Assembly (NCBI GenBank): GCA_029941115.1
Contig: JAPYRK010000006.1
Coordinates: 6,821 to 70,820 of the forward strand
Direction: 5' to 3'
Origin: Dehalococcoidia bacterium
Lineage (GTDB): Bacteria; Chloroflexota; Dehalococcoidia; UBA2979
DNA length: 64,000 bases
Under the pieces are notes generated by a model. The model saw nothing but the letters and a program-made list of their open reading frames with translations. It was not told where the DNA came from and did not search any database. Both the position numbers and the translations under genes were made by a program. Every line of letters begins with the position of its first letter. Positions within the stretch are counted from its first letter, which is position 1. Positions 1 through 64,000 of this stretch are shown here, piece after piece.

Positions 1-447
1 CGTTCTTACGCCGTGTTTACCTCAGAGCGCAAATTAAAATTTGTCGAAATGGAATATTTTATTCCCAGGGAGTTTGCTCGGGAAGCTTTAGAAAGAACAC
101 TAGACTTTGTACAGAACTCAGGCTTAGAGATATCGATGCCAATTGAGGTGCGTTGGGCTAGAGCTGACAACTTGCCTCTTAGTATGTGCTTTGGGCGAGA
201 GACTGCATCGATCGCAATTCATGTCAGGCAGAATGATCCATTTGAGCCCTATTTCGTTCCTGTTGAAACCATTATGAGTGATTACGGCGGTCGACCTCAC
301 TGGGGTAAAATGCACTTTCAGACCGCGGCAACATTGAGGGATCTGTACCCAGAGTGGGAGTCTTTTCAGAGAGCTCGAAAGATACTGGATCCGAATGGTC
401 GACTTGCAAATGCATATACTGATCGCGTGCTAGGACCTATTCAGTAG
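1..447 (+). CDS. FAD-linked oxidase, C-terminal part (D-arabinono-1,4-lactone oxidase/ALO-type domain); 5' end lies outside the window
   Basis: The frame is open from nt 1. The HWGKMH motif and the C-terminal pattern are typical of ALO/GULO-type FAD oxidases. The track ORF 13..447 is the in-window portion. Confidence 0.5.
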   Translation, partial: RSYAVFTSERKLKFVEMEYFIPREFAREALERTLDFVQNSGLEISMPIEVRWARADNLPLSMCFGRETASIAIHVRQNDPFEPYFVPVETIMSDYGGRPHWGKMHFQTAATLRDLYPEWESFQRARKILDPNGRLANAYTDRVLGPIQ

Positions 448-468
448 TACAAATCCATCGAACGAGAT

Positions 469-1236
469 CTAGAATCTGTAGTATCCGCCATCAATTACGA
501 AGTCTTCACCTGTCTGGTAGGATGAGGCATCACTTGCAAGATATACCGCGATGCCGGCGAAATCGTCAGGTTGTCCCCAACGTCTTACCGGAACTCGCTT
601 AATAACGCGGTCTTCAAAGGTTTCGTCACCCACCCGAGGCGCTGTCATCGCTGTTTCAATCCATCCCGGAATGATGGTATTTGCTGTTATGCCGTACCTT
701 GCTAACTCAACCGAAAGTCCGCGCGTCATAGAAATCATGGCACCTTTCGTAGCTGCATATGCTTCGTTCCTTGCCGCACCGTCCAAAGCCGAGAGACTTG
801 AAGTGCCGACTAGACGCCCTCCCTCTCCGCGCTCAATCATATGTTTTGCGGCCGCACGAAATGTAAAGAATGTGCCATCAAGATTGATTCCCATAACTCG
901 ATTCCACACGTCAGTCGGAAATTCGTGAAATGGGGCGCCACCACCCGCGCCAGCATTAGCGAAGCATGAGTCAACTTTTCCAAATAAATTCAAGGTTTCA
1001 GCAAATGCTGCTTCAACTTCATTTTCCTGCGACACGTCGCATCGAAGTGCTGCAGCCTTACCACCAACCGCGAGTATTTCTTTTTCAGCGGCAGTGTTTT
1101 TCTCTGGATTTGTACCCCATATGCAGATGTCTGCTCCAGCCTGCGCTAGGCCAATTGCCATACCAAGACCAATGCCACTGTTACCACCGGTTATAAGAGC
1201 TACTTTTCCTGTGAGATCGAAAGGCGCAAATGCCAT
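469..1236 (-). CDS. SDR family oxidoreductase (KduD/gluconate 5-dehydrogenase-like)
   Basis: TGGNSGIGLG Rossmann motif and NAG motif, 255 aa with SDR architecture. Confidence 0.85.
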   Translation of the reverse strand: MAFAPFDLTGKVALITGGNSGIGLGMAIGLAQAGADICIWGTNPEKNTAAEKEILAVGGKAAALRCDVSQENEVEAAFAETLNLFGKVDSCFANAGAGGGAPFHEFPTDVWNRVMGINLDGTFFTFRAAAKHMIERGEGGRLVGTSSLSALDGAARNEAYAATKGAMISMTRGLSVELARYGITANTIIPGWIETAMTAPRVGDETFEDRVIKRVPVRRWGQPDDFAGIAVYLASDASSYQTGEDFVIDGGYYRF

Positions 1237-1380
1237 AATTATTCCTTTTCGTTATAAGCCTAGGGCTTGCTATATTTTTTTTCGTCACGACGACTATCGT
1301 GTCAATTTTGTTCATGACAGTGACGATTGTATGTGAGTTGTCAGCGAAAGTCTTCTGTTAGCAGATTTCTCAATTCACTA

Positions 1381-2013
1381 TCACAGACCAACCACAGTAA
1401 TAACAAAAAAAATACCCAGAATGAATACAATACTGAAGGCCATCCAGAGAGAAAGTGTGTTGGAGAAGAAGCTATTAGATTCATTGCTTTCTCTCAAGTC
1501 AGCGTTCCCGTTCTGCCTAATAGATCGAGCGGAGTCGCCATATTTATTAGTTTCGTTGTCTCCAGGTAAACATAGCCAAAACAAATTGAGCGCGACGGAC
1601 GCAAAAAATGCTATTACGAAGGGGATGAGTAACATGAGATGCCAAAGTTCCCCACCACCCGTGAATAAAATGAGCCAAAATCCACCAATAAGTAAGATTA
1701 GCGCTCCGAATGGCCAGAAAAATCTTGAACCTGGTCGCCCGGTATCGTGTAGTCGACGCACTCCGACCGCTGTGGTGGGAAAAAATAGAGCTAGTTGGGT
1801 CAATATGAGAATTGGGTCAGGAATGAAATCTGGCAACCATGAGTCGATGATGATGATAGCTACTAGCCAGTAGAGTAAACTGAAAAGGATCCAAAACCAA
1901 TATTCGGATCTGGATGCTCGGCCTTTGAATACAAAATACTTGACCAGTGCCGTACGAATTGCTTCAAAAAAGGTCATCTGTAGCTCGATATATAGATGTG
2001 TTTCATGTATCAA
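1381..2013 (-). CDS. DUF805-family inner membrane protein
   Basis: The N-terminal GRASRSEYWFW motif is characteristic of DUF805, followed by multiple TM helices. The true start may be the internal Met at about 1977. Confidence 0.55.
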   Translation of the reverse strand: MIHETHLYIELQMTFFEAIRTALVKYFVFKGRASRSEYWFWILFSLLYWLVAIIIIDSWLPDFIPDPILILTQLALFFPTTAVGVRRLHDTGRPGSRFFWPFGALILLIGGFWLILFTGGGELWHLMLLIPFVIAFFASVALNLFWLCLPGDNETNKYGDSARSIRQNGNADLRESNESNSFFSNTLSLWMAFSIVFILGIFFVITVVGL

Positions 2014-2067
2014 CTTATAGTACAGCAGTGATTACGTTGGTAAGAAACCTCGATTTATCTTTATACT

Positions 2068-2967
2068 TTGTATGGCGGGATTATGAGGAGGCATGACAGC
2101 ATGAAGAATGAATCTGATCGAATCACAGATTTTATGCCGAAAACTGGCTGGCCACGTGTAATGGCAGGATTTTTACTCCTAATTCTTGGTTCATGGGTAG
2201 TTATGGGTTTGGCAGCGGCACGAGTATCATTTGATAGTGGTGTGCTCTCCGATATCTTTTGGACGGAGATCCTCGTTGTGTTTTGGATAGGGCTTGCAGT
2301 TATCAGTTTGCAAATATCTAATACTGCAAAAGATAACCCATCTAGATCGCCGGTCGCGCCATACTTGCCTCCTTTATGTTCTGCCATCACCCTCCCGGGA
2401 ATCGCCCTGCTGATTGTATTTCTTTGGGTCGGATTCGATGAGGCGAGTCAGACAATTTTGCGAATGACGTACAGCTTTTTAGCCTTGGGATTGGCGGGTG
2501 CATATTGCTCGGTTATTGGGCTTGGTAGGATTCCGGCGAGGTGGAGGCCTCTCAGATGGTTTCTCTATGTGATAGCTGCTGTTGGGGCAATAGAGTCACT
2601 CGAAGCACTATGGCTGCATGGCGACATAAGTACGGAAGGAACCCTAACAGAGGGTTTCGGGCAAGTTGGAGTTGCATTTATTGTCGCACTGCTCGCGTAT
2701 TTTATTTTGGCAGGAATTTTGTACAGTATCCTCAAAGAAACAAAGGCCCGTCAGCAGATATTTGTAGTGATGGTCTACTTAATCGCGGCGTTGATTGGTT
2801 TTACATTTGGTGTAATTGCACTTTCTGATGAATTTGATCCGGGACCATTTAGGTTGATTTTGGCGTCTACGGTGTTGTTAGCTACCGTAACTCCCCTTCT
2901 TGTAGTCTTTCACTGGTGGCCTGAGTCTGTCGACACTAGGCAGTCAGATGCCGTTGAGAGAGGTTGA
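2068..2967 (+). CDS. hypothetical polytopic membrane protein
   Basis: A 299 aa ORF with at least six hydrophobic helices and no recognisable catalytic motif. Confidence 0.45.
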   Translation: MYGGIMRRHDSMKNESDRITDFMPKTGWPRVMAGFLLLILGSWVVMGLAAARVSFDSGVLSDIFWTEILVVFWIGLAVISLQISNTAKDNPSRSPVAPYLPPLCSAITLPGIALLIVFLWVGFDEASQTILRMTYSFLALGLAGAYCSVIGLGRIPARWRPLRWFLYVIAAVGAIESLEALWLHGDISTEGTLTEGFGQVGVAFIVALLAYFILAGILYSILKETKARQQIFVVMVYLIAALIGFTFGVIALSDEFDPGPFRLILASTVLLATVTPLLVVFHWWPESVDTRQSDAVERG

Positions 2968-3502
2968 GGAATACTTGTCTGACGTACTTATTGAATCTCA
3001 TCAGGACGATGAACTGCAACTTGCTACCCCGCTGCGCAGGCTGGCGGCCTATGTTATTGACTGGCTGATTAGTACCGCGCTTACAAGTATTCTGTTTGTT
3101 GTCTTTATTATCGGTGCCAGGTTAGGAGGAGTGCTATTCCTTCTTTATATAATCCTTGATATTGCAGTGTTTGCCGGAATTATTGCTTGGTGGATTATCT
3201 GTTTAAGAAATGGTCAAACACCTAGTAAGCAATTTCTTCGGTTGTTTGTGATGCGTGAGGATGGGTCTCGCTCAGGTGGTTGGTATACCTTTTTACGTGA
3301 ATGGGTAATTAAAGGTTTTTTATTTTTTGTTTTACTATCTTCATTCAGTTTTGGTCTGGTACCAATAATCGCAGCTGCCTGGTTGCTGTGGGATCGCAGT
3401 CGCCAGACGCTTTGGGATAAGATAGTGTCTACTGAGATTGTGTATATTCCCGATGGAGAACGACCGTTAACAAATGGAGAAATAATTCGATCAGATTGTT
3501 GA
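2948..3502 (+). CDS. RDD family membrane protein
   Basis: RRLAAYVIDWLI...R...D pattern and the three-TM topology typical of the RDD domain. It overlaps the upstream ORF by 20 nt. Confidence 0.5.
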   Translation: MPLREVEEYLSDVLIESHQDDELQLATPLRRLAAYVIDWLISTALTSILFVVFIIGARLGGVLFLLYIILDIAVFAGIIAWWIICLRNGQTPSKQFLRLFVMREDGSRSGGWYTFLREWVIKGFLFFVLLSSFSFGLVPIIAAAWLLWDRSRQTLWDKIVSTEIVYIPDGERPLTNGEIIRSDC

Positions 3503-3527
3503 TAATTGTAAATACGGACTGAAAAGC

Positions 3528-3554
3528 AAAGCCCCGGTGTTTAGCCGGGGCTTT
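3528..3554. terminator. bidirectional rho-independent terminator between the RDD gene (+) and groEL (-)
   Basis: aaaGCCCCGGtgtttagCCGGGGCttt forms a GC-rich stem of about 10 bp, with an A-run on one side and a T-run on the other. Confidence 0.6.
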
Positions 3555-3586
3555 GTATTTGTATATTTAGTCTGAATAGTGTTTGG

Positions 3587-5269
3587 CTAGAAGCCGCCCA
3601 TACCGCCCATATCCATACCGCCCATACCGCCCATACCGCCCATACCGCCCATATCACCTCCTCCAGGAGGGCCCATAGGTGCAGGTGGCTCTGGGATTTC
3701 AGCCACAGCTACTTCGGTCGTAAGCATAAGACTCGCAATTGAAGTAGCGCTTTCTAGAGCAACTCGAGACACTTTCACCGGATCAATAATGCCAAGATCA
3801 AACATATCGCCCATCTCATCTGTTGCTGCGTTATACCCAACTGTATCTGGAGTAGCGGCCCGTACGTTTTCGACAACGACGCTCGGCTCTTGACCAGCGT
3901 TTTCAACAATTTGTCTAAGTGGCGATTCCAAGGCACGTTGTACAAGTACTGCGCCCGTTTTTTCATCTCCTGATAGAGATTCAATCAGAGCATCAATCGC
4001 GCTCTGTGCTCTAATAAAGGCCACACCACCACCTGCCACAACGCCTTCTTCAACGGCTGCGCGTGTTGCAGATAGTGCGTCTTCGATCCTGAATTTTTTC
4101 TCACGAACCTCAACTTCAGTCGCGCCGCCAACTTTTATAACAGCAACTCCTCCGACGAGTTTAGCTAGCCTCTCTTGCATCTTTTCGCGGTCGAAGTCAG
4201 AGCCCGCATCCTGAATTTGAGCACGAATTTGGCGGATACGTTGTTGAATCGCTTCGTCCGAGCCAGCACCTTCGATGATAGTAGTCATGCTTGAATCGGA
4301 TACGATCCGATGCGCATGTCCTAAGTCAGCGAGTTGAGTATCAGCAAGTTTACGACCCATATCATTAGTGATGTAAGTGGCACCCGTTAGGATTGCTAAA
4401 TCTTCGAGCATAGCCTTTCTTCTGTCACCGAATGAAGGGGCCTTAATGATTAGAGGATTCACTGCACCTTTCATCTTGTTCACAATTAATGTCTGTAGTG
4501 CTTCACCTTCTAAATCCTCACAAATTATGAAGAAGTTTTTAGAGACTGCTAGCACCTTTTCAAGGAGGGGCAGAAAGTCTTGTAGTGAGTTGATGGCATG
4601 ATCGGTGATCAAAATATAAGGATCGTCCAATTGCGCTTCCATTCGATCATTATTTGTTACAAAGTAGGGGGAAATATACCCTCTATCAATTTGCAATCCA
4701 TCGACAACTTCAATTTCATCGTCGAGTCCACGCCCATCCTCGATCGTAATGACTCCGTCTTTTCCAACTTGCTCCATTACGTCACCGATGAGATCACCAA
4801 TTCTTTTTTCGTTTGCTGAAATTGATGCAACTGATTGAATCATGTCTTTTTCTTCAACCGGCACCGACTGACTCACTAGGTCTTCAATTGCTACTTTAGT
4901 GGCAGCATCCATACCTCGTTTTAGATACATCGGATTTGCACCGGCTGCGATATTTCGCAACCCTTCGTGGAACATCGCCTGAGCGAAGACAGTCGCTGTA
5001 GTCGTTCCATCACCAGCAATATCGTTTGTGCGCACGGCTACCGTTTTTACTAACTGAGCACCCATGTTATGGAAACGATCGGTGAGTTCAATTTCGCGAG
5101 CCACCGTCACGCCGTCCTTAGTGATGACCGCCGGCCCATAGTTTTTGTCAAGTACGACATTTCGACCTTTTGGTCCGAGTGTTGCACGCACTGAATTAGC
5201 AAGAATATCTACCCCATGACGTAATTCACGTCGGGCAGCTTCGTCGAAGCGAAGTCGCTTAGCAGTCAT
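3587..5269 (-). CDS. groL: chaperonin GroEL (Cpn60)
   Basis: 560 aa with AAVEEGVVAGGGVA and other GroEL signature segments, and a C-terminal GGM repeat tail (GGMGGMGGMGGM). Confidence 0.97.
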   Translation of the reverse strand: MTAKRLRFDEAARRELRHGVDILANSVRATLGPKGRNVVLDKNYGPAVITKDGVTVAREIELTDRFHNMGAQLVKTVAVRTNDIAGDGTTTATVFAQAMFHEGLRNIAAGANPMYLKRGMDAATKVAIEDLVSQSVPVEEKDMIQSVASISANEKRIGDLIGDVMEQVGKDGVITIEDGRGLDDEIEVVDGLQIDRGYISPYFVTNNDRMEAQLDDPYILITDHAINSLQDFLPLLEKVLAVSKNFFIICEDLEGEALQTLIVNKMKGAVNPLIIKAPSFGDRRKAMLEDLAILTGATYITNDMGRKLADTQLADLGHAHRIVSDSSMTTIIEGAGSDEAIQQRIRQIRAQIQDAGSDFDREKMQERLAKLVGGVAVIKVGGATEVEVREKKFRIEDALSATRAAVEEGVVAGGGVAFIRAQSAIDALIESLSGDEKTGAVLVQRALESPLRQIVENAGQEPSVVVENVRAATPDTVGYNAATDEMGDMFDLGIIDPVKVSRVALESATSIASLMLTTEVAVAEIPEPPAPMGPPGGGDMGGMGGMGGMGGMDMGGMGGF

Positions 5270-5322
5270 TTAGTGCTCCTAAATCTTCAGATTTGTAAAT
5301 ATATATAGACGTCAATCGACTT

Positions 5323-5622
5323 TTAGTCCTCTAGCTTAGCTAGTACGTCTTGATATCGAATAATGATGTAATCTTCTGAATCCACAGATATATCTTGACC
5401 TGTGTACTTCTGATAGAGAACTCGGTCACCAGCCTTTATGTCATCCATACTCTGGACCTCACCGTTCTCAAGCGGTCGTCCTGGACCTACAGCTATGACA
5501 TGGCCGTGCTGGGGCGCTTCCTTAGCTGAATCTGGAATAATTAATCCACTAGTCGTAATTTCTTCGGCCTCAACAGCCTTAAGAATAATGTGGTCTGTAA
5601 CTGGAACTACACCTGTTGCCAT
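5323..5622 (-). CDS. groS: co-chaperonin GroES (Cpn10)
   Basis: A 99 aa product from the ATG at 5622, which has a GGGAGAGG RBS 9 nt upstream. The track start at 5667 adds a spurious 15 aa extension. The gene lies immediately upstream of groL. Confidence 0.9.
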   Translation of the reverse strand: MATGVVPVTDHIILKAVEAEEITTSGLIIPDSAKEAPQHGHVIAVGPGRPLENGEVQSMDDIKAGDRVLYQKYTGQDISVDSEDYIIIRYQDVLAKLED

Positions 5623-5828
5623 ATTTTTCAGTCCTCTCCCATACTTTATTTTCACTATCTTCATCAAGTGGTCAAATCTTTTTTCACCACATACCTACCA
5701 GATCTGAATTAGTATCGGAAAACCCGACTTTATTTCTCATTCTGGTTTTTTGCTTTTGAGTCGCGTCGCCCCCGCCGTCCATCTTTAGACGACGAATAAG
5801 TTGAAACCCACCGCAAGCAGAAATCATG

Positions 5829-5855
5829 TTAGCACTCTCCTGCCGAGAGTGCTAG
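5829..5855. promoter_or_regulatory. CIRCE element (HrcA operator) upstream of groES-groEL
   Basis: TTAGCACTC-N9-GAGTGCTAG is a near-perfect match to the CIRCE consensus TTAGCACTC-N9-GAGTGCTAA. It sits about 200 nt upstream of the groES start. Confidence 0.85.
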
Positions 5856-5976
5856 GTCCCTATCGAAACTATTTTATTGGCATAGATAGTGGTGCGTTTA
5901 TGACAGATGTGCACGAACTCGTTTACGATGGCATCAGGCACGCTAGTGCGCTAATTAAGATTTAGGGAGTCAAACA

Positions 5977-6738
5977 ATGTGTTTTCCGTATGATGCTGAA
6001 CCGCCAGTCCCTCAAATATTGGGGGCCGCAGTAGAAAATGAAAGCTTCACGCTTAGGACAGCGGATGGGAATGAATTTTCTGCCTTTTCGGCCAAGGGTG
6101 ACGGCTCTGAGCAGGCAGCTGTTTTAATCCTGCCGGATGTACGCGGTTTATTTCACTTCTATGAAGAACTAGCTCTGAGATTTGCAGAGAGAAACATAGA
6201 TTCGTTAGCGATTGACTACTTTGGAAGAACAGCAGGTCTTGGTGCGCGTGCAGCGGAATTTCCTTGGCAAGAGCATGTTGCACAGTCAACCTTCGAAGGC
6301 GTTAGAAGCGATGTTACTGCCGCTGTCGAATATCTCCGGGGGGAAGATTCATCTCGCCCGATTTTTACATTAGGTTTTTGTTTTGGTGGTTCAAATTCTT
6401 GGCATCAGGCAGCAAATGGTCATGGGTTGGCCGGGGCTATTGGCTTTTATGGACATCCGGATCGACCTGATTTTCCTCAAGGCGCATCAGGTGTAATTGA
6501 GAGAATTCGCGATATCTCATGTCCCATACTGGGGCTGATGGGCGGAGCTGACCAAGGGATACCTAGTGACGTTGTTAACAAGTTTGATCGAGAATTAACT
6601 TCGAGTAGCATTAAACACCAAATTGTCACCTATCCTGATGCTCCACATTCTTTTTTTGACAGACACTTTGAGGAATTTGCTAGCGAGTCGGCTGACGCCT
6701 GGGGAAAAGTTCTAGCTTTTATTGGAGAAAATTCTTAA
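5977..6738 (+). CDS. dienelactone hydrolase family protein
   Basis: 253 aa with a GFCFGG cysteine nucleophile elbow and a C-terminal His region of the DLH fold. An AGGGAG RBS lies 7 nt upstream. Confidence 0.75.
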   Translation: MCFPYDAEPPVPQILGAAVENESFTLRTADGNEFSAFSAKGDGSEQAAVLILPDVRGLFHFYEELALRFAERNIDSLAIDYFGRTAGLGARAAEFPWQEHVAQSTFEGVRSDVTAAVEYLRGEDSSRPIFTLGFCFGGSNSWHQAANGHGLAGAIGFYGHPDRPDFPQGASGVIERIRDISCPILGLMGGADQGIPSDVVNKFDRELTSSSIKHQIVTYPDAPHSFFDRHFEEFASESADAWGKVLAFIGENS

Positions 6739-6789
6739 CAGGCCCAACGCTGTGCGCAAAGTTCCTGCTTAATTAGATTGGTGTTGTAG

Positions 6790-7698
6790 ATGAAATTTAG
6801 TATTTGGCCTCATTTAAGTGGAAAATTCACTGACCTTATCGATATTTGTTTGAAAGCCGAAGCGTCCGGCTGGGACGGAATTTGGATAGCGGATCATTTC
6901 ATGCCAAATACCGGAGATCAGTCCACTACGGTCGGCCCGACGTCTGAGGCGTGGACTACGCTTTCAGCAATTGCAGCTTTAGTACCAAGGGTTCGCATTG
7001 GAACTTTGGTGACTGGAAACACATATCGTAGCCCGGCGATCCTAGCCAAAATGGCGGCCGAGGTGGACGGGATAAGTAATGGTCGCCTCGTACTTGGGTT
7101 GGGGGCAGGTTGGCAGGAGAACGAACATTTGGCATATGGTATTGAGTTTTCGTCAGTAGGGGGCAGGCTTGCCCGACTCAGAGAGAGCATCCAAATAATC
7201 AGGTCACTTCTTGAAGAGGAATTCACAAGTTTTTCAGGTAAGTATTATGAAATCACGGATGCGCCACTCAGCCCGAAGCCTGTTCAGAGTCATCTTCCGA
7301 TTCTTGTTGGTGGGGGTGGCGAGAAGGTTACATTAAAAATTACTGCAATGTTTGCTGATGAGTGGAATGTTTGGGGCAGTCCAGAAGTATTGAGGCAGAA
7401 AGGGCGTATTCTAGACCAACACTGTGAAGCAATCGATCGAGATCCACGAGAGATTAGGCGGTCAACTCAGGCGTTATTTTTTCTTTCAAAAGATGCGGCG
7501 GCTGTTGAGCGAGCTAAGGAAAATGCTACAGATCGGTTAATAGCAGGTAGCCCAGATGAAATAGTCGAGGTTATTGCGCAGTATGCTGAAGCTGGGATCG
7601 ATGAACTGATTGTACCCAACTTCAATATGGGTAATACGAACGAAGTCAATGAAACTTATGATTCGTGGATGCACGATGTCATACGGCAGTTAGGCTAA
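6790..7698 (+). CDS. LLM-class (luciferase-like) flavin/F420-dependent oxidoreductase
   Basis: 302 aa with a TIM-barrel LLM pattern (IWIADH ... GRLVLGLGAGW ... HLPILVGGGG). Confidence 0.8.
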   Translation: MKFSIWPHLSGKFTDLIDICLKAEASGWDGIWIADHFMPNTGDQSTTVGPTSEAWTTLSAIAALVPRVRIGTLVTGNTYRSPAILAKMAAEVDGISNGRLVLGLGAGWQENEHLAYGIEFSSVGGRLARLRESIQIIRSLLEEEFTSFSGKYYEITDAPLSPKPVQSHLPILVGGGGEKVTLKITAMFADEWNVWGSPEVLRQKGRILDQHCEAIDRDPREIRRSTQALFFLSKDAAAVERAKENATDRLIAGSPDEIVEVIAQYAEAGIDELIVPNFNMGNTNEVNETYDSWMHDVIRQLG

Positions 7699-7728
7699 CC
7701 AAAAATTTTATAGGAGCGTCTAGCAGTC

Positions 7729-8298
7729 TTATATACGCTCTTCGAGCAGAGACCAGACCATATTTTCAGTTTGGGTTGTTGCGTGTCCTTCTCTAAGAAT
7801 TCTTACTAATAATCTACTGTCGTATCCAAATTCGGAAAGATATTGCTGTATCTCTTCTACGCGATCGTTTGCTTGGAGAATTACCGCGAGCACTAGCTCC
7901 CATTCAGGCGGAGTACAAGGAACGCGATGTCCGTCTAGGGATCCATGATTCAAGGCGTTCCAGAGAGAAGGAATCTGCACAGGAGAAAATCTTTCCTCAG
8001 CACCTTGAAATACTGGATCACCAATTACGAAGATAGATATCTCTTCTCGGGTTAGATGGAGCCGCGTGCCAGATACCACTGCCGATGATATTTGGTCAGG
8101 TTTTTCTCCGAGCATTTTGCAGATAGTTTTAACTATTTTATCTGTAGTCATAAATTCGATAGTGTCGTAGTGAGTGTTCAGGCCTTGCAACTGGAGCGAG
8201 CCGCCACCGATCAAGGCCCAATCAGTGGGTTCCGGTGTGGCTTCTTCCAATACGCTAACAAGAGTTCTGAGTACTGTTTTATAAGTTTGTGTCAGCAT
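7729..8298 (-). CDS. hypothetical protein, possibly nucleotidyltransferase-fold (Lnu/MJ0435-like)
   Basis: W-A-L-I-GGGS ... D-x-I-E-F resembles the GG...DxD core of NTase-fold proteins but is degenerate. Confidence 0.3.
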   Translation of the reverse strand: MLTQTYKTVLRTLVSVLEEATPEPTDWALIGGGSLQLQGLNTHYDTIEFMTTDKIVKTICKMLGEKPDQISSAVVSGTRLHLTREEISIFVIGDPVFQGAEERFSPVQIPSLWNALNHGSLDGHRVPCTPPEWELVLAVILQANDRVEEIQQYLSEFGYDSRLLVRILREGHATTQTENMVWSLLEERI

Positions 8299-8404
8299 GA
8301 TTTTCCTTATTAGTCGACCCAGTTAAGAGCCTTGAATGATATCTCTAAATAGTCTCAATGGCGAGAATGAATCGCTTAATGAAGTTTTTAGGTATTATCA
8401 TTGT

Positions 8405-8479
8405 GGGCCTGTAGCTCAGTGGTAGAGCAATCGGCTTTTAACCGATTGGCCGTGGGTTCGATCCCCACCGGGCCCACCA
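8405..8479 (+). tRNA. tRNA-Lys (anticodon UUU), CCA encoded
   Basis: The cloverleaf was derived by hand: acceptor GGGCCUG/CGGGCCC, D-arm GCUC..GAGC, anticodon stem AUCGG/CCGAU with loop CUUUUAA, T-arm GUGGG-UUCGAUC-CCCAC, then the discriminator A and CCA. Confidence 0.9.
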
Positions 8480-8654
8480 ATCTTTCACTTTTCGTTCCTT
8501 ATTTAAAATATTGGAAGTAGTCGTGGATCTTCCGCGGTTACTTTTTGTTTTAAAACGGTTGAAGAGCAGGCCTAGCGATCGGACCAGTTGCTTTAGCGTC
8601 AGGTGAACGTTTTTTGATCGCGCTATATTAGTTGGGAATATGGAGGTTTAAAAT

Positions 8655-9722
8655 ATGAAAACGGCCGTTACTACTTTGGATCCAATGACCTTTGAGATTA
8701 TTGAATCAGATGTGAAGTCACCAGATCGGGCGGAAGTTTTGATACGTGTTAAGGCGTGTGGCATTTGCGGGTCTGATCTGCATGCGTATAGAGATCCAAG
8801 CCATTGGCTCTCCCCGGATGCTAGTTGGAAGGCAGGGCGAGTCCTAGGTCACGAGATAGCTGGAGAAGTCGTGGAGCTGGGGGTAAGCGTGGAGCGCCTT
8901 TCGATTGGTGATCATGTAGCTTTGCAACCGAGGTTATTTTGCGGAGAATGTGCTGAATGTCGAACAGGCCGCACAGAAATTTGCCAGCAATCTGATGGAT
9001 TGTTTGGGGGAGAACTTCCAGGCGGATTTTCAGAATATTTAACTGCTCCGCAAGAGAATTTATTTAGAATTTCCGACTCTGTTGATTTCGCGGTTGCTGC
9101 CTTAGCTGAGCCGTTGGCAGTAGCAGTGCACGGCCACAGAGTGGCAGCACAGCTTGATAGTACTCGACCAACATATGGTGAACGTGTTCTAGTTCTTGGA
9201 TCTGGGCCGATAGGATTAATGTCTACATTTTATGCCAAGCAATCGGGTGCAAGTGAGGTAATTGCTACTTACCGTTATCCGCAGCAGCGCGATGCCGCAT
9301 TGCTTTTAGGAGCGACTCAAGTGTTTCATTCTGAAGATGAGGAAGGCTTAGAATCCTTCTGCGAGTCAGTACCTGTAGATTCAGTTATCGAGACGGTTGG
9401 GGGAAGCGCAGACACCGCAGCACTTGCCTGCAGGTTAGTCAGGCGGGGTGGACGCGTTGTTATTTTGGGGGTGTTTTCCAGAAGCGTGATGATGCCAGCG
9501 CACGTCATCCTCTCTAAGCAATTGCGGGTGGCAGGAACAGTGTTTTATAGCTACGTGGGTTTTAAACATGATTATGAACTGGCGATAGAACTTTTGGAGA
9601 ATAATACTGATCGTATGTCGGCGTTGATTACGCATCGTGTTTCACTACAGGATGCCGGGACCGGAATAAAACTCGCAGGTGATAAGGCCAGTGGAGCGAT
9701 TAAGGTCACCATTCAACCCTAG
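8655..9722 (+). CDS. zinc-dependent alcohol dehydrogenase (MDR family, threonine/sorbitol dehydrogenase-like)
   Basis: GICGSDLH and GHEIAGEVVELG catalytic Zn motifs, a second Zn Cys cluster (CGECAECRTGRTEIC) and the Rossmann motif GSGPIGL. Confidence 0.85.
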   Translation: MKTAVTTLDPMTFEIIESDVKSPDRAEVLIRVKACGICGSDLHAYRDPSHWLSPDASWKAGRVLGHEIAGEVVELGVSVERLSIGDHVALQPRLFCGECAECRTGRTEICQQSDGLFGGELPGGFSEYLTAPQENLFRISDSVDFAVAALAEPLAVAVHGHRVAAQLDSTRPTYGERVLVLGSGPIGLMSTFYAKQSGASEVIATYRYPQQRDAALLLGATQVFHSEDEEGLESFCESVPVDSVIETVGGSADTAALACRLVRRGGRVVILGVFSRSVMMPAHVILSKQLRVAGTVFYSYVGFKHDYELAIELLENNTDRMSALITHRVSLQDAGTGIKLAGDKASGAIKVTIQP

Positions 9723-9802
9723 CGATGGTGTATATGGCTATATTGCTAAAGAAATTATGTGTTTTGTCAGATGCGATCAGAATTGTGAGGTAAAGTAACA
9801 CT

Positions 9803-10570
9803 ATGTTAGTTTTGCTATCGCCAGCTAAGGGTCAGAATTTCGAACCAACTGAGGCCGAAGTTCATGTGTCAGAACCCCGATTACTTTCAAAAAGTAACGA
9901 ATTGATCGAGATACTTCGCTTATACAGCCCGGACGAGCTTATGGCATTGATGAATGTCAGTGAGAAAATTGGAAATTTGACGGCGGAGCGTTTTGCCTCG
10001 TTCAGTACACCATTTAATGAGTCAAACGCGAAACCAGCTGCATTTGCATTTTCCGGTGATGTATATAAGGGTTTAGCGATTGATGATTTTACAGAAAATG
10101 ACCTTCAATTTGCTCAAGATCACGTACGGATTCTTTCGGGGTTGTATGGTGTGTTGAGACCTCTCGATCTTATACAACCCTACCGTTTAGAAATGGGAAC
10201 TCGTCTGGATACCGCGGCTGGCTCAGATTTATATCAATATTGGGGGTCTTCTATTTCAGATTGTCTGATGGCAGATCTAGAGGAACATGAAGACGATTTG
10301 GTTATTAACTTAGCATCTAATGAATATTTCAAGGCGGTGAATGGCGCAGACATCAGGGCTAATGTTAATACCCCAGTGTTCAAAGACTGGAAAAACGGTA
10401 GATACAAGATTATTTCGTTTTTTGCGAAAAATGCTCGAGGCGCTATGGCTAGGTGGATCACTAAGCAGCGGGCGGAGAAAGCCACAGATTTGTTTTATTT
10501 TGGAGAAGACGGTTACGAATATAGCGAAGAACTTTCCGCCCTAAATAGTCCTGTTTTTCTTCGTGGCTAG
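9803..10570 (+). CDS. yaaA: peroxide stress protein YaaA (UPF0246/DUF328)
   Basis: The MLVLLSPAKGQNF start and FAQDHVRILSGLYGVLRPLDLIQPYRLEMGTRLD are collinear with E. coli YaaA. Confidence 0.92.
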   Translation: MLVLLSPAKGQNFEPTEAEVHVSEPRLLSKSNELIEILRLYSPDELMALMNVSEKIGNLTAERFASFSTPFNESNAKPAAFAFSGDVYKGLAIDDFTENDLQFAQDHVRILSGLYGVLRPLDLIQPYRLEMGTRLDTAAGSDLYQYWGSSISDCLMADLEEHEDDLVINLASNEYFKAVNGADIRANVNTPVFKDWKNGRYKIISFFAKNARGAMARWITKQRAEKATDLFYFGEDGYEYSEELSALNSPVFLRG

Positions 10571-10852
10571 TTTCCGCAAATCTAGCGAATTGGATTTATT
10601 AATTTTAGCAAGTTGATGAAATGTACAGATTTATTGGCACTAATGTATAAGCGCCTATCCATTTGATATTGACAGGTCACTATAAAAAATTATACAGTTC
10701 AGTACCCAGTAGTTTTTACGCTTAAACGCTTGGGCGAGTGATCATTTAATAGCCAAATGTTTGAGTACGAGGTTGGCTTAGTTATTTGCCCAAGCCAAAG
10801 AGTAACCGGGGCATAATAATTATTGTGCCGATTAGTAACGAAGTAGGAGTAC

Positions 10853-13800
10853 TTGATGAAGATCAATCGTCGTTTTACAAAATCAGGTCAAAGTCCCTAC
10901 GATGGCGTTTCTTTTATAAAACGGGATTCTCGTATAACTGAATTTGATGGGACTCTGGTGTTTGAAGCAAAGGATATATCAATACCAGAATCCTTTTCTC
11001 AAGTCGCCACAGATGTAATGGCTCAGAAGTATTTTAGAAGAGCTGGGGTTCCAAGTGAGACAACAGCTGTCGCCGAAGAGGGAATCCCGGAATGGGCTCA
11101 GCGACGTGAACCTGCCGAGGGCAGTACTTTTGGTGGTGAGACGGATGCTCGACAATCATTTGATCGTTTGGGTTTGACGTGGGCTTATTGGGGATTAAAG
11201 AACAATTATTTCGACAGCGAAGAGGATGCTTTGGCATTTTCGGATGAAGTACGCCACATGATGGCTCGTCAAATGGTGGCACCAAATTCCCCTCAATGGT
11301 TTAACACCGGCCTGCACTGGGCATATGGAATCGAAGGCCCGTCTCAAGGTCACTGGTTTGTTGATCCTGAGTCAGCAGAGATGCGACCATCGACATCGGC
11401 ATATGAACGACCTCAACCTCATGCCTGTTTTATTCAGTCGGTAGCAGATGATCTCGTTAATAAAGGTGGAATTATGGACTTATGGACTCGTGAGGCACGA
11501 GTCTTTAAGTATGGTTCGGGCACAGGCTCAAATTTTTCGTCGATCAGAGGTGATAATGAGGGATTATCTGGTGGTGGACAGTCTTCAGGGTTGATGTCAT
11601 TCCTGAAGATTGGAGACAGATCTGCTGGAGCTATTAAATCAGGTGGAACAACACGCCGGGCGGCGAAGATGGTCATTTTGGATGTAGATCACCCAGATAT
11701 TGAGGAATTTATTGAATGGAAAGTGAAAGAAGAGCAAAAGGTAGCAGCTCTTGTCACTGGCTCAAAAATCACGCACCGACATTTAACTGATATTTTCAGA
11801 CTCGCCTCAGATGAAGAGGCTGGCGGTATCGATGTTACTGAGAATCAAGCTCTTCGAAAGGCTATCAGATCAGCGCGAGCTGATAGCGTGGTCGAATCAG
11901 TCATATCGAGAGTTCTTGATTTTGTTCACCAGGGTTATGTGGATATCGATTTTGATGAATTCGATTTGGATTGGCAAGGCGAAGCATATCAAACTGTTTC
12001 AGGACAAAACTCTAATAATTCGGTCCGCGTGACGGCTGATTTTTTGGACGCGGTGCGAAAGGATGATTCTTGGGATTTGATTCGAAGAACAGATGGTGAA
12101 GTTAGTAAAACTATTCGGGCAAGAGATCTCTGGTCAAAAGTCGCGCTAGCAGCATGGCAGAGCGCTGATCCTGGAGTTCAGTACGATTCGACAATTAACG
12201 AGTGGCACACTACACCTGCGGGTGGACGTATAAACGGATCAAATCCATGCTCCGAATATATGTTCCTTGATGATACGGCGTGTAATTTAGCATCACTTAA
12301 TTTGGCATCCTTTTATGATGCTGACACGAAGGCCTTTGATATAGCTGCCTATGAACATGGAATTCGATTATGGACAATTGTTCTGGAAATTTCGGTACTC
12401 ATGGCTCAATTTCCGTCGGAAGCGATTGCTCGGCGTTCGTATGACTATCGTACCTTAGGTCTTGGATATGCCAATCTTGGAGCTTTATTAATGCAGAAGG
12501 GCGTTGCGTATGATTCGCCAGAGGCCTTGGGCTTTGCGGGAACATTAACGGCTATTATGACTGGCTGCTCATACGCGACATCAGCTGAGATGGCTGGTGA
12601 GCTAGGTGCTTTTCCTCGGTATGAGGAGAATGACGGCGCAATGTTACGAGTCATGCGTAATCATCGAAGGGCTGCATACTCCTCGCCAGCTGATGATTAT
12701 GAAGAGTTAAGCGTACTTCCAGTAGCCATAAATGAAGCCCACGCGGATTCACAACTTCTTGATGCATCAATAAAATGGTGGGATTACGCAGTCGAATTAG
12801 GTGAAAGGCACGGTTACAGGAATGCTCAAACGACCCTTATAGCTCCAACTGGAACGATAGGTTTGTTGATGGACTGTGATACGACTGGAGTTGAGCCAGA
12901 CTTCGCACTAATTAAATTCAAAAAGTTAGCTGGTGGAGGATTCTTTAGAATTATTAATGAATCTGTGCCGGCTGCTCTAAAGGAATTGGGCTACGCAGAG
13001 ACCGAAGTCGATGATATTGTAAAGTACGCGATTGGATCGCATTCGATTAATAACTCCCCCCATGTGAATAGGCAGTCACTTAGTGAATTGGGTTTGTCCG
13101 AATTGGATTTAGGTAAAGTAGAAGAGGCTTTGGTTTGGGCCCCTCATGTTTCAGTCGCGGTGAATACGCTAGTAACTGAAAGTGAATTAATGAATGCTTT
13201 AGGAATTTCATCAGATGATTCGAGTGTTCCGGGTTTTGATCTGCTAACTGCGCTGGGCTTTGATGCTGTAGAGATTACACGAGCGAATGATTATATAAAC
13301 GGCCGAATGACAGTTGAAGGTGCTCCTCATTTACGTGATGATCATTTGGCCGTCTTTGATTGTGCAAATAAGTGTGGCGATTACGGAACAAGATACATTG
13401 AAGCAATGGCACATGTCAGAATGTTGGCAGCGGCACAACCGTTTTTGTCAGGAGCTATTTCAAAAACTATTAATATGCCAAGAGAGGCCACGGTTGGAGA
13501 GGTAACCGAGGTTTATGATGAGGCCGCGCGATTAGGTGTAAAAGCACTGGCACTATATCGTGATGGATCCAAGTTATCGCAACCATTGTCATCTGATAAG
13601 AGCATGTTGTTGTCGGGTGGCGCAGAATTTGAGGATACCGAGGAATTCACACAAGCGATTGTGGAATCGGCTGAGCGATTAATTGGACTGCGTCGTGGTC
13701 ATCGAGAAGATTTACCTAGTCGGAGGCCTGGTGGGTATACCCAAAAAGCCATGGTAGGTGGACACACTATTTATTTGCGAACGGGTGAATATCCCGAGAC

Positions 13801-14407
13801 CGGCGCTGATGGCCGGCCACGTTTAGGTGAAATATTTATTGATACGGCGAAGGATGGTGCAGCTTTTCGTAGTTTGATGAATTGTTTTGCAACCGCTGTT
13901 TCTGTGGGTTTGCAATATGGAGTTCCTCTTGAGACATTTGTTGATAAGTTTACGTTTAGAGCATTCGAACCAGCGGGCGTGGTACAAGGACATGATCGAA
14001 TTAAGAATGCCCGCTCGATTATTGACTATATATTTCGAGATCTAGGTGTGACATATCTTGGTATGGAGAATTTAGCGCATGTTCCTGAGGTTGAGGCAGA
14101 GGAACAAAGCACTTCGATTCACGCGGAGCCGGAAATGCTTCCGTCTGATTTAATTGAGGAACCAGATAATATTTCGGTCTTGGAATTTCCTGCCAGAGTA
14201 CCTGTGGTGGAGGAATCAGTAACTCCAGTAGTCAGCGGTGGAAATAATTTCCCCTCGACGGACTCAACACTCTTAGCACAACAGACAGAGGCAAAGCGAT
14301 ATGGGTTTGAAGGTGATGCTTGTGCAATGTGTGGTGAATTTAAGATGGTAAGATCTGGCACCTGCTTGAAGTGTATGGTTTGCGGAGAGACTACAGGGTG
14401 TAGCTAG
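10853..14407 (+). CDS. nrdJ: ribonucleotide reductase class II, adenosylcobalamin-dependent (long form with C-terminal Cys-rich Zn ribbon)
   Basis: 1184 aa with an RNR ten-stranded barrel region ([20 protein letters not shown] active-site stretch) and a C-terminal CAMCGE...[13 protein letters not shown] motif. Confidence 0.93.
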
Positions 14408-15717
14408 GCTGATATTTCGTCGATTTTGGAAGGAATTGCTTCCGATAGATTTCGTCGGCCAGTTCTTGTGACGAGAATGTCGTCCTCAATTCGTATGCCG
14501 ATTCCCTTGAGTTCTTTGGGTATGCCGTCAATATTCGTCGGGAAATAAAGGCCTGGTTCGACTGTGAGTACCATCCCGGATTTTAGTTTTACAGGAGTCT
14601 GGTCGGGATTGCTGTAATTACCCACATCATGGACGTCAAGACCTAACCAATGGCTGGTTCCGTGCATGTAAAACGGCCGATATGCAAAAGATTTCTCAAT
14701 ACTTTTTCGGGTGCCTTTGAGAACCTTGAGATCTTTTAGTCCATCTATTAGGACTCGGACAGCTGCTTCGTGGGGCTCATAGAAAGTCATGCCAGGTCTT
14801 ACAGATTCAATGGCGGTTTGTTGAGCCGACAAAACGATTTCGTAGACATCTTTTTGCGCTGAGGTGAATTTTCCACTAGCCGGATATGTTCGACTTACGT
14901 CAGCGGAATACAAATCCCACTCTGCACCAGTGTCGAGTAAAAGTAGGTCTCCATTTTTAATGCGCGCGCGGTTAGCAGTGTAGTGGAGCGTACAGGAATT
15001 ATTACCAGCCGCAACGATAGATGGGAAGCCGTCACGGGGTGACCCGAGTCTTCGATATTCGGACTCGAGAATTGCTTGAACTTCGTATTCCGTTTTCCCA
15101 GTTTTAGATAGGTGCTCGACGTTGGCTAGCCCAGCCGAGGTGATATTTATTGCTTCTTGGATAGCGCTAATTTCACTACTTGATTTAATTACTCTTAAGT
15201 TATCAATTGTTTCTTGAGGATCTCGTAATGCGGTAAGTGACGCACCACCTCTTTGTCGTCCATCGCGTCTCTCTACAATTTGATCTTTGATCAGTTGATC
15301 AATAGTGGAATTTGCGCCGACACTATACCAAACATCGTTACTCATTTTGATGAGTTTTGGCAATTCCGAGGAGAGTTCGTTAATATCGAATGTCTGATTG
15401 GCATCATACTGACTAATCGCCTTTCTTAGTCCTATTCTCGGGCCTACCCATGTTTCCATGACGGGGTCATGCTTTCGGACAAAGAGGGTGTAAGGCTTGT
15501 TACTGCCAGGTGCGAATACCGCTACGCAGCTTGGTTCCGGGAAGCCTGTTAGATAATGAAATGAAGAGTTCTGCCGAAAGGGAAAATAGACGTCGCCGTT
15601 TCGGATTACTTCTTCACCTGAAACTAATATGGCAATGTTTCCATCACCTATTTTTTTCATGAACTGATTTCTACGGTTAGTGAACTCTTCTCGAGGGATA
15701 GTATTATTTGAACTCAT
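14404..15717 (-). CDS. pepP: Xaa-Pro aminopeptidase (M24B family)
   Basis: [15 protein letters not shown] and the C-terminal pita-bread metal ligands; 437 aa. Confidence 0.88.
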
Positions 15718-15728
15718 AGAGCAAAATA

Positions 15729-16544
15729 CTATCTGAAAATATCACCGGCTGCACTTATACCAATAATAATTAGTCCAATTGCGAGAGCTCGCATCAGGCT
15801 TCCTTCACCAGTTCGCTGTCGGAGCTTTATGGCGATTGGTGCTGCGATGAAGAGGCCAGTTGCGAGCCAGGGAATATCGTTGAGTGGTGAGCCACCCACG
15901 TTATTAAGGAAATGGATACCTGTGACGCTAAGAGACTGTATGAGTATTAATAAATGCATACTGGGTACCGCTATATTGTGCGGTACTCGCTGTACGCGAG
16001 TCATGACAGGTATACCGATTGGGCCGCCCCCGATACCAGCTAGGGCTGACAAAAATGCAGTTCCGACTTGTGCGACTCCAGATCGAATGATAGGAATAGA
16101 GTAGGAATAGAGATTTCCTTGTCTATCTTTAATTTTTCTAGGCCAACCGTCACTGGGCATGAAATCTTCAACCGTCGTTGGTCGGAAAATTATATAGATA
16201 CCGATTAAAACCAAGAACATTCCGAACGCGAACGAAAAATAGATACGGTCGATTAATCCTGTAGTCAGACCTCCAAGAATGGCGGCTGGTACTCCTATCA
16301 CCGCGAGCAAGAGAATGAGTTTTCCGTCAATTCTTCGGTCTCGAATCGTGAGTAGGACTTGGATAGCCGAGTTAATTATCACATAAATTAATGTAGCGGC
16401 GGTAATCTCAGTCGGAGTGGCGGCGGGATGTCGCAGTAGCAGGATGGGGGCTATCAAGAATCCCCCACCTGCACCGATGGCTCCGGCATAAATTCCTATT
16501 ACCGCGCCCAACACTATGAGCAAAATAGGATCGCTGAATTCCAT
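15729..16544 (-). CDS. sulfite exporter TauE/SafE family membrane protein
   Basis: 271 aa with two halves of four TM each and the glycine-rich GAGGG motifs of the TauE/SafE family. Confidence 0.75.
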   Translation of the reverse strand: MEFSDPILLIVLGAVIGIYAGAIGAGGGFLIAPILLLRHPAATPTEITAATLIYVIINSAIQVLLTIRDRRIDGKLILLLAVIGVPAAILGGLTTGLIDRIYFSFAFGMFLVLIGIYIIFRPTTVEDFMPSDGWPRKIKDRQGNLYSYSIPIIRSGVAQVGTAFLSALAGIGGGPIGIPVMTRVQRVPHNIAVPSMHLLILIQSLSVTGIHFLNNVGGSPLNDIPWLATGLFIAAPIAIKLRQRTGEGSLMRALAIGLIIIGISAAGDIFR

Positions 16545-16565
16545 CAGTAAACTGATGGGTTCTTA

Positions 16566-17927
16566 TTATTGGGCAGAGCGAAGAAATTCTGGCAAAAGAT
16601 GATCTGGATATCTGTCTCCTACATGACCTTGCTCGAGTAACTCTTTATATTCTAGGTCACTATAGCCAAGCAATTCCTTATATATCTCCTCACTATGCTC
16701 GCCGAGCCTTGGGGGAGGTGTACGCAGCGTGTTTGGTGTGTTGATCCATTTAGTCATTATTCCGGGATAGCGATAGTTTCCGATTACGGGCGAGTCTAGT
16801 TCTTCAAAAAAGCCGCGATCGATGAGCTGCGGTGAATTAAGGAGTTCAACGTCGTCAGTGACTGGACCAGCGCAAACTCCGGCTCGTTGCAGTTGCTCAA
16901 ATAGTTCGTACTTGTCAATATCGATTGTGTATTTTGTAAGCTCTTCGTGTAGGGCGTCACGATTCTTGAATCGTGATAACTGCGTTGTGAATTTTTCGTT
17001 TTCCTTTAGCAAGTCGGCATCGAGTACGTCGCACAGTGTCCGCCATTCGCTATCTTCTGACACGTCTATCGCAATCCACTGGTCCACACCGAGGGTAGGA
17101 AAGACTCCATGCGGAGCGTGGGAATGATGAGTATTTCCTTGTGGCCCTGCCACTCGTTGATTCATTTCGAAGTCAAGAATAAATTCGCCTAGATTGGGTA
17201 GAAATCCCTCCGCTAGTGGCATTTCTATCTGCTGACCTTGACCTGTTATGTCCCGAAAACGCAGCGCAGCAGTGATTACGGTAGCACCAAGTATGCCGGC
17301 AAAAGCATCTGCGGTGAATGCCTCCCCGGTCTGATCCGGAGTCCCGTCGGGATAGCCGCGTAGGTAGTGGTGGCCAATCATTGCTTCAACATGTGTACCA
17401 AATGCGCGATAACCTTTGTACGGGCCGGACAGGCCATATGCCGGCATTCGAAGCATAATGAGTCGTGGGTTTATTTCTTTTAGCGTATCGTAGGTGATAC
17501 CTGCTTTTTCTATAGTTGTGGGAACATTGTTTTCAACGAGCACATCGACTTCTTTTATAAGTTTTAGGAAAGCTTGTTTACCTTCACTCGTCATGATGTT
17601 GCATGCCATCGATTTCTTGTTTCGGCTATGTGAATTAAATCCAGGGTTCCTGTTCCAAGGTTCATCACCGGGGTCGAAGTCAGGATATGCACTTAGTGTG
17701 ATTCCATTATTCGCCATTTCAATGAGTTGCTCCCGAGGGGCAATGCGTTCAGCTCCTCTTGAATAGGGCTGAATTGCATCTACTGGTTCCACTCGAATAA
17801 CCTCTGCTCCCCATTCGGCGAGAACTTGAGTGCAGTGCGGGCCCGCCCAAACTACCGTGATCGCTGCAACTCTAACCCCATCTAATGGTAGATCAGGCCT
17901 AGTTGAAGTCTCTTGTTTAGTTGCCAT
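16566..17927 (-). CDS. CoA-transferase family III (CaiB/BaiF)
   Basis: N-terminal LDGVRV..ITVVWAGP, central conserved Asp region and the overall ~450 aa architecture. Confidence 0.85.
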   Translation of the reverse strand: MATKQETSTRPDLPLDGVRVAAITVVWAGPHCTQVLAEWGAEVIRVEPVDAIQPYSRGAERIAPREQLIEMANNGITLSAYPDFDPGDEPWNRNPGFNSHSRNKKSMACNIMTSEGKQAFLKLIKEVDVLVENNVPTTIEKAGITYDTLKEINPRLIMLRMPAYGLSGPYKGYRAFGTHVEAMIGHHYLRGYPDGTPDQTGEAFTADAFAGILGATVITAALRFRDITGQGQQIEMPLAEGFLPNLGEFILDFEMNQRVAGPQGNTHHSHAPHGVFPTLGVDQWIAIDVSEDSEWRTLCDVLDADLLKENEKFTTQLSRFKNRDALHEELTKYTIDIDKYELFEQLQRAGVCAGPVTDDVELLNSPQLIDRGFFEELDSPVIGNYRYPGIMTKWINTPNTLRTPPPRLGEHSEEIYKELLGYSDLEYKELLEQGHVGDRYPDHLLPEFLRSAQ

Positions 17928-17940
17928 AATTAGTTAACCC

Positions 17941-19149
17941 TTAAATCACTTTTGTCCGACGTAATTGAACTATGTCGGAATCGGTGTAACCCATATCCGA
18001 AAGAACGCTAACGGTATGCTCGCCTAGTAACGGAGCGCGTTTCATTTGTTTTCGAGTCGCGCCCGAAGTGACAAAATGGCGTCCAGGGTAGCGGATACTG
18101 CCTGTTTCAGGATGCTCGACTTCCTCCCAGACGTTTCTCTCTTGATAGTGTGGGTCATTGAGGAGATCTTCCACGGTCAGTATTGCTCCACCCAGAATTC
18201 CAATGGATTGCGTAGCTGCTACAGCTTCTCGTTTTGTCCGTTCGATTAGCCAAATGGCATATGACGCTTCCATTTCTTCAATGAATGTCGTCGACATTTG
18301 CATGAACGGTTTTTTTGCATCAGGTTGTTCCGCTAAATCTTCGCGACCAATAAGTCGCAGAAATTCAGGGACATGCTTGCTGGGTCCAGCCATTATATTG
18401 GCGTATCCGTCTTGTGCCGGACGTGGCCCAGAGGCAACTCTACCTAATGATCCACCGCGCTTATTGCTCCTCCCTGTATAGGATGCAGATGTGAGGCCGG
18501 GAGCTCTTCTGTCGCGAAATCCAGCTTGAGCCTCATAGACAGACTGATCAATATGATCACCGGATCCACCGCGCTCGACTCGTAAACGAGCTAGCACGCA
18601 CGCATATGTGAGCGACAATCCGGCATGATAATGTGCTAGATTTCCTCCAAGCTTGATGGGTTCCTTGGCTGGGTCACCATTCATATGCAGTGGACCGGCC
18701 ATTGCTTGAAGAACCAGCTCAGATCCTTTGAAATCTCTCCAAGGTCCAGTTTGTCCGAACGGAGTAAGCGATCCCAGTACTAGATCTGTTCGATTCGAAG
18801 TAAGTACCTTGTACCCCAAACCAAGTGACTCGAGGGTTCCGGGATTGAAATTTTCAATCACTATGTCATGGGAGTCGATCAGGGAGCGAATTATATCTTT
18901 TCCGTTCGGTTTAGCTAGATCACACGTGATCGATCGCTTGTTAGTGTTTAAATGCAAAAAAAGAGCTGAAGTTTCTTTGTTTGGAATGTCGTTTAGAAAA
19001 GGACCTTCTGCACGCGAAGGATCCCCGTCTGGTGGTTCAACCTTGAGGACATCGGCGCCGTAATCGGCGAAGAGCTTCCCTGAGTATGGAACACCAACCA
19101 TCGTACCCAGTTCGAGTACCCTTATGCCTTCAAATAGTTGCCTAGTCAT
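17941..19149 (-). CDS. CoA-transferase family III (CaiB/BaiF)
   Basis: FEGIRVLELGTMVGVPYSGKLFADYGADVLKVEPP is the canonical family III N-terminus. It lies adjacent to a paralogue. Confidence 0.85.
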   Translation of the reverse strand: MTRQLFEGIRVLELGTMVGVPYSGKLFADYGADVLKVEPPDGDPSRAEGPFLNDIPNKETSALFLHLNTNKRSITCDLAKPNGKDIIRSLIDSHDIVIENFNPGTLESLGLGYKVLTSNRTDLVLGSLTPFGQTGPWRDFKGSELVLQAMAGPLHMNGDPAKEPIKLGGNLAHYHAGLSLTYACVLARLRVERGGSGDHIDQSVYEAQAGFRDRRAPGLTSASYTGRSNKRGGSLGRVASGPRPAQDGYANIMAGPSKHVPEFLRLIGREDLAEQPDAKKPFMQMSTTFIEEMEASYAIWLIERTKREAVAATQSIGILGGAILTVEDLLNDPHYQERNVWEEVEHPETGSIRYPGRHFVTSGATRKQMKRAPLLGEHTVSVLSDMGYTDSDIVQLRRTKVI

Positions 19150-19189
19150 TTATCGAACCGTAAACCTTCATCACTTCACAAAGTGCACA

Positions 19190-20122
19190 TTAATAGCCCT
19201 TGAAGTCTGGAGCTCGCCGCTCAACAAATGAGCGAAAACCTTCTTTCGCATCACTCGTTTTTAGTAATCCCGCCTGAGCATTCCATTCATGTATCAGCCA
19301 TTGTTCCGCAGATCCTGATGTATCTAATGACGAATGCAAGAGGCGTCGAATCTCTGCTGCCGCGAGTGGTGGACCAGCCGCAACTCTCCGCGCATAGTCG
19401 ATGGCCTCTGATAGGAGGTCCTCGTCTTCAACAACCCTGTTTACTAGGCCAAGTTCAAGCAATTTATCATATGGCATTACATCACTGTGATACATAACTT
19501 CGAAAGCCCGAGCTGATCCGACTACTCGAGGAAGAAACCAGAGCACACCATAATCTGAGACGATTCCGCGTTTGAAAAAAATTGGTCCCATTCGCGCTGA
19601 TTTCCCCGCGATCCGAACGTCACACGCCATTGCCATGCCAAATCCAGCGCCTGCTGTCGCTCCGTTGATAGCACCGATTATCGGGACATCAGATTTAATG
19701 AAACTTAACGCTGTTGAGACTGATCTGTTGTGATGTGGCAGGCGTTCGTGTCGTGGAAGGCTGGGAACAGCGTCACTTGACTCTTGGCTTGAATCTGCCG
19801 GTGTACGATCAGGTGTGATTTCGGCTCCTGCACAGAAGGCACGACCACTCCCCGTTAGTACCATAGCTCTGACTGAATCTTCTTTTGAAGCGAACGCTAA
19901 TGCGGCTCCCAGACCTTGTCCAAGGGTTGCATTGAGCGAGTTCATTTGCTCAGGGCGGTTGAATGTCGTAACGAGCACTCCTTCATCATCGAGTTCCGCA
20001 ATAACGTCACCTTTTGAGATATCTTGGATACTGTCTATTATTTTGCTCATGAGCTCCCTCGTAAAGTGTCTTATAGTTGACCGGTCTTTATGTTGTGAGA
20101 GTGTAGCCTGTCTGGGCGGCAT
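19190..20122 (-). CDS. enoyl-CoA hydratase/isomerase (crotonase) family protein with low-complexity insertion
   Basis: AFCAGAEI ... GAINGATAGAGFGMAMACDVRIAG oxyanion-hole segments. An insert of about 45 aa rich in Ser/Pro lies between them. Confidence 0.8.
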   Translation of the reverse strand: MPPRQATLSQHKDRSTIRHFTRELMSKIIDSIQDISKGDVIAELDDEGVLVTTFNRPEQMNSLNATLGQGLGAALAFASKEDSVRAMVLTGSGRAFCAGAEITPDRTPADSSQESSDAVPSLPRHERLPHHNRSVSTALSFIKSDVPIIGAINGATAGAGFGMAMACDVRIAGKSARMGPIFFKRGIVSDYGVLWFLPRVVGSARAFEVMYHSDVMPYDKLLELGLVNRVVEDEDLLSEAIDYARRVAAGPPLAAAEIRRLLHSSLDTSGSAEQWLIHEWNAQAGLLKTSDAKEGFRSFVERRAPDFKGY

Positions 20123-20200
20123 CCGTGAGTGCCTGATGTTCTAAAGAATGGGAATAGTTGCTTTTTCTTATTTTTAAGGCCATGCTAGTCAATTATTGGA

Positions 20201-23200
20201 GTGATTATGAAACTTGGTAAATTACTTGTGGCTAATCGAGGTGAAATAGCAGTTCGAATTATTCGAGCTGCTTCTGAGCTGGATATAGAGACTTGCTCGA
20301 TATATTCTGAGGCAGACATTAATTCAATCCATTGGCGAAGAGCCGATGAGGCATTCTTACTTCAGGGCTCGGGTGCTCAGCCGTATTTAGACATAGAGCA
20401 AATCGTACAGGTGGCTACTGATGCTGGATGTGCCGCGGTCCATCCGGGTTATGGCTTTCTTAGCGAAAATCCTGAGTTTGCTATCAAGTGTGAATCCGCT
20501 GGGATAAAGTTTGTCGGTCCAGAATCTTCCTCACTAAACGTTTTTGGTGACAAAGTATTGGCGAGACAAGTCGCGATGCAGCACGGAATACCGGTTGTAC
20601 CTGGACTTGACCATCCGGTAACGGTCACTGAGGCAATGGAATTTCTGGGATCTTTGGAAGAGGGTCAGTCAGCGATTCTCAAGGCTGTGCATGGCGGAGG
20701 TGGGCGTGGAGTTCGTGTACTCGAAAAGGATAGTGATGTTGGACAGGCGTACCGAGAGGCACAGACTGAGGCTGAATCGTCCTTTGGGAGTGCAGATCTC
20801 TACATCGAAAGATACCTACCCAATGTTCGCCATATTGAAGTGCAAATAGCCGGTGACTCAACTGGCGCGATCTCACATTTTTGGGAGCGCGATTGTTCCA
20901 TACAGAGGCGTCACCAGAAAATTATTGAGATAGCTCCTGCCCCGTTTTTGGATGAAGCCGTTAGGGATGCATTACTGGCGGCGGCGGTAACAATCGGAGA
21001 GGCCGCAAATTACGAAAATCTAGGCACCGTGGAGTTTTTGGTATCGGCAAGCCAGACAGAATCGAGCGAATTCTTTTTCATTGAGGTAAATCCAAGACTG
21101 CAGGTAGAACACACAGTAACTGAAGAAGTCACAGGTATTGATTTGGTACAAACACAATTGCGAATTGCTTCAGGTGAGAGTCTTGCATCACTTGGTCTTT
21201 TACAGGGATCGATTGCGCCAGCCCAAGGTTACGCGATTCAGGCAAGAGTAAATATGGAGAAAATCAAGGAAGACGCCACCGTGGTTCCGTCAACGGGAAC
21301 TCTATCAGTGTTCGCTCCGCCATCAGGTCTTGGTGTACGGACGGACACTTTTGGTTACAGCGGTTACCAGACTAGTACAAGTTTCGATTCACTTCTGGCA
21401 AAAGTAATTGGGTATTCCAGTTCTCGTGAATTTGCTCCTGCGGTCGCACGGGTTGAAAATGCGCTGGCCGAGTTTGATGTCAAAGGTGTGGATACCAATA
21501 TATCTTTCTTGAGAGCCATTCTTGGTCATCAATCGTTTCGGAATGGAGAAGTGTACACACGTTTTGTTGATTCAGAGGCCGGTGGACTCAACCAGCTTGC
21601 CAAAGAAATAGGCGACAGTGTTTTATTGGGCTTTGCCGAACCGAACGAACAGGCTGGGGCGACGATCGATTCTAACGACCCTTTGGCGGTACTAGATTAT
21701 GGAATACAAGCGATTCGGAGTGCGGAGACACAGTCTTCTCCAGAGCTAGGTGGACAATCCGATGCCCCTGGATCAGTAAGGTCACCTCTGCAGGGTACTG
21801 TCGTATCTATTGAAGTCTCGGTTGGCGAGAAAGTACAAGCCGGACAACTACTAGCGGTAATGGAATCAATGAAAATGCAGCATGAGATTAAAGCTCATTT
21901 AAGTGGTTCGGTCAGTGTTATTAGTGTTAGTTCAGGCGACACTCTTTGGGAGAATCACACGCTGATGATCATCGAAGCACATGAAGTCTCTGGGTCTGTT
22001 ATTGAAGGTGACAATTCAGTCGATTTAGAGTTCATTCGTCCTGATCTCGAGGAAATTTTGGTACGCCGTGCCGCGACCCTGGATGAGAATCGAGAAGAGG
22101 CGGTGTCCAAGCGCCATTCTCGGAATCTGAGGACAGTTCAGGAGAATGTAGAGGATTTGTTCGATACAGGAACTTTTTTGGAGTACGGACCTCTAGTTCT
22201 AGCAAACCAGTTCTCGCGTCGTAGCTTGAATGAATTAATTGAAAAGACACCAAGAGACGGGATGATTACCGGTATGGGGAGTGTGAACGGAGATCTGTTT
22301 TCTGGTCCTGAAAGTATGGTCGCAACAATTGCATATGATTATATGGTTTTGGCCGGTACGCAAGGGAACAGAAATCATCAAAAAACCGATCGAATGATTG
22401 AAGTAGCACGAAACTCACAACTACCCTTGGTATTGTTTGCAGAAGGCGGTGGCGGTCGGCCCGGAGACGATGGGCTTCATGCAGCTGGAGGTAGCTCAAC
22501 GTTTGCTTCTTTTTCAACCCTAAGTGGCCTGGTCCCTATGGTCGGAATTACGGCAGGCCGTTGTTTTGCCGGCAATGCTTCATTACTTGCTTGTTGTGAC
22601 GTAATTATCGCCACGGAAGGATCAAATATTGGGATGGGAGGACCGGCAATGATCGAAGGTGGTGGCCTAGGTATTTTTGCTCCTGAAGATATTGGTCCGA
22701 TGGAAATACAGATACCCAACGGCGTCGTAGATATATCGGTTAAAGACGAAGCAGAAGCCGTTCAAGTTACTAAGAAATACCTGTCTTACTTCCAGGGGTC
22801 AGTGGATACATGGGAGGCTCCTGATCAGCGTGAAATGAGGCAGATTGTCCCTGAAAATAGATTGCGAGTCTATAACGTTCGAGACGTGATTAATACGCTG
22901 GCTGACGTTGACTCCATACTTGAGATTCGGCCTGAGTTTGGAATTGGAATTGTCACTGTATTGGTCCGTGTGGAGGGCAGGAGTTTGGGTGTTATTGCTA
23001 ACAATCCTGGTCATTTGGGCGGTGCTATTGACTCAGATGGTGCTGACAAAGCCGCTCGGTTTATGCAGCTTTGTGACGCGTTCGATCTGCCGTTGCTCAC
23101 TCTAGTTGACACCCCTGGCATCATGGTTGGCCCTGAGGTGGAAAAAACCGCTTTAGTGCGTCACGCTAATCGGCTATTTCTGCATGGCGCCAATATTGAA

Positions 23201-23584
23201 ACGACTTTCATGTCAATTATTTTACGAAAGGCATATGGACTGGGCGCAATAGCCATGACAGGCGGTAATTATCGCCAACCACAGTTCACCGTGTCTTGGC
23301 CGACGGGGGAGTTTGGCGGAATGGGCCTGGAGGGTTCAGTGAAGCTTGGGTATCGTGATGAACTTGCGTCCATTGCGGACCCAGAAGAGCGATTAGAAAA
23401 ATATGAAGCGATGGTGGCTCGGGCATATGAGCGTGGTAAAGCTTTGAATACGGGAATGAACTTCGGTTTTGATGACACGATTGATCCCGCGGAATCGAGG
23501 GCGTGGATTGCGGGAACGCTTAAGGCAGCAAAATTACCTCCAATAAGATCTGGAAAAAAACGTCCGTTTATCGATGCCTGGTAG
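20201..23584 (+). CDS. single-chain multidomain acyl-CoA carboxylase (biotin carboxylase - BCCP - carboxyltransferase fusion, LCC-type)
   Basis: An N-terminal ATP-grasp biotin carboxylase (GYGFLSEN, EVNPRLQVEH), a biotinyl domain with the SMKM biotinylation motif (about residue 545), and a C-terminal AccD/PccB-like carboxyltransferase, all in one 1127 aa ORF. Confidence 0.85.
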   Translation: MIMKLGKLLVANRGEIAVRIIRAASELDIETCSIYSEADINSIHWRRADEAFLLQGSGAQPYLDIEQIVQVATDAGCAAVHPGYGFLSENPEFAIKCESAGIKFVGPESSSLNVFGDKVLARQVAMQHGIPVVPGLDHPVTVTEAMEFLGSLEEGQSAILKAVHGGGGRGVRVLEKDSDVGQAYREAQTEAESSFGSADLYIERYLPNVRHIEVQIAGDSTGAISHFWERDCSIQRRHQKIIEIAPAPFLDEAVRDALLAAAVTIGEAANYENLGTVEFLVSASQTESSEFFFIEVNPRLQVEHTVTEEVTGIDLVQTQLRIASGESLASLGLLQGSIAPAQGYAIQARVNMEKIKEDATVVPSTGTLSVFAPPSGLGVRTDTFGYSGYQTSTSFDSLLAKVIGYSSSREFAPAVARVENALAEFDVKGVDTNISFLRAILGHQSFRNGEVYTRFVDSEAGGLNQLAKEIGDSVLLGFAEPNEQAGATIDSNDPLAVLDYGIQAIRSAETQSSPELGGQSDAPGSVRSPLQGTVVSIEVSVGEKVQAGQLLAVMESMKMQHEIKAHLSGSVSVISVSSGDTLWENHTLMIIEAHEVSGSVIEGDNSVDLEFIRPDLEEILVRRAATLDENREEAVSKRHSRNLRTVQENVEDLFDTGTFLEYGPLVLANQFSRRSLNELIEKTPRDGMITGMGSVNGDLFSGPESMVATIAYDYMVLAGTQGNRNHQKTDRMIEVARNSQLPLVLFAEGGGGRPGDDGLHAAGGSSTFASFSTLSGLVPMVGITAGRCFAGNASLLACCDVIIATEGSNIGMGGPAMIEGGGLGIFAPEDIGPMEIQIPNGVVDISVKDEAEAVQVTKKYLSYFQGSVDTWEAPDQREMRQIVPENRLRVYNVRDVINTLADVDSILEIRPEFGIGIVTVLVRVEGRSLGVIANNPGHLGGAIDSDGADKAARFMQLCDAFDLPLLTLVDTPGIMVGPEVEKTALVRHANRLFLHGANIETTFMSIILRKAYGLGAIAMTGGNYRQPQFTVSWPTGEFGGMGLEGSVKLGYRDELASIADPEERLEKYEAMVARAYERGKALNTGMNFGFDDTIDPAESRAWIAGTLKAAKLPPIRSGKKRPFIDAW

Positions 23585-23592
23585 GTAGAAGT

Positions 23593-24252
23593 TCAGCTCA
23601 GCCTTAAATCCAAAGGTGATGCAGCTTTTCGTTTTAGAGCGGAAACGAGATCGATAACCGTTTTGATCTCGGTCGAAAATATGGTTGCTGCTCTTCCGAC
23701 CGCCTGAACTGAATGAGCATCTGACCCTCCGACCGCGACCACACCTAATTCCTTAGCTAGTCTCACATAGTAGCCATCATCACTGTCGGAATGATCGCCG
23801 TTGACCGCTTCGATACCCGTGAACCAATTTTGTATTTCTTCACTAGAGGGTCTGCGTAGAGTTCCTGTTGAACGCATGGGATGTGCGACGATTAAAGCTG
23901 CACCTTCTTCTTCGGCACTCTTAATTAAGTGATCTATCATTAATAATTGGGGACGATATCGAGAGAAACCGTAGGCAAGAATATGCCCGAAGTTAGTTCC
24001 TAACTCGATAGCCGGAAGGACATTGATCTGGAAAATTTCACTGAGTCGCTTTGTGTCTTCCTCGGGCCAAAGTGCATTGTGTTCGGTCAGGCAAATTCCA
24101 TCTAGTCCTCGAGCAGCCGCTTGGCCTACGAGTTTCTCGACGCTCACTCCACTATCGAGTGATTTGTCTGAACTATGGGCATGCATCTCAAAGACAGAAC
24201 CACCCTCGGGCCGATATTGTCTCGGGAATTCCAGTCGGATATCTAAGCTCAC
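23593..24252 (-). CDS. PHP domain (histidinol-phosphatase-like) metal-dependent phosphoesterase
   Basis: MHAHSSDKS, LTEHNA and AHPMR are the His motifs of the PHP fold; 219 aa. Confidence 0.7.
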   Translation of the reverse strand: MSLDIRLEFPRQYRPEGGSVFEMHAHSSDKSLDSGVSVEKLVGQAAARGLDGICLTEHNALWPEEDTKRLSEIFQINVLPAIELGTNFGHILAYGFSRYRPQLLMIDHLIKSAEEEGAALIVAHPMRSTGTLRRPSSEEIQNWFTGIEAVNGDHSDSDDGYYVRLAKELGVVAVGGSDAHSVQAVGRAATIFSTEIKTVIDLVSALKRKAASPLDLRLS

Positions 24253-24298
24253 GTAAAATTAATACCTTTTAGCTTTACTACTTGTGAATCACTGAATT

Positions 24299-25270
24299 CT
24301 AGCGTAGAAGCTCAATGAGTTCAGGCAATACAGCTAGGCAATCATCGATGATACCTACATCGGCATATTTAAAAATTGGAGCATCTGGATCAGAATTAAT
24401 TGCCACAATTAGACGGGCATTGGAGCATCCCGCCATGTGTTGACTAGCTCCCGAAATGCCTGCCGCAACATAGAGTGCGGGAGCAACAGTGGTGCCGGTT
24501 AGTCCGATTTGTTCTGTGGGTGGTGCCCAGTATTCGTCAACGATCGCTCGAGAGGCTCCGGGCATCCCCTTTAATAGGTTTGCCAATTCTCTCACAAGTG
24601 CAAAATTTTCAGCGTTTTGTAAACCTCGACCACCAGACACAACTATCTCCGCATTTTCAAGACGAGGTCCTTCATCAGCTGTTGCCTCAGTGATGACCCG
24701 CACCCTGTCCGCCAAGAGTTCAAGATTGAGTTCTACTATGTCTGAGGAGTTTTCCGGGTGAGGCGTCGGGGCTTCAGCTGCAGCTGGTCGCAAACCAACG
24801 ACTACAGGCGAAGTAGAATCGATTTGGTAGAGTGCTCTGGCAGCACCTCCATACACGGCTGCCTCAATTTCGGTATATTGCTCGTTTATTGTTTCAATCC
24901 TTGTCACGTTCATTACACAGGTACCGTCTATCCGTCTCGACAATCTAGGGATAAATTCAAGTGTTGATGGATGTCTGCCGATGAGCACTATGCGTGCCCC
25001 TGAGCTGGAAACAATGTGAGCAGCAGCCGAAACCATATTGTCCCCCGAAAAGCGAGCGAGCAACGAATCTTCGATTGTGTAGACCTTTGTCGCACCAAGC
25101 TCAGTAACTTCTGCGGTTGCGGACGAGTTATCTGCACCGATGAGCCCGCATTCCACTGGGCGTCCGGTATTTTCTGACAAATTCTGAGCGAAACCTAAGG
25201 CTTCGCGAGCGCCTATATTGATTTGTGAAGTCTCATCAATATGTGCCAGCACAAGAATGGGATCAGACAT
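24299..25270 (-). CDS. etfA: electron transfer flavoprotein subunit alpha
   Basis: The FAD-binding C-terminal domain (GISGASQHMAG, AINSDPDAPIF) and its position downstream of etfB. Confidence 0.9.
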   Translation of the reverse strand: MSDPILVLAHIDETSQINIGAREALGFAQNLSENTGRPVECGLIGADNSSATAEVTELGATKVYTIEDSLLARFSGDNMVSAAAHIVSSSGARIVLIGRHPSTLEFIPRLSRRIDGTCVMNVTRIETINEQYTEIEAAVYGGAARALYQIDSTSPVVVGLRPAAAEAPTPHPENSSDIVELNLELLADRVRVITEATADEGPRLENAEIVVSGGRGLQNAENFALVRELANLLKGMPGASRAIVDEYWAPPTEQIGLTGTTVAPALYVAAGISGASQHMAGCSNARLIVAINSDPDAPIFKYADVGIIDDCLAVLPELIELLR

Positions 25271-26078
25271 TTAAGTCACCTCGTTCTCTAAGGATCTGCA
25301 GTAAATGTTTCGCCTTTTCCTTCGGGTCAACACCTTCAATTATTTCGCAGTTTCCCTGCACTTCTGGAACCGTTAAGAGTTTGATGCTCATTTTTTCAGT
25401 AGCTGGACCTGGCAGCAGTTCGTCGGCTCGAAAAACGGTAGGGGGATTACGACGGGACTGAATCATGCGCCGGCTACTTGGATACCGTGGCTGCCCAATC
25501 TCATTACTAACAGCTACTACCGCTGGCAGATTGCATGCCAGTGTTTCCGGCCCGTTTGGAGTCACAACGTCAACATGCAATGATTGTGTTTGTTCGTCAA
25601 AATTTATCTGAGACGCCATGGTGATGAACGGCATTCCGAGATCCTCAGACAAGATCGCCGGGACGGCACCTTGGTCGTAGTCAGAACCCTGCCGACCGCA
25701 CAAAATTAGATCGACATCTCCTAGATTCTTGGCGACAGTGGCAAGTATCTGAGAAATTCGAAACGGATTACCTGATTGTTTTTCGTCATCATGCACGTGA
25801 ATGGTATTTTCAGCTCCCATTGCGTAGCATCGCTTTAGTACATCGGGGGCCGTATCTGAACCAACCGTGACTGCTGTCACACGAGTACCCTCTTGGACCT
25901 CAGCAATCTGTAAGGCAGCCTCCATCGCCTGTTCGTCATAGGCATTAATAATTTGTGGCACGGTCGCTCCAGTATTAAACCCTAGCCCGTCTTCACTAAC
26001 TTCTAAACGCCCCCATAACGCATAACTGTTAATACCGTCAGGATCCAACACTTGCTTTGCTGCCACAAGAATATGCAT
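25263..26078 (-). CDS. etfB: electron transfer flavoprotein subunit beta
   Basis: MHILVAAKQVLD start and the AMP-binding fold. It overlaps etfA by 8 nt, the usual operon arrangement. Confidence 0.9.
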   Translation of the reverse strand: MHILVAAKQVLDPDGINSYALWGRLEVSEDGLGFNTGATVPQIINAYDEQAMEAALQIAEVQEGTRVTAVTVGSDTAPDVLKRCYAMGAENTIHVHDDEKQSGNPFRISQILATVAKNLGDVDLILCGRQGSDYDQGAVPAILSEDLGMPFITMASQINFDEQTQSLHVDVVTPNGPETLACNLPAVVAVSNEIGQPRYPSSRRMIQSRRNPPTVFRADELLPGPATEKMSIKLLTVPEVQGNCEIIEGVDPKEKAKHLLQILRERGDLNV

Positions 26079-26102
26079 AGTGCTCCTTATACCTCCAGAG
26101 AT

Positions 26103-26384
26103 TTAGTCAAAAGAATAGACGTAGGATTCCTCACACCAAACGAATTCATCCTTAAAATCATCTGGTTTGACTGACAACTGACCTATTTCTAACCAGTACC
26201 ACGGGGGATCCCCCTGAACAATTTTTCGTCCAGTTAAAACTCCCTCGAAGGCAGCACGTGACGCAAAATTGGTGTTCCCAACTTGGGCGCCACCATCCGC
26301 CTCGACGCGTCTACCAACGAGTTCGGAATCGAGCGTGATCTGCATCGATCCCTTTGGTTGCCCCGACTCTATCTTTTCACTCAT
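26103..26384 (-). CDS. hypothetical protein (93 aa) between the NMO and etfB genes
   Basis: The ORF is in operon context but has no recognisable motif. Confidence 0.3.
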   Translation of the reverse strand: MSEKIESGQPKGSMQITLDSELVGRRVEADGGAQVGNTNFASRAAFEGVLTGRKIVQGDPPWYWLEIGQLSVKPDDFKDEFVWCEESYVYSFD

Positions 26385-26404
26385 GAAAAGTATTCAGCCC
26401 AGAC

Positions 26405-27523
26405 TTACGCTGTAGCTGAGTTTTCAGTGGCACGCTCGAAGAGCTCAAGCGCTTCGTCGGCCATTTCATACACGACCTCGGCCGCGGGTTTGATTGCATC
26501 AATGCCAACGATTGCCTGACCAGCTGGTGTAGTCATCCAATCTTCGAGATTCGCTTCCTTAATGTCGCGGAGTACATCGTTGACGAGCATACCTTGAAGT
26601 GGCATAGGGAGAGTATCGGGGGCCCCGTCCTCTTTCCAAATATCCGACCATCTTGAACGGAGCTGTCGTATTGGTTTTCCGGACATAGCACGCGACTGTA
26701 CGGCGTCTTCAACCTTGGAGTCTATTATTCGTTGTTTTAGGAACATGGCGGTTTCTGATTCATGGGTAGCGAGCCAGATGGTACCGGTCCAAACCCCTGC
26801 TGATCCCATCGCGATCGAGGCTGCGAGATGCTTGCCACTCGATACCCCGCCTGCAGTTAGAACTAACGTATCCGTACCTTCGGCCATTCTCACGATTTCC
26901 GGCACGAGAGTAAAGGTGCCTACCGTTCCACTATGTCCACCAGAGTCATAGCCCTGAGCTACTACAACGTCGACGCCTGCTTCGATCTGTCTACGGGCTT
27001 GTCGCGGAAGTCCTACGAGTCCCCAGACCTTCATTCCCTCTTGATGAGCCCGTTCAATAATGAACGCGGGGCTGCCTAGCCCGGACGCGAATATAGGTAC
27101 TTTTTCCTCAAATAATATATCGAGCTGCTGGCGTGATCGCTCTAGTAGATTTTCGTAACCAGAGTAAGTAGGGTCAATATCACTTGGTGGAGGAGAATCA
27201 GGAGCACCAGAAACGGACTTAACGTGCTGCACAAATGTTCGATGTTCGTCTGGGATCATTTCGTCTAGATCTTCGCGATTTCCCTCAACAAATGAGGCTG
27301 GGACTAGCAAATCCACACCGAAGGGCTTATCACCAATTTTGTCCCGGATCCAGCGGATATCGGACCGTAGTTCATCTGGTTTAAGTCCGGTTGCACCAAG
27401 TATTCCGATCCCGCCTGCGTTCGAAACAGCGGCGATTACGTCTTTAGTATGAGCAAATGCGACCACCGGAATTTCACATCCATATTCTTCGCAAAGCTTT
27501 GTGTTTAGCGGGTTTCCATCCAT
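26405..27523 (-). CDS. nitronate monooxygenase / 2-nitropropane dioxygenase family (FMN-dependent, FabK-like)
   Basis: GGIGILGA FMN-binding motif, TIM-barrel pattern, 372 aa. Confidence 0.8.
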   Translation of the reverse strand: MDGNPLNTKLCEEYGCEIPVVAFAHTKDVIAAVSNAGGIGILGATGLKPDELRSDIRWIRDKIGDKPFGVDLLVPASFVEGNREDLDEMIPDEHRTFVQHVKSVSGAPDSPPPSDIDPTYSGYENLLERSRQQLDILFEEKVPIFASGLGSPAFIIERAHQEGMKVWGLVGLPRQARRQIEAGVDVVVAQGYDSGGHSGTVGTFTLVPEIVRMAEGTDTLVLTAGGVSSGKHLAASIAMGSAGVWTGTIWLATHESETAMFLKQRIIDSKVEDAVQSRAMSGKPIRQLRSRWSDIWKEDGAPDTLPMPLQGMLVNDVLRDIKEANLEDWMTTPAGQAIVGIDAIKPAAEVVYEMADEALELFERATENSATA

Positions 27524-27558
27524 TTTCTTGACTCCTTCTTAGTTTTGCTAGCCTTTTT

Positions 27559-28365
27559 CTAAACCAGTACTGCTGGTGTTAGGGCGAACTCTTCAATCAT
27601 TTCATCTGCGTATGCTATTCGACCTGACAGCTTGCCACCTTCATCATGTACTAGTCTGAGGCAGGCTTCAGCCATGTTTTCGACCGGCACTACTCGATCT
27701 TTATTTGATTCATTCACCAATCCATGGTGCAGAACTCCAGGAGTTGCGACGAGGCCTGGTGAGATCGCATTTACTCTGATATTTTGATCGGCGACTTCAG
27801 ATGCAAGACCGGTAGACAGCCTTTCTAGTGCTGCTTTACACATTCCGTAAACGGTACCGCCGGATGCTGGCCCCCCAACTTCTGGATGTAGAGCTGCGTG
27901 GGACGAAATATTAAGTATCCAACCACTTCCCGTTTCACGCATATTTTCCATAGCGAGTTGAGCCAGATGCAGTGGGCCGTGGACCTGCACCTCAAACATG
28001 AGTTTTTGACGTTTTTCTGGAAATTCTGAGATAGGTATGAAGTAAGTTACGGCCGCATTGTTGACTACAATATCAACGCTTCCAAAAAGCGCCTTCGTGG
28101 TCTCAATAAGCTGCACTCGATCTTCGGCCAGTGCCATATCGCATCTAACTGCGGCCGCTTCACCGCCCGCATCATTAATCCGCTTCACGACGGAATTCAT
28201 GCTTCCGGCTAAGATATGATCTCCGTCATCAACGGTTCGTGCCGAGACGACCACTTTAGCGCCTTCCATTGCGTATCGAATAGCAATTGCTTCTCCAATA
28301 CCGCGTGATGCCCCAGTGATAATTGCGACCTTGCCGGCCAATAATCCATTTTTGTTAATTGACAT
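27559..28365 (-). CDS. SDR family oxidoreductase
   Basis: ITGASRGIGEAIA and NNAA; 268 aa. Confidence 0.85.
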   Translation of the reverse strand: MSINKNGLLAGKVAIITGASRGIGEAIAIRYAMEGAKVVVSARTVDDGDHILAGSMNSVVKRINDAGGEAAAVRCDMALAEDRVQLIETTKALFGSVDIVVNNAAVTYFIPISEFPEKRQKLMFEVQVHGPLHLAQLAMENMRETGSGWILNISSHAALHPEVGGPASGGTVYGMCKAALERLSTGLASEVADQNIRVNAISPGLVATPGVLHHGLVNESNKDRVVPVENMAEACLRLVHDEGGKLSGRIAYADEMIEEFALTPAVLV

Positions 28366-28413
28366 CTATACCCCCGTATTTCTGTTTGCTCAGCTTAGCG
28401 CATTTCTACTAAA

Positions 28414-29661
28414 TCAGATGATTCCATTACTTCGAAACGCTATTACTTTTCTTTCGTCATATCCTAATAGATCGATTAATATTTCATCATTATCAGCGCC
28501 GGTACTTGGTGTTGGGCCAGTTATTTCACCCTGTCCTTTTTCAAGTTTCCATATCACTCCTCGATAGAGCGAATCAAGAGAGAAATTGTTGTCGGTCACG
28601 GTGAGACTAGTTCGGTGCAGACTATTGAGATTCTCATCATTGACTAGATCCAGTGTCCCCATGACCGGGTATGCTGGAATTTTTGACTTTTGGAGAGTTT
28701 TTGTTAGTTGCATAGCTGTGTAATCCTTGGTCCATGATTCAATGGTCTCGTCTAATTCATCTTGATTATCGAGTCGACCCTGTAACGTCTTGAACTTAGG
28801 GTTTGTTATATCCTCTGATTTTTGCGCTGCCAGATCTTTAAACGTCTCCCATTCTTCTTGATTTCGAACTGAGATCGATATCCATTCATCGAGCCCTGAT
28901 GTTTTGTAGTAACCGTGTGGTGCTGTCGCTGGGTATCTATTGCCTTGCGGACCTGCAACTCGGCCGTTTAAAAAGTAATCCATCAATGGTTCAGCTATTC
29001 GTTGAATGCAGGCTTCTCCTTGGGCTATATCAATGTGTTGGCCTCGCCCGGTCGTGTCCCGAGATTCAAGCGCCGCAAGTATCGCAAAAAACGCATGACC
29101 TGCCGCGGTAGGATCCAAATCCGCTTGGTCTTCTTGAGGATGGTCAGAATCGTGGTACCCAAGGACACTCTTTATTCCATAGAGCGCTGCCAGGGAGGGA
29201 CCGTAGGTGACGAGATCTCTCCACGGGCCATCGGTTGCTCCTGTAGCTGAAAGCGAGGCCAATATTATCTTCGGATTAATTCTCGTAAGAACATCAAAAC
29301 CGAGACCCAACGAAGGCATTACTCGGGCTGAAAAGTTTTCGACTACTACGTCGCTGACTGCGATGAGTTTTTTATATATTTCTTTGCCATCTTCTGACTG
29401 TAGATCCAGACTTAAGCTTTTCTTACCTCGATCGAATGCGTGATATGCCATTGGGTCAGAGATATCGACTGCATCCCGAGTGGCTGTGCCGGCCATTCCT
29501 TTGCCTGCCATTGACACTCCTGATCCACCCGTGGGGGATTGTATTTTTATAACTTCCGCGCCCATATCTTTAAAACTCATTCCCAGAAGCGGTCCAGCCC
29601 AGACGTGGCCGTGATCTATTACTCGTATTCCGCTGAGCGGACCATTGGTTGTTGCAGTCAT
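28414..29661 (-). CDS. CoA-transferase family III (CaiB/BaiF)
   Basis: Family III N-terminus (GIRVIDHGHVWAGP); 415 aa. Its start overlaps the stop of the upstream paralogue as TAATG. Confidence 0.85.
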   Translation of the reverse strand: MTATTNGPLSGIRVIDHGHVWAGPLLGMSFKDMGAEVIKIQSPTGGSGVSMAGKGMAGTATRDAVDISDPMAYHAFDRGKKSLSLDLQSEDGKEIYKKLIAVSDVVVENFSARVMPSLGLGFDVLTRINPKIILASLSATGATDGPWRDLVTYGPSLAALYGIKSVLGYHDSDHPQEDQADLDPTAAGHAFFAILAALESRDTTGRGQHIDIAQGEACIQRIAEPLMDYFLNGRVAGPQGNRYPATAPHGYYKTSGLDEWISISVRNQEEWETFKDLAAQKSEDITNPKFKTLQGRLDNQDELDETIESWTKDYTAMQLTKTLQKSKIPAYPVMGTLDLVNDENLNSLHRTSLTVTDNNFSLDSLYRGVIWKLEKGQGEITGPTPSTGADNDEILIDLLGYDERKVIAFRSNGII

Positions 29662-30911
29662 TAGGTAATTCCTAGCTTTGTAAGATTGGATCTCTCAGAA
29701 GTCGTAAGTCCTAATCTAGTTTTGAAGAATTCCTCGTTATGTTCCCCAAGCTGTGGTGCAGGACGGTAAACGGCCCACGGTGTTTCTGAAAATAGATATG
29801 GTGCGCCAGGTATTTTATAACTGCCTACAACCGGATGTTCTATCTCATGCCAAAAGCCTCTGACAGCCAAATGTTCACTTTCAATTATTTCATTAACCTT
29901 GTTGACTGGTTGAAAAGGAATTCTATTTTCCGAGAACAACTTGAATAATTCTGATCGAGTCTTACCTTTCATCCAAGGATGCCAAAACGCATCTAATTCC
30001 TTATGCCACTCAAAAGACAACCATCTATCAGAGAGCCTAGGATCATCGGCCCAGTCTGGATTATCCATAAGATTGATAAATCGTTTCCATTGTTCATCTA
30101 CCATCGTTATTACCTCCACAAAGCCATCAGAGGCTGGAGTGACCTGCCACGGATAAAATCCACTTCGATGTGTACCGTCTCTTGAACCGAGTACCCCCTG
30201 GAAGACAAATCCTGGAACGCCTGAGCCTCCCAAATAACTGGCCATAACTTCTACTACAGATATCCACGCATGCAATCCTTGGTTAAGTTGTCTTTTCTTA
30301 CGCAGTGCTAATAGAGCCGCAATGGCGCCATGAATACCTCCCTGAAAATCAGCCGCACAGTAAGGCAGCCAAAGAGGAACTTTATCCGGACTTCCAATTT
30401 TCTTAGAGGCACCTGAAGCGGCTGTAGCCGTTAGTGCTGTACCAGCCCAGTCTCTATAGGGTGTGTCGTAACCAAATATTGTGATGGATGACATGACGAG
30501 CATGTCATTGTTCTCGGATAGCGATTCGTAACTCAAACGTTCATTCGTGAGCTCTTCCAAAGAGAGATTACTGATTACCAAATCTACATCTGCTGCAGCC
30601 GAAATTAATAGATCCTGCCCGACTTGAGTAGCCAAGTCAAGAGTTACACTCTTCTTGTTAGTATTGAGGAATAGGTGTAACCCACTCTTTTCTATATGTG
30701 GAATGTCTTTTGGAAAAGGGCCATGGCTACGGAGCGAATCACCGATTATAGGTTTTTCTATCTTGATAACTTCAGCGCCTAGATCAGCCAATAATTTTCC
30801 AGCGTAGGCCACAGAGATGAAGTCACCGATCTCGAGCACTCGCAAATTCTTTAGTGGTCCGTGTATGTCCATAACTAGATCCTGTGCCGGAATCATAGTG
30901 AACACTGTCAA
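29661..30911 (-). CDS. CoA-transferase family III (CaiB/BaiF)
   Basis: Family III architecture; 416 aa. Confidence 0.85.
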   Translation of the reverse strand: MTVFTMIPAQDLVMDIHGPLKNLRVLEIGDFISVAYAGKLLADLGAEVIKIEKPIIGDSLRSHGPFPKDIPHIEKSGLHLFLNTNKKSVTLDLATQVGQDLLISAAADVDLVISNLSLEELTNERLSYESLSENNDMLVMSSITIFGYDTPYRDWAGTALTATAASGASKKIGSPDKVPLWLPYCAADFQGGIHGAIAALLALRKKRQLNQGLHAWISVVEVMASYLGGSGVPGFVFQGVLGSRDGTHRSGFYPWQVTPASDGFVEVITMVDEQWKRFINLMDNPDWADDPRLSDRWLSFEWHKELDAFWHPWMKGKTRSELFKLFSENRIPFQPVNKVNEIIESEHLAVRGFWHEIEHPVVGSYKIPGAPYLFSETPWAVYRPAPQLGEHNEEFFKTRLGLTTSERSNLTKLGIT

Positions 30912-31030
30912 CTTTTTCCATGAAAAATCTCAAAAGGATGGGAAAATACTCTAAATAGTGCTTTTTCTGAGGTACGAATTAGAAATTGTTATTTCTAGAT
31001 CAAAGGCCTTCTGCAGACAATCTGGATTCG

Positions 31031-31495
31031 CTACTTCTTATTTCGCATTTCGGTGAATTTAATCATCTTGATTGCTTCGGAGACACTCATTCGACCGATT
31101 GGTCCTGATGCGTAGAGCGATCCTAGAATTTTGCCACTAGCATCTAGCAAAAATTCTGCGGGTTGGGAATATTCACCATGGTGATCTGCTCCCCACCAAA
31201 CACCGAGCGATTCAGCATGGCTTTTTTCCACGCTGTGAATCATGGTGAATGTCAGATTATTTTTAGTAACGACCCCGCCTACCTGGTCAGGTGTATCTAC
31301 GCTCGCAGCGTACACCGTCACCCCCAGCTGTTCGAGTTCTTTTTTTGCAGACTGCCATTCGGCCAACTGCCGATTACAGAACGGTCACCAGTGTCCACGA
31401 TAGAAAAGTATAGCCGCATATTTGGTGGGGATATCTCTAGGTAGCTCGATCTTGTCTTCGTCAAGTGTTTTAAAAACTAGCGAGGGGAAGGTCAT
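31031..31495 (-). CDS. thioredoxin-fold Prx/AhpC-TSA-like thiol peroxidase, selenoprotein candidate (UxxC; Sec codon TGA at 31385..31387)
   Basis: Reading through one in-frame TGA gives MTFPSLVFKTLDEDKIELPRDIPTKYAAILFYRGHW-U-PFCNRQLAEWQSAKKELEQLGV, a 154 aa product. The track reports only the 3' fragment, 31031..31366. Confidence 0.62.
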
Positions 31496-31528
31496 ATTTT
31501 GTTGAAGCATATTATTCAATGTTAGAGC

Positions 31529-31975
31529 CTATTCTGGCGCGAAGCTTGATCGGGCTTGCGCTCCCCAATTGCCATCAATTTTTCTCATTATCCAAAGAGC
31601 TTGCTGCGTGGTAATTGGGTGCTCATTTTCGTCGTAGCGAGTCCATTGAATAAAGAGATGCACTTTTTTTTTGGAACTGTGGATTACCTCAACTGAATCG
31701 AGCACGGTGTATTTCCAAGATGCTCCTGCTCGATCCCTAAAACCTTGTAGATACTTTTCCTCCAGTTCTTTTCTAGTCTGGTAGATCGTCACACGTTCAC
31801 CGGCAATACGGATATGAGGGATGTGTAACTTTTCAAAGAGGGTTTTATGATCTGCGGCGTTTAGGGCGGTTATATATTCCTGAACAGCACGTATTGACCC
31901 TGATTCAGCTGATCTAAGCTGCTGTTTACTTATTTTTTTTGGTTCTGAACTTGACAACTTTTGACTAACTAACAA
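31529..31975 (-). CDS. hypothetical protein (possible NTF2/SnoaL-like fold)
   Basis: A 148 aa ORF with no diagnostic motif and long T/A homopolymers inside. Confidence 0.3.
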   Translation of the reverse strand: MLVSQKLSSSEPKKISKQQLRSAESGSIRAVQEYITALNAADHKTLFEKLHIPHIRIAGERVTIYQTRKELEEKYLQGFRDRAGASWKYTVLDSVEVIHSSKKKVHLFIQWTRYDENEHPITTQQALWIMRKIDGNWGAQARSSFAPE

Positions 31976-32113
31976 TTAACTACAGAACAAGGATAATTGA
32001 TATTTTCAGTCTACCTGTTTGTACAGATTTTTTTTTGATATAGTTAAATCAGTTACGTGTTGACTTATTAGTCAGCAATAATTGGATGCGGGGGCTTCTA
32101 CCCCAAATCTAAT

Positions 32114-32149
32114 AAGGAGCGAGGTCTCAACCTCGCTCCTTATTTTTTG
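32114..32149 (+). terminator. strong rho-independent terminator with no annotated upstream + strand gene
   Basis: AAGGAGCGAGG-tctcaa-CCTCGCTCCTT followed by ATTTTTTG. A smaller GGGGcttctaCCCC hairpin precedes it at about 32088..32105. Confidence 0.55.
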
Positions 32150-32471
32150 CTCAAAACTATTGATTTGAAATCACATTGTCTAATTTCTTCTTGAAAACAT
32201 TAGACTTAAACGTATTATGAAATTAGTTACGCGACGTCATCAGCACGAGCCGAATGTCCGAGTAATTACTGGGTATGGAGTTTTGTTGGTAGTAAGCAGT
32301 GCATTAGCTTGGCTTTCAGTTCTGATATGGTTCAGTAAACAGGTTTCTAAGGTGATTAATACGTCTTTCAACGAGTAATGGAGTGTCGCGGCTTATCGAT
32401 TTACCTGAAGACGTAGCTATTAAGTAGATACAATCAGATTAGTATTTAGATATACATTTTTGGAGAACACT

Positions 32472-33077
32472 ATGCCAAAGGATTTCACAGATGGTCAGCG
32501 AGAGGTTCAAGCTCAAGCTGACTCGCTTCGACTTGCTGATCAAATGGCTGAGAAAGTTGTACATTCCTCTATTCGAGAGAATGATCGGCTTTTTATTGAA
32601 GCACGAGATATGTTTTTTCTTGCTACGGTCGACGCGGATGGTCGTGCTAATTGTTCCTATAAGGGTGGTTCGCCGGGTTTCGTACGAGTATTGGATGAGG
32701 AAACAATTGCTTTTCCTGTTTATGACGGGAATGGAATGTTTATGACGGCCGGAAGCGTCCTCGATAATGGTGAGGTGGGATTACTATTTATCGACTTTGA
32801 GGGCCAGAGTCGAATGCGTCTTAATGGGACTGCATCGCTTCACTCCTCAGACGACCTATTGTCTGAATATCCTGAGGCCCAATTTATAGTGAAAGTTAAG
32901 GCGCGCGAAGTATTTGTTAATTGCCCGCGATACATTCATAAGCTGGAACTCGTTGAGCGGTCGGTGTTTGTTCCGGAGTCTGGAACAAAAACACCAATAG
33001 CAGACTGGAAAGTGAAGATGATCGAGGCTGGTTCTGGTGATTTATTGAGTTCCAAGGATCAGACGTTACCTGATTAG
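32472..33077 (+). CDS. pyridoxamine 5'-phosphate oxidase (PNPOx-like) family FMN/F420-binding protein
   Basis: FFLATVDADGRANCSYKGG split-barrel motif. Start taken at the second ATG (32472), which has a GGAGA RBS. Confidence 0.72.
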   Translation: MPKDFTDGQREVQAQADSLRLADQMAEKVVHSSIRENDRLFIEARDMFFLATVDADGRANCSYKGGSPGFVRVLDEETIAFPVYDGNGMFMTAGSVLDNGEVGLLFIDFEGQSRMRLNGTASLHSSDDLLSEYPEAQFIVKVKAREVFVNCPRYIHKLELVERSVFVPESGTKTPIADWKVKMIEAGSGDLLSSKDQTLPD

Positions 33078-33146
33078 ATATTCAAACTGATTTTGATAAA
33101 GAGATATGCCCGTACATATGCACGGGCATATCTACAAAGTCTGCTA

Positions 33147-33515
33147 CTAATACACCGTTACTATTGCTACCACAGCAACAACAACAGGCAGAATTAGATT
33201 TGTTGCTCGAAACATGGCCCAAGGTGTTGCTTTCAAATCTGCATAAGTCGAAGTGTTTTTCATTTCCTCGTCATCAAGATCCAGTAGATCTGAGCCGATC
33301 ATCATTGAGCCTTTAATGGCTGGATCGCCAGCAATTATTTGGAAAAGAGCGGCAACAACTATTGCGACGCTTACCAGTAGTCGCTTCTCGGGTTCGATGT
33401 CTGTGGCGAGAATTGTTATGACAAGAGCCATTTGGCTAGTGATAGCAATTGCACTGACTTTCCAATAATCGCCAATTCGGTTTCTAAGGCCTTCGGTAAG
33501 TTCATTTCGGTTCAT
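33147..33515 (-). CDS. hypothetical small membrane protein
   Basis: Two predicted TM helices. An AAGGAG RBS precedes the internal ATG at 33515. Confidence 0.4.
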   Translation of the reverse strand: MNRNELTEGLRNRIGDYWKVSAIAITSQMALVITILATDIEPEKRLLVSVAIVVAALFQIIAGDPAIKGSMMIGSDLLDLDDEEMKNTSTYADLKATPWAMFRATNLILPVVVAVVAIVTVY

Positions 33516-33651
33516 CGAGTCTCCTTTTGATTCACGGTAAGAATACAGCTTGCTACACAAGATTTGTGTCAAAAAATCTTCTGCGAGAAGATTTAGTAGG
33601 CCACTCGATCCATGATTTTATTGTTAATTGACCGTGAACCATTAGGACTGG

Positions 33652-33894
33652 TCAAAGAGTGAAATGTGTGTCATCGCATAGAGGTTGATCTCCGGAATTC
33701 TTACATCCACAGAAATAGATTTCCTCATCAGCTTCGGCCGTGTACCTCACCGGCTTAAATTCAGTGCTGCGATGTGAGGAGTCACAAAATGGTTGCTTGG
33801 CACTCTTGCCGCATGAACACCAAAGATAATTCTTGCCCCTCTCCACCTTCACAATGTATGGGTCTTTCTGTGCTATGACTGGTAGCTCTTTCAT
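33652..33894 (-). CDS. CDGSH iron-sulfur domain protein (two CDGSH-type motifs)
   Basis: CSCGKSAKQPFCDSSH and CGCKNSGDQPLCDDTH. A strong GAGGAAGG RBS precedes the ATG at 33894. The track's longer N-terminus has no RBS. Confidence 0.75.
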   Translation of the reverse strand: MKELPVIAQKDPYIVKVERGKNYLWCSCGKSAKQPFCDSSHRSTEFKPVRYTAEADEEIYFCGCKNSGDQPLCDDTHFTL

Positions 33895-34166
33895 TGATAA
33901 ACCTTCCTCACAATGAGTCACATAATTCTTATGGGACTGAGTTAAGTGGAAGCGTACCAGATTTCGTCGAACTTGATAGCACGTCAAGTTTTGGCCATCG
34001 AATAAATATCTAAGCGTGGGGCAATTTCAGGCTATGTAGCTATTTTCTCGCGTTTAATAGCTGGCTCTCCATAGCTGAGATTCGAGAACGGACTTATGAG
34101 AATGTCAGCCACTGGTTTCATCCTTTCACTCTCTAATCAGCGGTTAGTTATGCTGATAGATGATTG

Positions 34167-34559
34167 CTAAGAAACGGCTGCGATTGCTTCTATTTCAACT
34201 TTTACATCAGGTCGAAAAAGACCAGCGACGTAAATCCAGCTCATAGCAGGAGGACCCTCGGGAAACTCTTTTGTATTTGCCTCACCGATGCTTTGCCAGT
34301 CGCTAGGTTTTTCGGTCAGGAACACAGTAATTCTTGCAATATCCAGTGACGATCCACCCTCAGACGTAACTATCGCATTGATGTTAGCTAGAGCTTGTGC
34401 ATACTGGGCTTCAAGTCCATTAATAATACTGCCATCCATTCGATTTCCGATTTGACCAGCAATGGCGAGGACACGTTGGTCACTTGGGATGATTGCAAGA
34501 TTTCGGTAGCCACCTGCCGGCGCTGGTACGGTATCTGGATCGACGAATTTCACGCTCAT
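34167..34559 (-). CDS. RidA/YjgF family protein
   Basis: 130 aa from the ATG at 34559 with an AAGGAAC RBS, carrying the RidA trimer-interface pattern. Confidence 0.75.
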   Translation of the reverse strand: MSVKFVDPDTVPAPAGGYRNLAIIPSDQRVLAIAGQIGNRMDGSIINGLEAQYAQALANINAIVTSEGGSSLDIARITVFLTEKPSDWQSIGEANTKEFPEGPPAMSWIYVAGLFRPDVKVEIEAIAAVS

Positions 34560-34718
34560 TATCTTGTTCCTTTTTGGTGCGCGATAGTTGTTTTTATGTT
34601 GAGAGATCATAATACAGTTAATTTCAGAGTGAAGTTATTTAGTTGAAAGTTGGACTCAATCTCCGCAGAAATTAGAGGGCGAAGTTCTTTCGGCCTCTAA
34701 TTAGATTTGTGAGTTTGG

Positions 34719-34774
34719 GAGGTGATCCGTTATTGGTGAACTCGGCAAAGCTTTGGCCAATAACGGATCACCTC
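34719..34774. repeat. perfect 18 bp inverted repeat with 20 nt spacer (large hairpin) upstream of the RidA gene
   Basis: GAGGTGATCCGTTATTGG ... CCAATAACGGATCACCTC. A second, 14 bp imperfect hairpin lies at 34670..34702 (AATTAGAGGGCGAAG-ttc-TTTCGGCCTCTAATT). Confidence 0.6.
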
Positions 34775-34833
34775 ATCTTAGAGCTTGTGCGAGTAAACAA
34801 CCATATGCCAAGTGAGGAAAATCTTTTTAGGTA

Positions 34834-35025
34834 TCAGCTTTTCTTTCCGTTGTAAGCTTCGTCTAACTGCGACCACTTGGCTCGTCCATTCCGTTGTTCC
34901 CAGTGAGAAATAGCTTCCTGTTCTGATTTTTTGGATTCAGCTTGTTTTCGTGCGTTGTTTTTAGCCTTTTCAAGCAATAATTTTAGAGTGGCTGGATCAG
35001 CCTTATTCGACATACTTTTCTCCAA
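34834..35025 (-). CDS. hypothetical small lysine-rich protein (about 59-63 aa)
   Basis: The track ORF begins with TTG. The first ATG (35011..35013) gives MSNKADPATLKLLLEKAKNNARKQ... Confidence 0.3.
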   Translation of the reverse strand: MEKSMSNKADPATLKLLLEKAKNNARKQAESKKSEQEAISHWEQRNGRAKWSQLDEAYNGKKS

Positions 35026-35097
35026 CAGTTTTAGAAGCCTTATGAATTTATTTCAAATCTGGGTAACAAGTCTCATTCACAATAAATACAGAGTTTT

Positions 35098-35526
35098 CTA
35101 GGCAGGAACCGCCAGAAATACCGGAATAACACGTGAAGTTTTTTCTTGATACTCCTCATAGGGTGGGTATGCCGCTACCGCGATCTTCCAGAGCCGCTCT
35201 TTTTCCACTGGGTCAGTAACCTCGTGTACCGACATTAACTGTACTTTATCGATATCTCTGATTTCCACGTTTGTCTCAGATTTCAGGTTGTAGTACCAGA
35301 CAGGATGCTTGGGCGCCCCGCCCCATGAAGCTACCAAGACATAATTGTCACCGTCTACGACGCGCATTAATGGTGTTTTCCTGACCGCGCCCGTTTTGTT
35401 GCCTTTGTTAGTCACAATAATGCATGGCAAATCATACAAAGTAGTACCCTCTGCACCGTTGCTACTCTCATATAGTTCCACCTGGTTGGCAACCCAGTCA
35501 ATTGGGTTTGCAATGTACTCACTCAT
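35098..35526 (-). CDS. F420H2-dependent reductase family protein (deazaflavin-dependent nitroreductase/quinone reductase, DUF385/PF04075)
   Basis: KTPLMRVVDGDNYVLVASWGGAPKHPVWYYNL ... ERLWKIAVAAYPPYEEYQEKTSRVIPVFLAVP matches the Ddn-family core. Confidence 0.8.
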   Translation of the reverse strand: MSEYIANPIDWVANQVELYESSNGAEGTTLYDLPCIIVTNKGNKTGAVRKTPLMRVVDGDNYVLVASWGGAPKHPVWYYNLKSETNVEIRDIDKVQLMSVHEVTDPVEKERLWKIAVAAYPPYEEYQEKTSRVIPVFLAVPA

Positions 35527-35662
35527 GATTCCTCCATCAGTCCACTTATGTCAGAAATGTAGTGTATTTGATTTTAGGTATGTACAGATAAATTAAAGAC
35601 TGACTTATAGCTAATAGATTAGCCAATACCGCAAGTCACGTGGCTGAAGGATTGATGAGGCT

Positions 35663-36976
35663 TTACTCGAATGTATTGGCGGGCCTCTCTAAGCCGTAAT
35701 GGTCACGTAACGTCTTACCTCGGTACTCGGTTCTGAAGAGTCCTTTTTTTTGTAATAATGGAACGACCTCGTCGATAAAAATATCCAACATTTTAGGTAG
35801 CACAGGTGGCATGAGGTTAATTCCATCAGCCACGCCATCGGTGAACCAATCTTCAATAAGATCCGCGATATGTTCTGGTGTTCCTGAAACTACATAATGT
35901 CCGCGGGCGCCCGCTAACTTCGACAGTAACTGTCGCATTGTAGGCCTTTCATTACGAACTACTCCGAGGATCACTTCGGTGCGACTGCGCGCAGCTTCTA
36001 CAGTGGAGGGGTCCGGAAAGTCGTCTGGCGAAAGTGGAGTATCGAGTGGAAGGTGTGAGAAGTCTGTGCCACCGAATCTGGAAGCGAGACTTATTAGTCC
36101 CTCTTTGGGGTCAGCTAGGTTATTTAGATCATCCCTGAATAGTTGTGCTTCAGCATCAGTTGAGGCAATTACCGGGCTCAGACCCGGCAATATCAGACAT
36201 TGCTTTTCGTCGCGGCCTTCTGCTTTGACGAGTGATTTCAAATCGCCGTAAAATGCCTTCGCTGACGCCTTTTCCATATGGGCCGTGAATACGGCTTCTG
36301 CATGTTGAGCAGCGAATTTACGACCTGTGTCTGAGGATCCGGCTTGTACAAGCACTGGCCAACCCTGTGGTCCGCGAGGTACATTAAGTGGGCCGGCGAC
36401 GTTGTAAAAATTCCCTTCATGGCCGCCCTCGCGAACACTATTTTCCTTTAAATATTTTCCATTTTCTCGGTCATCAATAATTGCATCATCCGACCAGCTG
36501 TCCCACAAACTTCTAGTTACTGCCATAAATTCGTCAGCTCGTGCATACCGTTCAGCGTGGCTAATCTGACTTGCATAACCGTAATTTCGTGCTGCAGGTA
36601 CTGACCAGGAGGTGACGATGTTCCAGCCGATTCGACCGTTACTAATATGATCGAGTGACGCAAATTGTCTTGCTAGATTAAAGGGTTCTGTATAGGTGGT
36701 CGAAGCGGTGCCTATAAGCCCAATATTGTTAGTCGATACGGCGAGCGCGGCTAGAGATGTCAAAGGCTCTAAGCTGAGCGATGCGCCGCCGCCTCGAAAT
36801 GCAAGTTGATCAGCTAAGAAAATTGAGTCAAAAAAGCCTTCTTCCGCTCGCTGTGAAAGTCCTTGTAAGTAGCTGATGTCGGTTAAAGCAAGATCCGATG
36901 CATCTGGATGTCGCCACGAAGCTTCATGGTGGCCTCGGCTATTAATAAATAAATTCAGATGTAGTTCACGACTCAT
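35663..36976 (-). CDS. LLM-class FMNH2-dependent monooxygenase, NtaA/SnaA/DszA family
   Basis: The N-terminus HLNLFINSRGHHEASWRHP is the hallmark of the NtaA/DszA group; 437 aa. Confidence 0.9.
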   Translation of the reverse strand: MSRELHLNLFINSRGHHEASWRHPDASDLALTDISYLQGLSQRAEEGFFDSIFLADQLAFRGGGASLSLEPLTSLAALAVSTNNIGLIGTASTTYTEPFNLARQFASLDHISNGRIGWNIVTSWSVPAARNYGYASQISHAERYARADEFMAVTRSLWDSWSDDAIIDDRENGKYLKENSVREGGHEGNFYNVAGPLNVPRGPQGWPVLVQAGSSDTGRKFAAQHAEAVFTAHMEKASAKAFYGDLKSLVKAEGRDEKQCLILPGLSPVIASTDAEAQLFRDDLNNLADPKEGLISLASRFGGTDFSHLPLDTPLSPDDFPDPSTVEAARSRTEVILGVVRNERPTMRQLLSKLAGARGHYVVSGTPEHIADLIEDWFTDGVADGINLMPPVLPKMLDIFIDEVVPLLQKKGLFRTEYRGKTLRDHYGLERPANTFE

Positions 36977-37204
36977 AATGCTTTTCTAACTGTTAAAACC
37001 GTCGCAATTACTCATGATCAAATTATACTTTTCGTCAATTCTGGATAACTTTTCACTGTCATATATTTTGTTGCCTGTCTGAAATGTTATTTCATTACCA
37101 GACAGCAAAGCATATGTGAATGGCTTATTGGCTTTCGCAAGATATGTCACTGCTGTTTCTGAAACTATAGAGCAAGTATTTTCTTTAGCTTGTGCTGGTT
37201 TGTT

Positions 37205-38431
37205 CTATACCTTTCCATAGGGTTCAAGAACGGGTATCTGATCATCTGTAAGAGGGGCAAGAGGTACTTTCCTATCAAACGCTTCTTGGATGAACGGTGC
37301 GAGTTCCTCATTCTTGATTTGAAGTCGAGCGTCTTCTTCAGCATGAAATTCTGGCATCACTTCTTTTGCGAAAAGATTTAAGGAGTCACATATATCGGAA
37401 TGTTTATTTTTTCCTCCTTGTTGGATGAAAATTGATTGATCAACCCCAAGGTCCGCAAACGCACGGAGATTCGATCGTACTTGGTCTGGTGTGCCAATTG
37501 CGCCTCGACTCGCTGTGATGTTTCCTTTTTCGCCCCCACCGGTTAAGTCGGGCGCGACTATCCCACTCCGAACATCCATATAGTTATCCCAAATGTTTGT
37601 GCGGCCAGGTTGGTGTTTTCCCTGGACATAATAATGTCCGAGTGCGTATTGAAAGAAACGGAGTCCGTCAATTCCACGCTCTATAGCAACTTGTTCATCC
37701 TGATGAAGCGAAAAGCCCATCACGAAGGCAATATTTGGATTGACGGCATGGCCAATTGGAATACATTCATTCTTAAAGGTATCGTAATAATCATCTACCC
37801 ATGGTTTTGCCTCGTCCGCGTCGACAAAGCTAAAGGTCAAGGCGCCGATACCGTGCCGCGCGGCCATTTTTATGGTTTCACGGCTTGAGCAGGCAACCCA
37901 AAGAGGAGGATGAGGTTTTTGTAGAGGTTTTGGAACTACATTTCGTGTGGGCATTGAGAAGAATTCGCCGTTATAGCCAGGGTACGGGTCCATAACCATC
38001 ATATTGGTAACTTGTTCGACCGCTTCCTCCCACTGCGCGCGTTTGGACGTGGGATCTACGTTATAACCTTCCAACTCTGTCCGTGACGCAGATTCACCGG
38101 TACCAAATTCAACTCGCCCGTTTGAGAGAAGGTCTAGAGTAGAAATTCGCTCGGCAATTCGCGCCGGAGCATTGTAGCCGGGTGGCATCAGAGTTATACC
38201 GTGCCCCAGCCGAATTTGGGAGGTTCGCTGTGAAGCCGCACCGAGAAACACCTCAGGGGCAGAGGAGTGGGAATACTCTTCCAAGAAATGATGCTCCACT
38301 TCCCATGCGTAATCAATACCAAGTTTGTCAGCGAGCTCTACTTGATCGAGTGCTTCGTGGAGCAGTGTTGCTTCACCATTTTCTGTCCAAGGTCGTGGAT
38401 ATTGATGTTCATAAAATACACCGAATTTCAT
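37205..38431 (-). CDS. LLM-class flavin-dependent oxidoreductase
   Basis: 408 aa from MKFGVFYEH (ATG 38431, GAGGT RBS). The track's 32 aa N-extension has no RBS. Confidence 0.85.
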   Translation of the reverse strand: MKFGVFYEHQYPRPWTENGEATLLHEALDQVELADKLGIDYAWEVEHHFLEEYSHSSAPEVFLGAASQRTSQIRLGHGITLMPPGYNAPARIAERISTLDLLSNGRVEFGTGESASRTELEGYNVDPTSKRAQWEEAVEQVTNMMVMDPYPGYNGEFFSMPTRNVVPKPLQKPHPPLWVACSSRETIKMAARHGIGALTFSFVDADEAKPWVDDYYDTFKNECIPIGHAVNPNIAFVMGFSLHQDEQVAIERGIDGLRFFQYALGHYYVQGKHQPGRTNIWDNYMDVRSGIVAPDLTGGGEKGNITASRGAIGTPDQVRSNLRAFADLGVDQSIFIQQGGKNKHSDICDSLNLFAKEVMPEFHAEEDARLQIKNEELAPFIQEAFDRKVPLAPLTDDQIPVLEPYGKV

Positions 38432-38586
38432 AGCTACCTCTTGCCCGCAAAAAAATGCAACTTCCAATTTGTGCACAGCATAGCACTGGGCTCCTAAAGT
38501 AGAGACATGAAGTCTCATAAAAATCACCGTCTACCTTCTCAAGTAAGGTGAATTGACTATGTTGCTTGATAGTGAGGGAGATTAGT

Positions 38587-39339
38587 ATGCCTTTTTACGA
38601 AAGAGAGTCTGTTCGCATTTATTATGAGGAGGCAGGATCGGGATTTCCGCTTCTCATTATTCCGGGTGGCGGACTTAATTCTTCCTTATCGTCACTAGTG
38701 ACCTCCGTTCCTTTCAATCCAATGGATCGGTACAAAGATGATTTTCGATGTATATCCGCTGACCTACGAAATGCAGCGTCTGGCCAATCGAGCGGTCCGT
38801 TAGAAGTTGATCGTCCGTGGGATGCCTATTCCGATGATCACTTGGGCTTGATGGATGAGCTTGGAATTCACGAGTTTTTAGTCTTAGGTTTTTGCATAGG
38901 TGGACCGATGATTCATAATTTAATCAGACTAGCTCCGGACCGAGTCGTTGCCGCGGCACTTATGCAACCCAGCGGCTTCAGCCCGAAGTATCCTGACCTG
39001 TTTTATCAAAATAATAGAAAGAACTGGGGCCCACCCCTTTGTGAAAAACGACCTGAAATAACAAGCACTATGGTCCATGACTTTCTGACAAGTATGTACA
39101 CTGACCGAGGCGACTTTGTTTTTACGGTTTCACGTGATTTCGTTAGTTCCATTCAGACTCCCTTATTGATAGCGCCTGACGACGTTCCGGCACATCCGTA
39201 TGAAGCCGCAATGGAGGTGGCTAATCTCGCCCCAAACTCCGAATTAACAATCTATCCATGGAAAGATTCGCCGTCACACATAGAACAGGCCGTATTACAT
39301 GCGCGTGAGTTTCTAAAGAAGCACCAGCCTGCAGATTAA
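38587..39339 (+). CDS. alpha/beta hydrolase fold protein
   Basis: GFCIGG nucleophile elbow. Start taken at MPFYERE with a GGGAG RBS. Confidence 0.72.
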   Translation: MPFYERESVRIYYEEAGSGFPLLIIPGGGLNSSLSSLVTSVPFNPMDRYKDDFRCISADLRNAASGQSSGPLEVDRPWDAYSDDHLGLMDELGIHEFLVLGFCIGGPMIHNLIRLAPDRVVAAALMQPSGFSPKYPDLFYQNNRKNWGPPLCEKRPEITSTMVHDFLTSMYTDRGDFVFTVSRDFVSSIQTPLLIAPDDVPAHPYEAAMEVANLAPNSELTIYPWKDSPSHIEQAVLHAREFLKKHQPAD

Positions 39340-39716
39340 ATAGTAAGCATATCTTCTTCAAGATCAGTATTTCTTGCAGTATAGTCAGCCAATTCACTGA
39401 GGTTAGATTTTATTTCATTTCTGTCTAATTTAGAATTTTTGTGAGCCGTATCCATCCGGCTTGGGCTAGTGATTTGTGAAGAGGTCATGCCAGAGCTATT
39501 GCTAATTTTTTGACGTCGTTCCTTGACTGATTGCCAAGGACCTTTCGGACCATCTGCCGGTTTACACACAAGACATTCTCTGTAGCCATTTTGCCTGGCA
39601 TCTCCAAGGGTTTTGAAGTATCGTCGATGTTCCGGCTTCGTCCGTCTTCCAGGCGGGCAATTTGGTCGACATACGATTCCAGTGGTAATGCATGCGTTGA
39701 ACAAGAAATTATCCAT
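39336..39716 (-). CDS. Ada metal-binding (Ada_Zn_binding) domain protein with low-complexity C-terminus
   Basis: TTGIVCRPNCPPGRRTKPEHRRYFKTLGDARQNGYRECLVCKP matches the Ada N-terminal Zn(Cys)4 domain. Confidence 0.55.
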   Translation of the reverse strand: MDNFLFNACITTGIVCRPNCPPGRRTKPEHRRYFKTLGDARQNGYRECLVCKPADGPKGPWQSVKERRQKISNSSGMTSSQITSPSRMDTAHKNSKLDRNEIKSNLSELADYTARNTDLEEDMLTI

Positions 39717-39849
39717 GATCGAACTTTCTTTATTCTTCAAACATGAGTGACTAGCTGCCTAACGGTCGAAAATCTATAGTTCATGCGCCTAACGTGAGAT
39801 GTATTTCAATAGTGCTGAGAAATCGCTATCTTCCACTCTGGCCTGTTCT

Positions 39850-40881
39850 TTATGACGTGCCGAAAGAAAGTAAGTTTTCGACTGGAGTATAGAGTTCTTC
39901 CAGATACTCAATATCGGCCTGATCTAATGTTATTTTGGTCGAATCGACTAGCTGATCAAGTTGCTCTAATTTCGATACTCCCACGATGGGTGCAGTAATT
40001 TCTGATTTATTAAGAAGCCAGGCTAGAGCGATTTGTGCGGATGATTTTTCATACTTGCTCGCAACCTCACCGACCCTTTCAGCAATACTGAATACATGCT
40101 CTCCGTGATATAAGCTTTCAGTACGAGCTCTGTCTTGACCTTGGGATCTATCAGTACTTCCTGCCCCGAACCCACCTTTATAAGCTCCCGCCAGGATGCC
40201 ACGAGCTAACGGCGACCAAGGAGTTAGTGCCACGCCCGACTTTTCACAGTATGGGTTCATTTCTCGCTCTTCTTCACGGTAGACGAGGTTGTAGTGATTT
40301 TGCATCGAGACAAACCGTTGCCACCCATGCATTTGAGCTGTTAGCTGAAGTTCCGCGAATTGCCAGGCAAACATTGAGGACGCGCCAAGATATAAGACCT
40401 TTCCAGCCTTAACGACGTCATTCAAAGCCTCCATCGTTTCCTCGATTGAGACTTCGCTTTCCTGGCCACGTATTCCGTGTGGATGGCGATGGATTACCAG
40501 ATGATCGATGTAATCGTGACCAAGTCTTTTTAGACTAGCATCGACTCCTTCCATAATATGCTTGCGAGATAATCCGGATTGATTAGCGCCACGACCCATG
40601 GGTTGGGCAATTTTTGTCGCTAGTACATAATTGTCCCGAGGCAACAGTTCATTCAGCAGCGCGCCAACTACTTCTTCAGAGGCTCCTAGCCCATAGACGT
40701 CGGCGCAGTCAAAGTAGTAGAGTCCGTGCTCTATAGCAGCCTTAAAGATGGGGCGAGCTTCATCAGTAGTCAAAGTCCAATCACCTTGATGGCCTCGACC
40801 GGGGATGCCGAAGTTCATAGTCCCCAAACATAATTCGGAGACGTTTAATCCACTGGTGCCAAGTTGTACACTGTCTAGCAT
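39850..40881 (-). CDS. aldo/keto reductase
   Basis: 343 aa with the AKR catalytic tetrad context (DCADVYG, LATKI, HRHPH). Confidence 0.9.
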   Translation of the reverse strand: MLDSVQLGTSGLNVSELCLGTMNFGIPGRGHQGDWTLTTDEARPIFKAAIEHGLYYFDCADVYGLGASEEVVGALLNELLPRDNYVLATKIAQPMGRGANQSGLSRKHIMEGVDASLKRLGHDYIDHLVIHRHPHGIRGQESEVSIEETMEALNDVVKAGKVLYLGASSMFAWQFAELQLTAQMHGWQRFVSMQNHYNLVYREEEREMNPYCEKSGVALTPWSPLARGILAGAYKGGFGAGSTDRSQGQDRARTESLYHGEHVFSIAERVGEVASKYEKSSAQIALAWLLNKSEITAPIVGVSKLEQLDQLVDSTKITLDQADIEYLEELYTPVENLLSFGTS

Positions 40882-40968
40882 TTGAACTCCCTAGTTATCA
40901 TTTGAGTTATCCACGTAACAGGCACCATGTTACAGGCTCGATGACTACTTGGTGCAAATCAGATTGTC

Positions 40969-41340
40969 ATCTCACAACATTACTTTTAAATTTTTTTTTC
41001 GATCACGAAATCCCTGTGAGGATAAGAGGTAATCAGCGATTTTTTCGGTAGTTTTCCAGTCTTCGTTTGAAGGATAAAATTTCCGGAGACCGTTCATCTG
41101 GGATGCCGAACACCATCCGCCAGCGCGGAGAATTTTTACCCCATCTTGTTTTAGGATGTTGATCTAAGGAATTAAGCTTTCTGAAATATCAATTACACCG
41201 AGCGACCGTTGATACCATGAATTTTCGATACTTTCGCTTTCATGGCCTCATTCAGCCATTTTGGCCTTTATGCCAATAAAATTAAGATCTTGGCTGAGCT
41301 CATCTCGGGTTTTGTCTCGAAATGTATCTTTCACGGTCAT
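40969..41340 (-). pseudogene. possible gene remnant interrupted by in-frame TGA (41248..41250) and TAG
   Basis: Three contiguous same-frame coding-like segments, MTVKDTFRDKTRDELSQDLNFIGIKAKMAE / GHESESIENSWYQRSLGVIDISESLIP / INILKQDGVKILRAGGWCSASQMNGLRKFYP..., in AT-rich DNA with long homopolymers. Confidence 0.2.
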
Positions 41341-41479
41341 TGCCCTATTTTTTGATTAAATGTCAGATTCTTTTTTTACTATATATGCGTAGTGGTTAGA
41401 TTTTAACTTTTTTGCTGACAAAATTATGTTATAGATCACGGGATAAATTAGGTCTAATAAAAGATAGAGGTAAGGAACT

Positions 41480-41788
41480 ATGATTTTCCATATAATCGCT
41501 GAGCACGACCACACCACCTGTGGCCGAGTCGAAAATGGCTTGGTAACTAAAACTTGGGAAGAGAGTGCACAAGGTGCAACGTCCTGGGTAGAAGGTAATG
41601 ACAACGTAACAGTACTTGGTGTTTGAGGTTATCCAGTTCAGCATCGTATTTTTGCGGTTGTTGAAGCCGAGACATTTGAGGCTGTCGAATTACTTTTCGA
41701 TTTTCATCTCGCTAAAGGACCAGTCGAGTTTTTACCAGTAAAGGATTTGGTTCAAAATCGGAAAGACCTAGGTTTCTGGGGTCAATGA
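41480..41788 (+). CDS. muconolactone-isomerase-like (dimeric alpha+beta barrel) ORF with one in-frame TGA at 41624..41626 (Sec/readthrough or pseudogene)
   Basis: TAAGGA RBS, MIFHIIAEHDH...VTVLGV-TGA-GYPVQHRIFAVVEAETFEAVELLFDFHLAKGPVEFLPV... The length (102 codons) and the MLFHV-like start resemble MLI (about 96 aa). The track missed it because both halves are under 60 aa. Confidence 0.3.
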
Positions 41789-41884
41789 TGACTTTGACGT
41801 AATCAAACGGATTGACCCAGGTCGTAGTTTTTCCGTCGATGTATTAGGATTTACGAAAGCATATAAAGGTAATTGGAGGATGAA

Positions 41885-42286
41885 ATGACAAGGATATTAA
41901 ATCCGGTGATTTGGTTGTGGATATTTTCTGCCTTAAACCTCTTTGTTGGTGCAGGACAAGGCCTAGTTGATGGTCAGTCCGTCGCTGAGATGGGATGGGG
42001 TAGCGACAATACAGGCGCGCATGACGCATTTTATGAGACAAATATGTCAATCATGATGTGCATATTATCTATTTTAGCGGCCGGAATTGCTCTTTTTACT
42101 TCAGGGTTAGCTCGAGCGAGAATGACGACTCTTTTGGGCGTGAGCATGATAGGAACCATAGTAGTTTGGCTGACATATGGATCGTCAAACAATTATGACA
42201 CTGGTGGTCCGATAATAATATTGCCCTTCGCGATTTTTGCTCTGCTTACGTTAAGCGGAATTCTAAGTCTTAAAAGTTCGGAGTAA
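41885..42286 (+). CDS. hypothetical membrane protein (four TM)
   Basis: A GGAGG RBS lies 5 nt before the ATG at 41885. The sequence is hydrophobic and glycine-rich. Confidence 0.45.
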   Translation: MTRILNPVIWLWIFSALNLFVGAGQGLVDGQSVAEMGWGSDNTGAHDAFYETNMSIMMCILSILAAGIALFTSGLARARMTTLLGVSMIGTIVVWLTYGSSNNYDTGGPIIILPFAIFALLTLSGILSLKSSE

Positions 42287-42443
42287 TTTGCAACTGAAGG
42301 TTGTAGTCTGACTGATATTTTGGAGTAGTTAGATTCAGCTTTCTCGACAAGAGTGATTATTACTCCCTGCTCGTCGGCGAGTAACCTGTATTTTTTCTAC
42401 TGTCAGTATTATTGTTTAGATATCAAAATGAGGAGATAAAGTC

Positions 42444-42836
42444 ATGGCGGCGACACCTGAAGACGCACTGAAAGATGCGGTCGAAGCGATCGGCGATAGT
42501 AAAAAAAAGAAATACCGAGACACAATTCATCAACCCGTACATCAGGTCATTGTGTCCGACACTTCAGACCGGAGATTTGATGAATCGAACATTCCCGAAT
42601 ATATGTCCGATGTGTGGGAGCAGTATCTACCTGACTGGGTAGGGAGTACCTGTACACTGGATTCTTTCGAGATAGTTATTCAAGATAGTCTGAAGATCGC
42701 ATACCTGATAAAAGCGAGTCGATTATTCGCCGATGGATCCTTGATGCAGACATTTGACGCAATTTTCACTGTTGGTAACAAGAATGGTGACTGGCGTCTT
42801 ATTAGCCGCAATCCATTCAACATAACAAAGGCCTAG
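42444..42836 (+). CDS. hypothetical protein (possible NTF2/SnoaL-like)
   Basis: GAGGAG RBS; 130 aa with a C-terminal W..I pattern. Confidence 0.35.
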   Translation: MAATPEDALKDAVEAIGDSKKKKYRDTIHQPVHQVIVSDTSDRRFDESNIPEYMSDVWEQYLPDWVGSTCTLDSFEIVIQDSLKIAYLIKASRLFADGSLMQTFDAIFTVGNKNGDWRLISRNPFNITKA

Positions 42837-42948
42837 TTTCATTAAACAGAAACTACAAGGTTTACGTCTTCTTTCACTTTGGTGGGTCTTTAGATGGGCC
42901 TCATTTGGAGAAGCAATTTGGTCTGTTTATCTCATTGAGCAGAGGGGA

Positions 42949-44025
42949 TTGAGCTTGGGGACGGTGCTCGCGTTTGAGGCTGCCTGGTGGATATTTATTA
43001 TTGCGCTTGAAATTCCTACTGGAATAATTACTGATAGATGGGGAAGGAAACGATCACTTGTTGCAGGCTCTCTTTTATTCACATTGGGTTTCTTAGTATT
43101 TGGATTGTCAGCTAGCCCTGTTCTTTTGCTTTCTGCCTATTTGATCTGGGGACTGGGTGACAGCTTTTTTTCAGGAACTGATACGGCATTTCTTTTCGAA
43201 ACCTTGAAGAAGCAACGAGCGACCGAAAAATATGCTCAATATGAAGGCTTTCTTAACTCAGGAGCTCTCTTGGTAGTCGCGATGACAGCGGCACTCGGGC
43301 CGATTCTATTGCTTTGGACCCCCCTATCAGTCCCATTCATTCTTAGTGCCCTTTTCGGACTAATTCTTGTTTGTGCAGCAATGTTTCTGAGTGAGCCAAG
43401 GACTCAAGAGTCATCCATAGAGAATTCGCGTGCCAGTGGATTTAAATCCACAATTTCTATGCTTGCTAACCCGAGTGTAGCTGGCATCATTTGTCTGAAA
43501 GCAATTCCCGAGATGTCGCTGGCGATTTTGCTTCTTACCTTGCCTCAGACACTCTCAAATTATGGTTTGCCAACTTTTCAATTCGGTTGGTGGGTGGCCT
43601 TGATTTTTGTACTGATGGGGTTTTCCTCTATATGGGCTGGCCGAGCTATACATTTCCTCTCATTGCCGAAATGGTTTGGCATGGCATCTTTTACCTCAGC
43701 GATGGCGTTTATTCTTTCGACTACAACTCATATGTGGCTGTTCCCATTATGTGTTTTACCGGCCTTGTTCCTTCCACTTCTCGAGCCACATGTGAATCAG
43801 TATCTTGCAGAAAGAGCGCTGCAGTCTAATCGAGCTACTCTTCTCTCAGTTGCAAATGCAGCAATGTCAGTTGTAATAGCCACTTCTATATTCGGCGGAG
43901 CCTGGGCGATGGATCAGTTTGGATTTGTGATAGCTATGTGGATCTTTGCCGGAGCAACTATCGTACTGACCGGGACAGGCTTCACGCTGTGGTTTGCCGG
44001 CAATCGAAATTCCGTCGCGGTCTGA
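42949..44025 (+). CDS. MFS transporter (N-terminus uncertain: TM1 is encoded upstream of the TTG start with no in-frame ATG)
   Basis: DRWGRKR loop 2-3 motif and 10-11 TM. The in-frame upstream reading 42826..42948 encodes LRLLSLWWVFRWASFGEAIWSVYL (TM1). Confidence 0.78.
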   Translation: MSLGTVLAFEAAWWIFIIALEIPTGIITDRWGRKRSLVAGSLLFTLGFLVFGLSASPVLLLSAYLIWGLGDSFFSGTDTAFLFETLKKQRATEKYAQYEGFLNSGALLVVAMTAALGPILLLWTPLSVPFILSALFGLILVCAAMFLSEPRTQESSIENSRASGFKSTISMLANPSVAGIICLKAIPEMSLAILLLTLPQTLSNYGLPTFQFGWWVALIFVLMGFSSIWAGRAIHFLSLPKWFGMASFTSAMAFILSTTTHMWLFPLCVLPALFLPLLEPHVNQYLAERALQSNRATLLSVANAAMSVVIATSIFGGAWAMDQFGFVIAMWIFAGATIVLTGTGFTLWFAGNRNSVAV

Positions 44026-44201
44026 TCTCTCACACTAACACTAGAATTTCGCAATCGCTGGTATCAGCTCGCTCCCATATGGATTTATAGGTTTGATCAC
44101 TTATCGTCATTAGGCTTGTAATATTCGTGTCTACTTTAGGCCATAGCATGTCTAAGTTTAAGTATGATGCTACTGACCCTAAAGAAGAGAGAGTTTAGGT
44201 T

Positions 44202-44879
44202 ATGGCCACGTCGAAAATTCCGATGCCTGCTCTTGTCCCCGAGGGATTGTTACTCGGTGATGATGGTCGGGCTCGATGTGCCTGGGCCTTAAAAGTTCCC
44301 GGCTTTGTTGATTACCACGACAAGGAGTGGGGGTTTCCGGTTGAGGACGAACACAGACTTTTTGAGAAGATATGCCTTGAGGGATTTCAGTCGGGACTGT
44401 CTTGGAAGACTATCCTGGACAAGCGACCTGCGTTTCGTGAAGTTTTCTTGGATTTCGATTTCGAAAAGGTGGCGCGGTTTGGAGAGATAGATGTGCATCG
44501 TCTCATGAGCGACGCTCGGATCGTTAGGCACCGTGGAAAAATCGAGGCGACAATAAACAATGCACGACGGGCCTGCGAGGCTGTGGAAGTTCATGGCTCC
44601 TTGGGAGCACTTGTCTGGGATTACGAACCACCACCTGTGGCGAAGGTGAGTAATAAAATAGGGCATATTACTTCGAAGACCGAACACTCTGCTAGGTTTG
44701 CGGCTGATCTCAAGAAACTAGGCTGGCGTTTCTTTGGACCAACAACGGCTTATGCCTTTATGCAGGCAATGGGATTGGTGAACGATCACTTGGAGGGTTG
44801 TTTCGTTCGCAAAGCATGTGAAGCGGTTCGGACCAAGTTTATGCGACCGCTATCGACGGATGTTGAAGCAGGTTTCTAA
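44202..44879 (+). CDS. tag: DNA-3-methyladenine glycosylase I
   Basis: RCAWA..DYHDKEWGFPV..LFEKICLEGFQSGLSWKTIL...RHRGKIEA..NAR and C-terminal FMQAMGLVNDHLEGC are collinear with E. coli Tag. Confidence 0.92.
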   Translation: MATSKIPMPALVPEGLLLGDDGRARCAWALKVPGFVDYHDKEWGFPVEDEHRLFEKICLEGFQSGLSWKTILDKRPAFREVFLDFDFEKVARFGEIDVHRLMSDARIVRHRGKIEATINNARRACEAVEVHGSLGALVWDYEPPPVAKVSNKIGHITSKTEHSARFAADLKKLGWRFFGPTTAYAFMQAMGLVNDHLEGCFVRKACEAVRTKFMRPLSTDVEAGF

Positions 44880-45330
44880 CGCGGTGCTTCCGCTCGCTTT
44901 CGCAAGCTGACATCCTTGTTAGTCTCTGTCGGGGACAGGTGTTGCCATCTTTGCATCCTGTTGTTGATGGAGTCCTCCCTCACAAAATATCTGCCGCAGA
45001 AAATACTTTATTTAATCAGGTCAGCTCGTACATTCTTGCTTAAAAGTTGCATAAGCACAGCAACCTCAATCAAATCGGTCAAGAAAAAGTACCAATGAAG
45101 CCTATACCTTCCGCCGAGACTGCTGCGAAGATCTCTAATACTAATAGTAAGGAATCAAGATTTCGTGCCCTGATCATTCTTTTGCATATTTCGTAACCTG
45201 AATGAAACTATTCCAGAGGTTCGTTCCAATTCTTCTTGGATTAACCAGCCGGTCTGCATCGACTTTAGATACTCGGCTCTAAGTCGTGCTGCTTTCTCTG
45301 GCGACAATTTCTTTTTCGGGTCGTTCGTAG

Positions 45331-46143
45331 TTATCTCTCGACCAGGGTATCCGCCTGCCGGGACCATTCGCCGAAGGAACCGTCATAGTTCCTGGCCTTG
45401 TCATAACCCATGAGTTTCAGAATCATTAAAGCGTGCGCCGCACGCATGCCACCCTGTCAATATGTAAGAACTTCACTTTCCGGAGTGATCCCACGTTCCT
45501 CAAGAATTTTTTGGATTTCATCAGCAGGCTTCATAGTTTGTGACTCAGGTTCGACGACGGAGTTCCACTCCAAATGTATTGCTCCAGGGATACGGCCGAC
45601 ACGATCAGGCGCATTCCCCCTTGAAATTTCTCCTGTAAACTCTCCCTCCAGTCGCGTATCCCAAAAAATGACTTGGGAATTATTTACGCCATCCTTTGCG
45701 TGCCCCAAGTCACAATAGAGATCAGGGATTATTTGCTTTATAAACTGTGTCGATGGGAATTCAGATTGTCTGGTTTCGAGATCGCGTTTTTCGACTGTCC
45801 ATTTCTTAATTCCGCCATTCAAAAAGTGCACCTTCATGAGGCCATAATACGAAAGTAACCACCAAGCGCGCGCTGCCGGAGGTCCAAGATCGTCATAACA
45901 AATAACCCTACTGTCATTACCAATTCCATTCTTAGATAATGTCTGAGCGAAATCATCGGGATCAACTAACTCCAAGTTAAAAGGAATGTCGAGTAAGTTG
46001 ATTGCCCCTGGGATGTGACCCTTGTCGTATTCTTCTTGTGAGCGAACATCGATTATTCGTAAATCCGTGTCCGAGATATGATCCGCAAGCCACGCACTTT
46101 CAACTAGTATCGTTTGATTGGGATAGGGTTTCGTGTCAGGCAT
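45331..46143 (-). CDS. two-domain rhodanese (thiosulfate/3-mercaptopyruvate sulfurtransferase-like), selenoprotein candidate with Sec (TGA 45457..45459) at the catalytic Cys position
   Basis: The track ORF stops at TGA. Read-through gives ...EVLTY-U-QGGMRAAHALMILKLMGYDKARNYDGSFGEWSRQADTLVER, which is exactly the CRxGxR active-site loop followed by the conserved YDGSW.EW tail. GAGGAG RBS at the start. Confidence 0.68.
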
Positions 46144-46370
46144 TAATTCTCCTCGTTTCTATTAGTGCTAGTTTAATCTACGTACGGTAGACAATAAGGG
46201 TAAATATTCGAGCGAGAGCGGCCGATAGGTGTTAGCTCAGAACTAATAATTTCGGTCAGGGCGCGCAGAGAGACTTTCGTAAGTAATTTTGCCATGGTTA
46301 TGATCAAGCCTATGCGTTGTTGCCACCCGTGACGTCATAAAAATCCTGAACATGGGCCCAACTCGTGAAA

Positions 46371-46934
46371 TCAGTGAAAAGATCTTAGGAACGAGTCGAT
46401 TTCCTTACTGGATCGCAGCCGAACAATCTCTAGTTCGGAATTGTTAGTAACGATGGCTAACATTCGTTTTCTTTTGTTGGCGTGCTGAGTAACAGCCCAA
46501 AACAAAAGTGAATCATTGCTCCATATTTTCAGGTGTTTGAAGAAGTTTTCGTAATTCGTCCCCCATAAGAGCTCATGTGTCCGCCAACGCTTCCATGATC
46601 TTCTAACTAGTCTGCCGAGTATGGTGGCTATGGGTAGGTCCAACCATATGATTAGGTTGATGTCTTTCCACACTGTAACTCGTATGTGATCTTCGTACGA
46701 ACCAGCGATTACCCACGAGTTGGACTTTGTAGCCTCAATAATCTTTGCTTGAAACAGTCTTGGGTTATGTTCATTGAGGCCAAACCAGTTAGGTAAGAAA
46801 TTGATTTCGTCCAGTTCTACGAAGGGGATATCTGTTTTACTGGCAACTTTGCGCCCGACTGTGCTTTTCCCAGAACAAGTATTTCCCACCACATAAATTC
46901 TTCGTCCGGTGATCTTCAATTCTTTCTCGATCAT
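46371..46934 (-). CDS. P-loop NTPase, adenylate-kinase-like/topology modulation protein FlaR-like
   Basis: Walker A VVGNTCSGKST, 187 aa, and a kinase-like lid region. Confidence 0.5.
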   Translation of the reverse strand: MIEKELKITGRRIYVVGNTCSGKSTVGRKVASKTDIPFVELDEINFLPNWFGLNEHNPRLFQAKIIEATKSNSWVIAGSYEDHIRVTVWKDINLIIWLDLPIATILGRLVRRSWKRWRTHELLWGTNYENFFKHLKIWSNDSLLFWAVTQHANKRKRMLAIVTNNSELEIVRLRSSKEIDSFLRSFH

Positions 46935-46983
46935 CTCTTAAATACTAGGGATGCAGGTCAACCGCTGCGACTCACGTCGGTTT

Positions 46984-47041
46984 TGTTGAGAGACTCGTCG
47001 GTTATAAAATCTCTGGGAGAAACGATTACACCCTCAGCATG
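46984..47041 (+). promoter_or_regulatory. copy A of a duplicated ~58 bp promoter/leader module (TGTTGrGrGAsTC-N9-ATAAAATCTCTGGGAGAAA-N16-ATG)
   Basis: Identical at 30 of 38 aligned positions (47004..47041), including a 19 bp identical core, to the copy at 49133..49190, with the same spacing to an ATG. It contains a -10-like TAAAAT and the palindrome TCTCTGGGAGA. Confidence 0.5.
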
Positions 47042-47111
47042 TCTGACAAATTAAACGAGTGGCTAAATTTTTATGCTTTCCTCGTGCGGCTTTGTTGCCG
47101 CGTTGATAGTA

Positions 47112-48818
47112 TTACGCTCGGGCAGGATGAAACTCTCCTGCCAAAATAGTCCCATGAACCCTTATATCTTTAATGGTTTTGGGGTCTACTTCGTAAGGGT
47201 CCTCGTCGAGCACTGTAAAATCAGCATGCTTGCCGACTTCAATGCTACCTAAATGGTCATCTTGATTAAGTACGTGAGCGGCATCTACCGTGATTGCACG
47301 TAGCGCTTGATCCAGAGAGATACGCTCACCAGGAGCAACTATCGTCTTATTGTCAGTAGTTAGTCGATTGACAGCGATCCATACAGCAGTAAGAGGATGC
47401 ATAGGGGCCACAACTAAGTTGTAATCTGAATGGAGAGCAAAGGTCACGCCGGCTTTGACGAGTGATCCCAATCTGGCTGTGGCTTCCGCACGGTCAGGTC
47501 CGAAGCCTTTTTCTGCCTGAATTTTCGATCGATAGTGAACGAAATAGGGGTTAACGCTTGCAAGTCCCCCCAATGCTGACAATCGTCGTGCTTGGGCGGG
47601 AGTACTGATGCAGTAGTGTTCGATGGTAAATCGATGATCGAAGCGAGGTGCGGCATTCTGCAGCGCTTTGAGAGTGTTGAGTGTCATGTCGATCGTTTCG
47701 TCCCCGTTAGCATGGGAATGAATCTGAATGCCTTCCTTCCAGAAGGGGAGCATCCGGTCAAACATATCTTCCCATGGAACTTCTCCAGTGAGGCCCTCTT
47801 CACCATCCAAATAGCCGGGGTAATTCAGGCGTAGAGTCATTGACGGATAAGACCCATCATTTACGAATTTCACGCCATGGACTGCCAGCTGGTCGGATGC
47901 TTGAGAAGCCATATGTTGATAGAAATCAAGAAAATTCTCACCGTAGCGTCGCCGGAGTGATCCTTCAAAAGGTACAAGGAACATACGTAGGGGTAGTGAA
48001 CCATTAGTAATTGCCTTCGAGTGGTCATCCCATTCCTCCTCGAACGAATGAGTGCCGTAGAGCATATCAGCAGTGGTCGTGACGCCACTATTCACTGCTA
48101 CTTGACCCTGTAACTTCAGCGAGTCTGCTCCAAATCCAGCACCGTAGACCTGATTGCGAACTGCCCGGGCCGCGACTGCAGTCGCTTCGGTTTCTACGAA
48201 CCACCCATTTAATTTGCCGGTTGGATCACGTCCTAAGCCATGAATTTGGCTATTTTCATCGACACCTATTTTCTTAATCATCGGTGTATTGGTATAAATA
48301 ATGTGTGGCGCATAGGCAACGACCCAAATAGGAGTTTCGGTTGAAATGGCATCGAGTATGTCACGGTTTAGGTGGCCGCCTTGCATACCTGGGTCATACC
48401 CCCAAGCAACTAAGGGCGACTTTGTGGTTCCGTCACTGGAATCGGTCGCTTTCGCTACCAGCTCCTTCAACCGAGATATGACGGATTCTTGATCGGGTAA
48501 TCCTGAAAGTGGCTGTCCAAGGTGATCCGTGGAATCGATAGGACCGACATAGTTTAAACTCATGTATGTACCTGAAAGCCTGAGATGGGTATGGGGATCA
48601 ATGAAACCAGGTAAGATGATTCGACCTAAGAACCTGTCATCGATTTCATAGGGCGTTCGGCGCAGCCATGGCTGCATTGACTCAAGGGTGCCGACAGATA
48701 CTATTCTTCCATTGCTAACTGCCACGGCATCGGCTTGTGGCCGACCAGGGTCCATGGTGTGAATTCGTGTGGCGGTAAATACAGTAAGTTTATCCATCAG
48801 TCGTTCGGTTTTCTCCAC
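47112..48818 (-). CDS. amidohydrolase family (Amidohydro_3, metal-dependent TIM-barrel hydrolase)
   Basis: 568 aa with an N-terminal HxH region (IDPHTHL), HSH and a C-terminal HSD metal ligand pattern. Confidence 0.85.
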   Translation of the reverse strand: MEKTERLMDKLTVFTATRIHTMDPGRPQADAVAVSNGRIVSVGTLESMQPWLRRTPYEIDDRFLGRIILPGFIDPHTHLRLSGTYMSLNYVGPIDSTDHLGQPLSGLPDQESVISRLKELVAKATDSSDGTTKSPLVAWGYDPGMQGGHLNRDILDAISTETPIWVVAYAPHIIYTNTPMIKKIGVDENSQIHGLGRDPTGKLNGWFVETEATAVAARAVRNQVYGAGFGADSLKLQGQVAVNSGVTTTADMLYGTHSFEEEWDDHSKAITNGSLPLRMFLVPFEGSLRRRYGENFLDFYQHMASQASDQLAVHGVKFVNDGSYPSMTLRLNYPGYLDGEEGLTGEVPWEDMFDRMLPFWKEGIQIHSHANGDETIDMTLNTLKALQNAAPRFDHRFTIEHYCISTPAQARRLSALGGLASVNPYFVHYRSKIQAEKGFGPDRAEATARLGSLVKAGVTFALHSDYNLVVAPMHPLTAVWIAVNRLTTDNKTIVAPGERISLDQALRAITVDAAHVLNQDDHLGSIEVGKHADFTVLDEDPYEVDPKTIKDIRVHGTILAGEFHPARA

Positions 48819-49132
48819 TCATAAGTAACGCCAGCAAGTTGCTCTCTCTTTAAAGAAATGTGAGTGGCTTTAAACTTTATACCTTATCGCCCCCTTCTTT
48901 TTATAAGGTTCAGCTAGTCCCAACTCGTCAGTATTTACAAGTGTAAACGCTAATTAAGCACTCAACTAATTACAGGTGAATTCAAGGGCATTGCTACCTG
49001 ATTGCTGCACGCTAGGCCAGCAGGTCAAAGAACGGTCACCCTTTCCTTTAACCGATGGGGGCCACCTAACTATATTTCACCGGAAAACAAACAGAGGGAG
49101 GGAGGTCAGGCGTTCGCCCCCCTAGCTCCGTC

Positions 49133-49190
49133 TGTTGGGGGAGTCCATTTACATAAAATCTCTGGGAGAAATGGTTACACTCCCTGCATG
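49133..49190 (+). promoter_or_regulatory. copy B of the duplicated promoter/leader module, upstream of a 40-codon ORF and the lyase gene
   Basis: See copy A. The ATG at 49188 opens MSKNLDKDELIKRIERLRSNNPVSKIDEEEINARKHAFWG, which overlaps the RBS and start of the downstream gene. Confidence 0.5.
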
Positions 49191-49281
49191 AGTAAGAACC
49201 TAGACAAAGACGAACTAATAAAACGCATTGAGCGATTACGCTCTAATAATCCAGTGTCAAAGATTGATGAGGAGGAAATAA

Positions 49282-50640
49282 ATGCAAGAAAACACGCCTT
49301 TTGGGGATAGCGGTAGTACGTCAGTCAGTGAAATATTTAGTGAGTCCAATCTGTTTCAATCCTACTTGGATGTTGAGGCGGCGCTTGCCCGAGCCCAGGC
49401 GAGTCAAGGAATAATTCCAGTCGAGGCCGCTATTGTGATATCCGAAAAAGCAAAACTTGAATTGTTGAGTCTCCAAAATATATATGACGGATTGAATAAA
49501 ACAGGACACCCCTTAGTCCCGTTGATTTGGGAGTTAGATAGGATCTGTGGCGAAGAGGCAGGTGGATATATACACTGGGGCGCCACGACTCAAAACATCA
49601 CACAAACGGGAAAGATACTGCTGGTTAAGCAATGCCACGATAGTTTCTTAAAGGATCTCGGAGCTCTACTGCATGTGCTCGGAGAACTGGCGGAAAAGAC
49701 TAAGGATTATGCCCTGCCCGGAAGAACTCACGGCCAACATGCTGTTCCGGCAACTTTCGGCTATAAAGTGGCCGTATGGATTGACGAATTAATGCGGCAT
49801 GTCGATCGCTTGCAAGGAAGCGAGGAACGGGTCTTTGTGGCAATGCTTGGCGGTGGGGCTGGAACGATGGCCTCTGTCGGTCTTGATGGTCTCGAAACTC
49901 AAAGGCTAATTGGCGAGGATTTAGGATTAGGTTCAATGACTATGCCTTCCAGAGTGATAGGCGATCATCTGACGGAATACATCACTATTCTCGCCATGCT
50001 TGCTGCGACAGCTAGCAAGATGTCACGTGAAATTTATACCATGATGAAACAGGAATTCGGTGAAGTTGAAGAGCCCGTGCCTCTGGGTGCTGTCGGTTCA
50101 TCAACTATGCCCCAGAAACGTAATCCTCGTTTATGTCAGGATGTTGTCGCTTGGGCTGCAGAAATCCGGACATTTGTGCCGATGTCCTTAGAAGCAATGC
50201 AAACTGAGCATGAGGCTGATAAAACCACCAGCATGATGATTAATTCTGCCATTGATAGGACGTGTGTACTTATGGGACAAATTACTACTGCGCTGATTGA
50301 GATATTTTCCGATCTAAAGATTTTCCCTGACCGGATGAGGCAGAATCTTGAACTTAGTGGAGGACTGATACTTTCTGAGAGAATCATGCTGGAATTAGGT
50401 CAGGAGATGGGGCGGCAAAAAGCTCACGATGTGGTTTATGATGCTGCACAAAGATCAGTTAATGAGGGAAGGCCGTTTACAGAGACGCTACAAGAGGAGC
50501 CTGAAGTGACTAAGCGACTGTCTAAAGCCGATATATTGGATCTGCTCGATCCGGAGCAATATACCGGTCTATGTTCATATTTTGCACAGGAATTCTCAAG
50601 AAAGGCCCAGAAAAAGAGTCTGGAGTTGATTGGTGACTAA
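49282..50640 (+). CDS. fumarate-lyase superfamily enzyme (3-carboxy-cis,cis-muconate cycloisomerase / adenylosuccinate lyase-like)
   Basis: GSSTMPQKRNP signature and HEAD catalytic region; 452 aa. A strong GGAGG RBS precedes the start. Confidence 0.85.
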   Translation: MQENTPFGDSGSTSVSEIFSESNLFQSYLDVEAALARAQASQGIIPVEAAIVISEKAKLELLSLQNIYDGLNKTGHPLVPLIWELDRICGEEAGGYIHWGATTQNITQTGKILLVKQCHDSFLKDLGALLHVLGELAEKTKDYALPGRTHGQHAVPATFGYKVAVWIDELMRHVDRLQGSEERVFVAMLGGGAGTMASVGLDGLETQRLIGEDLGLGSMTMPSRVIGDHLTEYITILAMLAATASKMSREIYTMMKQEFGEVEEPVPLGAVGSSTMPQKRNPRLCQDVVAWAAEIRTFVPMSLEAMQTEHEADKTTSMMINSAIDRTCVLMGQITTALIEIFSDLKIFPDRMRQNLELSGGLILSERIMLELGQEMGRQKAHDVVYDAAQRSVNEGRPFTETLQEEPEVTKRLSKADILDLLDPEQYTGLCSYFAQEFSRKAQKKSLELIGD

Positions 50641-50693
50641 TTAGCCGCGAGGAAATCGAGTTCATGAAGAGACTCGAAAGATGGGAACCCTCT

Positions 50694-51467
50694 TTAAACT
50701 TTATAGCCCCCATCAACACTTATAACCTGGCCTGTAATTCCTGCCGACTCAGGCGCGGCGAGCAACGCTGCCATGGGACCAAGCTCCTCTGGTTCCAAGA
50801 CTCTGTTCTGAAGATTTTCTGCCGATCTCCATGCATGAGCTTCAGCTGCATCTGTGCCGCGAGCTCGCCCCATTGCGTCCCAATCAACGAGTGCGGTATT
50901 TGTCCAACCTGGACAAAGACAATTCACGGTTATTCCGTCTGCGGCCACCTGTCCGGCTAAGGCTTTTGTGAATCCGATAAGACCGTGTTTTGCGCTCGTG
51001 TATGCGAGCGCCCCCCCGCTTCGTTTTGCGTAGCCCGATCCAATGGTGAGGATTCGACCAAAACTGTTTTCTTTCATATGTGGAAGAGCTTCACGAGTTG
51101 TCCAGTATGCTGACGTGAGATTCAGGGCTAAGTTGGCTTCGAAAGTGTCATCATCATGTGTGTATGGATTTTGGTCACCTGGTACACCACCACCGACATT
51201 GTTGACCAGGATGTCTATCTGACCGAAATGACTTACAGCCTCGATGACAGGTTTTTTTGATTCAAGTCTGTTGAGGGCGTCGGCCTCGACCGCCAGGCCG
51301 ACGCTGCCGATTTCGTTAATTTCTTCGACTACAGCGTCAAGTTGCGAGCGCGTACGAGCGGAAACCACTACTTTGGCCCCTTCGCGAGCAAGCTCAAGGG
51401 CGATTGCTCTCCCGATTCCTCTTCCACCACCCGTTACCACAGCCACACGATTTTCTAATCGTCCCAT
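50694..51467 (-). CDS. SDR family oxidoreductase
   Basis: VTGGGRGIGRAIALELA and NNVG; 257 aa. Confidence 0.85.
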   Translation of the reverse strand: MGRLENRVAVVTGGGRGIGRAIALELAREGAKVVVSARTRSQLDAVVEEINEIGSVGLAVEADALNRLESKKPVIEAVSHFGQIDILVNNVGGGVPGDQNPYTHDDDTFEANLALNLTSAYWTTREALPHMKENSFGRILTIGSGYAKRSGGALAYTSAKHGLIGFTKALAGQVAADGITVNCLCPGWTNTALVDWDAMGRARGTDAAEAHAWRSAENLQNRVLEPEELGPMAALLAAPESAGITGQVISVDGGYKV

Positions 51468-51529
51468 ATTCAGACTCCTTTAAACTCTAAGATTAAGACC
51501 GTCAGGATAGTTCTTAATATACTGATGGT

Positions 51530-52933
51530 GTGCTTTTGGAGTCCGAGATTACAAATAAATCTTCACAAAATTTTAAAGTGTTAATTGTCTCTGCATATGA
51601 ATTAGGTCATCAACCGATTCCAGTGGCCACCGCCGCCTCTATTTTTCGCCGAGCGAACTGTGACGTGAGCGTTCTAGATCTGGCGACATCTCCCAGTGAT
51701 TTTGATCTACGAAGTGTGGATGTTCTTGTAATTTCATGTTCTATGCATACCGCATCCAGATTGGGTTTGGAGTTTGCAAGAGGTGCCAAGTTGCTTAATC
51801 CTGAAATGCGTGTTGTGGGATTTGGTTTGTATGCGTCGTTACTTGCGCAGGACGAACACATTAATAATGAGATTGATTTTTGGATTGGGGGCGAGTTTGA
51901 GACTGGGCTATTAGAATTTGTTGATTTGTTAGTTGAAACTCCAAAGCTTTCTGAATTGTCAGGTGAAGGTATTTCTGGACTTGGACAACACCCTAACTTC
52001 AAGCGGGCCGTGCATTTACTCCCAGACCGAGTAGGCTTGCAATCACTGAAGCACTACGGGCATGTGGAACGAACGGATGGTAGTCATTTTGCTGGCGCGG
52101 TCGAAGCTACGCGAGGGTGCGCGCATATGTGTTCTCACTGTCCAATTCCGTCGGTTTATGGAGGAAAACTACGATTAGTTGATCGCGATCTAGTGCTTAA
52201 GGATATCGATGGTCAAATTGAGCTGGGGGCTCAGCACATCACTTTCACCGATCCGGATTTCTTCAATGCGGTGCCGCATTCGCTGTCGATTATCCGTGAA
52301 ATGCGAGAGAGATATTCAGGAGTTACATTTGACGCCACGATCAAAGTTGAGCACTTGATCGAGTATCAGGGGAATATTTCTGAGCTGAGTGAATTGGGTT
52401 GCTTATTTATTACTTCGGCATTCGAATCGCTAAACGATTCTATCCTGAATAAGTTAGCGAAAGGTCATACCTCAAAGGATTTGTATACGGTACTGGATTC
52501 AGTGAGGGCTTCCGACTTATTTATTAATCCAACCTGGTTGCCATTTACTCCATGGACTCAAATTCAGGACATTAAGGACATACTCATATTCTCTGCCGAG
52601 CAAGGCTTGGTGAGCAGGGTTCCTTCAATCCAGTATGGTCTACGTTTACTGATACCTCCGCGGTCATTATTGATTAAAGAACTTGAGAGTGAGGGTTTAC
52701 TTGGCAAGTTTAATAATGAAAAATTGACATACGAGTGGAGTAACGAAAAGGCAGATACGCTACAAAGAGAGATCAGTGAACTGGTTGAAGTTGGCCAAAG
52801 AGATCGGCATGATTTCGGTGATATTTTCACTGATGTGTGGGATCTGGTGTTTGGGTATGAAACCCCTATTCCAGCTGTAAAGGTCGATGTTCCAGATTTT
52901 ATTCCCGGTCTTACTGAAGGGTGGTTTTGCTGA
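51530..52933 (+). CDS. B12-binding domain-containing radical SAM protein
   Basis: An N-terminal Rossmann-like B12-binding region (KVLIVSAYELGHQP) followed by the CxxxCxxC cluster motif RGCAHMCSHCPIP. Confidence 0.72.
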   Translation: MLLESEITNKSSQNFKVLIVSAYELGHQPIPVATAASIFRRANCDVSVLDLATSPSDFDLRSVDVLVISCSMHTASRLGLEFARGAKLLNPEMRVVGFGLYASLLAQDEHINNEIDFWIGGEFETGLLEFVDLLVETPKLSELSGEGISGLGQHPNFKRAVHLLPDRVGLQSLKHYGHVERTDGSHFAGAVEATRGCAHMCSHCPIPSVYGGKLRLVDRDLVLKDIDGQIELGAQHITFTDPDFFNAVPHSLSIIREMRERYSGVTFDATIKVEHLIEYQGNISELSELGCLFITSAFESLNDSILNKLAKGHTSKDLYTVLDSVRASDLFINPTWLPFTPWTQIQDIKDILIFSAEQGLVSRVPSIQYGLRLLIPPRSLLIKELESEGLLGKFNNEKLTYEWSNEKADTLQREISELVEVGQRDRHDFGDIFTDVWDLVFGYETPIPAVKVDVPDFIPGLTEGWFC

Positions 52934-53060
52934 GCGGAACCAACTTCTGAGCAGTTTGCTCAACTGACGACCATCACGACCTAGCTCATCACTAAAAGCA
53001 TTACTGCGATGGGCTAAGCTTAGGCTATTCTCTTGTTGAAAGAACACCAAGGAGGGTGAC

Positions 53061-53897
53061 ATGAAATTCGGCGTAAGTATGTTTATGACTGACTATGCTT
53101 TATATCCTGATATTTTAGCGAAAGAAGCAGAAGCGAGAGGATTTGAATCGCTCTGGTTCCCTGAGCACACTCATATTCCAGCTAGCAGGAAATCTGCATA
53201 TCCAGGCGGTGGAGAACTTCCCCAGCAGTATTATCACTCGCTCGATCCTTTTGTGGCACTCACGGCGGCTGCGACTGTGACAGAAAAAATAAAACTAGGT
53301 ACCGGAATTGCGCTTGTAATCGAACGTGATCCAATCACGTTAGCCAAGGAAGTTGCAAGTATTGACTATGTGTCCAATGGTAGGTTCTTGTTTGGAATTG
53401 GTGGCGGTTGGAACAGGGAAGAAATGGAAAATCATGGAACTGACCCGAGCAGACGGTGGAAGCTACTTCGTGAACGAATCGAAGCTATGGTAGAAATTTG
53501 GACAAAGGATGAGGCTGAATATCATGGTGAATTCGTTGATTTTGATCCTATATGGTCCTGGCCTAAACCAGTGCAGAAACCCTATCCACCGATTATGCTT
53601 GGCAACGCCGGTCCAGGCGCAATTTCACGCGCTGTGAGATTTGCTGATGAGTGGATGCCGATAGGGGCTCGATTAGATCTCGCTGAAAGAATTAGTGAGT
53701 TAAATGACAAGGCAGAAGCAGCCGGTCGTGGGCCTATTCCGGTCACTAACTGGGGCACGGCCCCAAATCGTGAAGCGATAGACGAGCTTGCGGATATTGG
53801 TGTGGGACGAGCGATTTTTGGTCTGCCTTCAGCTAAAGAAGATGAAGTAATCCCATTGCTTGACAGATATGCCGAGCTAATCGCACCCTTGATTTAG
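53061..53897 (+). CDS. LLM-class F420/flavin-dependent oxidoreductase
   Basis: MKFGVSMF start, GTGIALV, and the GRFLFGIGGGW LLM signature; 278 aa. Confidence 0.85.
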   Translation: MKFGVSMFMTDYALYPDILAKEAEARGFESLWFPEHTHIPASRKSAYPGGGELPQQYYHSLDPFVALTAAATVTEKIKLGTGIALVIERDPITLAKEVASIDYVSNGRFLFGIGGGWNREEMENHGTDPSRRWKLLRERIEAMVEIWTKDEAEYHGEFVDFDPIWSWPKPVQKPYPPIMLGNAGPGAISRAVRFADEWMPIGARLDLAERISELNDKAEAAGRGPIPVTNWGTAPNREAIDELADIGVGRAIFGLPSAKEDEVIPLLDRYAELIAPLI

Positions 53898-53937
53898 ATA
53901 ATATTTCTCGCCCGGACAATTTATTGATGAGGGGTAT

Positions 53938-54705
53938 TTATTTCATTTTCCACACAGGAGGTCGTTTTTCGGCGAAAGCTTTAGCGCCTTCGATTGAATC
54001 CTCAGATGTCCAGACTGACTCGACCAGATGAGCGCTCATTTTCCGAGCATAGTCAGACGGGAGTTCTAGTCCAAGTTTGGCAAGCTTACGTGTGGCGTTT
54101 ATTGCGAGAGGCGCATTACCAGCAATTGTTTCAGCCATTTTAGTTGCAGTGTCCATGAGGTCTGCTTGGGGCACGACCTTTGTCACTAGACCCATACGAA
54201 GCGCTTCTTCTGCATCAACCGGTTCACCGCTTAGTAGTAACCACATAGAATTTGATAGACCCACCAACCTCGGTAGGTCGAATACGCCTCCGGGAGGGCA
54301 GAGCCCAACTTTTACCTCCGCAAGTGCGAGTCGCGCGTTGTCTGAGCAGATACGGATGTCGCAAGTAAGTGCCTTTTCAAGTCCACCTCCATACGCGGCC
54401 CCATTGATGGCCGCTATTGTTGGCTTTCCCAGATCGATTGGTGCTCGACCAAAATCACGCTTCGGCGCCGGCCCGGTTTCGGTGCCTTCTGTTTCGGCCA
54501 CTTCTTTAAGGTCTCGACCGGCGCAAAAGGCCCTGTCTCCTGCTCCAGTGTATATGCCGACCAAGGCGTCATCATCGGCAGCAAATTGCTCTTCTGCTTG
54601 CCTTAGTTCGGCTCCGAGTTGCTTGCCTAGGGCATTCATTCGATCAGGACGATTTAGCGTAATGTATCCAATGTGATTTTTTGTTTCATAAATTACGTAT
54701 TCCAT
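53938..54705 (-). CDS. enoyl-CoA hydratase/isomerase (crotonase) family
   Basis: AFCAGRDL ... AAINGAAYGGGLE oxyanion-hole motifs; 255 aa. Confidence 0.85.
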   Translation of the reverse strand: MEYVIYETKNHIGYITLNRPDRMNALGKQLGAELRQAEEQFAADDDALVGIYTGAGDRAFCAGRDLKEVAETEGTETGPAPKRDFGRAPIDLGKPTIAAINGAAYGGGLEKALTCDIRICSDNARLALAEVKVGLCPPGGVFDLPRLVGLSNSMWLLLSGEPVDAEEALRMGLVTKVVPQADLMDTATKMAETIAGNAPLAINATRKLAKLGLELPSDYARKMSAHLVESVWTSEDSIEGAKAFAEKRPPVWKMK

Positions 54706-54964
54706 AATTTCTCCTTACTAGCGTGCCGATATCGAAAGGGCATCAGGGTGTCATTGAGTGACGTCAGAATATCAGAGCAGGCAGATTTTTTGCTAGTTTA
54801 TTTGTTTTTACCATATTTAGATTTACAGTTATGTACGGGAGTGAATCACGAGCAATACAAAACCTACAAATCCTACGGCGTCTAAGCCGTCTCTTCGTAC
54901 GACCCTGTCTGTCTTTGCGATTAGAGATTTCCGCCTCCTGTGGACTTCTTCGACCTTTTCTTTT

Positions 54965-56806
54965 ATGGGTATGAATATGCAAATGTTAGTCCGAGGGGCA
55001 ATTGCCTGGGAGTTGACTAATTCATATAGCGCCACAGCGTTTTTGATGGTTGCTTTCATGCTCCCTCAAATGTTTTTTACACTACCCGGAGGCGCTTTAG
55101 TCGATCGGGTTGAAAAGCGAAACATGATGATGCTCATGCAAGCGACGATGGCAGCGGTGGCAGTAATAACAGGCGCAATGGTAATAACGGACACCATCAC
55201 AGCGATGTCTCTTTTTGTACTGGGTCTCCTACAAGGTGCGATCACGTCGATTGGTATGCCGGCTCGAACCCCGTTGATGGCTGAGATCGTGGCACAAGAT
55301 CGAATCGCAAGTGCGATGGCATTATCTAATAATTCGATGAATCTGACCAGAGCATTTGGTCCACTTGTTGCCGGTATTTTAATGACAACATTCCCGCACG
55401 TGAGCGATAGATTTGGCGCAGGATATGAATGGGCTTATTTTGCGCAGGGTGGATTTGGTGCATTATCTGTTGCGCTTCTTTTATTTGTTCCAACCTCATC
55501 AAAAAAGCGCGCCATGCAAATTGCTGCAGGGATGGTACCAACGGCCGTAATTCCAAGGGGCATCAAGGGAATCTCTTTTGGTGACGTGTTTTCAGATGTA
55601 ACAGCAGGGCTTAAATATGTAATAAGTACGCCTACATTGCGCACTCTAATGTTGATGATGTTAGTTCTGACTCTCTTTGCAATGCCATTTCAAAATTTAA
55701 TGGCTGGATATGTTGAGCTAGGCCTAGGCATTTCGGATTGGCAAGGTCAGCTTGGTGACTTGCTATTCATTTCAGGAGTAGGAGCACTTTTTGGGTCAGC
55801 TCTAATGACTTGGTTAGCTGAATGGGACAGACGACCACTTATTCAGTGGTTCGCGGGATTGGTGTGTAGTTTTGGTATGGTGGCACTTACTTTCGGGGCA
55901 TTTAGGTTTGGGTTCGTTGGCGCTGCAGTTGGTGTGACATTACTTGGCATAGGTACCACCGTCTATATGACAGCCTCTAGCACAATGATGTTGCTGTCAG
56001 CTAATCGAGAATATTACGGCCGAGTTATGAGTATATTCATGCTGTCATTTTCTGCTATGGCAGTCACCGTGTATCCGTTAGGGTTAGCTGCAGACTTGCT
56101 GGGGACACCACTTTTATTTGGACTGCTTGGAATTCTTGTGTTCATGTGTATGGTGATTGCGTTAATCGTCAACCCAGGATTCATATTTGGTCGAGTATCG
56201 GCAATCCCAGTAATGGCCACTCCTTCAAAAAACATAGGCCAACTTGATTCTCCAAATGCAGTTCCAAGTAAATCAAGTTTCGTGCAGAATTCGTCGATAA
56301 ACCCGGAGATACCTCTGAGAGCTGTCCAGCGGTCTTTTGTTGCAACTGGTCGAACTATCTCGCAGCAACGCAGCTCCCGCTTAGGGGGAATATCTACTCA
56401 AGTCACATATGGTCTAGGAAAAATAAGTCCTGAGAAGAAGATCGATTTAATGCGCGGGACAAAAATTGGTAATTATGGATTAGGCAACTTTTTTAATGGC
56501 GGAGCAACCAGTATTTCGCTTGGGGAGAATTTATCGTTTGATGGACCAGAAGAAAATAGTGAGACTGAGCCACTCTTTCAATCTACCTTTGATGAAGTGA
56601 TTCAAGAGAGCAAGCCAGATGATAATAATGCTCGTGCAACCGAAAATTCATTCCAGTATCGACCAGATATTGACACCGAAGCTCTGAAGAACTTTTTTAC
56701 TGCTCAAAATCAGCCGAGCAGATGGCGAAAGATGTTTGTCGCTGGGTGCAGTGCAGCAGCAATTACTGCGGGAGTCATGCGCCTTTATGAGAGATCTGAT
56801 CAATAA
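54965..56806 (+). CDS. MFS transporter (EntS/MFS_3-like) with ~200 aa hydrophilic C-terminal extension; N-terminus probably begins upstream of the first ATG
   Basis: 12 TM core (LTNSYSATAFLMVAFMLPQMFF...). The in-frame upstream codons encode RDFRLLWTSSTFSF, which is typical of the family N-terminus, but there is no ATG, GTG or TTG back to the stop at 54842. Confidence 0.78.
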   Translation: MGMNMQMLVRGAIAWELTNSYSATAFLMVAFMLPQMFFTLPGGALVDRVEKRNMMMLMQATMAAVAVITGAMVITDTITAMSLFVLGLLQGAITSIGMPARTPLMAEIVAQDRIASAMALSNNSMNLTRAFGPLVAGILMTTFPHVSDRFGAGYEWAYFAQGGFGALSVALLLFVPTSSKKRAMQIAAGMVPTAVIPRGIKGISFGDVFSDVTAGLKYVISTPTLRTLMLMMLVLTLFAMPFQNLMAGYVELGLGISDWQGQLGDLLFISGVGALFGSALMTWLAEWDRRPLIQWFAGLVCSFGMVALTFGAFRFGFVGAAVGVTLLGIGTTVYMTASSTMMLLSANREYYGRVMSIFMLSFSAMAVTVYPLGLAADLLGTPLLFGLLGILVFMCMVIALIVNPGFIFGRVSAIPVMATPSKNIGQLDSPNAVPSKSSFVQNSSINPEIPLRAVQRSFVATGRTISQQRSSRLGGISTQVTYGLGKISPEKKIDLMRGTKIGNYGLGNFFNGGATSISLGENLSFDGPEENSETEPLFQSTFDEVIQESKPDDNNARATENSFQYRPDIDTEALKNFFTAQNQPSRWRKMFVAGCSAAAITAGVMRLYERSDQ

Positions 56807-57159
56807 GCCTAGTTAACCTGTGGGTATTGTTTTGAATGTGCCGTGGGTGACAGACTCCAGACAGTGAATTAGTGCGGGGCTGTCATTCATACAAGGTATC
56901 CAGGTAAAGTTAGCGTCTCCCGCATCCTCCCAAGTTAGTTCATAGGCTTCCTTGGTTTTCTTTGGTCAGAAATGAAGAATGAAAGCTCGTAGAATGAACT
57001 ATTGAAGGAGTTTTGGAAGGTCAATCACCAACTTATCTGATAGAAATTCATCGCGTAGACTTTTACGTCTTGGGTATCCAGCGACTTGGGAGATCCGAGA
57101 TTTATTAGGAATATATGTTTAGACTGTGTTGCCAAAAAATTATCCTAAACGGCGAATAT

Positions 57160-57552
57160 TCATGAGACAACCTGGTGTGCAGTATGCGATGGAGGTACTG
57201 GACGCGTTGCGAGGAAAGTGCAAAGCACTATTCCAAAGCTGACGAATCCGATGTCAACCAGAATTGGAAAGTTGGTTAGCAAGATAGTGGCTCCTATGGT
57301 GGGGACTATAAGGCCGACGGCCGTGATTTTTGATCTGATACTGATACCATGATATTTTCTCCAGTTCTGGATTAGTGAACCAAAAATAGGATGCTCTAAT
57401 AGCCATCGTTCAAATCGTTCTGACGATCTGGAAAATGCCCATGCTGCAACAAGAACAAATATTGTTGTTGGAAGCCCGGGTACGAAAATTCCCACGAAGC
57501 CTAATCCAACGCAGATAAAGCCTAGTGCGAGGTATAAATAGCGCCTAATCAT
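57160..57552 (-). CDS. DUF454 (YbaN-like) inner membrane protein
   Basis: LALGFICVGLGFVGIFVPGLPTT...AAWAFSRSS is the conserved DUF454 N-terminus. Confidence 0.8.
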   Translation of the reverse strand: MIRRYLYLALGFICVGLGFVGIFVPGLPTTIFVLVAAWAFSRSSERFERWLLEHPIFGSLIQNWRKYHGISIRSKITAVGLIVPTIGATILLTNFPILVDIGFVSFGIVLCTFLATRPVPPSHTAHQVVS

Positions 57553-57697
57553 AAGTATCCTCAGTTGGGATGTGACGTATTAAAATTCTCTCACGAACTT
57601 TAGATAATGAGAGAATTTACCTTTTATTTATAGTTCGATTTATATTACTCAGCAACCCAAAACCTTACGCTATCTCGGCGGATCGATAGATTTTATC

Positions 57698-58453
57698 TCA
57701 GTTACTTTGGTCAAGATTTGCGAGGAAGCTATTGATTAAGTCTGCACCGGCCTGAGGGTTGCTGCACATCCACCAATGTCCCTCATCGGTCAGAATTCCG
57801 ATTTCTGCGCCCGCCTGTTCTGCAGCTTTACGGGCCAAGAGCTCTCCACCGACAAATGGGTCGGCTGTTGCAATTATTGCTAGCCCAGGTCGTACACTCG
57901 CGTTTGTTAATGTTGGAAAAAGATCGCCTACTATTGGTTGAGCTGCGGATCTATAGAGGCTGAGAATTGCTTTAGCCATGTCGGCATTCACACCGTTTGC
58001 GACTTGACTCGCTATATCAGCGCTCATCCCTAAACTTTGATATCGAGTTGATGTATCTGCGGGATCTGTGGACAGCATTGCAGCTACTGCCTCTTCACCA
58101 ACCTCCGGAGTTTGCCATATTTGTGCCCGATCATGCCAGACGTACTCCGGTGTGAAGACTCCGAGAATATCACTTGCCCATGAGCGTATGAGGTCGGGTC
58201 TCTCGCATGCAAGTCGGACGACGTGACCGCCTCCCCAGTCATGGCCTAAGAGATCAACCGGAGAACTAAAATGCGATAATTCTGCGGCAAGCCACTCGAC
58301 GTAGGCGTCACTTGTTGCGTCAAAGTTATTTGGTAATGGTGAGCCGAAGCCGGGCGGTGAAAGTGTTTGAATGTCATCGGCGTCCAGAAGAGGAATGAGG
58401 TCGTTCCAGATTGCTGCGGTCTCTGGGTTGCCGTGTACTAGAACTAAAGTCAT
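57698..58453 (-). CDS. alpha/beta hydrolase fold protein
   Basis: LVLVHGNPETAAIW start and GHDWGG nucleophile elbow. Confidence 0.8.
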   Translation of the reverse strand: MTLVLVHGNPETAAIWNDLIPLLDADDIQTLSPPGFGSPLPNNFDATSDAYVEWLAAELSHFSSPVDLLGHDWGGGHVVRLACERPDLIRSWASDILGVFTPEYVWHDRAQIWQTPEVGEEAVAAMLSTDPADTSTRYQSLGMSADIASQVANGVNADMAKAILSLYRSAAQPIVGDLFPTLTNASVRPGLAIIATADPFVGGELLARKAAEQAGAEIGILTDEGHWWMCSNPQAGADLINSFLANLDQSN

Positions 58454-58539
58454 ATATTGCCATCCAATGTAATAAACTACGCAAATAAATGCTAACTAAT
58501 GCATTTACCACTTAATTGTATCGTCTAGGAGATTGCGTT

Positions 58540-58926
58540 ATGACTTTTGCGATAAACCATATTCATTTGAAATCAAATTCACCCCGCGAGTGTGCCGACT
58601 GGTGGGTTAAGGCGTTCAACTTTCGTATACTCGGAGACACTATTCGTGACAGCGGAGATCAGTTTATCGCGTGCGAAAGCGAGAATGGCATCATGGTTAA
58701 TATATCCGGGCCTCAGTCGACACAAACACTCACAACTGGTGACTACGGTGTAAAAGAAGGTCTTGAGCATTTTGGTTTGGATTCAGAGAATCTGGAATCA
58801 GACATCGACCGTTTGACCTTGCTTGGAGCAGAACTATTAGACGGACCAATCGAAATGGGTGCGATTAGGATTTGCTTCCTGAAGGCACCAGATAACGTTC
58901 GTATTGAGCTAATTCAGCGTGACTAG
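58540..58926 (+). CDS. VOC/glyoxalase family protein
   Basis: INHIHLKS start and a beta-alpha-beta-beta-beta module. An AGGAG RBS precedes the ATG at 58540; the upstream ATG has none. Confidence 0.7.
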   Translation: MTFAINHIHLKSNSPRECADWWVKAFNFRILGDTIRDSGDQFIACESENGIMVNISGPQSTQTLTTGDYGVKEGLEHFGLDSENLESDIDRLTLLGAELLDGPIEMGAIRICFLKAPDNVRIELIQRD

Positions 58927-60141
58927 CTAGTGCTCTGTGGTAAAAATACCATCCGCGGCCAGCTCCGTTATTTCAGTTTCGGAAAAACCGGCATCAATTA
59001 AAACTTCGTAATTATGTTCTCCGACTAGGGGTGCTCTTCTACGTGGTGCCAAGTCAGCATCCTGAATGCTAAACGGAGTTGAAATTATTCGATATTCTTT
59101 TCCTGTGACGTCTTCAAGAGTTGTAATTGCTTCCTGTTCCAAGATCACTGGATCGGTTGCAATTTCAGAGAGCGATGCAGCCGGTGCCCAGATACATTCA
59201 TTCTTGTCGAGGAGGGGCGCCCACTCGGATAGTGTTTTTGACTTGAACTCTGCCTGAAGTTCCGCAACTATTTCAGTACCGTGTTCGAGCATTCCTGCAT
59301 TTGTGGTAAATCTTGAATCTGTTGACCAGTCTGAGCGTCCAAGCACTGCACATAGACGGGGCCAATGTCGAGGCACGTTATGCATTGTGAGCATTAGCCA
59401 CCTTTTATCTTTTGTTTCGTACGCACTTCGTATTAACAGCCCGTGGGTTTGTCGATTGAATTGACTCGGGATGCTGTTAGGGAGATTCATTGCCAGTTGC
59501 ATATCGGTAGCAATCGTCCACAAACCAGTTCGAAGAAGAGACACTTCGGCTCTCTGTGGTAATCCAGTTTGTTCTTTGAGTCGTAGTGCGGCAAGCGTTG
59601 CAGCAAGTAGATTCACACCTGTCGGATGGTCTCCCTGTCCAGGACGACTCTGCACTGCGGGTGCGCCGACTTCACCCATAAGTCCCATAACGCCTGATCG
59701 TGCCCAAAAGGCGGTGCTGTCGAAGCCAGGACGTTCGGAGTCTGTGCCACTGCCACTATACCCAACTAAATGGCCGTACACCAAAGTCGGCTGAATTTGT
59801 TTTAAGGTTTCGAAGTCTAGTCGATATTTTTCAGCTCGTTTCGATGTGAGGTTAGTAATAAAAATGTCAGCGCTCGCGATTAGTCGATGTAACACATCTT
59901 GTGCCGCCGTTTTTGTGAGGTCCAATGCGAGAGATTGCTTGCCGCGATTATCGACCTCAAAGACATAGTTTACTGGCGCGGATACATGGAGGTGAGCTCG
60001 ATTTCCACGAAATGTGTCACCATCAGGAGGCTCTATCTTAATAACCGTTGCGCCCATATCTGCCATAAGTGCAGCGGCAGAAGGAGCAGCCAAAAAACTT
60101 GCAACTTCAATCACACGAATACCGTCTAAAGGGCCAACCAT
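58927..60141 (-). CDS. CoA-transferase family III (CaiB/BaiF)
   Basis: LDGIRVIEVASFLAAPSAAALMADMGATVIKIEPP N-terminus; 404 aa. Confidence 0.85.
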   Translation of the reverse strand: MVGPLDGIRVIEVASFLAAPSAAALMADMGATVIKIEPPDGDTFRGNRAHLHVSAPVNYVFEVDNRGKQSLALDLTKTAAQDVLHRLIASADIFITNLTSKRAEKYRLDFETLKQIQPTLVYGHLVGYSGSGTDSERPGFDSTAFWARSGVMGLMGEVGAPAVQSRPGQGDHPTGVNLLAATLAALRLKEQTGLPQRAEVSLLRTGLWTIATDMQLAMNLPNSIPSQFNRQTHGLLIRSAYETKDKRWLMLTMHNVPRHWPRLCAVLGRSDWSTDSRFTTNAGMLEHGTEIVAELQAEFKSKTLSEWAPLLDKNECIWAPAASLSEIATDPVILEQEAITTLEDVTGKEYRIISTPFSIQDADLAPRRRAPLVGEHNYEVLIDAGFSETEITELAADGIFTTEH

Positions 60142-60216
60142 ATTGCTCTTTGTACCATAGTCTTACTCTTGAGGGTAAGAATTTATTTGCGAGAAAGAAT
60201 TGCTAGAGGAATTATT

Positions 60217-61407
60217 ATGTCTGGACCACTGGATGGCATGCGCGTTCTCGAATTTACACAGCTGATAATGGGACCGCAGTGTTGTCAGTTACTGCGGGAT
60301 CTTGGTTGCGATGTGATCAAGATTGAACATCCGGACGCACCGGATTCTTCAAGACGAATTCCGGCGTCTGAGTCTGAATCTGCCCCACCGGTATACCATG
60401 CTAACAATCGTGGTAAGCGAAGCCTTACAGTCAACTTCGGCAATCCCGAAGGATTGGAACTAGTACAGGCTCTCATAGCTGAGAGTGACGTCTTGGTGAC
60501 GACGCTGCGACCACAAGCCCTAGATCGAGCAGGGCTGGGATATGAAGCCTGTCGCACCATTAATCCACGTTTGATATATGCAGTAGGTACTACCTACGGC
60601 CCGCAAGGTCCAGACAGTAATCGTCCGGGAAATGACCTAATGGCTCAAGCCGCAGGAGGTTTAGCCTGGAATACCGGAACACCGGAATCAGCTCAGGGGG
60701 CCGGTGCATTGGTGGCGGACACCATGGGCGGTATGACTTTGTTTGGGGCAATTGTTACGGCTCTTTATGCTCGTGAAAAGTCAGGTGTTGGTCAGATGGT
60801 CGAAACCTCTCTTCTGGGTGGGCAAATTTGGGCGCAATCTTCAGAGTTGATGGCGCACGTAATGGCCGGAAACCAACACGATCGATCTCAGCGTACATAT
60901 CCGTGGTTGAGTTCAATATCACCTATAAGTATTTATCAAGCCAAGGATGGTTACGTAGCGTTATCAGGCGTCCCTAAAAGATGGGAGAAGTTTTGGAATG
61001 CTTTGGGTCGAGCTGATCTTGCGGCTAATGAAGTATTGCAGGCGGGCCTGGAGAGATTACGTCAAAATGATTTGATAACTAAGGCAATTTCTGAGATTTT
61101 TGTGAATATGAGTGCGCGTGATATTCACATCATTTTGGAAGAAGTTGATGCGGTTTGGGCACCAGTCAATGATTATGATCACGTGGTCACTAACCCGCAG
61201 GTGCTGGAGAGCGGTTATTTACGCCAGGCGAGTCACCCTGAATACGGTGACATGGTAACTATGGGCACACCGGTGCGCTATAGTGACGGAATTGACGAGC
61301 CGGCTGATCGGGCACCCGAGCTCGGCGAGAATACTGAAGAAATCTTGCTAGAGATTGGCTATAGCTGGGAGCAGATTGAGCTCCTAAAGAAAGAAGGAGC
61401 TCTTTAG
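60217..61407 (+). CDS. CoA-transferase family III (CaiB/BaiF)
   Basis: MSGPLDGMRVLEF start with a GAGGA RBS. The track start at 60169 adds 16 aa with no RBS. Confidence 0.85.
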   Translation: MSGPLDGMRVLEFTQLIMGPQCCQLLRDLGCDVIKIEHPDAPDSSRRIPASESESAPPVYHANNRGKRSLTVNFGNPEGLELVQALIAESDVLVTTLRPQALDRAGLGYEACRTINPRLIYAVGTTYGPQGPDSNRPGNDLMAQAAGGLAWNTGTPESAQGAGALVADTMGGMTLFGAIVTALYAREKSGVGQMVETSLLGGQIWAQSSELMAHVMAGNQHDRSQRTYPWLSSISPISIYQAKDGYVALSGVPKRWEKFWNALGRADLAANEVLQAGLERLRQNDLITKAISEIFVNMSARDIHIILEEVDAVWAPVNDYDHVVTNPQVLESGYLRQASHPEYGDMVTMGTPVRYSDGIDEPADRAPELGENTEEILLEIGYSWEQIELLKKEGAL

Positions 61408-62393
61408 ATCGCCTGATCTGTATTTACGTGAGTTGGGACGTTTTCTTCCTCAAATATCATGTCTATTTCTTCACGAATTTCGGAAGTAAGTTCCCATTCA
61501 ACTGCTGCGACATTCTCCTTAAGTTCCCATTCGTTACGAACGCCAACTAGTCCAACCGACACAGCCGGATGGCCAAGTGTCCAGGCAATTGCCATCTGGG
61601 CGACTGATTTATTGTTCCGTTCCGCAATCGTTTTCAGACGTTCAACCACTCGCAGTTCTTTGGCGAATTCTTCGGTCTGAAATAGGGGTAACTTGAACGC
61701 TATTCCGCTGCTTCGCCAGTCATTTTCTCCAAAACTAGTGTCGGGAGTAAAAGCTCCAGACAGCAAACCAAAGCCAAGCGTGCCATAAGCCATGAATCCA
61801 ATGTTTTTGTCCAGACAGTGTGGCAGAACGGTAGATTCCATCCGACGATCGAACATGTGATAACCCACCTGATTTGCTGCCATGTGACCATATTGTTCGC
61901 ACTCATCCATCATCTCTGGGGTAAAGTTAGACACACCATAATGTCTAATTTTGCCGGTCTGTTTCAGTTGTTCAAGTGCTCGGATGGTTTCTTCAAACGG
62001 AGTGTTGTGATCAGGCCAATGTATGAGTAGAAGGTCTAAATAGTCTGTGTTTAAACGACTGAGGCAGCCTTCTGCTCTGTCGATAACATGCTGAAACTGA
62101 GAGTTACGTCCTAAATTCTTTCCGTTTTCGTCATACGCGAAGCCAACTTTGCTGACTAGTAAGATATCTTTTCGTTTATTTCCTAATGCTTTGGACAAAA
62201 GCTCCTCAGAATGATATGGACCGTACACTTCTGCTGTGTCGAAAAGAGTAATACCGTGGTCTATTGCAGCGTGCACGGCATCAGCCGCTTCGTTTACATC
62301 TATGTCACCATAGGTGGTGGTAGCCATTTCCCAAGTTCCAAAACCGATCGGTGAAGAAAAGAGATCGCTGTCACCGAGTTGTCGTTGCTCCAT
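61404..62393 (-). CDS. aldo/keto reductase
   Basis: FDTAEVYG, LVSKV and IHWPD motifs; 329 aa. Confidence 0.9.
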   Translation of the reverse strand: MEQRQLGDSDLFSSPIGFGTWEMATTTYGDIDVNEAADAVHAAIDHGITLFDTAEVYGPYHSEELLSKALGNKRKDILLVSKVGFAYDENGKNLGRNSQFQHVIDRAEGCLSRLNTDYLDLLLIHWPDHNTPFEETIRALEQLKQTGKIRHYGVSNFTPEMMDECEQYGHMAANQVGYHMFDRRMESTVLPHCLDKNIGFMAYGTLGFGLLSGAFTPDTSFGENDWRSSGIAFKLPLFQTEEFAKELRVVERLKTIAERNNKSVAQMAIAWTLGHPAVSVGLVGVRNEWELKENVAAVEWELTSEIREEIDMIFEEENVPTHVNTDQAI

Positions 62394-62596
62394 CGTTAGT
62401 CCTTAATGTTTGTACTCGTTTGATAATGGTTGGACTGTACCATATACACATTAGGCGGACTGATTAACTGAGCCTACTTCGGCATTACGCTTGATATGGC
62501 AGCACTTCAAAGTTGGGTTAACTTGCATAACTTCAACACGGTTTTACAATATAAGTCCGTATAAAAGTAGTGAAGAACGATTTATTAAGGAAACTC

Positions 62597-63787
62597 ATGG
62601 CTGAAGAGCATCAACGTCTTTTGGCAGGCCTTCGAATAATTGATGCTGGTCAAGTATTGGCCGGGCCATTTGTGTCTACGTTATTAGCAGATATGGGCGC
62701 AGAGGTTATTCGTGTAGAACTACCTGCACTCCGGCATGATACGGCGGCTCAGCAGAATTCAACGAGAGCTGGACTGCAGCGTAACAAAAAGTCAGTTTCT
62801 CTAGACTTGAGAAAACCTGAGGGCGCTGAATTGTTTAAGAAATTGGTCGCTAGTGCTGATGCTGTGGTTGAAAATTTCTCTCCAGGAACAATGGAGCGCT
62901 GGGGTATAGGGGAGGACGAGCTTGCAAAGGTGAATTCGCGACTAATTTTCGTACGAATTTCTGGGTTTGGTCAGACAGGCCCGTATCGTGACCGGACGTC
63001 TTATGACAGGATTGGTCAAGCGATAGGGGGGATGATTTATGTAACCGGTGAGGCAGATCAACCTCCAGTACATCCAGGATACATGATGGGTGATTTGGCT
63101 ACGGGCACATATGGCGCGCTTGCTATTTTAGGGGCCGTATATCATCGAGACCACGAAAATTGCCAGGAAACACAGATTGTTGATTTGTCATTATACGAAT
63201 CTATCCTGAGTTATTCAGGACCAATGGCGGCTGAATATAGTAGATCAGGCATTGTTCGGGAGCGAGCAGGTAACGTAAGATCCTGGTCTATTCCCGGGGA
63301 TCAATTTTTGACCAAGGATGGAAAGTGGGTGTTGATTCTCGCTCTTAATCCACAAATATTTCAAAGACTTTGCGATGCGATGAGTATCCCAGATTTACCA
63401 CAGGATCCAAAATTTTCGAATCACGCCAATCGATTTGCCAACGAAGTTGAACTCCATTCAATGATCCGAGAGTGGGTAAAAGATTTCGATTCAGTAGATT
63501 TATATAGTGTTCTAGATGAGTATCGAGTGCCGTATGGCCCGGTCTATAGTATTGCCGATATATTCGCCGACCCGCATATAGCTGCGCGGAAAAATTTGGT
63601 ACAGGTAGACGATCCATTTGTTGGTCCCGTAACTGTACCCGCGCCATATCCGAATCTGTCTCATGCCGAGGGGAGAATATATAATCCTGCTCCACGAATA
63701 GGTGAGCACAATGATGAGATTTACAAGGAACTTTTAGGTCTCACTGAAACTGAGATAGATGAGCTTACGGACGTAGGTGCTATTTAG
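62597..63787 (+). CDS. CoA-transferase family III (CaiB/BaiF)
   Basis: LAGLRIIDAGQVLAGPFVSTLLADMGAEVIRVE N-terminus. AAGGAA RBS before the ATG at 62597. Confidence 0.85.
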   Translation: MAEEHQRLLAGLRIIDAGQVLAGPFVSTLLADMGAEVIRVELPALRHDTAAQQNSTRAGLQRNKKSVSLDLRKPEGAELFKKLVASADAVVENFSPGTMERWGIGEDELAKVNSRLIFVRISGFGQTGPYRDRTSYDRIGQAIGGMIYVTGEADQPPVHPGYMMGDLATGTYGALAILGAVYHRDHENCQETQIVDLSLYESILSYSGPMAAEYSRSGIVRERAGNVRSWSIPGDQFLTKDGKWVLILALNPQIFQRLCDAMSIPDLPQDPKFSNHANRFANEVELHSMIREWVKDFDSVDLYSVLDEYRVPYGPVYSIADIFADPHIAARKNLVQVDDPFVGPVTVPAPYPNLSHAEGRIYNPAPRIGEHNDEIYKELLGLTETEIDELTDVGAI

Positions 63788-63841
63788 GTGTGAATTGAAG
63801 AACTATTATCTTGCTATAGTACAACTGCTAAAGGACACATT

Positions 63842-64000
63842 ATGACATCAATAGAAAATAAAGCTGACACAAGTCGGTCTCTGTATATCAGCTACATGGC
63901 TAAAACGACTGATCATTATTTGTCAGAGGGATTTAATAACCCTTATCAGTGGGCTCGTTTCGAGGATGTTCCTTTCACTCCGCTTAAGAAACCACTCGTA
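63842..64000 (+). CDS. hypothetical protein, 5' fragment (continues beyond window)
   Basis: AAAGGA RBS then ATG. The reading frame stays open to the window end (MTSIENKADTSRSLYISYMAKTTDHYLSEGFNNPYQWARFEDVPF...). Confidence 0.3.
   Translation, partial: MTSIENKADTSRSLYISYMAKTTDHYLSEGFNNPYQWARFEDVPFTPLKKPLV

What the first reader, a model, noticed from the sequence alone, without database searches (positions are those of the whole stretch)
16566..30911. Fourteen-kb catabolic block: two tandem CoA-transferase pairs bracketing an EtfAB without acyl-CoA dehydrogenase but with NMO, SDR, ECH and PHP
On the minus strand, CoA-T, CoA-T (TAATG-coupled), SDR, NMO, a 93 aa unknown, etfB, etfA and PHP form a probable operon. 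Further along, another CoA-T pair and a crotonase follow. ETF normally partners an acyl-CoA dehydrogenase, and none is present. The adjacent FMN-dependent nitronate-monooxygenase/FabK-like enzyme or the small unknown protein could be the ETF client. If so, this would be an unusual pairing. Tandem family-III CoA-transferases suggest CoA shuttling between two related acids.
Basis: inference. Interest (0 to 1): 0.55.

Follow-up and report, generated by a model that had tools for sequence, protein, structure and literature searches.

The report
ETF cassette with FabK-like partner
A marine Dehalococcoidia bacterium encodes its electron-transfer flavoprotein in a fixed four-gene cassette that often sits beside a FabK-like flavoenzyme rather than the usual acyl-CoA dehydrogenase, which hints at, but does not prove, a new kind of electron donor for this carrier.

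Summary
The TAATG overlap is real, and the 64-kb window has no acyl-CoA dehydrogenase. That gene splits the "block" into three transcription units.

Comparison with about 70 related loci, all but two weak matches from Chloroflexota/Dehalococcoidia or unlabelled metagenome contigs, shows a fixed cassette: 93-aa protein, EtfB, EtfA, PHP hydrolase. Every ETF of this clade that I sampled is encoded this way. A highly conserved FabK/NMO-family FMN enzyme lies directly upstream in about 30 of 46 divergent copies. The small protein also follows NMO paralogs that have no ETF nearby. In other genomes the cassette stands alone among housekeeping genes, so it may also be the lineage's general ETF.

The small protein is a rare family with no Pfam match, modelled as an SH3-like barrel. 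The tandem CoA-transferases are the two subunits of one heteromeric BbsEF-type enzyme and are fused into one chain in relatives. They are not two enzymes shuttling CoA.

Best reading (about 0.45): a Bbs-like modified β-oxidation in which the FabK-like enzyme is the acyl-CoA dehydrogenase and feeds ETF. Verdict: partly supported; a new variant of a known kind.

The parts
29661..30911 (-). Family-III CoA-transferase, A-type subunit (CoAT_A). The start is TTG at 30911 or ATG at 30896.
   Evidence: PF02515, 267 bits. It is 54% identical to the N-terminal half of the fused 807-aa protein in L075. Among its best PDB matches is 9fn0_A (9e-37). The catalytic-Asp position holds Asp.
28414..29661 (-). 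Family-III CoA-transferase, B-type subunit (CoAT_B), overlapping CoAT_A as TAATG.
   Evidence: PF02515, 269 bits. The overlap was read directly. It is 52% identical to the C-terminal half of the fused L075 protein.
27559..28365 (-). Short-chain dehydrogenase/reductase, putatively a 3-hydroxyacyl-CoA dehydrogenase.
   Evidence: adh_short, 145 bits. No NCBIfam model reaches its cutoff. The substrate is inferred only.
26405..27523 (-). FabK/NMO-family FMN TIM-barrel oxidoreductase (372 aa), the proposed acyl-CoA dehydrogenase and ETF client.
   Evidence: PF03060, 155 bits. The FabK equivalog model scores 162 bits against a cutoff of 453. Best PDB sequence matches are FabK structures at 5e-42. The AF2 model has pLDDT 89 and its nearest folds are FabK TM0800 and 5gvj. 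It is 60-78% identical across Dehalococcoidia. It lies directly upstream of the small protein in about 30 of 46 divergent loci.
26103..26384 (-). 93-aa protein of a rare, unnamed family (called 'small93' here). It is modelled as an SH3-like β-barrel and is proposed to be an accessory or docking subunit.
25263..26078 (-). ETF β subunit of non-bifurcating sequence type, with a non-canonical recognition loop.
   Evidence: PF01012. Best PDB match is 5ow0_B, the Geobacter metallireducens ETF. Its motif is GRQGSDYDQGAVP, against DGDTAQVG in CarD, the A. fermentans EtfB and LctB. The loop PRYPSSRRM has Ser where P. denitrificans has Leu, and this holds across the clade.
24299..25270 (-). ETF α subunit, overlapping etfB by 8 nt.
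   Evidence: PF00766 and PF01012. PDB matches include 5ol2_A at 5e-44. The closest homologs are all Chloroflexota at 54% identity or less outside the window's own lineage.
23593..24252 (-). PHP-family metal-dependent hydrolase, the constant last gene of the ETF cassette. Its substrate is unknown.
   Evidence: PHP_C and PHP hits. The HxHS, LTEHN, GH, AHPMR, NGD and GSDAHS motifs, which I read as the PHP metal-ligand motifs, are invariant or near-invariant in 16 cassette homologs. There is no informative PDB relative by sequence.
20207..23584 (+). Single-chain biotin-dependent acyl-CoA carboxylase (BC-BCCP-CT), LCC type, convergent with the ETF operon.
   Evidence: Pfam domains. PDB 4rcn, long-chain acyl-CoA carboxylase, E = 0, 1017 bits. 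It is syntenic in close relatives, and a 50-55% identical homolog lies near the cassette in L020/L060.
20051..20206 (.). A 156-nt divergent intergenic region between the carboxylase and the crotonase operon.
   Evidence: Read directly from the sequence. It contains one promoter-like hit, not above background.
19190..20050 (-). Crotonase-family enoyl-CoA hydratase/isomerase (286 aa from the ATG at 20050).
   Evidence: ECH_1, 165 bits. Generic NCBIfam hits fall below their cutoffs.
17941..19149 (-). Family-III CoA-transferase, A-type subunit (CoAT_C), which lacks the catalytic Asp.
   Evidence: PF02515. PDB 9fn0_A scores 6e-48 against 9fn0_B at 6e-23. It has His where 4ed9 has the conserved Asp, and 9fn0_A has Tyr at the same position.
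16566..17927 (-). Family-III CoA-transferase, B-type subunit (CoAT_D).
   Evidence: PF02515. Best PDB match is 9fn0_B at 2.4e-50, against 9fn0_A at 2.9e-21. It matches the C-terminal halves of the fused proteins.
15729..16544 (-). TauE/SafE-family membrane permease, 21 nt downstream of CoAT_D and probably in the same operon.
   Evidence: PF01925. It is syntenic in L011, L013 and L014.
14404..15717 (-). M24 Xaa-Pro aminopeptidase-like gene, 11 nt downstream of TauE. It may be co-transcribed; its functional link to the block is doubtful.
   Evidence: Peptidase_M24 and AMP_N hits.

Best explanation
The region encodes a CoA-dependent, modified β-oxidation module of the benzylsuccinate (Bbs) type in a marine Dehalococcoidia bacterium with SAR202-like gene content.

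Proposed steps:
1. A heteromeric family-III CoA-transferase (CoAT_A plus CoAT_B; a second one is CoAT_C plus CoAT_D) activates a carboxylic acid at the expense of another acyl-CoA.
2. The FabK/NMO-family FMN enzyme works in the direction opposite to FabK, as IpdC and FabX do, and introduces the α,β double bond.
3. Its electrons go to the non-bifurcating ETF encoded two genes downstream.
4. The 93-aa SH3-like protein, translated between the two, serves as an accessory or docking subunit.
5. The crotonase hydrates and the SDR oxidises the product.
6. The LCC-type carboxylase handles a branched intermediate or a product.

The ETF cassette (small protein, EtfB, EtfA, PHP) is the standard way this lineage encodes its ETF. 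It probably also serves other dehydrogenases.

Shown: the gene identities, the cassette, its frequent linkage to the NMO gene, the heteromeric nature of the CoA-transferases, and the non-bifurcating sequence type.

Inferred: the direction of electron flow, NMO as an ETF client, the role of the small protein, and the substrate.
For: - Conserved order. NMO, small93 and EtfB are adjacent in 29-30 of about 46 divergent small93 copies, where ETF is about 50% identical, from species-level genome representatives and metagenomes. NMO-centred samples L079 and L080 add two more.
- NMO-small93 adjacency survives rearrangements of the ETF and PHP genes (L019, L021, L066).
- Small93 also follows NMO paralogs without ETF, at gaps as small as 8 nt (L009 twice, L065).
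- The sequence subtype of small93 tracks NMO adjacency. The EADGG type always has NMO upstream; the C(T/I)CEGG type never does.
- NMO homologs are repeatedly next to, or overlap, CoA-transferase genes (L009, L010 with a 4-nt overlap, L075/L078, L080). This argues for a CoA-thioester substrate.
- There is precedent for NMO-family acyl-thioester dehydrogenases: IpdC is predicted to run the reverse of the FabK reaction (PMC5380842), and FabX does so (PMC8626469).
- The ETF lacks the bifurcating EtfB motif and most resembles the Bbs-associated Geobacter ETF.
- Its recognition loop lacks the hydrophobic anchor across the clade. This fits a non-ACAD docking mode; that reading is an inference.
- The CoA-transferases match BbsEF subunits. 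The Bbs pathway logic is CoA-T, then dehydrogenase to ETF, then hydratase, then SDR (PMC10818641).
- No ACAD occurs in the window or in any locus of its own lineage.
Against: - The cassette without NMO is common: about 16 of 46 divergent small93 copies, and 4 of 5 ETF-centred samples. In L077 it lies among housekeeping genes. The ETF is therefore not dedicated to the NMO and may mainly serve ACADs elsewhere.
- Three close NMO homologs (63-73% identical) have no ETF nearby.
- ACADs lie within 10 kb in several relatives and share the operon in L080.
- The nearest characterised relatives of the NMO are NAD(P)H-dependent reductases (FabK). Nothing tested here shows that it cannot use NAD(P)H.
- No thiolase is present in the window.
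- No interaction, expression or activity data exist.
- The small protein has no cofactor motif and no informative structural relative.
Confidence: 0.45

Rival explanations
1. The cassette (small protein, EtfB, EtfA, PHP) is simply the general, housekeeping ETF of these Dehalococcoidia and serves ordinary ACADs encoded elsewhere. On this view the NMO/FabK-like enzyme is an independent NAD(P)H-linked oxidoreductase of the CoA-ester pathway, and its position next to the ETF genes is operon history rather than electron transfer between them.
For: - The stand-alone cassette has unrelated or housekeeping neighbours in L028-L040, L073, L074, L076 and L077.
- ACADs lie nearby in L073, L076, L039 and L080.
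- It is established knowledge that ETF genes are often unlinked from ACAD genes.
- The NMO's closest solved relatives are NAD(P)H-dependent FabK enzymes.
Against: - It does not explain why the small cassette protein is duplicated behind NMO paralogs that have no ETF (L009, L065).
- It does not explain why NMO-small93 adjacency persists through rearrangements.
- It does not explain why small93 subtypes track the presence of NMO.
- The ETF recognition loop lacks the anchor residue used for ACAD docking in the canonical system.
Confidence: 0.3
2. Electron flow runs the other way. The ETF donates electrons to the FabK-like enzyme, which reduces an enoyl-CoA. This would be a reductive step in a catabolic or detoxifying route, analogous to ETF-dependent enoyl-CoA reductases such as CarC or Bcd.
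For: FabK-family enzymes characterised structurally are enoyl reductases. ETF-coupled enoyl-CoA reduction is known in the CarCDE and Bcd-Etf complexes, which appear among the PDB matches.
Against: - Known ETF-driven reductases use bifurcating group-2 ETFs. This EtfB lacks their DGDTAQVG motif.
- The surrounding gene set (CoA-transferases, crotonase, SDR, carboxylase, many monooxygenases) is oxidative and catabolic, as proposed for SAR202 (PMC5395668).
- No NADH-oxidising partner for the ETF is encoded nearby.
Confidence: 0.1
3. The NMO gene encodes a true nitronate monooxygenase or a PA1024-like NADH:quinone reductase, unrelated to CoA esters. It would detoxify nitronates or rebalance NADH for the pathway's SDR.
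For: Pfam places it in the NMO family. Nitronate monooxygenases and PA1024 appear among the sequence and fold matches. A SAR202 transcript study labels such genes nitronate monooxygenase (ncd2) (PMC9416657).
Against: - Sequence similarity to FabK (5e-42) far exceeds that to characterised NMOs (6e-19) or PA1024 (1e-12).
- It is repeatedly coupled to CoA-transferase genes, in one case by a 4-nt overlap with a CoA-transferase gene.
- An O2- or quinone-dependent enzyme would not explain the linkage to small93 and ETF.
Confidence: 0.07

Closest known systems
Benzylsuccinate β-oxidation (Bbs) system with its ETF: BbsEF CoA-transferase, BbsG acyl-CoA dehydrogenase to ETF, BbsH hydratase, BbsCD SDR, BbsAB thiolase
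   Same: - The CoA-transferases are two-subunit family-III enzymes. CoAT_C matches 9fn0_A and CoAT_D matches 9fn0_B, and one subunit lacks the catalytic Asp, as 9fn0_A does.
- A crotonase, an SDR and a non-bifurcating ETF are present. The EtfB's best solved relative is the G. metallireducens ETF 5ow0. That this ETF is the Bbs-associated one rests on my own knowledge.
- The pathway logic is as described in PMC10818641.
   Different: - There is no BbsG-type ACAD; a FabK/NMO-family FMN enzyme sits in its place.
- There is no BbsAB thiolase in the window.
- An LCC-type carboxylase, a PHP hydrolase and the 93-aa protein are added.
- The host appears to be an aerobic marine Chloroflexota, and the substrate is unknown.
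IpdC (steroid ring C/D catabolism, Mycobacterium/Rhodococcus) and FabX (Helicobacter pylori): NMO-family acyl-thioester dehydrogenases
   Same: They are FMN TIM-barrel enzymes of the NMO/FabK family, proposed or shown to desaturate an acyl thioester, the reverse of the FabK reaction (PMC5380842; PMC8626469). IpdC also sits among CoA-transferase-like, crotonase and SDR genes; that point rests on my own knowledge.
   Different: - No ETF or small accessory protein is reported as a partner for either enzyme. For FabX no acceptor other than O2 has been found, and it carries a [4Fe-4S] cluster. The window protein has only two Cys.
- FabX is a distant fold match (15% identity).
- No IpdC sequence was available for comparison.
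FabK (enoyl-ACP reductase II)
   Same: It is the closest solved relative by sequence (5e-42) and by fold (TM-score normalised to target length (TMt) 0.85-0.88, 27-29% identity). The GGH motif, where I place the catalytic His, is invariant across the family alignment.
   Different: - It scores 162 bits against a cutoff of 453 for the FabK equivalog model.
- It is about 55 residues longer, with a low-confidence insert at about residues 105-125.
- Its genomic context is CoA-transferases and ETF, not fatty-acid synthesis genes.
Canonical ACAD-ETF system (for example MCAD:ETF, Paracoccus ETF)
   Same: It is a heterodimeric EtfAB with the FAD-binding α C-terminal domain. The sequence type is non-bifurcating.
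   Different: - No ACAD is in the window.
- The recognition loop has Ser, Gly or Ala at the Leu anchor position across the clade.
- The ETF genes are flanked 5' by the small protein in nearly every locus and by a PHP hydrolase gene 3' of etfA in nearly every locus with enough flank.
Single-chain long-chain acyl-CoA carboxylase (LCC, PDB 4rcn)
   Same: BC, BCCP and CT lie in one chain of about 1100 aa. The match is E = 0 over its length.
   Different: The substrate is not known here. It lies between two CoA-ester operons.

Membership tests
Electron-transfer flavoprotein (EtfAB) | Adjacent β and α subunit genes. β carries the ETF domain (PF01012). α carries the ETF domain plus the C-terminal FAD-binding domain (PF00766). 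| tested here: met
   EtfB scores 93 bits on PF01012. EtfA scores 110 bits on PF00766 and 63 bits on PF01012. The genes overlap by 8 nt.
Bifurcating (group 2) ETF | An EtfB segment of the form GRQAIDGDTAQVG, associated with the second FAD, as seen in CarD, the A. fermentans EtfB and LctB. | tested here: not met
   The window has GRQGSDYDQGAVP. The whole clade has GRQ(G/S/A)SD(Y/F)DQG. That this motif defines the group rests on my own knowledge plus the aligned solved examples.
Canonical group-1 ETF (ACAD partner) | A recognition loop PRYA(S/T)LPNIM with a Leu anchor that docks into the ACAD. | tested here: not met
   The loop is PRYPSSRRMI, with Ser at the Leu position in the alignment to 1efp_B. 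That position is Ser, Gly or Ala across 52 clade members.
Canonical group-1 ETF (ACAD partner) | AMP bound in EtfB as a structural cofactor. | not testable with these tools
   No ligand modelling was available.
NMO/FabK flavoenzyme family (PF03060) | An FMN-binding TIM barrel that matches PF03060 above its gathering score, with a conserved GGH motif. | tested here: met
   155 bits against a cutoff of 28. DSGGHSG is invariant in 40 homologs. The AF2 model has pLDDT 89 and its nearest folds are FabK and NMO structures. That the His of this motif is the catalytic residue rests on my own knowledge.
FabK enoyl-ACP reductase (equivalog TIGR03151) | A score above the curated equivalog cutoff. | tested here: not met
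   162 bits against a cutoff of 453.
Nitronate monooxygenase (enzyme activity) | Oxidation of propionate-3-nitronate or alkyl nitronates with O2. | not testable with these tools
   Only sequence data are available. Similarity to characterised NMOs (6e-19) is much weaker than to FabK.
Acyl-CoA dehydrogenase (ACAD) as ETF partner in the locus | A gene with the Acyl-CoA_dh_N/M/1 domains in or next to the block. | tested here: not met
   There is no Pfam hit in any scanned ORF of 250 aa or more. tblastn of two ACADs against the window gave a best E of 0.16. None occurs in the 17 loci of the same lineage.
Family-III CoA-transferase (CaiB/BaiF) | A full-length PF02515 match. | tested here: met
   All four proteins score 267-298 bits over profile positions 1-366.
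Heteromeric BbsEF-type CoA-transferase | Two different family-III subunits encoded in tandem, each corresponding to a different Bbs subunit. | tested here: met
   CoAT_C matches 9fn0_A at 6e-48 against 9fn0_B at 6e-23. CoAT_D matches 9fn0_B at 2e-50 against 9fn0_A at 3e-21. For the first pair the split is weaker against 9fn0. However, A and B are 54% and 52% identical to the N- and C-terminal halves of a fused homolog.
Heteromeric BbsEF-type CoA-transferase | Physical heteromer formation and the CoA donor and acceptor specificity. | not testable with these tools
   Only gene fusion (Rosetta-stone) evidence is available.
Bbs-type modified β-oxidation operon | The complete set: CoA-transferase, ACAD (BbsG), hydratase, SDR and thiolase (BbsAB). 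| tested here: not met
   A CoA-transferase, a crotonase and an SDR are present. No ACAD and no thiolase domain was found in the window. It works like this system but is not a member.
Single-chain LCC-type acyl-CoA carboxylase | BC, BCCP and CT domains in one polypeptide, homologous over its length to 4rcn. | tested here: met
   The Pfam domain order is as required. 4rcn_A matches at E = 0 and 1017 bits.
PHP-domain metal-dependent hydrolase | PHP and PHP_C domains with the His/Asp/Glu metal ligands. | tested here: met
   PHP_C scores 48 bits and PHP 33 bits. The motifs I read as the PHP metal ligands are invariant or near-invariant in 16 homologs. The substrate was not tested.
Any described family for the 93-aa protein | A match to Pfam, NCBIfam or a solved structure. 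| tested here: not met

The most novel reading that the evidence does not exclude
The 93-aa SH3-like protein is a new adaptor subunit. It docks FabK/NMO-family FMN enzymes, acting as acyl-CoA dehydrogenases, onto a Chloroflexota-specific ETF whose recognition loop has lost the ACAD anchor. That would define a new class of ETF client and a three-component dehydrogenase-adaptor-ETF system. The always-linked PHP hydrolase would have an as yet unknown role in the function or maintenance of this system.
Probability: 0.3. Interest if true: 0.7.

Novelty: new variant of a known kind. Interest (0 to 1): 0.5.

Why it matters
ETF is textbook-linked to acyl-CoA dehydrogenases and a few amine or sarcosine-type dehydrogenases. 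A FabK/NMO-family TIM-barrel enzyme feeding ETF would be a new client class. It would also explain how the last unknown electron acceptor of IpdC-type steroid and alicyclic ring dehydrogenases might work.

The lineage is SAR202-like Dehalococcoidia, which are abundant in the dark ocean and are proposed to oxidise recalcitrant dissolved organic matter through CoA esters (PMC5395668). A conserved, lineage-wide ETF cassette is a concrete handle on where those electrons go. The cassette carries an undescribed small protein and a PHP hydrolase.

The result also corrects how the expanded CaiB/BaiF genes should be counted. Tandem pairs and 800-aa fusions are single heteromeric enzymes, so the number of distinct CoA-transferases is roughly half the gene count for such pairs.

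Tried and rejected
1. An Fe-S cluster in or between the small protein and the NMO. Rejected: no Cys position is conserved across the family. The first Cys is Ala in all NMO-linked copies, and the VWCEE Cys is Val in several. The NMO has only two Cys.
2. Natural fusions of the small protein to NMO or ETF, which could have been modelled. None were found. The long hits P0072, P0138 and P0157 are mis-called starts or repeats.
4. The first search of genome contigs with the 32-sequence alignment failed for lack of a conserved stretch. It worked with 10 closer sequences.
5. All-against-all clustering of stop-to-stop ORFs was swamped by spurious overlapping ORFs in high-GC relatives. I replaced it with targeted blastp maps and Pfam-annotated look-ups.
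6. The promoter/terminator scan and the Rfam search gave nothing informative for operon limits.
7. Counting ETF, ACAD and ETF-QO genes per complete genome, to decide between a general and a dedicated ETF, was not possible.
8. The paper on the Geobacter ETF structure (PMC6779460) is not held. Statements about that protein beyond the alignment rest on my own knowledge.
9. Literature searches found no paper linking ETF with NMO/FabK enzymes or with PHP proteins. Absence from this library is not proof of novelty.
10. The weak Pseudomonas-type matches to the small protein (L042, L072; 30% identity, E 2e-4 and 5e-5) were treated as probably spurious.

Full report
**What is in the sequence**

On the minus strand these are:
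- two family-III CoA-transferases (29661-30911 and 28414-29661);
- an SDR (27559-28365);
- an NMO/FabK-family FMN enzyme (26405-27523);
- a 93-aa ORF with no family (26103-26384);
- EtfB (25263-26078) and EtfA (24299-25270);
- a PHP-domain protein (23593-24252);
- further on, a crotonase (19190-20050) and two more CoA-transferases (17941-19149 and 16566-17927).

The first CoA-transferase pair overlaps as TAATG. All spacers from 30911 to 23593 are 48 nt or less.

It encodes biotin carboxylase, BCCP and carboxyltransferase in one chain and matches the single-chain long-chain acyl-CoA carboxylase 4rcn at E = 0. It is convergent with the PHP gene and divergent from the crotonase across 156 nt.

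The "14-kb block" is therefore three transcription units. The third unit probably continues into a TauE permease and an M24 peptidase. None of the block's proteins reaches an NCBIfam curated cutoff. Consensus promoter and terminator hits are at background. Rfam finds only a tRNA elsewhere in the window.

**Is an ACAD really absent?**

Yes, within the window. No ORF of 250 aa or more that I scanned has ACAD domains. tblastn with two Dehalococcoidia ACADs gives nothing better than E = 0.16.

The window otherwise carries seven family-III CoA-transferases, five luciferase-like monooxygenases, aldo-keto reductases and SDRs. This is the paralog expansion described for SAR202 (PMC5395668). Identical NMO proteins occur in marine Chloroflexota/Dehalococcoidia MAGs with the same gene order.

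**The small protein and the cassette**

The 93-aa protein has only close relatives in the word-indexed search. An exhaustive profile search of 1.8 billion representatives found 39 proteins, 23 of them at E of 1e-10 or better, nearly all 70-115 aa. They share the motifs LTGR, GDPPWRW and VWCEE.

I then searched species-level genomes and metagenome contigs with this family. That gave 32 and 30 loci. Apart from two weak matches, the genome loci are all labelled Chloroflexota/Dehalococcoidia; the metagenome contigs carry no taxon labels. I mapped the window's proteins onto them.

Three results stand out:
- **Own lineage.** In the window's own lineage (17 loci) the block is syntenic as far as each contig extends: the carboxylase is found in 8 and the crotonase in 9, and no locus has an ACAD.
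- **A constant cassette.** Among 48 divergent copies (37-59% identical), the order small protein, EtfB, EtfA, PHP is almost constant. Five ETF-centred look-ups and two NMO-centred ones that reached an ETF all showed it, with the small ORF confirmed by tblastn.
- **NMO upstream in most.** The NMO gene lies directly upstream in 29-30 copies, is absent in 16, and is undetermined at contig ends in 2.

NMO-small adjacency survives rearrangement of the ETF and PHP genes (L019, L021, L066). It also occurs without any ETF nearby (L009 twice, at gaps as small as 8 nt; L065).

The small protein's sequence subtype tracks this pattern. The EADGG type is always NMO-linked, and the C(T/I)CEGG type never is.

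**What argues for caution**

The NMO-less cassette is frequent. It can sit among housekeeping genes; in L077 these are L28, FakA, DegV and RecG. In other genomes unrelated genes flank it.

Three close NMO homologs have no ETF nearby.

ACADs lie within 10 kb in some relatives. In L080 an ACAD, a fused CoA-transferase, NMO, the small protein, EtfBA and PHP are all on one strand.

The cassette therefore looks like the standard ETF locus of this lineage. The NMO enzyme is a frequent client or neighbour, not its exclusive one. I could not count ETF genes per genome with the tools left.

**Properties of the parts**

- **ETF.** EtfB's best solved relative is the G. metallireducens ETF 5ow0. Where the bifurcating ETFs CarD, A. 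fermentans EtfB and LctB have GRQAIDGDTAQVG, the window has GRQGSDYDQGAVP. This version is conserved across the clade. The recognition loop reads PRYPSSRRMI. It has Ser where P. denitrificans has the Leu anchor, and Ser, Gly or Ala across the clade. The significance of that Leu for ACAD docking is from my own knowledge of the MCAD:ETF complex.
- **NMO.** It is far closer to FabK (5e-42) than to characterised nitronate monooxygenases (6e-19) or PA1024 (1e-12). It models confidently (pLDDT 89), with FabK as the nearest fold. It is unusually conserved: 95-99% identical in relatives whose CoA-transferases are 66-67% identical.
- **Small protein.** It models as an all-β barrel (pLDDT 83). It resembles only generic SH3/Tudor/Sm folds and has no conserved Cys set.
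- **PHP protein.** The motifs I read as the PHP metal ligands are invariant or nearly so. It has no informative solved relative by sequence.

**The CoA-transferases**

Relatives carry 800-aa proteins with two CoA_transf_3 domains next to NMO genes. Their N-terminal halves match CoAT_A (54% in L075) and CoAT_C. Their C-terminal halves match CoAT_B (52%) and CoAT_D.

CoAT_C and CoAT_D match, reciprocally, the two different chains of benzylsuccinate CoA-transferase 9fn0. CoAT_C has His, and 9fn0_A has Tyr, at the catalytic-Asp position.

Each tandem pair is therefore one heteromeric enzyme.

**Mechanism proposed**

The gene set parallels the Bbs pathway: CoA-transferase, then dehydrogenase to ETF, then hydratase, then SDR (PMC10818641). 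A FabK-like enzyme sits where the ACAD would be.

NMO-family enzymes that desaturate acyl thioesters are known or predicted: IpdC (PMC5380842) and FabX (PMC8626469).

I therefore favour (0.45) an NMO-type acyl-CoA dehydrogenase that reduces a non-bifurcating ETF, with the small protein as an accessory or docking subunit. The rivals are:
- a general ETF with an unrelated NAD(P)H-linked NMO enzyme (0.30);
- reverse electron flow into an enoyl-CoA reductase (0.10);
- a true nitronate monooxygenase or NADH:quinone reductase (0.07).

The substrate, the direction of electron flow, the role of the small protein and the role of PHP are inferences or unknown.

**Novelty**

Literature searches found no description of an ETF linked to NMO/FabK enzymes, to a PHP hydrolase, or to this small protein.

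The components belong to known families. The cassette and the proposed client are a new variant, worth a direct biochemical test. They are not yet evidence for a new system.

Noticed in passing
window 20207-23584 (+): A single-chain BC-BCCP-CT acyl-CoA carboxylase of the LCC type (PDB 4rcn, E = 0) lies between the two CoA-ester operons. A homolog about 50-55% identical also lies near the cassette in L020/L060.
   Followed up: partly
window 17941-19149 (-): CoAT_C has His where family-III CoA-transferases carry the catalytic Asp. The matching subunit of benzylsuccinate CoA-transferase (9fn0_A) has Tyr at that position. This suggests one catalytic and one non-catalytic subunit per heteromer.
   Followed up: partly
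window 26405-27523 versus L012, L013, L016, L047, L048: The NMO/FabK-like protein is 95-97% identical in relatives whose neighbouring genes are much more diverged (CoA-transferases 66-67%, EtfA 78-80%, SDR 84%). Either constraint is unusually strong or the gene was exchanged recently.
   Followed up: no
window 58927-63787: A third cluster holds three more family-III CoA-transferases and an aldo-keto reductase on alternating strands. In total the window has 7 CoA_transf_3 genes and 5 luciferase-like monooxygenase genes in 64 kb, which is a SAR202-type paralog expansion.
   Followed up: partly
L033:10001-11047; L063: The small protein can be followed directly by the PHP gene with no ETF genes nearby. 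The small protein and PHP may therefore have a link of their own.
   Followed up: no
L080:2169-9879: In one relative an ACAD, a fused 818-aa double CoA-transferase, NMO, the small protein, EtfB, EtfA and PHP are all on one strand. This is the only sampled case where an ACAD shares the operon with the cassette.
   Followed up: partly
L079:7150-7507: The small-protein homolog between NMO and EtfB matches as two separate pieces and was not called as a gene. It may carry a frameshift or an insertion in that assembly.
   Followed up: no
window 31031-31366 (-): This AhpC/TSA-like ORF of 111 aa matches only profile positions 46-121. It is either N-terminally truncated or has a mis-set start. It lies just upstream of the 8-gene operon.
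   Followed up: no
window 10853-14407 (+): A 1184-aa class II (B12-dependent) ribonucleotide reductase with a TSCPD domain. Its barrel domain matches in two stretches, which suggests an insertion. It is convergent with the M24 peptidase gene, overlapping it by 4 nt.
   Followed up: no
window 8405-8476 (+): One tRNA gene, the only Rfam match in the window.
   Followed up: no

What the first reader, a model, noticed from the sequence alone, without database searches (positions are those of the whole stretch)
20201..23584. Single-polypeptide BC-BCCP-CT acyl-CoA carboxylase divergently paired with enoyl-CoA hydratase and tandem CoA-transferases
Biotin carboxylase, biotin carrier (SMKM) and carboxyltransferase are fused in one 1127 aa chain in BC-BCCP-CT order. 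This architecture has been described for the long-chain acyl-CoA carboxylase (LCC) of Mycobacterium avium subsp. paratuberculosis and is uncommon in bacteria. It shares a 78 bp divergent promoter region (20123..20200) with a crotonase and two CaiB/BaiF genes. This suggests a dedicated activate, hydrate and carboxylate route for an unidentified organic acid.
Basis: partly seen in the sequence, partly recalled or inferred. Interest (0 to 1): 0.6.

Follow-up and report, generated by a model that had tools for sequence, protein, structure and literature searches.

The report
Single-chain acyl-CoA carboxylase, LCC family
This is a real, intact one-polypeptide biotin carboxylase of the known "long-chain acyl-CoA carboxylase" family in a marine Chloroflexota genome; the family is common, its natural substrate is still unknown, and the neighbouring "hydratase" is probably not a hydratase.

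Summary
The ORF is real. It most likely starts at ATG 20207, giving 1125 aa, with the domain order BC, BCCP (SMKM, Lys556), CT.

It belongs to the single-chain LCC family. The best solved relative is M. avium LCC (4RCN, E=0). The CT domain alone scores 627 bits (56% identity) against 4RCN, versus 219 bits for the best propionyl-CoA carboxylase beta subunit. All catalytic motifs are invariant across 121 homologues, so it is not a frameshift artefact.

The architecture is not rare. A scan found at least 586 loci across many phyla, and 54 of the 150 best 50%-identity cluster representatives are at least 1000 aa long.

Corrections to the finding:
- The divergent spacer is 156 bp, not 78 bp.
- The crotonase lacks both hydratase glutamates and keeps the PaaG isomerase aspartate.
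- Each tandem CaiB pair is a BbsEF-like two-subunit CoA-transferase, not two separate enzymes.

The pairing of the crotonase, CaiB pair and carboxylase is kept only in relatives at 84% identity or more. Orthologous CaiB-pair operons, with or without the crotonase, occur elsewhere without the carboxylase.

Across the family, the carboxylase gene recurrently sits beside an acid-activating enzyme. This is a class III CoA-transferase pair or an AMP-forming ligase, often with a transporter. "Import, activate, carboxylate" is therefore plausible. "Hydrate" is not supported, and the substrate is unknown. Verdict: a new member of a known kind, of modest interest.

The parts
20207..23584 (+). Single-chain LCC-family acyl-CoA carboxylase, 1125 aa (mechanical ORF start is GTG 20201)
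20216..21571 (+). Biotin carboxylase (ATP-grasp) domain, residues 4-455. GGGGRG loop, K238, and E/N/R/Q/V/E of NPRLQVEH are all present.
   Evidence: Pfam. Motifs are invariant in 121 homologues.
21776..21973 (+). Biotin carboxyl carrier domain, residues 524-589. SMKM motif; biotinyl-Lys556 is codon 21872-21874.
22112..23527 (+). Carboxyltransferase domain, residues 636-1107, of the LCC clade
   Evidence: 627 bits to 4RCN and 575 to 5FIF, versus 219 for the best PCC beta subunit. 56% identity to 4RCN.
20051..20206 (.). 156-bp divergent intergenic region. Contains a 17-nt block (20091-20107) conserved in the 90% and 84% relatives.
19190..20050 (-). PaaG-like crotonase, 286 aa. Gly138 and Phe158 replace the hydratase glutamates; Asp166 is the PaaG proton-relay Asp.
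17941..19149 (-). Class III CoA-transferase A-type subunit (like BbsEF chain A). His173 replaces the catalytic Asp.
16566..17927 (-). Class III CoA-transferase B-type subunit (like BbsEF chain B). Catalytic Asp207 is kept.
15729..16544 (-). TauE/SafE-family anion permease, co-oriented 21 bp after the transferase pair. This gene order is conserved in other Dehalococcoidia.
23593..24252 (-). PHP-family metallohydrolase, convergent with the carboxylase and 8 bp from its stop codon. Gene callers in relatives start it later (197 aa).
24299..26078 (-). Electron-transfer flavoprotein alpha (24299-25270) and beta (25263-26078)
26103..26384 (-). Conserved 93-aa ORF with no recorded Pfam family in relatives; not scanned directly here
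26405..27523 (-). NMO-family FMN protein. Its best solved relatives are FabK enoyl reductases.
27559..28365 (-). Short-chain dehydrogenase/reductase
28414..30911 (-). Second BbsEF-like CoA-transferase pair. CaiB_d is A-type (29661-30911, Asp188 kept). CaiB_c is B-type (28414-29661, Asp183). The two ORFs overlap by 1 nt.

Best explanation
Gene 20207-23584 encodes a functional single-chain biotin-dependent acyl-CoA carboxylase of the LCC family.

Inferred from homology, not shown here: the BC domain uses ATP and bicarbonate to carboxylate biotin on Lys556. The BCCP domain carries carboxybiotin to the CT domain. The CT domain transfers CO2 to the alpha-carbon of an acyl-CoA, giving a 2-carboxyacyl-CoA. 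By analogy with 4RCN the enzyme probably assembles as a domain-swapped homohexamer.

The host is a marine Chloroflexota (Dehalococcoidia, SAR202-like) bacterium. The gene is its own transcription unit between two minus-strand catabolic operons:
1. PaaG-like crotonase, an A+B class III CoA-transferase, and a TauE permease.
2. A second A+B CoA-transferase, SDR, a FabK-like flavoprotein, orf93, ETF beta and alpha, and PHP.

Most likely role: it carboxylates the CoA ester of an imported carboxylic acid that was activated by CoA transfer. The acid is unidentified, and hydration is not part of the conserved logic.
For: Family and integrity:
- Pfam architecture.
- 4RCN at E=0 over the full length.
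- CT domain scores 627 bits (56% identity) to 4RCN versus 219 bits to the best PCC beta subunit.
- All BC, BCCP and CT motifs are invariant in 121 homologues.
- Collinear full-length homologues.

Host:
- GroEL is 95-97% identical to marine metagenome proteins, 90% to 'Chloroflexota bacterium' and 77% to Dehalococcoidia.
- The window also carries three luciferase-like monooxygenases and an F420H2 quinone reductase.

Coupling to acid activation:
- In 80 genome loci, CaiB ORFs fall off with distance from the LCC gene: 0.59, 0.15, 0.05 and 0 per 10 kb.
- CoA_transf_3 is the commonest immediate neighbour, 9 of 125.
- These CaiB-linked loci sit at nine or more separate positions of the CT tree.
- The neighbours are always an A half or subunit without the catalytic Asp plus a B half or subunit with it, either fused or in tandem. 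BbsEF chain A likewise has Tyr at that position.
- In annotated genomes, an AMP-binding ligase is adjacent in five genera and in the same gene row in Paracoccus. A 757-aa CoA transferase is divergent in Haematobacter.
- TetR regulators and TRAP, ABC or MFS transporters are frequent in those loci.

The local cluster is conserved in the 90% and 84% relatives.
Against: - No experiment and no substrate assignment were possible.
- Neighbours of LCC homologues are very heterogeneous overall: 85 and 79 Pfam families among 63 and 62 neighbours. About 80% of loci show no adjacent activating enzyme.
- Synteny with the window is lost at 61-63% identity.
- The CaiB_A-CaiB_B-transporter operon, with or without the crotonase, exists without an adjacent LCC gene in L097-L100 at 56-65% identity. 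The transferase next door therefore does not need this carboxylase.
- SAR202-type genomes carry many CaiB, crotonase and SDR paralogues (PMC5395668), so chance adjacency in this genome is not negligible.
- The hexameric state and chain-length preference are extrapolated from 4RCN.
Confidence: 0.65

Rival explanations
1. It is a general-purpose acetyl-, propionyl- or acyl-CoA carboxylase. It would supply malonyl- or methylmalonyl-CoA, or feed propionyl-CoA assimilation. Its position among CoA-transferase, crotonase and SDR genes is incidental in a genome crowded with such paralogues.
For: - It is a monocistronic + strand gene between minus-strand operons.
- Neighbours of homologues are heterogeneous.
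- Synteny holds only at 84% identity or more.
- The CaiB operon, with or without the crotonase, occurs without an LCC gene elsewhere.
- The characterised LCC accepts C2 to C16 acyl-CoAs, according to PMC6491548 citing Tran 2015.
- SAR202 genomes are rich in CaiB paralogues.
Against: - The steep distance decay of CaiB genes around LCC genes uses the same genomes as their own background.
- Fused or tandem A+B transferases recur at nine or more separate tree positions.
- Ligase-carboxylase operons exist in cultured bacteria.
- L084 and L085 carry separate multi-subunit carboxylase genes right next to an LCC homologue, which suggests distinct roles.
Confidence: 0.25
2. A dedicated route would have two CoA-transferases activate an acid, an enoyl-CoA hydratase hydrate it, and the carboxylase carboxylate it, all controlled from a shared 78-bp divergent promoter.
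For: - The physical arrangement is as described.
- The arrangement is conserved in close relatives.
Against: - The crotonase lacks both hydratase glutamates and matches PaaG isomerase.
- The two CaiB genes are subunits of one enzyme, one of them without the catalytic Asp.
- The spacer is 156 bp.
- The crotonase shows no distance enrichment around LCC genes.
- The crotonase-transferase operon occurs without an LCC gene in L100.
Confidence: 0.07
3. The enzyme works physiologically in reverse. It would remove CO2 from alkylmalonyl- or other dicarboxyl-CoA esters produced by the dicarboxylate-type CoA-transferases.
For: - Class III transferases of this type act on dicarboxylates. The nearest NCBIfam models are succinate-glutarate and succinyl-CoA:mesaconate transferases.
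- The CT domain is related to methylmalonyl-CoA decarboxylase alpha (TIGR01117, 235 bits, below its cutoff).
Against: - A complete BC domain with every ATP-grasp and bicarbonate residue invariant would be pointless for a decarboxylase.
- Known biotin decarboxylases lack a BC domain (established knowledge).
Confidence: 0.03

Closest known systems
Long-chain acyl-CoA carboxylase of Mycobacterium avium subsp. paratuberculosis (PDB 4RCN; Tran et al. 2015)
   Same: - A single chain of about 1100 aa with BC-BCCP-CT order.
- Full-length match at E=0.
- CT domain 56% identical.
- Same catalytic motifs.
   Different: - The host is a marine Chloroflexota bacterium.
- Hexameric assembly and long-chain preference are untested here.
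- The residue at the position equivalent to PccB Asp422 (numbering recalled from memory) is Ile1015 here and Met in 4RCN.
- The gene neighbourhood is unrelated as far as known.
Deinococcus radiodurans single-chain carboxylase (PDB 5FIF for the CT domain, 5H80 for the BC domain)
   Same: Same family. The CT domain scores 575 bits and the BC domain 437 bits.
   Different: In Deinococcus the gene is translationally coupled to an AMP-forming acyl-CoA synthetase of NCBIfam type PRK06178. Here the nearby activating enzymes are class III CoA-transferases.
Multi-subunit propionyl-, acetyl-, methylcrotonyl- and geranyl-CoA carboxylases
   Same: Same BC, BCCP and CT chemistry and folds.
   Different: - Those enzymes have separate alpha and beta subunits with a BT domain.
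- Their CT domains score only 219 bits or less (PCC), 127 (GCC) and 116 (MCC).
- Here only about 68 residues separate the BC and BCCP domains.
[quoted passage not shown]
   Same: - Two paralogous class III subunits are encoded in tandem.
- CaiB_b and CaiB_c match chain B best. CaiB_a and CaiB_d match chain A as a close second, behind 4ED9 and SUGCT 9BR7 respectively.
- The A subunit lacks the catalytic Asp: Tyr in 9FN0_A, His173 in CaiB_a.
   Different: - The scores are only moderate: 130-175 bits.
- The host is an aerobic marine organism with no bss or bbs context, so the substrate is certainly different.
- CaiB_d keeps the Asp.
PaaG, 1,2-epoxyphenylacetyl-CoA / delta3,delta2-enoyl-CoA isomerase (Thermus thermophilus, PDB 6SLB and 3HRX), compared with the neighbouring crotonase
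   Same: - It is the best solved match at 141 bits.
- Both proteins lack the two hydratase glutamates.
- The LVPDSG Asp136 proton relay aligns with IVSDYG Asp166. Entry 6SLA carries Asn at this Asp position.
   Different: - There are no paa genes nearby.
- The crotonase carries extra residues at about 78-110 relative to PaaG.
- It scores below every NCBIfam cutoff.
DddD, DMSP CoA-transferase/lyase (two fused CaiB domains)
   Same: The fused two-domain proteins of 757-877 aa found next to LCC genes in other phyla share DddD's two-CaiB-domain layout.
   Different: Orthology was not tested because no DddD sequence was available. No NCBIfam equivalog was reached. In the window the two halves are separate genes.

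Membership tests
Single-chain LCC family (4RCN type) | One polypeptide of about 1050-1200 aa with BC, then BCCP, then CT | tested here: met
   Pfam domains in that order within 1125 aa. Collinear with homologues.
Single-chain LCC family (4RCN type) | CT domain closer to LCC CT than to PCC, ACC, MCC or GCC beta subunits | tested here: met
   627 bits (4RCN) and 575 bits (5FIF), versus at most 219 (PCC), 127 (GCC) and 116 (MCC)
Single-chain LCC family (4RCN type) | Intact biotinylation motif and BC and CT catalytic motifs | tested here: met
   SMKM Lys556, GGGGRG, K238, NPRLQVEH, EGGGGRPGD, DTPGIMVGP and RKAYGLGA are all present and invariant or near-invariant in 121 sequences
Single-chain LCC family (4RCN type) | Domain-swapped homohexamer | not testable with these tools
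   Only monomer prediction is offered. Not attempted.
Single-chain LCC family (4RCN type) | Activity on C2-C16 acyl-CoAs with a preference for long chains | not testable with these tools
   Needs enzymology. This property is known only from the literature (PMC6491548 citing Tran 2015).
Pyruvate carboxylase | BC plus a TIM-barrel (HMGL-like) carboxyltransferase, PT domain and C-terminal BCCP | tested here: not met
   NCBIfam PC models match only residues 3-458 plus the BCCP domain. The scores of 610 and 551 bits fall below the cutoffs of 965 and 1114. Pfam reports no HMGL or PYC_OADA domain.
Urea carboxylase | BC plus allophanate-hydrolase-like carboxyltransferase domains | tested here: not met
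   TIGR02712 scores 474 bits against a cutoff of 1304. The best stretch is the BC domain only.
Eukaryote-like / actinobacterial homodimeric ACC (SACE_4237 type) | About 200 kDa chain with an ACC central domain | tested here: not met
   The protein is 1125 aa and Pfam finds no central domain. The contrast with the SACE_4237 type is described in PMC6491548.
Enoyl-CoA hydratase (crotonase hydratases), for gene 19190-20050 | Two catalytic glutamates (rat ECHS1 Glu144 and Glu164) | tested here: not met
   Gly138 and Phe158 align to those positions. The same gap is seen against T. thermophilus PaaG.
PaaG-like crotonase isomerases, for gene 19190-20050 | Proton-relay Asp (D136) in the (L/I)V(P/S)D motif, with no hydratase glutamates | tested here: met
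   Asp166 aligns with the PaaG Asp. Entry 6SLA carries Asn at this position. The role of D136 is taken from PMC9493321. The activity itself was not tested.
BbsEF-type heteromeric class III CoA-transferase, for genes 16566-19149 and 28414-30911 | Two paralogous subunits encoded in tandem, one A-like and one B-like | tested here: met
   - CaiB_b and CaiB_c match 9FN0 chain B best. CaiB_a and CaiB_d match chain A as a close second.
- A-B fusions occur in other genomes.
- One relative of CaiB_b is named 'BbsF subunit' by JGI.
BbsEF-type heteromeric class III CoA-transferase, for genes 16566-19149 and 28414-30911 | Catalytic Asp present only in one subunit | tested here: inconclusive
   Pair 1 meets it: His173 in the A subunit, Asp207 in the B subunit. 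In pair 2 both subunits keep the Asp (Asp188 and Asp183). The chain B residue of 9FN0 was not seen directly.
BbsEF-type heteromeric class III CoA-transferase, for genes 16566-19149 and 28414-30911 | Succinyl-CoA:benzylsuccinate specificity | not testable with these tools
   Unlikely, given moderate scores (130-175 bits) and no bss or bbs context

The most novel reading that the evidence does not exclude
LCC-type carboxylases may form a recurrent two-enzyme module with a BbsEF/DddD-like class III CoA-transferase that has one inactive and one active half. The carboxylase product, a 2-carboxyacyl-CoA, is a dicarboxylate mono-thioester, which is the substrate class of these transferases. It could serve as the CoA donor for the next acid molecule. 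The pair would then carry out an ATP-driven net carboxylation of free, possibly alicyclic or branched, marine carboxylic acids using catalytic amounts of CoA. This would give the orphan LCC family its first physiological role and fit the proposed degradation of recalcitrant carboxyl-rich organic matter by SAR202.
Probability: 0.12. Interest if true: 0.55.

Novelty: new member of a known kind. Interest (0 to 1): 0.3.

Why it matters
The gene itself is an ordinary member of a structurally characterised family. Databases label such genes only as "carboxyl transferase domain-containing protein" and sometimes mislabel them "pyruvate carboxylase" (row H9).

What is still open is the physiological substrate of the whole family. 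This analysis shows three things:
1. The family is large and phylogenetically broad.
2. Its only recurrent genomic partners are acid-activating enzymes: A+B class III CoA-transferases or two types of AMP-forming ligase. Transporters and TetR regulators are also frequent.
3. Tractable organisms carry such operons, including Deinococcus radiodurans, Rhodococcus opacus PD630 and Tistrella mobilis.

The substrate question is therefore directly testable in those organisms. For this window, the main value is in correcting the annotation. The "hydratase" is an isomerase-type crotonase, and the "two transferases" are one heteromeric enzyme.

Tried and rejected
- **Frameshift-merged two-gene artefact:** rejected.
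- **Pyruvate or urea carboxylase:** rejected. These models match only the BC (and BCCP) domains and score below their cutoffs.
- **Tran et al. 2015 (PMC4319993):** not held. LCC properties are therefore taken second-hand from PMC6491548. One literature search returned nothing useful.
- **Shared operator:** the conserved 17-nt block at 20091-20107 has no second copy in the window, for example upstream of the second operon. The promoter and terminator scans were not above the shuffled expectation.
- **Substrate hints from NCBIfam:** the CaiB proteins, the fused transferases and the ligases gave only generic or below-cutoff matches. The exception is the uninformative PRK06178 "acyl-CoA synthetase".
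- **A third conserved gene in CaiB-linked LCC loci:** none was found.
- **DddD orthology of the fused transferases:** could not be tested because no DddD sequence was available. Only the two-CaiB-domain layout is taken from the literature.
- **Steroid-ring analogy (IpdC, EchA20) for the FabK-like protein, crotonase and SDR:** the paper consulted does not state IpdC's family. This stays a lead from memory only.
- **Cupriavidus metallidurans record:** it has no usable annotation.
- **Source species:** not among the GTDB species representatives. The best CT identity was 73%.
- **Structure prediction:** not run, because 56% identity to a solved structure made it unnecessary.

Full report
**1. Observation**

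The window holds one uninterrupted ORF at 20201..23584 on the + strand. The mechanical start is GTG 20201. ATG 20207 lies 7 nt after a GGAG and reproduces the MKLGKLLVANRGE N-terminus of the 95% and 90% identical homologues. The product is therefore most likely 1125 aa.

Pfam finds these domains, in this order:
- Biotin_carb_N, residues 4-109
- CPSase_L_D2, residues 115-327
- Biotin_carb_C, residues 345-455
- Biotin_lipoyl, residues 524-589
- Carboxyl_trans, residues 636-1107

All have E-values between 5e-15 and 1.6e-70. The biotin motif is SMKM at residues 554-557, and Lys556 is codon 21872-21874.

**2. Not an artefact, and which family**

The best solved relative is the M. avium subsp. paratuberculosis long-chain acyl-CoA carboxylase, 4RCN (1093 aa, E=0, 1017 bits). 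Next is the CT domain of the Deinococcus radiodurans single-chain carboxylase, 5FIF.

With the CT domain alone, 4RCN scores 627 bits (56% identity over 501 columns) and 5FIF scores 575. The best propionyl-CoA carboxylase beta subunit scores 219, geranyl-CoA carboxylase 127 and methylcrotonyl-CoA carboxylase 116.

All 120 listed homologues are 1101-1169 aa with 99-100% query coverage. A 53%-identical representative aligns 5-1125 to 3-1120 in a single stretch. In an alignment of 121 sequences, the following are invariant or nearly so:
- the ATP-grasp glycine loop
- Lys238
- NPRLQVEH
- Arg347 (aligned with E. coli BC Arg338, numbering from memory)
- the MKM lysine
- the CT motifs EGGGGRPGD, GRCFAGNA, DTPGIMVGP, RKAYGLGA and WPTGE

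Serine before MKM is the majority state in this family (S 69, A 52). The pyruvate and urea carboxylase models of NCBIfam match only the BC domain (plus a second short stretch) and stay far below their cutoffs. One GenBank record does call a homologue "pyruvate carboxylase" (row H9).

**3. How common is the architecture?**

The claim that it is uncommon does not hold.
Of these, 586 were confirmed as relatives. The 80 best come from Chloroflexota, Binatota, Acidobacteriota, Actinomycetota, Myxococcota, Alpha- and Gammaproteobacteria, Desulfobacterota and others.
- In 72 of those loci the whole enzyme is one ORF scoring above 1000 bits.
- In a library clustered at 50% identity, 54 of the 150 best representatives are at least 1000 aa, at 35-56% identity.
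- Cultured carriers include Pseudomonas aeruginosa, Cupriavidus, Rhodococcus opacus, Deinococcus, Tistrella, Paracoccus and Pseudosulfitobacter.

**4. Host**

The window's GroEL is 95-97% identical to marine metagenome proteins (one from Tara), 90% to "Chloroflexota bacterium" and 77% to Dehalococcoidia. The window also has three luciferase-like monooxygenases, an F420H2-dependent quinone reductase, an aldo/keto reductase and an MFS transporter. This is the gene repertoire described for SAR202 (PMC5395668). The species is not among the GTDB representatives carrying this gene; the best CT identity was 73%.

**5. The neighbours, re-read**

(a) Crotonase and spacer. The crotonase start conserved in the 90% and 84% relatives is ATG 20050, with a conserved GAGG Shine-Dalgarno. 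Beyond it the 84% relative diverges. The protein is 286 aa and the spacer is 20051-20206, or 156 bp.

(b) The crotonase is not a canonical hydratase. Its best solved relatives are Thermus thermophilus PaaG entries (141 bits). The PaaG proton-relay Asp (LVPDSG) aligns with Asp166 (IVSDYG), and entry 6SLA of the same series carries Asn at that Asp position. The roles of PaaG and D136 are described in PMC9493321. The gene is therefore better described as a PaaG-like, isomerase-type crotonase.

(c) The "tandem CoA-transferases" are one enzyme.
- CaiB_b (16566-17927) and CaiB_c (28414-29661) match chain B of benzylsuccinate CoA-transferase 9FN0 best. CaiB_a (17941-19149) and CaiB_d (29661-30911) match chain A as a close second, behind 4ED9 and SUGCT 9BR7 respectively.
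- CaiB_a has His173 where YfdW, SUGCT and 4ED9 have the catalytic Asp. 9FN0 chain A has Tyr there.
- CaiB_b, CaiB_c and CaiB_d keep the Asp.
- BbsEF as the CoA-transferase of the benzylsuccinate pathway is described in PMC10818641. Its two-subunit composition is seen in the two distinct 9FN0 chains.

(d) The NMO-family protein is closest to FabK FMN enoyl reductases.

Gene spacing indicates two tight minus-strand operons:
- crotonase, CaiB_a, CaiB_b, TauE and PepP, with gaps of 40, 13, 21 and 11 bp
- CaiB_d, CaiB_c, SDR, NMO, orf93, ETF beta, ETF alpha and PHP, with gaps and overlaps of -1, 48, 35, 20, 24, -8 and 112 bp

The carboxylase is a single + strand gene between them. It ends 8 bp from the PHP gene.

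**6. Is the pairing conserved?**

From the carboxylase side:
- The whole cluster is syntenic in the 90% and 84% relatives (L001 and L083).
- It is absent around homologues at 61-63% identity (L002, L084-L086).
- Among 125 immediate neighbours of 72 homologues there are 85 and 79 different Pfam families. The commonest is CoA_transf_3 (9), then SDR (6) and luciferase-like monooxygenase (4). ECH_1 occurs only twice.
- I used each locus as its own background. CaiB-like ORFs per 10 kb fall from 0.59 (0-1.5 kb from the carboxylase) to 0.15, 0.05 and 0 at greater distances. Crotonase is flat at 0.23, 0.09, 0.16 and 0.09.
- The CaiB neighbours are always a pair. They are either tandem genes or a fused protein of roughly 770-880 aa. 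The N-terminal or first unit is A-type and the second is B-type. Every B unit keeps the Asp. Every A unit outside the window lineage has lost it, carrying C, Q, F, M or S.
- These loci lie at nine or more separate positions of a CT-domain tree.
- Nothing else is conserved in them.

From the transferase side:
- Orthologues of CaiB_b at 62-65% identity in other Dehalococcoidia sit in a conserved backbone. It runs AhpC-like, then divergently CaiB_A, CaiB_B, TauE, PepP, an S11 peptidase (absent in L099) and a class II RNR. It lies next to SRP54, S16 and RimM, and has neither crotonase nor carboxylase.
- In L100 the crotonase (56% identical, same catalytic substitutions), CaiB_A (57%, same AHYHAG His) and CaiB_B form one operon with a Na/sulfate-citrate-type symporter. 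There is again no carboxylase.

The CaiB pair plus anion transporter, with or without the crotonase, is therefore an older module that works without an adjacent carboxylase. The juxtaposition in the window is lineage-specific.

**7. Family-level context in annotated genomes**

| Organism | Arrangement |
|---|---|
| Deinococcus radiodurans | AMP-binding ligase overlaps the start of the carboxylase gene; TetR divergent |
| Tistrella mobilis | ligase, carboxylase, ABC substrate-binding protein, TetR |
| Rhodococcus opacus PD630 | CaiB, ligase, carboxylase, TetR |
| Pseudosulfitobacter | TetR, then divergently carboxylase, ligase, TRAP transporter |
| Acuticoccus | ligase, carboxylase |
| Paracoccus jeotgali | ligase, ABC transporter, carboxylase |
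| Haematobacter | 757-aa CoA transferase divergent from the carboxylase |
| Pseudomonas aeruginosa | only a LysR regulator |

The ligases are of two NCBIfam types: PRK06178 (above its cutoff) and PRK06155-like. In the 80 genome loci, two more ligases are immediate neighbours (L073 and L081).

The recurrent logic of the family is therefore: take up an acid, make its CoA ester, carboxylate it. It does not support the specific crotonase-hydration step.

**8. Mechanism**

Shown here:
- domain content
- conservation of catalytic residues
- family placement
- gene order and its conservation

Inferred from homology:
- ATP- and bicarbonate-dependent carboxylation of biotin on Lys556
- swinging-domain transfer to the CT domain
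- alpha-carboxylation of an acyl-CoA
- a likely hexameric assembly

Inferred from context, with about even odds: the substrate is the CoA ester of an imported carboxylic acid activated by one of the flanking A+B CoA-transferases. The carboxylase product would be a dicarboxylate mono-thioester, which is the substrate class of BbsEF-, SUGCT- and Frc-type transferases. This gives a chemical reason for the recurrent pairing.

The acid is unknown. The FabK-like flavoprotein, SDR, ETF and PaaG-like crotonase suggest beta-oxidation-like processing of an unsaturated, branched or alicyclic acyl-CoA. That would be consistent with what has been proposed for SAR202, but it is speculation.

**9. Verdict**

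This is a correct observation of a genuine LCC-family enzyme. It is a new member of a known and widespread kind. It is partly wrong on rarity, spacer length, hydration, the two separate transferases and the dedicated conserved route. Interest is modest.

The most useful by-product is the partner pattern of A+B CoA-transferases or ligases, because it makes the orphan family's substrate testable in culturable bacteria.

Noticed in passing
window 31031-31510 (minus strand); TGA at 31385-31387: An AhpC/TSA-like redoxin gene has an in-frame TGA exactly at the first Cys of its redox motif (FYRGHW-TGA-PFC). This could be a selenocysteine codon (UxxC) or a nonsense mutation. In the 90% relative L001 the same gene is decayed (WSSFC, an extra stop and a deletion). 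The hairpin after the TGA is weak (z = -0.95), and the window has no tRNA-Sec.
   Followed up: partly
window 14404-19149 compared with L097, L098, L099: The block CaiB_A, CaiB_B, TauE, Xaa-Pro aminopeptidase and class II RNR is a conserved backbone in Dehalococcoidia, next to SRP54, S16, KhpA and RimM. In the window the RNR gene is inverted, and the segment 19190-30911 (about 11.7 kb: crotonase, carboxylase, PHP, ETF, orf93, NMO, SDR and a second CaiB pair) has no counterpart in those relatives. It looks like a lineage-specific insertion.
   Followed up: partly
window 20091-20107: A 17-nt block (TGTTGTGAGAGTGTAGC) in the divergent spacer stays conserved in the 84% relative, where the surrounding spacer has diverged. 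It may be an operator or promoter element. The window has no second copy.
   Followed up: partly
window 26103-26384 (minus strand): A 93-aa ORF lies between ETF beta and the FabK-like gene. It is called at the same place in the 90% and 84% relatives and has no recorded Pfam family there.
   Followed up: no
window 29661: The stop of CaiB_d and the start of CaiB_c share one nucleotide. ETF alpha and beta overlap by 8 nt. This suggests translational coupling, consistent with two-subunit enzymes.
   Followed up: no
window 6790-7698, 35663-36976, 37205-38527, 35098-35526: Three luciferase-like flavin monooxygenases and an F420H2-dependent quinone reductase lie in the window. This paralogue-rich oxidative repertoire is typical of SAR202.
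   Followed up: no
window 10853-14407: The class II (B12) ribonucleotide reductase is 1184 aa. Its barrel domain is matched in two stretches, and it has a C-terminal TSCPD domain. The length and the split match might indicate an insertion. This was not examined.
   Followed up: no
L084 8566-13395 and L085 11564-15855: In a 61% homologue's contig, the single-chain carboxylase is convergent with a complete multi-subunit carboxylase set: BC, two CT genes and a small BCCP. A thiamine-diphosphate enzyme is divergent from it. The two carboxylase systems therefore coexist side by side.
   Followed up: no
L094 5977-7551; proteins P0300, P0318, P0320, P0342: Unfused relatives exist. There is a CT-only gene (525 aa) on a Mycobacterium sp. 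JS623 plasmid among toxin-antitoxin and IS genes. Several BCCP-CT proteins of about 590-620 aa appear in the representative library. They may be split variants or fragments.
   Followed up: no
L083 14103-15074: In the 84% relative the ETF alpha gene is called as two pieces (204 aa and 56 aa). This suggests a frameshift, pseudogenisation or an assembly error in that contig.
   Followed up: no
L086 9110-9883: One 61% homologue is divergently paired with an HpcH/HpaI-family (citrate-lyase-beta / malyl-CoA-lyase-like) gene. This was a single case.
   Followed up: no

What the first reader, a model, noticed from the sequence alone, without database searches (positions are those of the whole stretch)
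31031..31495. Prx/AhpC-TSA-like thioredoxin-fold gene with a UxxC redox motif (TGA at 31385..31387)
A TGA splits the minus-strand gene. The upstream part (ATG 31495) encodes MTFPSLVFKTLDEDKIELPRDIPTKYAAILFYRGHW and the downstream part continues PFCNRQLAEW... in the same frame. Joined, they give FYRGHW-U-PFC, the UxxC counterpart of the WCPxC motif of thioredoxin-fold peroxidases. This is the most common context for bacterial selenocysteine. A short hairpin (CGGC-AGUUG-GCCG plus a U-A pair) starts 12 nt after the UGA. The six-frame track shows only the 3' piece (31031..31366) and an antisense ORF.
Basis: partly seen in the sequence, partly recalled or inferred. Interest (0 to 1): 0.75.

Follow-up and report, generated by a model that had tools for sequence, protein, structure and literature searches.

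The report
Selenocysteine-encoding peroxiredoxin-like redox gene
A small redox-protein gene that gene finders cut in two at an internal TGA is almost certainly one gene, with the TGA encoding selenocysteine in a U-x-x-C active site; this is a correct call, but the selenoprotein family is already well known.

Summary
A minus-strand reading frame (31510 or 31495 down to 31031) has one in-frame TGA at 31387..31385. Joined across it, the product is a single AhpC/TSA thioredoxin-fold domain (Pfam 3.3e-19) with the motif FYRGHW-U-PFC.

Evidence that the TGA encodes selenocysteine:
- The same codon is TGA in at least 115 distinct homologues down to about 30% identity, and Cys in others.
- 94% of the TGA forms carry a perfect hairpin of at least 5 bp just downstream. 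This compares with 33% of Cys forms and 50% under a synonymous-codon null. The stem shows compensatory changes.
- The window's hairpin (UCGGC-AGUUG-GCCGA, 11 nt after the UGA) meets all four published bacterial SECIS criteria.
- TGA is an ordinary stop elsewhere in the window.
- A second gene, a rhodanese at 46143..45331, has TGA at its catalytic Cys, followed by a hairpin at the same spacing.

No Sec-insertion genes or tRNA-Sec lie in the ORFs and loci I could check, so that test stays open.

The protein is not a canonical peroxiredoxin. Sec replaces the motif Thr, and the catalytic Arg and Pro are absent. It fits the known "Prx-like, PF00578, UxxC" selenoprotein family, in a Dehalococcoidia (SAR202-like) genome. 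It is a new member of a known kind, of low interest apart from correcting the annotation.

The parts
31031..31510 (-). Complete coding sequence of the Prx-like selenoprotein. It is 159 codons plus TAG if it starts at ATG 31510, or 154 codons if it starts at ATG 31495. It holds one in-frame TGA.
   Evidence: Pfam AhpC-TSA 3.3e-19, one domain spanning the TGA. One search shows both ATGs conserved with only synonymous changes between them. One search shows synonymous changes outnumbering non-synonymous ones downstream of the TGA against L007 (37:19) and L117 (28:17).
31385..31387 (-). UGA codon read as selenocysteine: residue 42 from ATG 31510, or residue 37 from ATG 31495.
   Evidence: The codon is TGA at the homologous position in 115 distinct homologues and Cys in 90 others. 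It is identical in four independent assemblies.
31376..31387 (-). U-P-F-C redox motif (TGA CCG TTC TGT) within FYRGHW-U-PFC.
   Evidence: W36, P38 invariant; C37 and C40 nearly invariant in the alignment. One search shows the second Cys aligning to the peroxidatic Cys of 2ywn and Sec aligning to the motif Thr.
31359..31373 (-). SECIS-type hairpin inside the coding sequence: 5-bp stem UCGGC/GCCGA with loop AGUUG, starting 11 nt after the UGA. The loop begins 16 nt after the UGA.
   Evidence: -7.5 kcal/mol alone, 3 of 200 shuffles fold as well. (78% of cells paired against 69% in shuffles, covariation 0.247 against 0.117, 0 of 500 shuffles reach either). (94% of TGA forms against 33% of Cys forms have a stem of 5 bp or more). 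(the rare Arg codon CGG is used here). (26 nt around it are invariant among orthologues that otherwise differ at synonymous sites).
31352..31379 (-). Possible extended structure: a 4-bp lower stem CUGU/GCAG around the hairpin with an internal loop. This is tentative.
   Evidence: It is predicted in the 45-nt fold (-11.4 kcal/mol). It is kept through one-sided changes in L007 but broken by a G-G mismatch in L117 (sequences), so it is not established.
45331..46143 (-). A separate gene used as supporting evidence that this genome decodes Sec. It is a two-domain rhodanese (sulfurtransferase) with TGA at 45459..45457 in the catalytic loop TY-U-QGGMRAAH, and a hairpin GCGUGC-GGC-GCACGC at 45445..45431 that again starts 11 nt after the UGA.
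   Evidence: (Pfam Rhodanese 5.8e-42, two stretches). Orthologues L208 (55% identity) and L209 (42%) keep the TGA, the downstream protein and the same hairpin.

Best explanation
This is one gene for a small (about 159 aa) thioredoxin-fold protein of the AhpC/TSA ('Prx-like') family. The first residue of its CxxC-type redox centre is selenocysteine (U-P-F-C).

Inferred from the established bacterial mechanism: during translation the UGA at 31387..31385 is not read as stop. The mRNA folds into a short hairpin (stem UCGGC/GCCGA, loop AGUUG) 11 nt downstream. The Sec-specific elongation factor SelB binds that loop and delivers Sec-tRNA(Sec) to the UGA.

Inferred by analogy with CxxC/UxxC thiol oxidoreductases: in the finished protein the selenolate is the attacking nucleophile. 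It forms a selenenylsulfide with the Cys three residues downstream while reducing an oxidised substrate, either a disulfide or a peroxide-derived species. It is then re-reduced by a thioredoxin-type partner.

Shown here: the single-domain homology across the TGA, the Cys/TGA alternation among homologues, the structure-specific conservation of the hairpin, and normal use of TGA as stop elsewhere in the window. Inferred only: actual Sec insertion, the substrate, and the presence of selA/selB/selC/selD in the genome.
For: 1. One domain across the TGA. Pfam AhpC-TSA scores 69.5 bits against a cut-off of 26, covering residues 4-123.

2. TGA/Cys alternation.
- Verified TGA at the same codon in L001, L002, L004, L005, L006 and L007, at 90% down to 30% identity.
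Nearly all of those loci show Prx-like sequence on both sides of the TGA.
- Cys forms are seen.

3. Gene callers either truncate these genes or translate the TGA as W. P0001 and P0006 do not translate to the record under table 11.

4. A hairpin specific to the TGA forms.
- A stem of 5 bp or more occurs in 94% of 115 TGA forms, 33% of 90 Cys forms and 50% of a synonymous null (maximum 62% in 200 runs).
- A stem of 6 bp or more occurs in 69%, 4% and 24% respectively.
- Loops are mostly AGUUG, GGU, AGUU or GGC.

5. Covariation. Arg CGG pairs with Ala GCC, CGC with GCG, CGU with ACG or GAC. In register A, 78% of cells pair against 69% in shuffles (0 of 500), and no more than 56% when the partners are slid.

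6. Codon choice.
- In the xRQL subfamily the Leu codon is UUG or UUA in 36 of 38 sequences despite GC3 of 0.68.
- The window uses CGG (10% of its Arg codons), UUG (17%) and GCC (20%) at this site.
- Only 1.6% of synonymous recodings of the window's peptide fold as well.

7. All four published bSECIS criteria are met: 5-nt loop, 5-bp stem, G at loop position 2 followed by U, 16 nt from UGA to loop, and -7.5 kcal/mol.

8. TGA terminates 10 of 43 long ORFs in the window, so there is no global reassignment.

9. A second Sec-type gene (rhodanese) lies in the same window with the same 11-nt spacing.

10. Literature. 'Prx-like 1, pfam00578, UxxC' accounts for 225 GOS selenoproteins (PMC2398784). Dehalococcoidia MAGs with 46-49 selenoproteins are recorded (PMC13326102).
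Against: - No selA, selB, selD or tRNA-Sec was found among the 38 window ORFs checked with Pfam (28 of the 60 ORFs of 120 aa or more; the other 32 were not scanned), in the tRNA and Rfam scans of the window, or in 60 related loci. The genome outside the window could not be searched.
- The window's hairpin is minimal. It sits exactly on two thresholds of the consensus (16 nt, -7.5 kcal/mol), and in a 68-nt context its MFE is no better than shuffles (z = -0.22).
- 39% of synonymous recodings still give some 5-bp stem.
- Part of the stem conservation is forced by the conserved RQLA peptide.
- There is no experimental evidence of selenium incorporation.
Confidence: 0.92

Rival explanations
1. The gene is a pseudogene or a recent nonsense mutation. 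The TGA is a real stop, the 5' fragment is junk, and only a truncated or no product is made.
For: Gene callers annotate only the 111-aa 3' piece. The same window does contain a TGA that looks like a plain nonsense change at a conserved Trp codon, in the DUF3303-like gene.
Against: TGA is kept at exactly this codon in 115 distinct homologues across very different lineages, down to 30% identity. The protein is conserved on both sides. Downstream changes are mostly synonymous. A hairpin specific to the TGA forms follows the codon. The 111-aa piece would lack the whole redox motif.
Confidence: 0.03
2. The UGA is read through, but as a standard amino acid (Cys, Trp or Gly) by near-cognate decoding or a lineage-specific recoding, not as selenocysteine.
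For: Sec machinery was not seen in the sequence available. Some public gene calls translate the codon as W (P0001, P0006, P0019). UGA is the leakiest stop codon (general knowledge).
Against: Those W calls are artefacts of translation under another genetic code, because the DNA is TGA. TGA ends 10 of 43 long ORFs here. The position aligns to the redox Cys, never to Trp, in real homologues. The downstream hairpin meets the SelB-type SECIS consensus and is under structural selection, which passive leakiness would not need. A second gene has TGA at its catalytic Cys with the same hairpin spacing.
Confidence: 0.04
3. The TGA is a sequencing or assembly error for TGC or TGT.
For: TGA is a single base away from a Cys codon.
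Against: Identical TGA-containing sequence occurs in four independent assemblies and in diverged orthologues from Logan, NCBI and JGI data.
Confidence: 0.01

Closest known systems
Prx-like thiol:disulfide oxidoreductase selenoproteins ('Prx-like 1', pfam00578, UxxC), described from prokaryotic genomes and from the Sargasso Sea and GOS metagenomes (PMC1088965, PMC2398784, PMC1794560; review PMC13188914)
   Same: It has the same Pfam domain (PF00578), the same UxxC Sec motif and a thioredoxin fold. Cys-containing homologues outnumber Sec forms. The SECIS hairpin lies inside the coding sequence just after the UGA. The setting is marine.
   Different: I could not check whether this exact subfamily (FYRGHW-U-P[FY]C ... 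YASGPIGRM) is among the sequences in those papers. The host here is a Dehalococcoidia (SAR202-like) genome rather than the Deltaproteobacteria in which the family was first listed. Public records still annotate it as a truncated 111-aa 'redoxin domain-containing protein'.
BCP/PrxQ-type peroxiredoxins (closest solved structures 2ywn and 4g2e from a Prx-like protein, and 3hjp Bcp-4)
   Same: They share the fold and overall domain (E = 2e-4 over residues 22-146). The second Cys of the motif aligns with the peroxidatic Cys.
   Different: The Prx signature P-x-x-x-T-x-x-C is changed to R-G-H-W-U-P-F-C, with Pro replaced by Arg and Thr by Sec. The catalytic Arg position holds Pro, in the conserved QPAEF motif. 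All NCBIfam peroxiredoxin models score far below their cut-offs.
Escherichia coli fdhF-type bacterial SECIS and the bSECISearch consensus
   Same: The hairpin begins 11 nt after the UGA and lies in the coding region. It has a small apical loop with G then U, and it meets all four consensus criteria.
   Different: It is much shorter than the fdhF element: a 5-bp upper stem, with an uncertain lower stem and no demonstrated bulged U. SelB binding was not tested.
SelL and SelL-related Prx-like redox proteins (NCBIfam NF040769)
   Same: They are Prx-like thioredoxin-fold proteins with a U/C-x-x-U/C motif. There is a weak N-terminal match of 25.7 bits.
   Different: The score is far below the family cut-off of 120 bits, so this is not a member.

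Membership tests
AhpC/TSA thioredoxin-fold superfamily (Pfam PF00578 / PF08534) | Whole-protein score above Pfam's gathering threshold, as one domain | tested here: met
   PF00578 scores 69.5 bits (cut-off 26) over residues 4-123 against profile positions 6-121 of 124. PF08534 scores 45.6 bits (cut-off 26.6).
Prx-like UxxC selenoprotein family | In-frame TGA aligned with a conserved redox Cys of homologues (a Sec/Cys pair) | tested here: met
   Cys occupies this column in P0007, P0008, P0012, P0015-17 and in 90 genomic loci. TGA occupies it in the window.
Prx-like UxxC selenoprotein family | TGA-containing homologues in other organisms, with protein similarity on both sides | tested here: met
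   There are 115 distinct TGA forms. Six were checked codon by codon.
Prx-like UxxC selenoprotein family | UxxC motif at the N-terminus of the first helix of the fold | tested here: inconclusive
   The motif U-P-F-C is present. Its position relative to secondary structure was inferred only from the alignment to 2ywn. No model was built.
Prx-like UxxC selenoprotein family | Host genome carries selA, selB, selC (tRNA-Sec) and selD | not testable with these tools
   None was found among the 38 window ORFs checked with Pfam (28 of the 60 ORFs of 120 aa or more), in the tRNA and Rfam scans of the window, or in 60 related loci. Support is indirect: a second Sec-type gene and the literature.
Prx-like UxxC selenoprotein family | Selenium actually incorporated at the UGA | not testable with these tools
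   This needs 75Se labelling or mass spectrometry.
Bacterial SECIS consensus (PMC13188914, Fig. 2 legend) | Apical loop of 3-9 nt and upper stem of 4-16 bp | tested here: met
   The loop AGUUG is 5 nt and the stem UCGGC/GCCGA is 5 bp.
Bacterial SECIS consensus (PMC13188914, Fig. 2 legend) | G in one of the first two loop positions, usually followed by G or U | tested here: met
   The loop reads A-G-U-U-G. GUU is kept in 36 of 38 xRQL-subfamily members through UUG or UUA Leu codons.
Bacterial SECIS consensus (PMC13188914, Fig. 2 legend) | 16-37 nt between the UGA and the apical loop | tested here: met
   An 11-nt spacer plus a 5-nt arm gives 16 nt, which is the lower limit.
Bacterial SECIS consensus (PMC13188914, Fig. 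2 legend) | MFE of -7.5 kcal/mol or lower | tested here: met
   The 22-nt hairpin alone gives -7.5 kcal/mol, and the 45-nt context gives -11.4. The first value is exactly at the limit.
Bacterial SECIS consensus (PMC13188914, Fig. 2 legend) | Structure conserved by covariation among Sec-containing homologues | tested here: met
   (covariation 0.247 against 0.117 in shuffles, 0 of 500). (94% of Sec forms against 33% of Cys forms).
Canonical peroxiredoxin (Prx/BCP/AhpC) | Active-site signature P-x-x-x-T/S-x-x-C plus the conserved catalytic Arg | tested here: not met
   Aligned to 2ywn FYPAAFTQVC, the window has FYRGHWUPFC. Pro is replaced by Arg and Thr by Sec. The Arg of AKRAVFVID aligns to Pro in SQPAEFLLD. 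NCBIfam Prx models score 20-40 bits against cut-offs of 140-272.

The most novel reading that the evidence does not exclude
The Sec form of this Prx-like subfamily may be a lineage-typical part of the oxidative catabolic gene clusters of aerobic deep-ocean SAR202-type Dehalococcoidia. It sits in conserved synteny beside paired family-III CoA-transferases, a DUF4440-like protein, a PNPOx-like flavoprotein and a CDGSH iron-sulfur protein. On this reading it has a specific substrate there, such as a CoA- or acyl-linked disulfide or peroxide, rather than a generic antioxidant role. Its SECIS would be a family-specific minimal type, maintained by coordinated Arg/Ala codon choice in two alternative registers.
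Probability: 0.12. Interest if true: 0.4.

Novelty: new member of a known kind. Interest (0 to 1): 0.22.

Why it matters
The main value is annotation. Every public record I could inspect splits or truncates this gene: to 111 aa without its active site, or with the TGA translated as Trp. The neighbouring rhodanese loses its catalytic loop in the same way. Redox and sulfur or selenium metabolism in these abundant marine Dehalococcoidia is therefore under-called.

The case also gives a clean worked example of a minimal in-frame SECIS that is maintained by synonymous-codon covariation.

It does not change what is known about selenoproteins. UxxC Prx-like selenoproteins have been catalogued since 2004-2008, and Dehalococcoidia are already listed among selenoprotein-rich bacteria.

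Tried and rejected
- MFE z-scores on 68-nt and 45-nt stretches after the UGA were not significant (z = -0.22 and -0.71). Single-sequence folding cannot judge so small a hairpin, so I switched to comparative and synonymous-null tests.
- Rfam found nothing relevant, either at gathering threshold on the whole window or in permissive mode on 31300..31420. Only a chance lncRNA match at E = 9 appeared.
It therefore returned only Cys homologues. These were useful as controls, but the scan told me nothing about which named genomes carry the TGA form or the Sec machinery.
- Scans for tRNA-Sec in the window and in 60 loci found none.
- Pfam scans of 38 window ORFs (28 of the 60 ORFs of 120 aa or more, including all ORFs in the SelA/SelB/SelD size range) found no SelA, SelB or SelD.
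- A lower stem (CUGU/GCAG) around the hairpin was considered and left as tentative, because L117 breaks it.
- A systematic scan for other TGA-joined ORFs gave mostly non-coding frames. One candidate proved to be a real Sec-type gene (the rhodanese). Another, a DUF3303-like gene, was rejected as Sec because all homologues have Trp encoded by TGG there.
- NCBIfam gave no family above its cut-off for the Prx-like protein.

Full report
**What is in the sequence**

On the minus strand a reading frame runs from ATG 31495 (or the upstream in-frame ATG 31510) to TAG 31033..31031, with a single internal TGA at 31387..31385. The mechanical ORF list shows only three fragments: a 44-aa 5' piece, a 111-aa 3' piece that starts at a TTG just after the motif, and an antisense ORF.

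With the TGA replaced by Cys, the 154-aa product is one AhpC/TSA domain (PF00578, 3.3e-19, residues 4-123 against profile positions 6-121 of 124; also Redoxin PF08534).

The start is more likely ATG 31510. Both ATGs are conserved in orthologues, the only differences between them are synonymous CAA/CAG changes, and the extra MLQQN residues align with the KLQQGD N-termini of homologues. That gives 159 aa with Sec at residue 42.

**The TGA is real and conserved**

The identical TGA-containing sequence is present in four independent assemblies. A homology search returned three kinds of relatives:
- full-length proteins with Cys at this column (P0007, P0008, P0012, P0015-17);
- proteins with 'W' at this column (P0001, P0006, P0019);
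- many products of 100-128 aa that start just after the motif.

Fetching the DNA showed that the 'W' is TGA translated under another code. It also showed that two of the truncated hits, on contigs of 0.97 and 0.88 Mb, are preceded by a 44-aa ORF ending in TGA in the same frame. The syntenic NCBI MAG contig (Dehalococcoidia bacterium, GCA_029247135.1) has the same TGA.

In nearly all of them the translation reads Prx-like sequence on both sides of the TGA. Altogether there are 115 distinct TGA forms and 90 distinct Cys forms.

Against the close orthologues L007 and L117, codon changes downstream of the TGA are mostly synonymous (37:19 and 28:17). The downstream part is therefore under purifying selection as protein. 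TGA terminates 10 of 43 long ORFs in the window, which excludes a general TGA reassignment.

**The hairpin**

Eleven nucleotides after the UGA lies UCGGC-AGUUG-GCCGA (31373..31359).

Taken alone it is weak evidence:
- A 68-nt fold is no better than shuffles.
- The isolated 22-nt hairpin gives -7.5 kcal/mol, with 3 of 200 shuffles as good.

Comparative analysis is decisive:
- A perfect stem of 5 bp or more, starting 7-21 nt after the codon, is found in 94% of TGA forms. The figure is 33% for Cys forms, which equals their own synonymous-codon null, and 50% (maximum 62%) for synonymous recodings of the TGA forms.
- For stems of 6 bp or more the figures are 69%, 4% and 24%.
- The loops are dominated by AGUUG, GGU, AGUU and GGC.

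In the subfamily that shares xRxL after the motif (48 sequences, alignment A2), the stem is kept by coordinated codon choice:
- Arg CGG pairs with Ala GCC.
- CGC pairs with GCG, in a register shifted by one with loop AGUU.
- CGU pairs with Thr ACG or Asp GAC.
- G-U wobbles occur with Val GUC.

The formal count for the main register gives 78% of cells paired against 69% in shuffles (0 of 500), and a covariation score of 0.247 against 0.117 (0 of 500). All slid controls reach 56% or less.

Codon usage points the same way:
- The Leu codon in the loop is UUG or UUA in 36 of 38 sequences, although GC3 is 0.68.
- The window itself uses CGG (10% of its Arg codons), UUG (17%) and GCC (20%).
- Only 1.6% of synonymous recodings of its peptide fold as well.
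- Among window, L007 and L001, 26 nt around the hairpin are invariant, while synonymous changes are frequent elsewhere.
- The nearest Cys homologues (L008, L009) have no such hairpin.

The element meets all four criteria of the published bacterial SECIS consensus (PMC13188914): loop of 3-9 nt, stem of 4-16 bp, G in the first two loop positions followed by G or U, 16-37 nt from UGA to loop, and MFE of -7.5 or lower. It sits on the limit for the last two. Rfam has no matching family.

**Does the genome decode Sec?**

This could not be tested directly. No tRNA-Sec lies in the window or in 60 related loci. No SelA, SelB or SelD was found among the 38 window ORFs I scanned with Pfam, which cover 28 of the 60 ORFs of 120 aa or more and every ORF in the size range of those proteins. 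The remaining 32 ORFs were not scanned.

Indirect support is good. A scan for other TGA-joined frames found a second case. The two-domain rhodanese at 46143..45331 has TGA (45459..45457) at its catalytic Cys (TY-U-QGGMRAAH; Pfam Rhodanese 5.8e-42). A 6-bp hairpin GCGUGC-GGC-GCACGC follows, again starting 11 nt after the UGA. Its closest relatives in the database are all truncated at 84% coverage. The two I fetched, at 55% and 42% identity, keep the TGA, the downstream protein and the hairpin. Rhodanese UxxG selenoproteins are also a listed family. In addition, BSepDB reports Dehalococcoidia MAGs with 46 and 49 selenoproteins (PMC13326102).

**What kind of protein it is**

The best solved relative is a BCP-type Prx-like protein (2ywn/4g2e, E = 2e-4). 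In that alignment:
- FYPAAFTQVC corresponds to FYRGHWUPFC.
- The second Cys of the motif is at the peroxidatic-Cys position.
- Sec replaces the motif Thr.
- The motif Pro is replaced by Arg.
- The catalytic Arg is replaced by Pro, within the family-conserved QPAEF.

No NCBIfam model reaches its cut-off. The protein is therefore Prx-like in fold but is not a canonical peroxiredoxin. Its chemistry is more likely that of a UxxC thiol/selenol-disulfide oxidoreductase, with Sec as the attacking residue and Cys as the resolving partner. This is an inference by analogy, and the substrate is unknown.

**Context and host**

The gene lies 18-33 nt downstream of a DUF4440-like ORF and about 120 nt upstream of two family-III CoA-transferases. 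A PNPOx-like protein and a CDGSH protein lie nearby. The same order is seen in the NCBI Dehalococcoidia MAG.

The window carries at least seven family-III CoA-transferase paralogues, luciferase-like monooxygenases and an F420H2-dependent quinone reductase. From my own knowledge this is typical of SAR202-type Dehalococcoidia.

**Comparison with what is known, and verdict**

UxxC 'Prx-like' selenoproteins with PF00578 were described from genomes in 2004-2006. They were among the most abundant families in the Sargasso Sea and GOS data (225 sequences of 'Prx-like 1'; PMC2398784; also PMC1088965, PMC1794560 and review PMC13188914).

The finding is right and well supported, but it is a new member of a known family in a lineage already known to be rich in selenoproteins. 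Its practical value is in correcting annotation.

Noticed in passing
window 45331..46143 (-), TGA at 45457..45459: This is a second selenoprotein-type gene. It is a two-domain rhodanese (sulfurtransferase) that gene callers truncate to 228 aa. The TGA sits at the catalytic Cys (TY-U-QGGMRAAH), and a hairpin GCGUGC-GGC-GCACGC starts 11 nt after it. Orthologues at 55% and 42% identity keep the TGA and the hairpin.
   Followed up: yes
window 41480..41788 (+), TGA at 41624..41626: A DUF3303-like gene has an in-frame TGA where all 8 database homologues have Trp, and the 87%-identical L210 has TGG. The TGA allele is on 11 contigs from independent assemblies, all 100% identical to the window, so it is real. 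It could be a recent fixed nonsense mutation or a leaky UGA read as Trp, and this could not be decided. It is not a Sec site.
   Followed up: partly
L003 (ENA scaffold, protein P0004), codon at locus 203..205: This homologue is about 50% identical to the window protein and close to the TGA-bearing L002. It has TCA (Ser), one base from TGA, at the Sec position, yet it keeps the GCGGC-AGUUG-GCCGC hairpin. It is either a very recent Sec-to-Ser change or a base-call error.
   Followed up: no
window 16566..19149, 28414..30911, 58927..63787: At least seven paralogous family-III CoA-transferase genes lie in 64 kb, several as adjacent pairs. They sit alongside three luciferase-like monooxygenases, two aldo/keto reductases, an F420H2-dependent quinone reductase and ETF subunits. 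This paralogue-rich catabolic content is typical of SAR202-type Dehalococcoidia.
   Followed up: partly
public proteins P0001, P0006, P0019 (loci L001, L002, L006): Public gene calls on short contigs translate the Sec-TGA as Trp, apparently because the caller chose a TGA=Trp code. This gives spurious 'HWWPFC' proteins in the databases. These records do not translate to their own DNA under table 11.
   Followed up: yes
window 32111..32144 (+): A perfect 15-bp inverted repeat with a 4-nt loop is followed by a T run. It is terminator-like and lies in the 484-bp gap between the DUF4440-like gene and the PNPOx-like gene.
   Followed up: no
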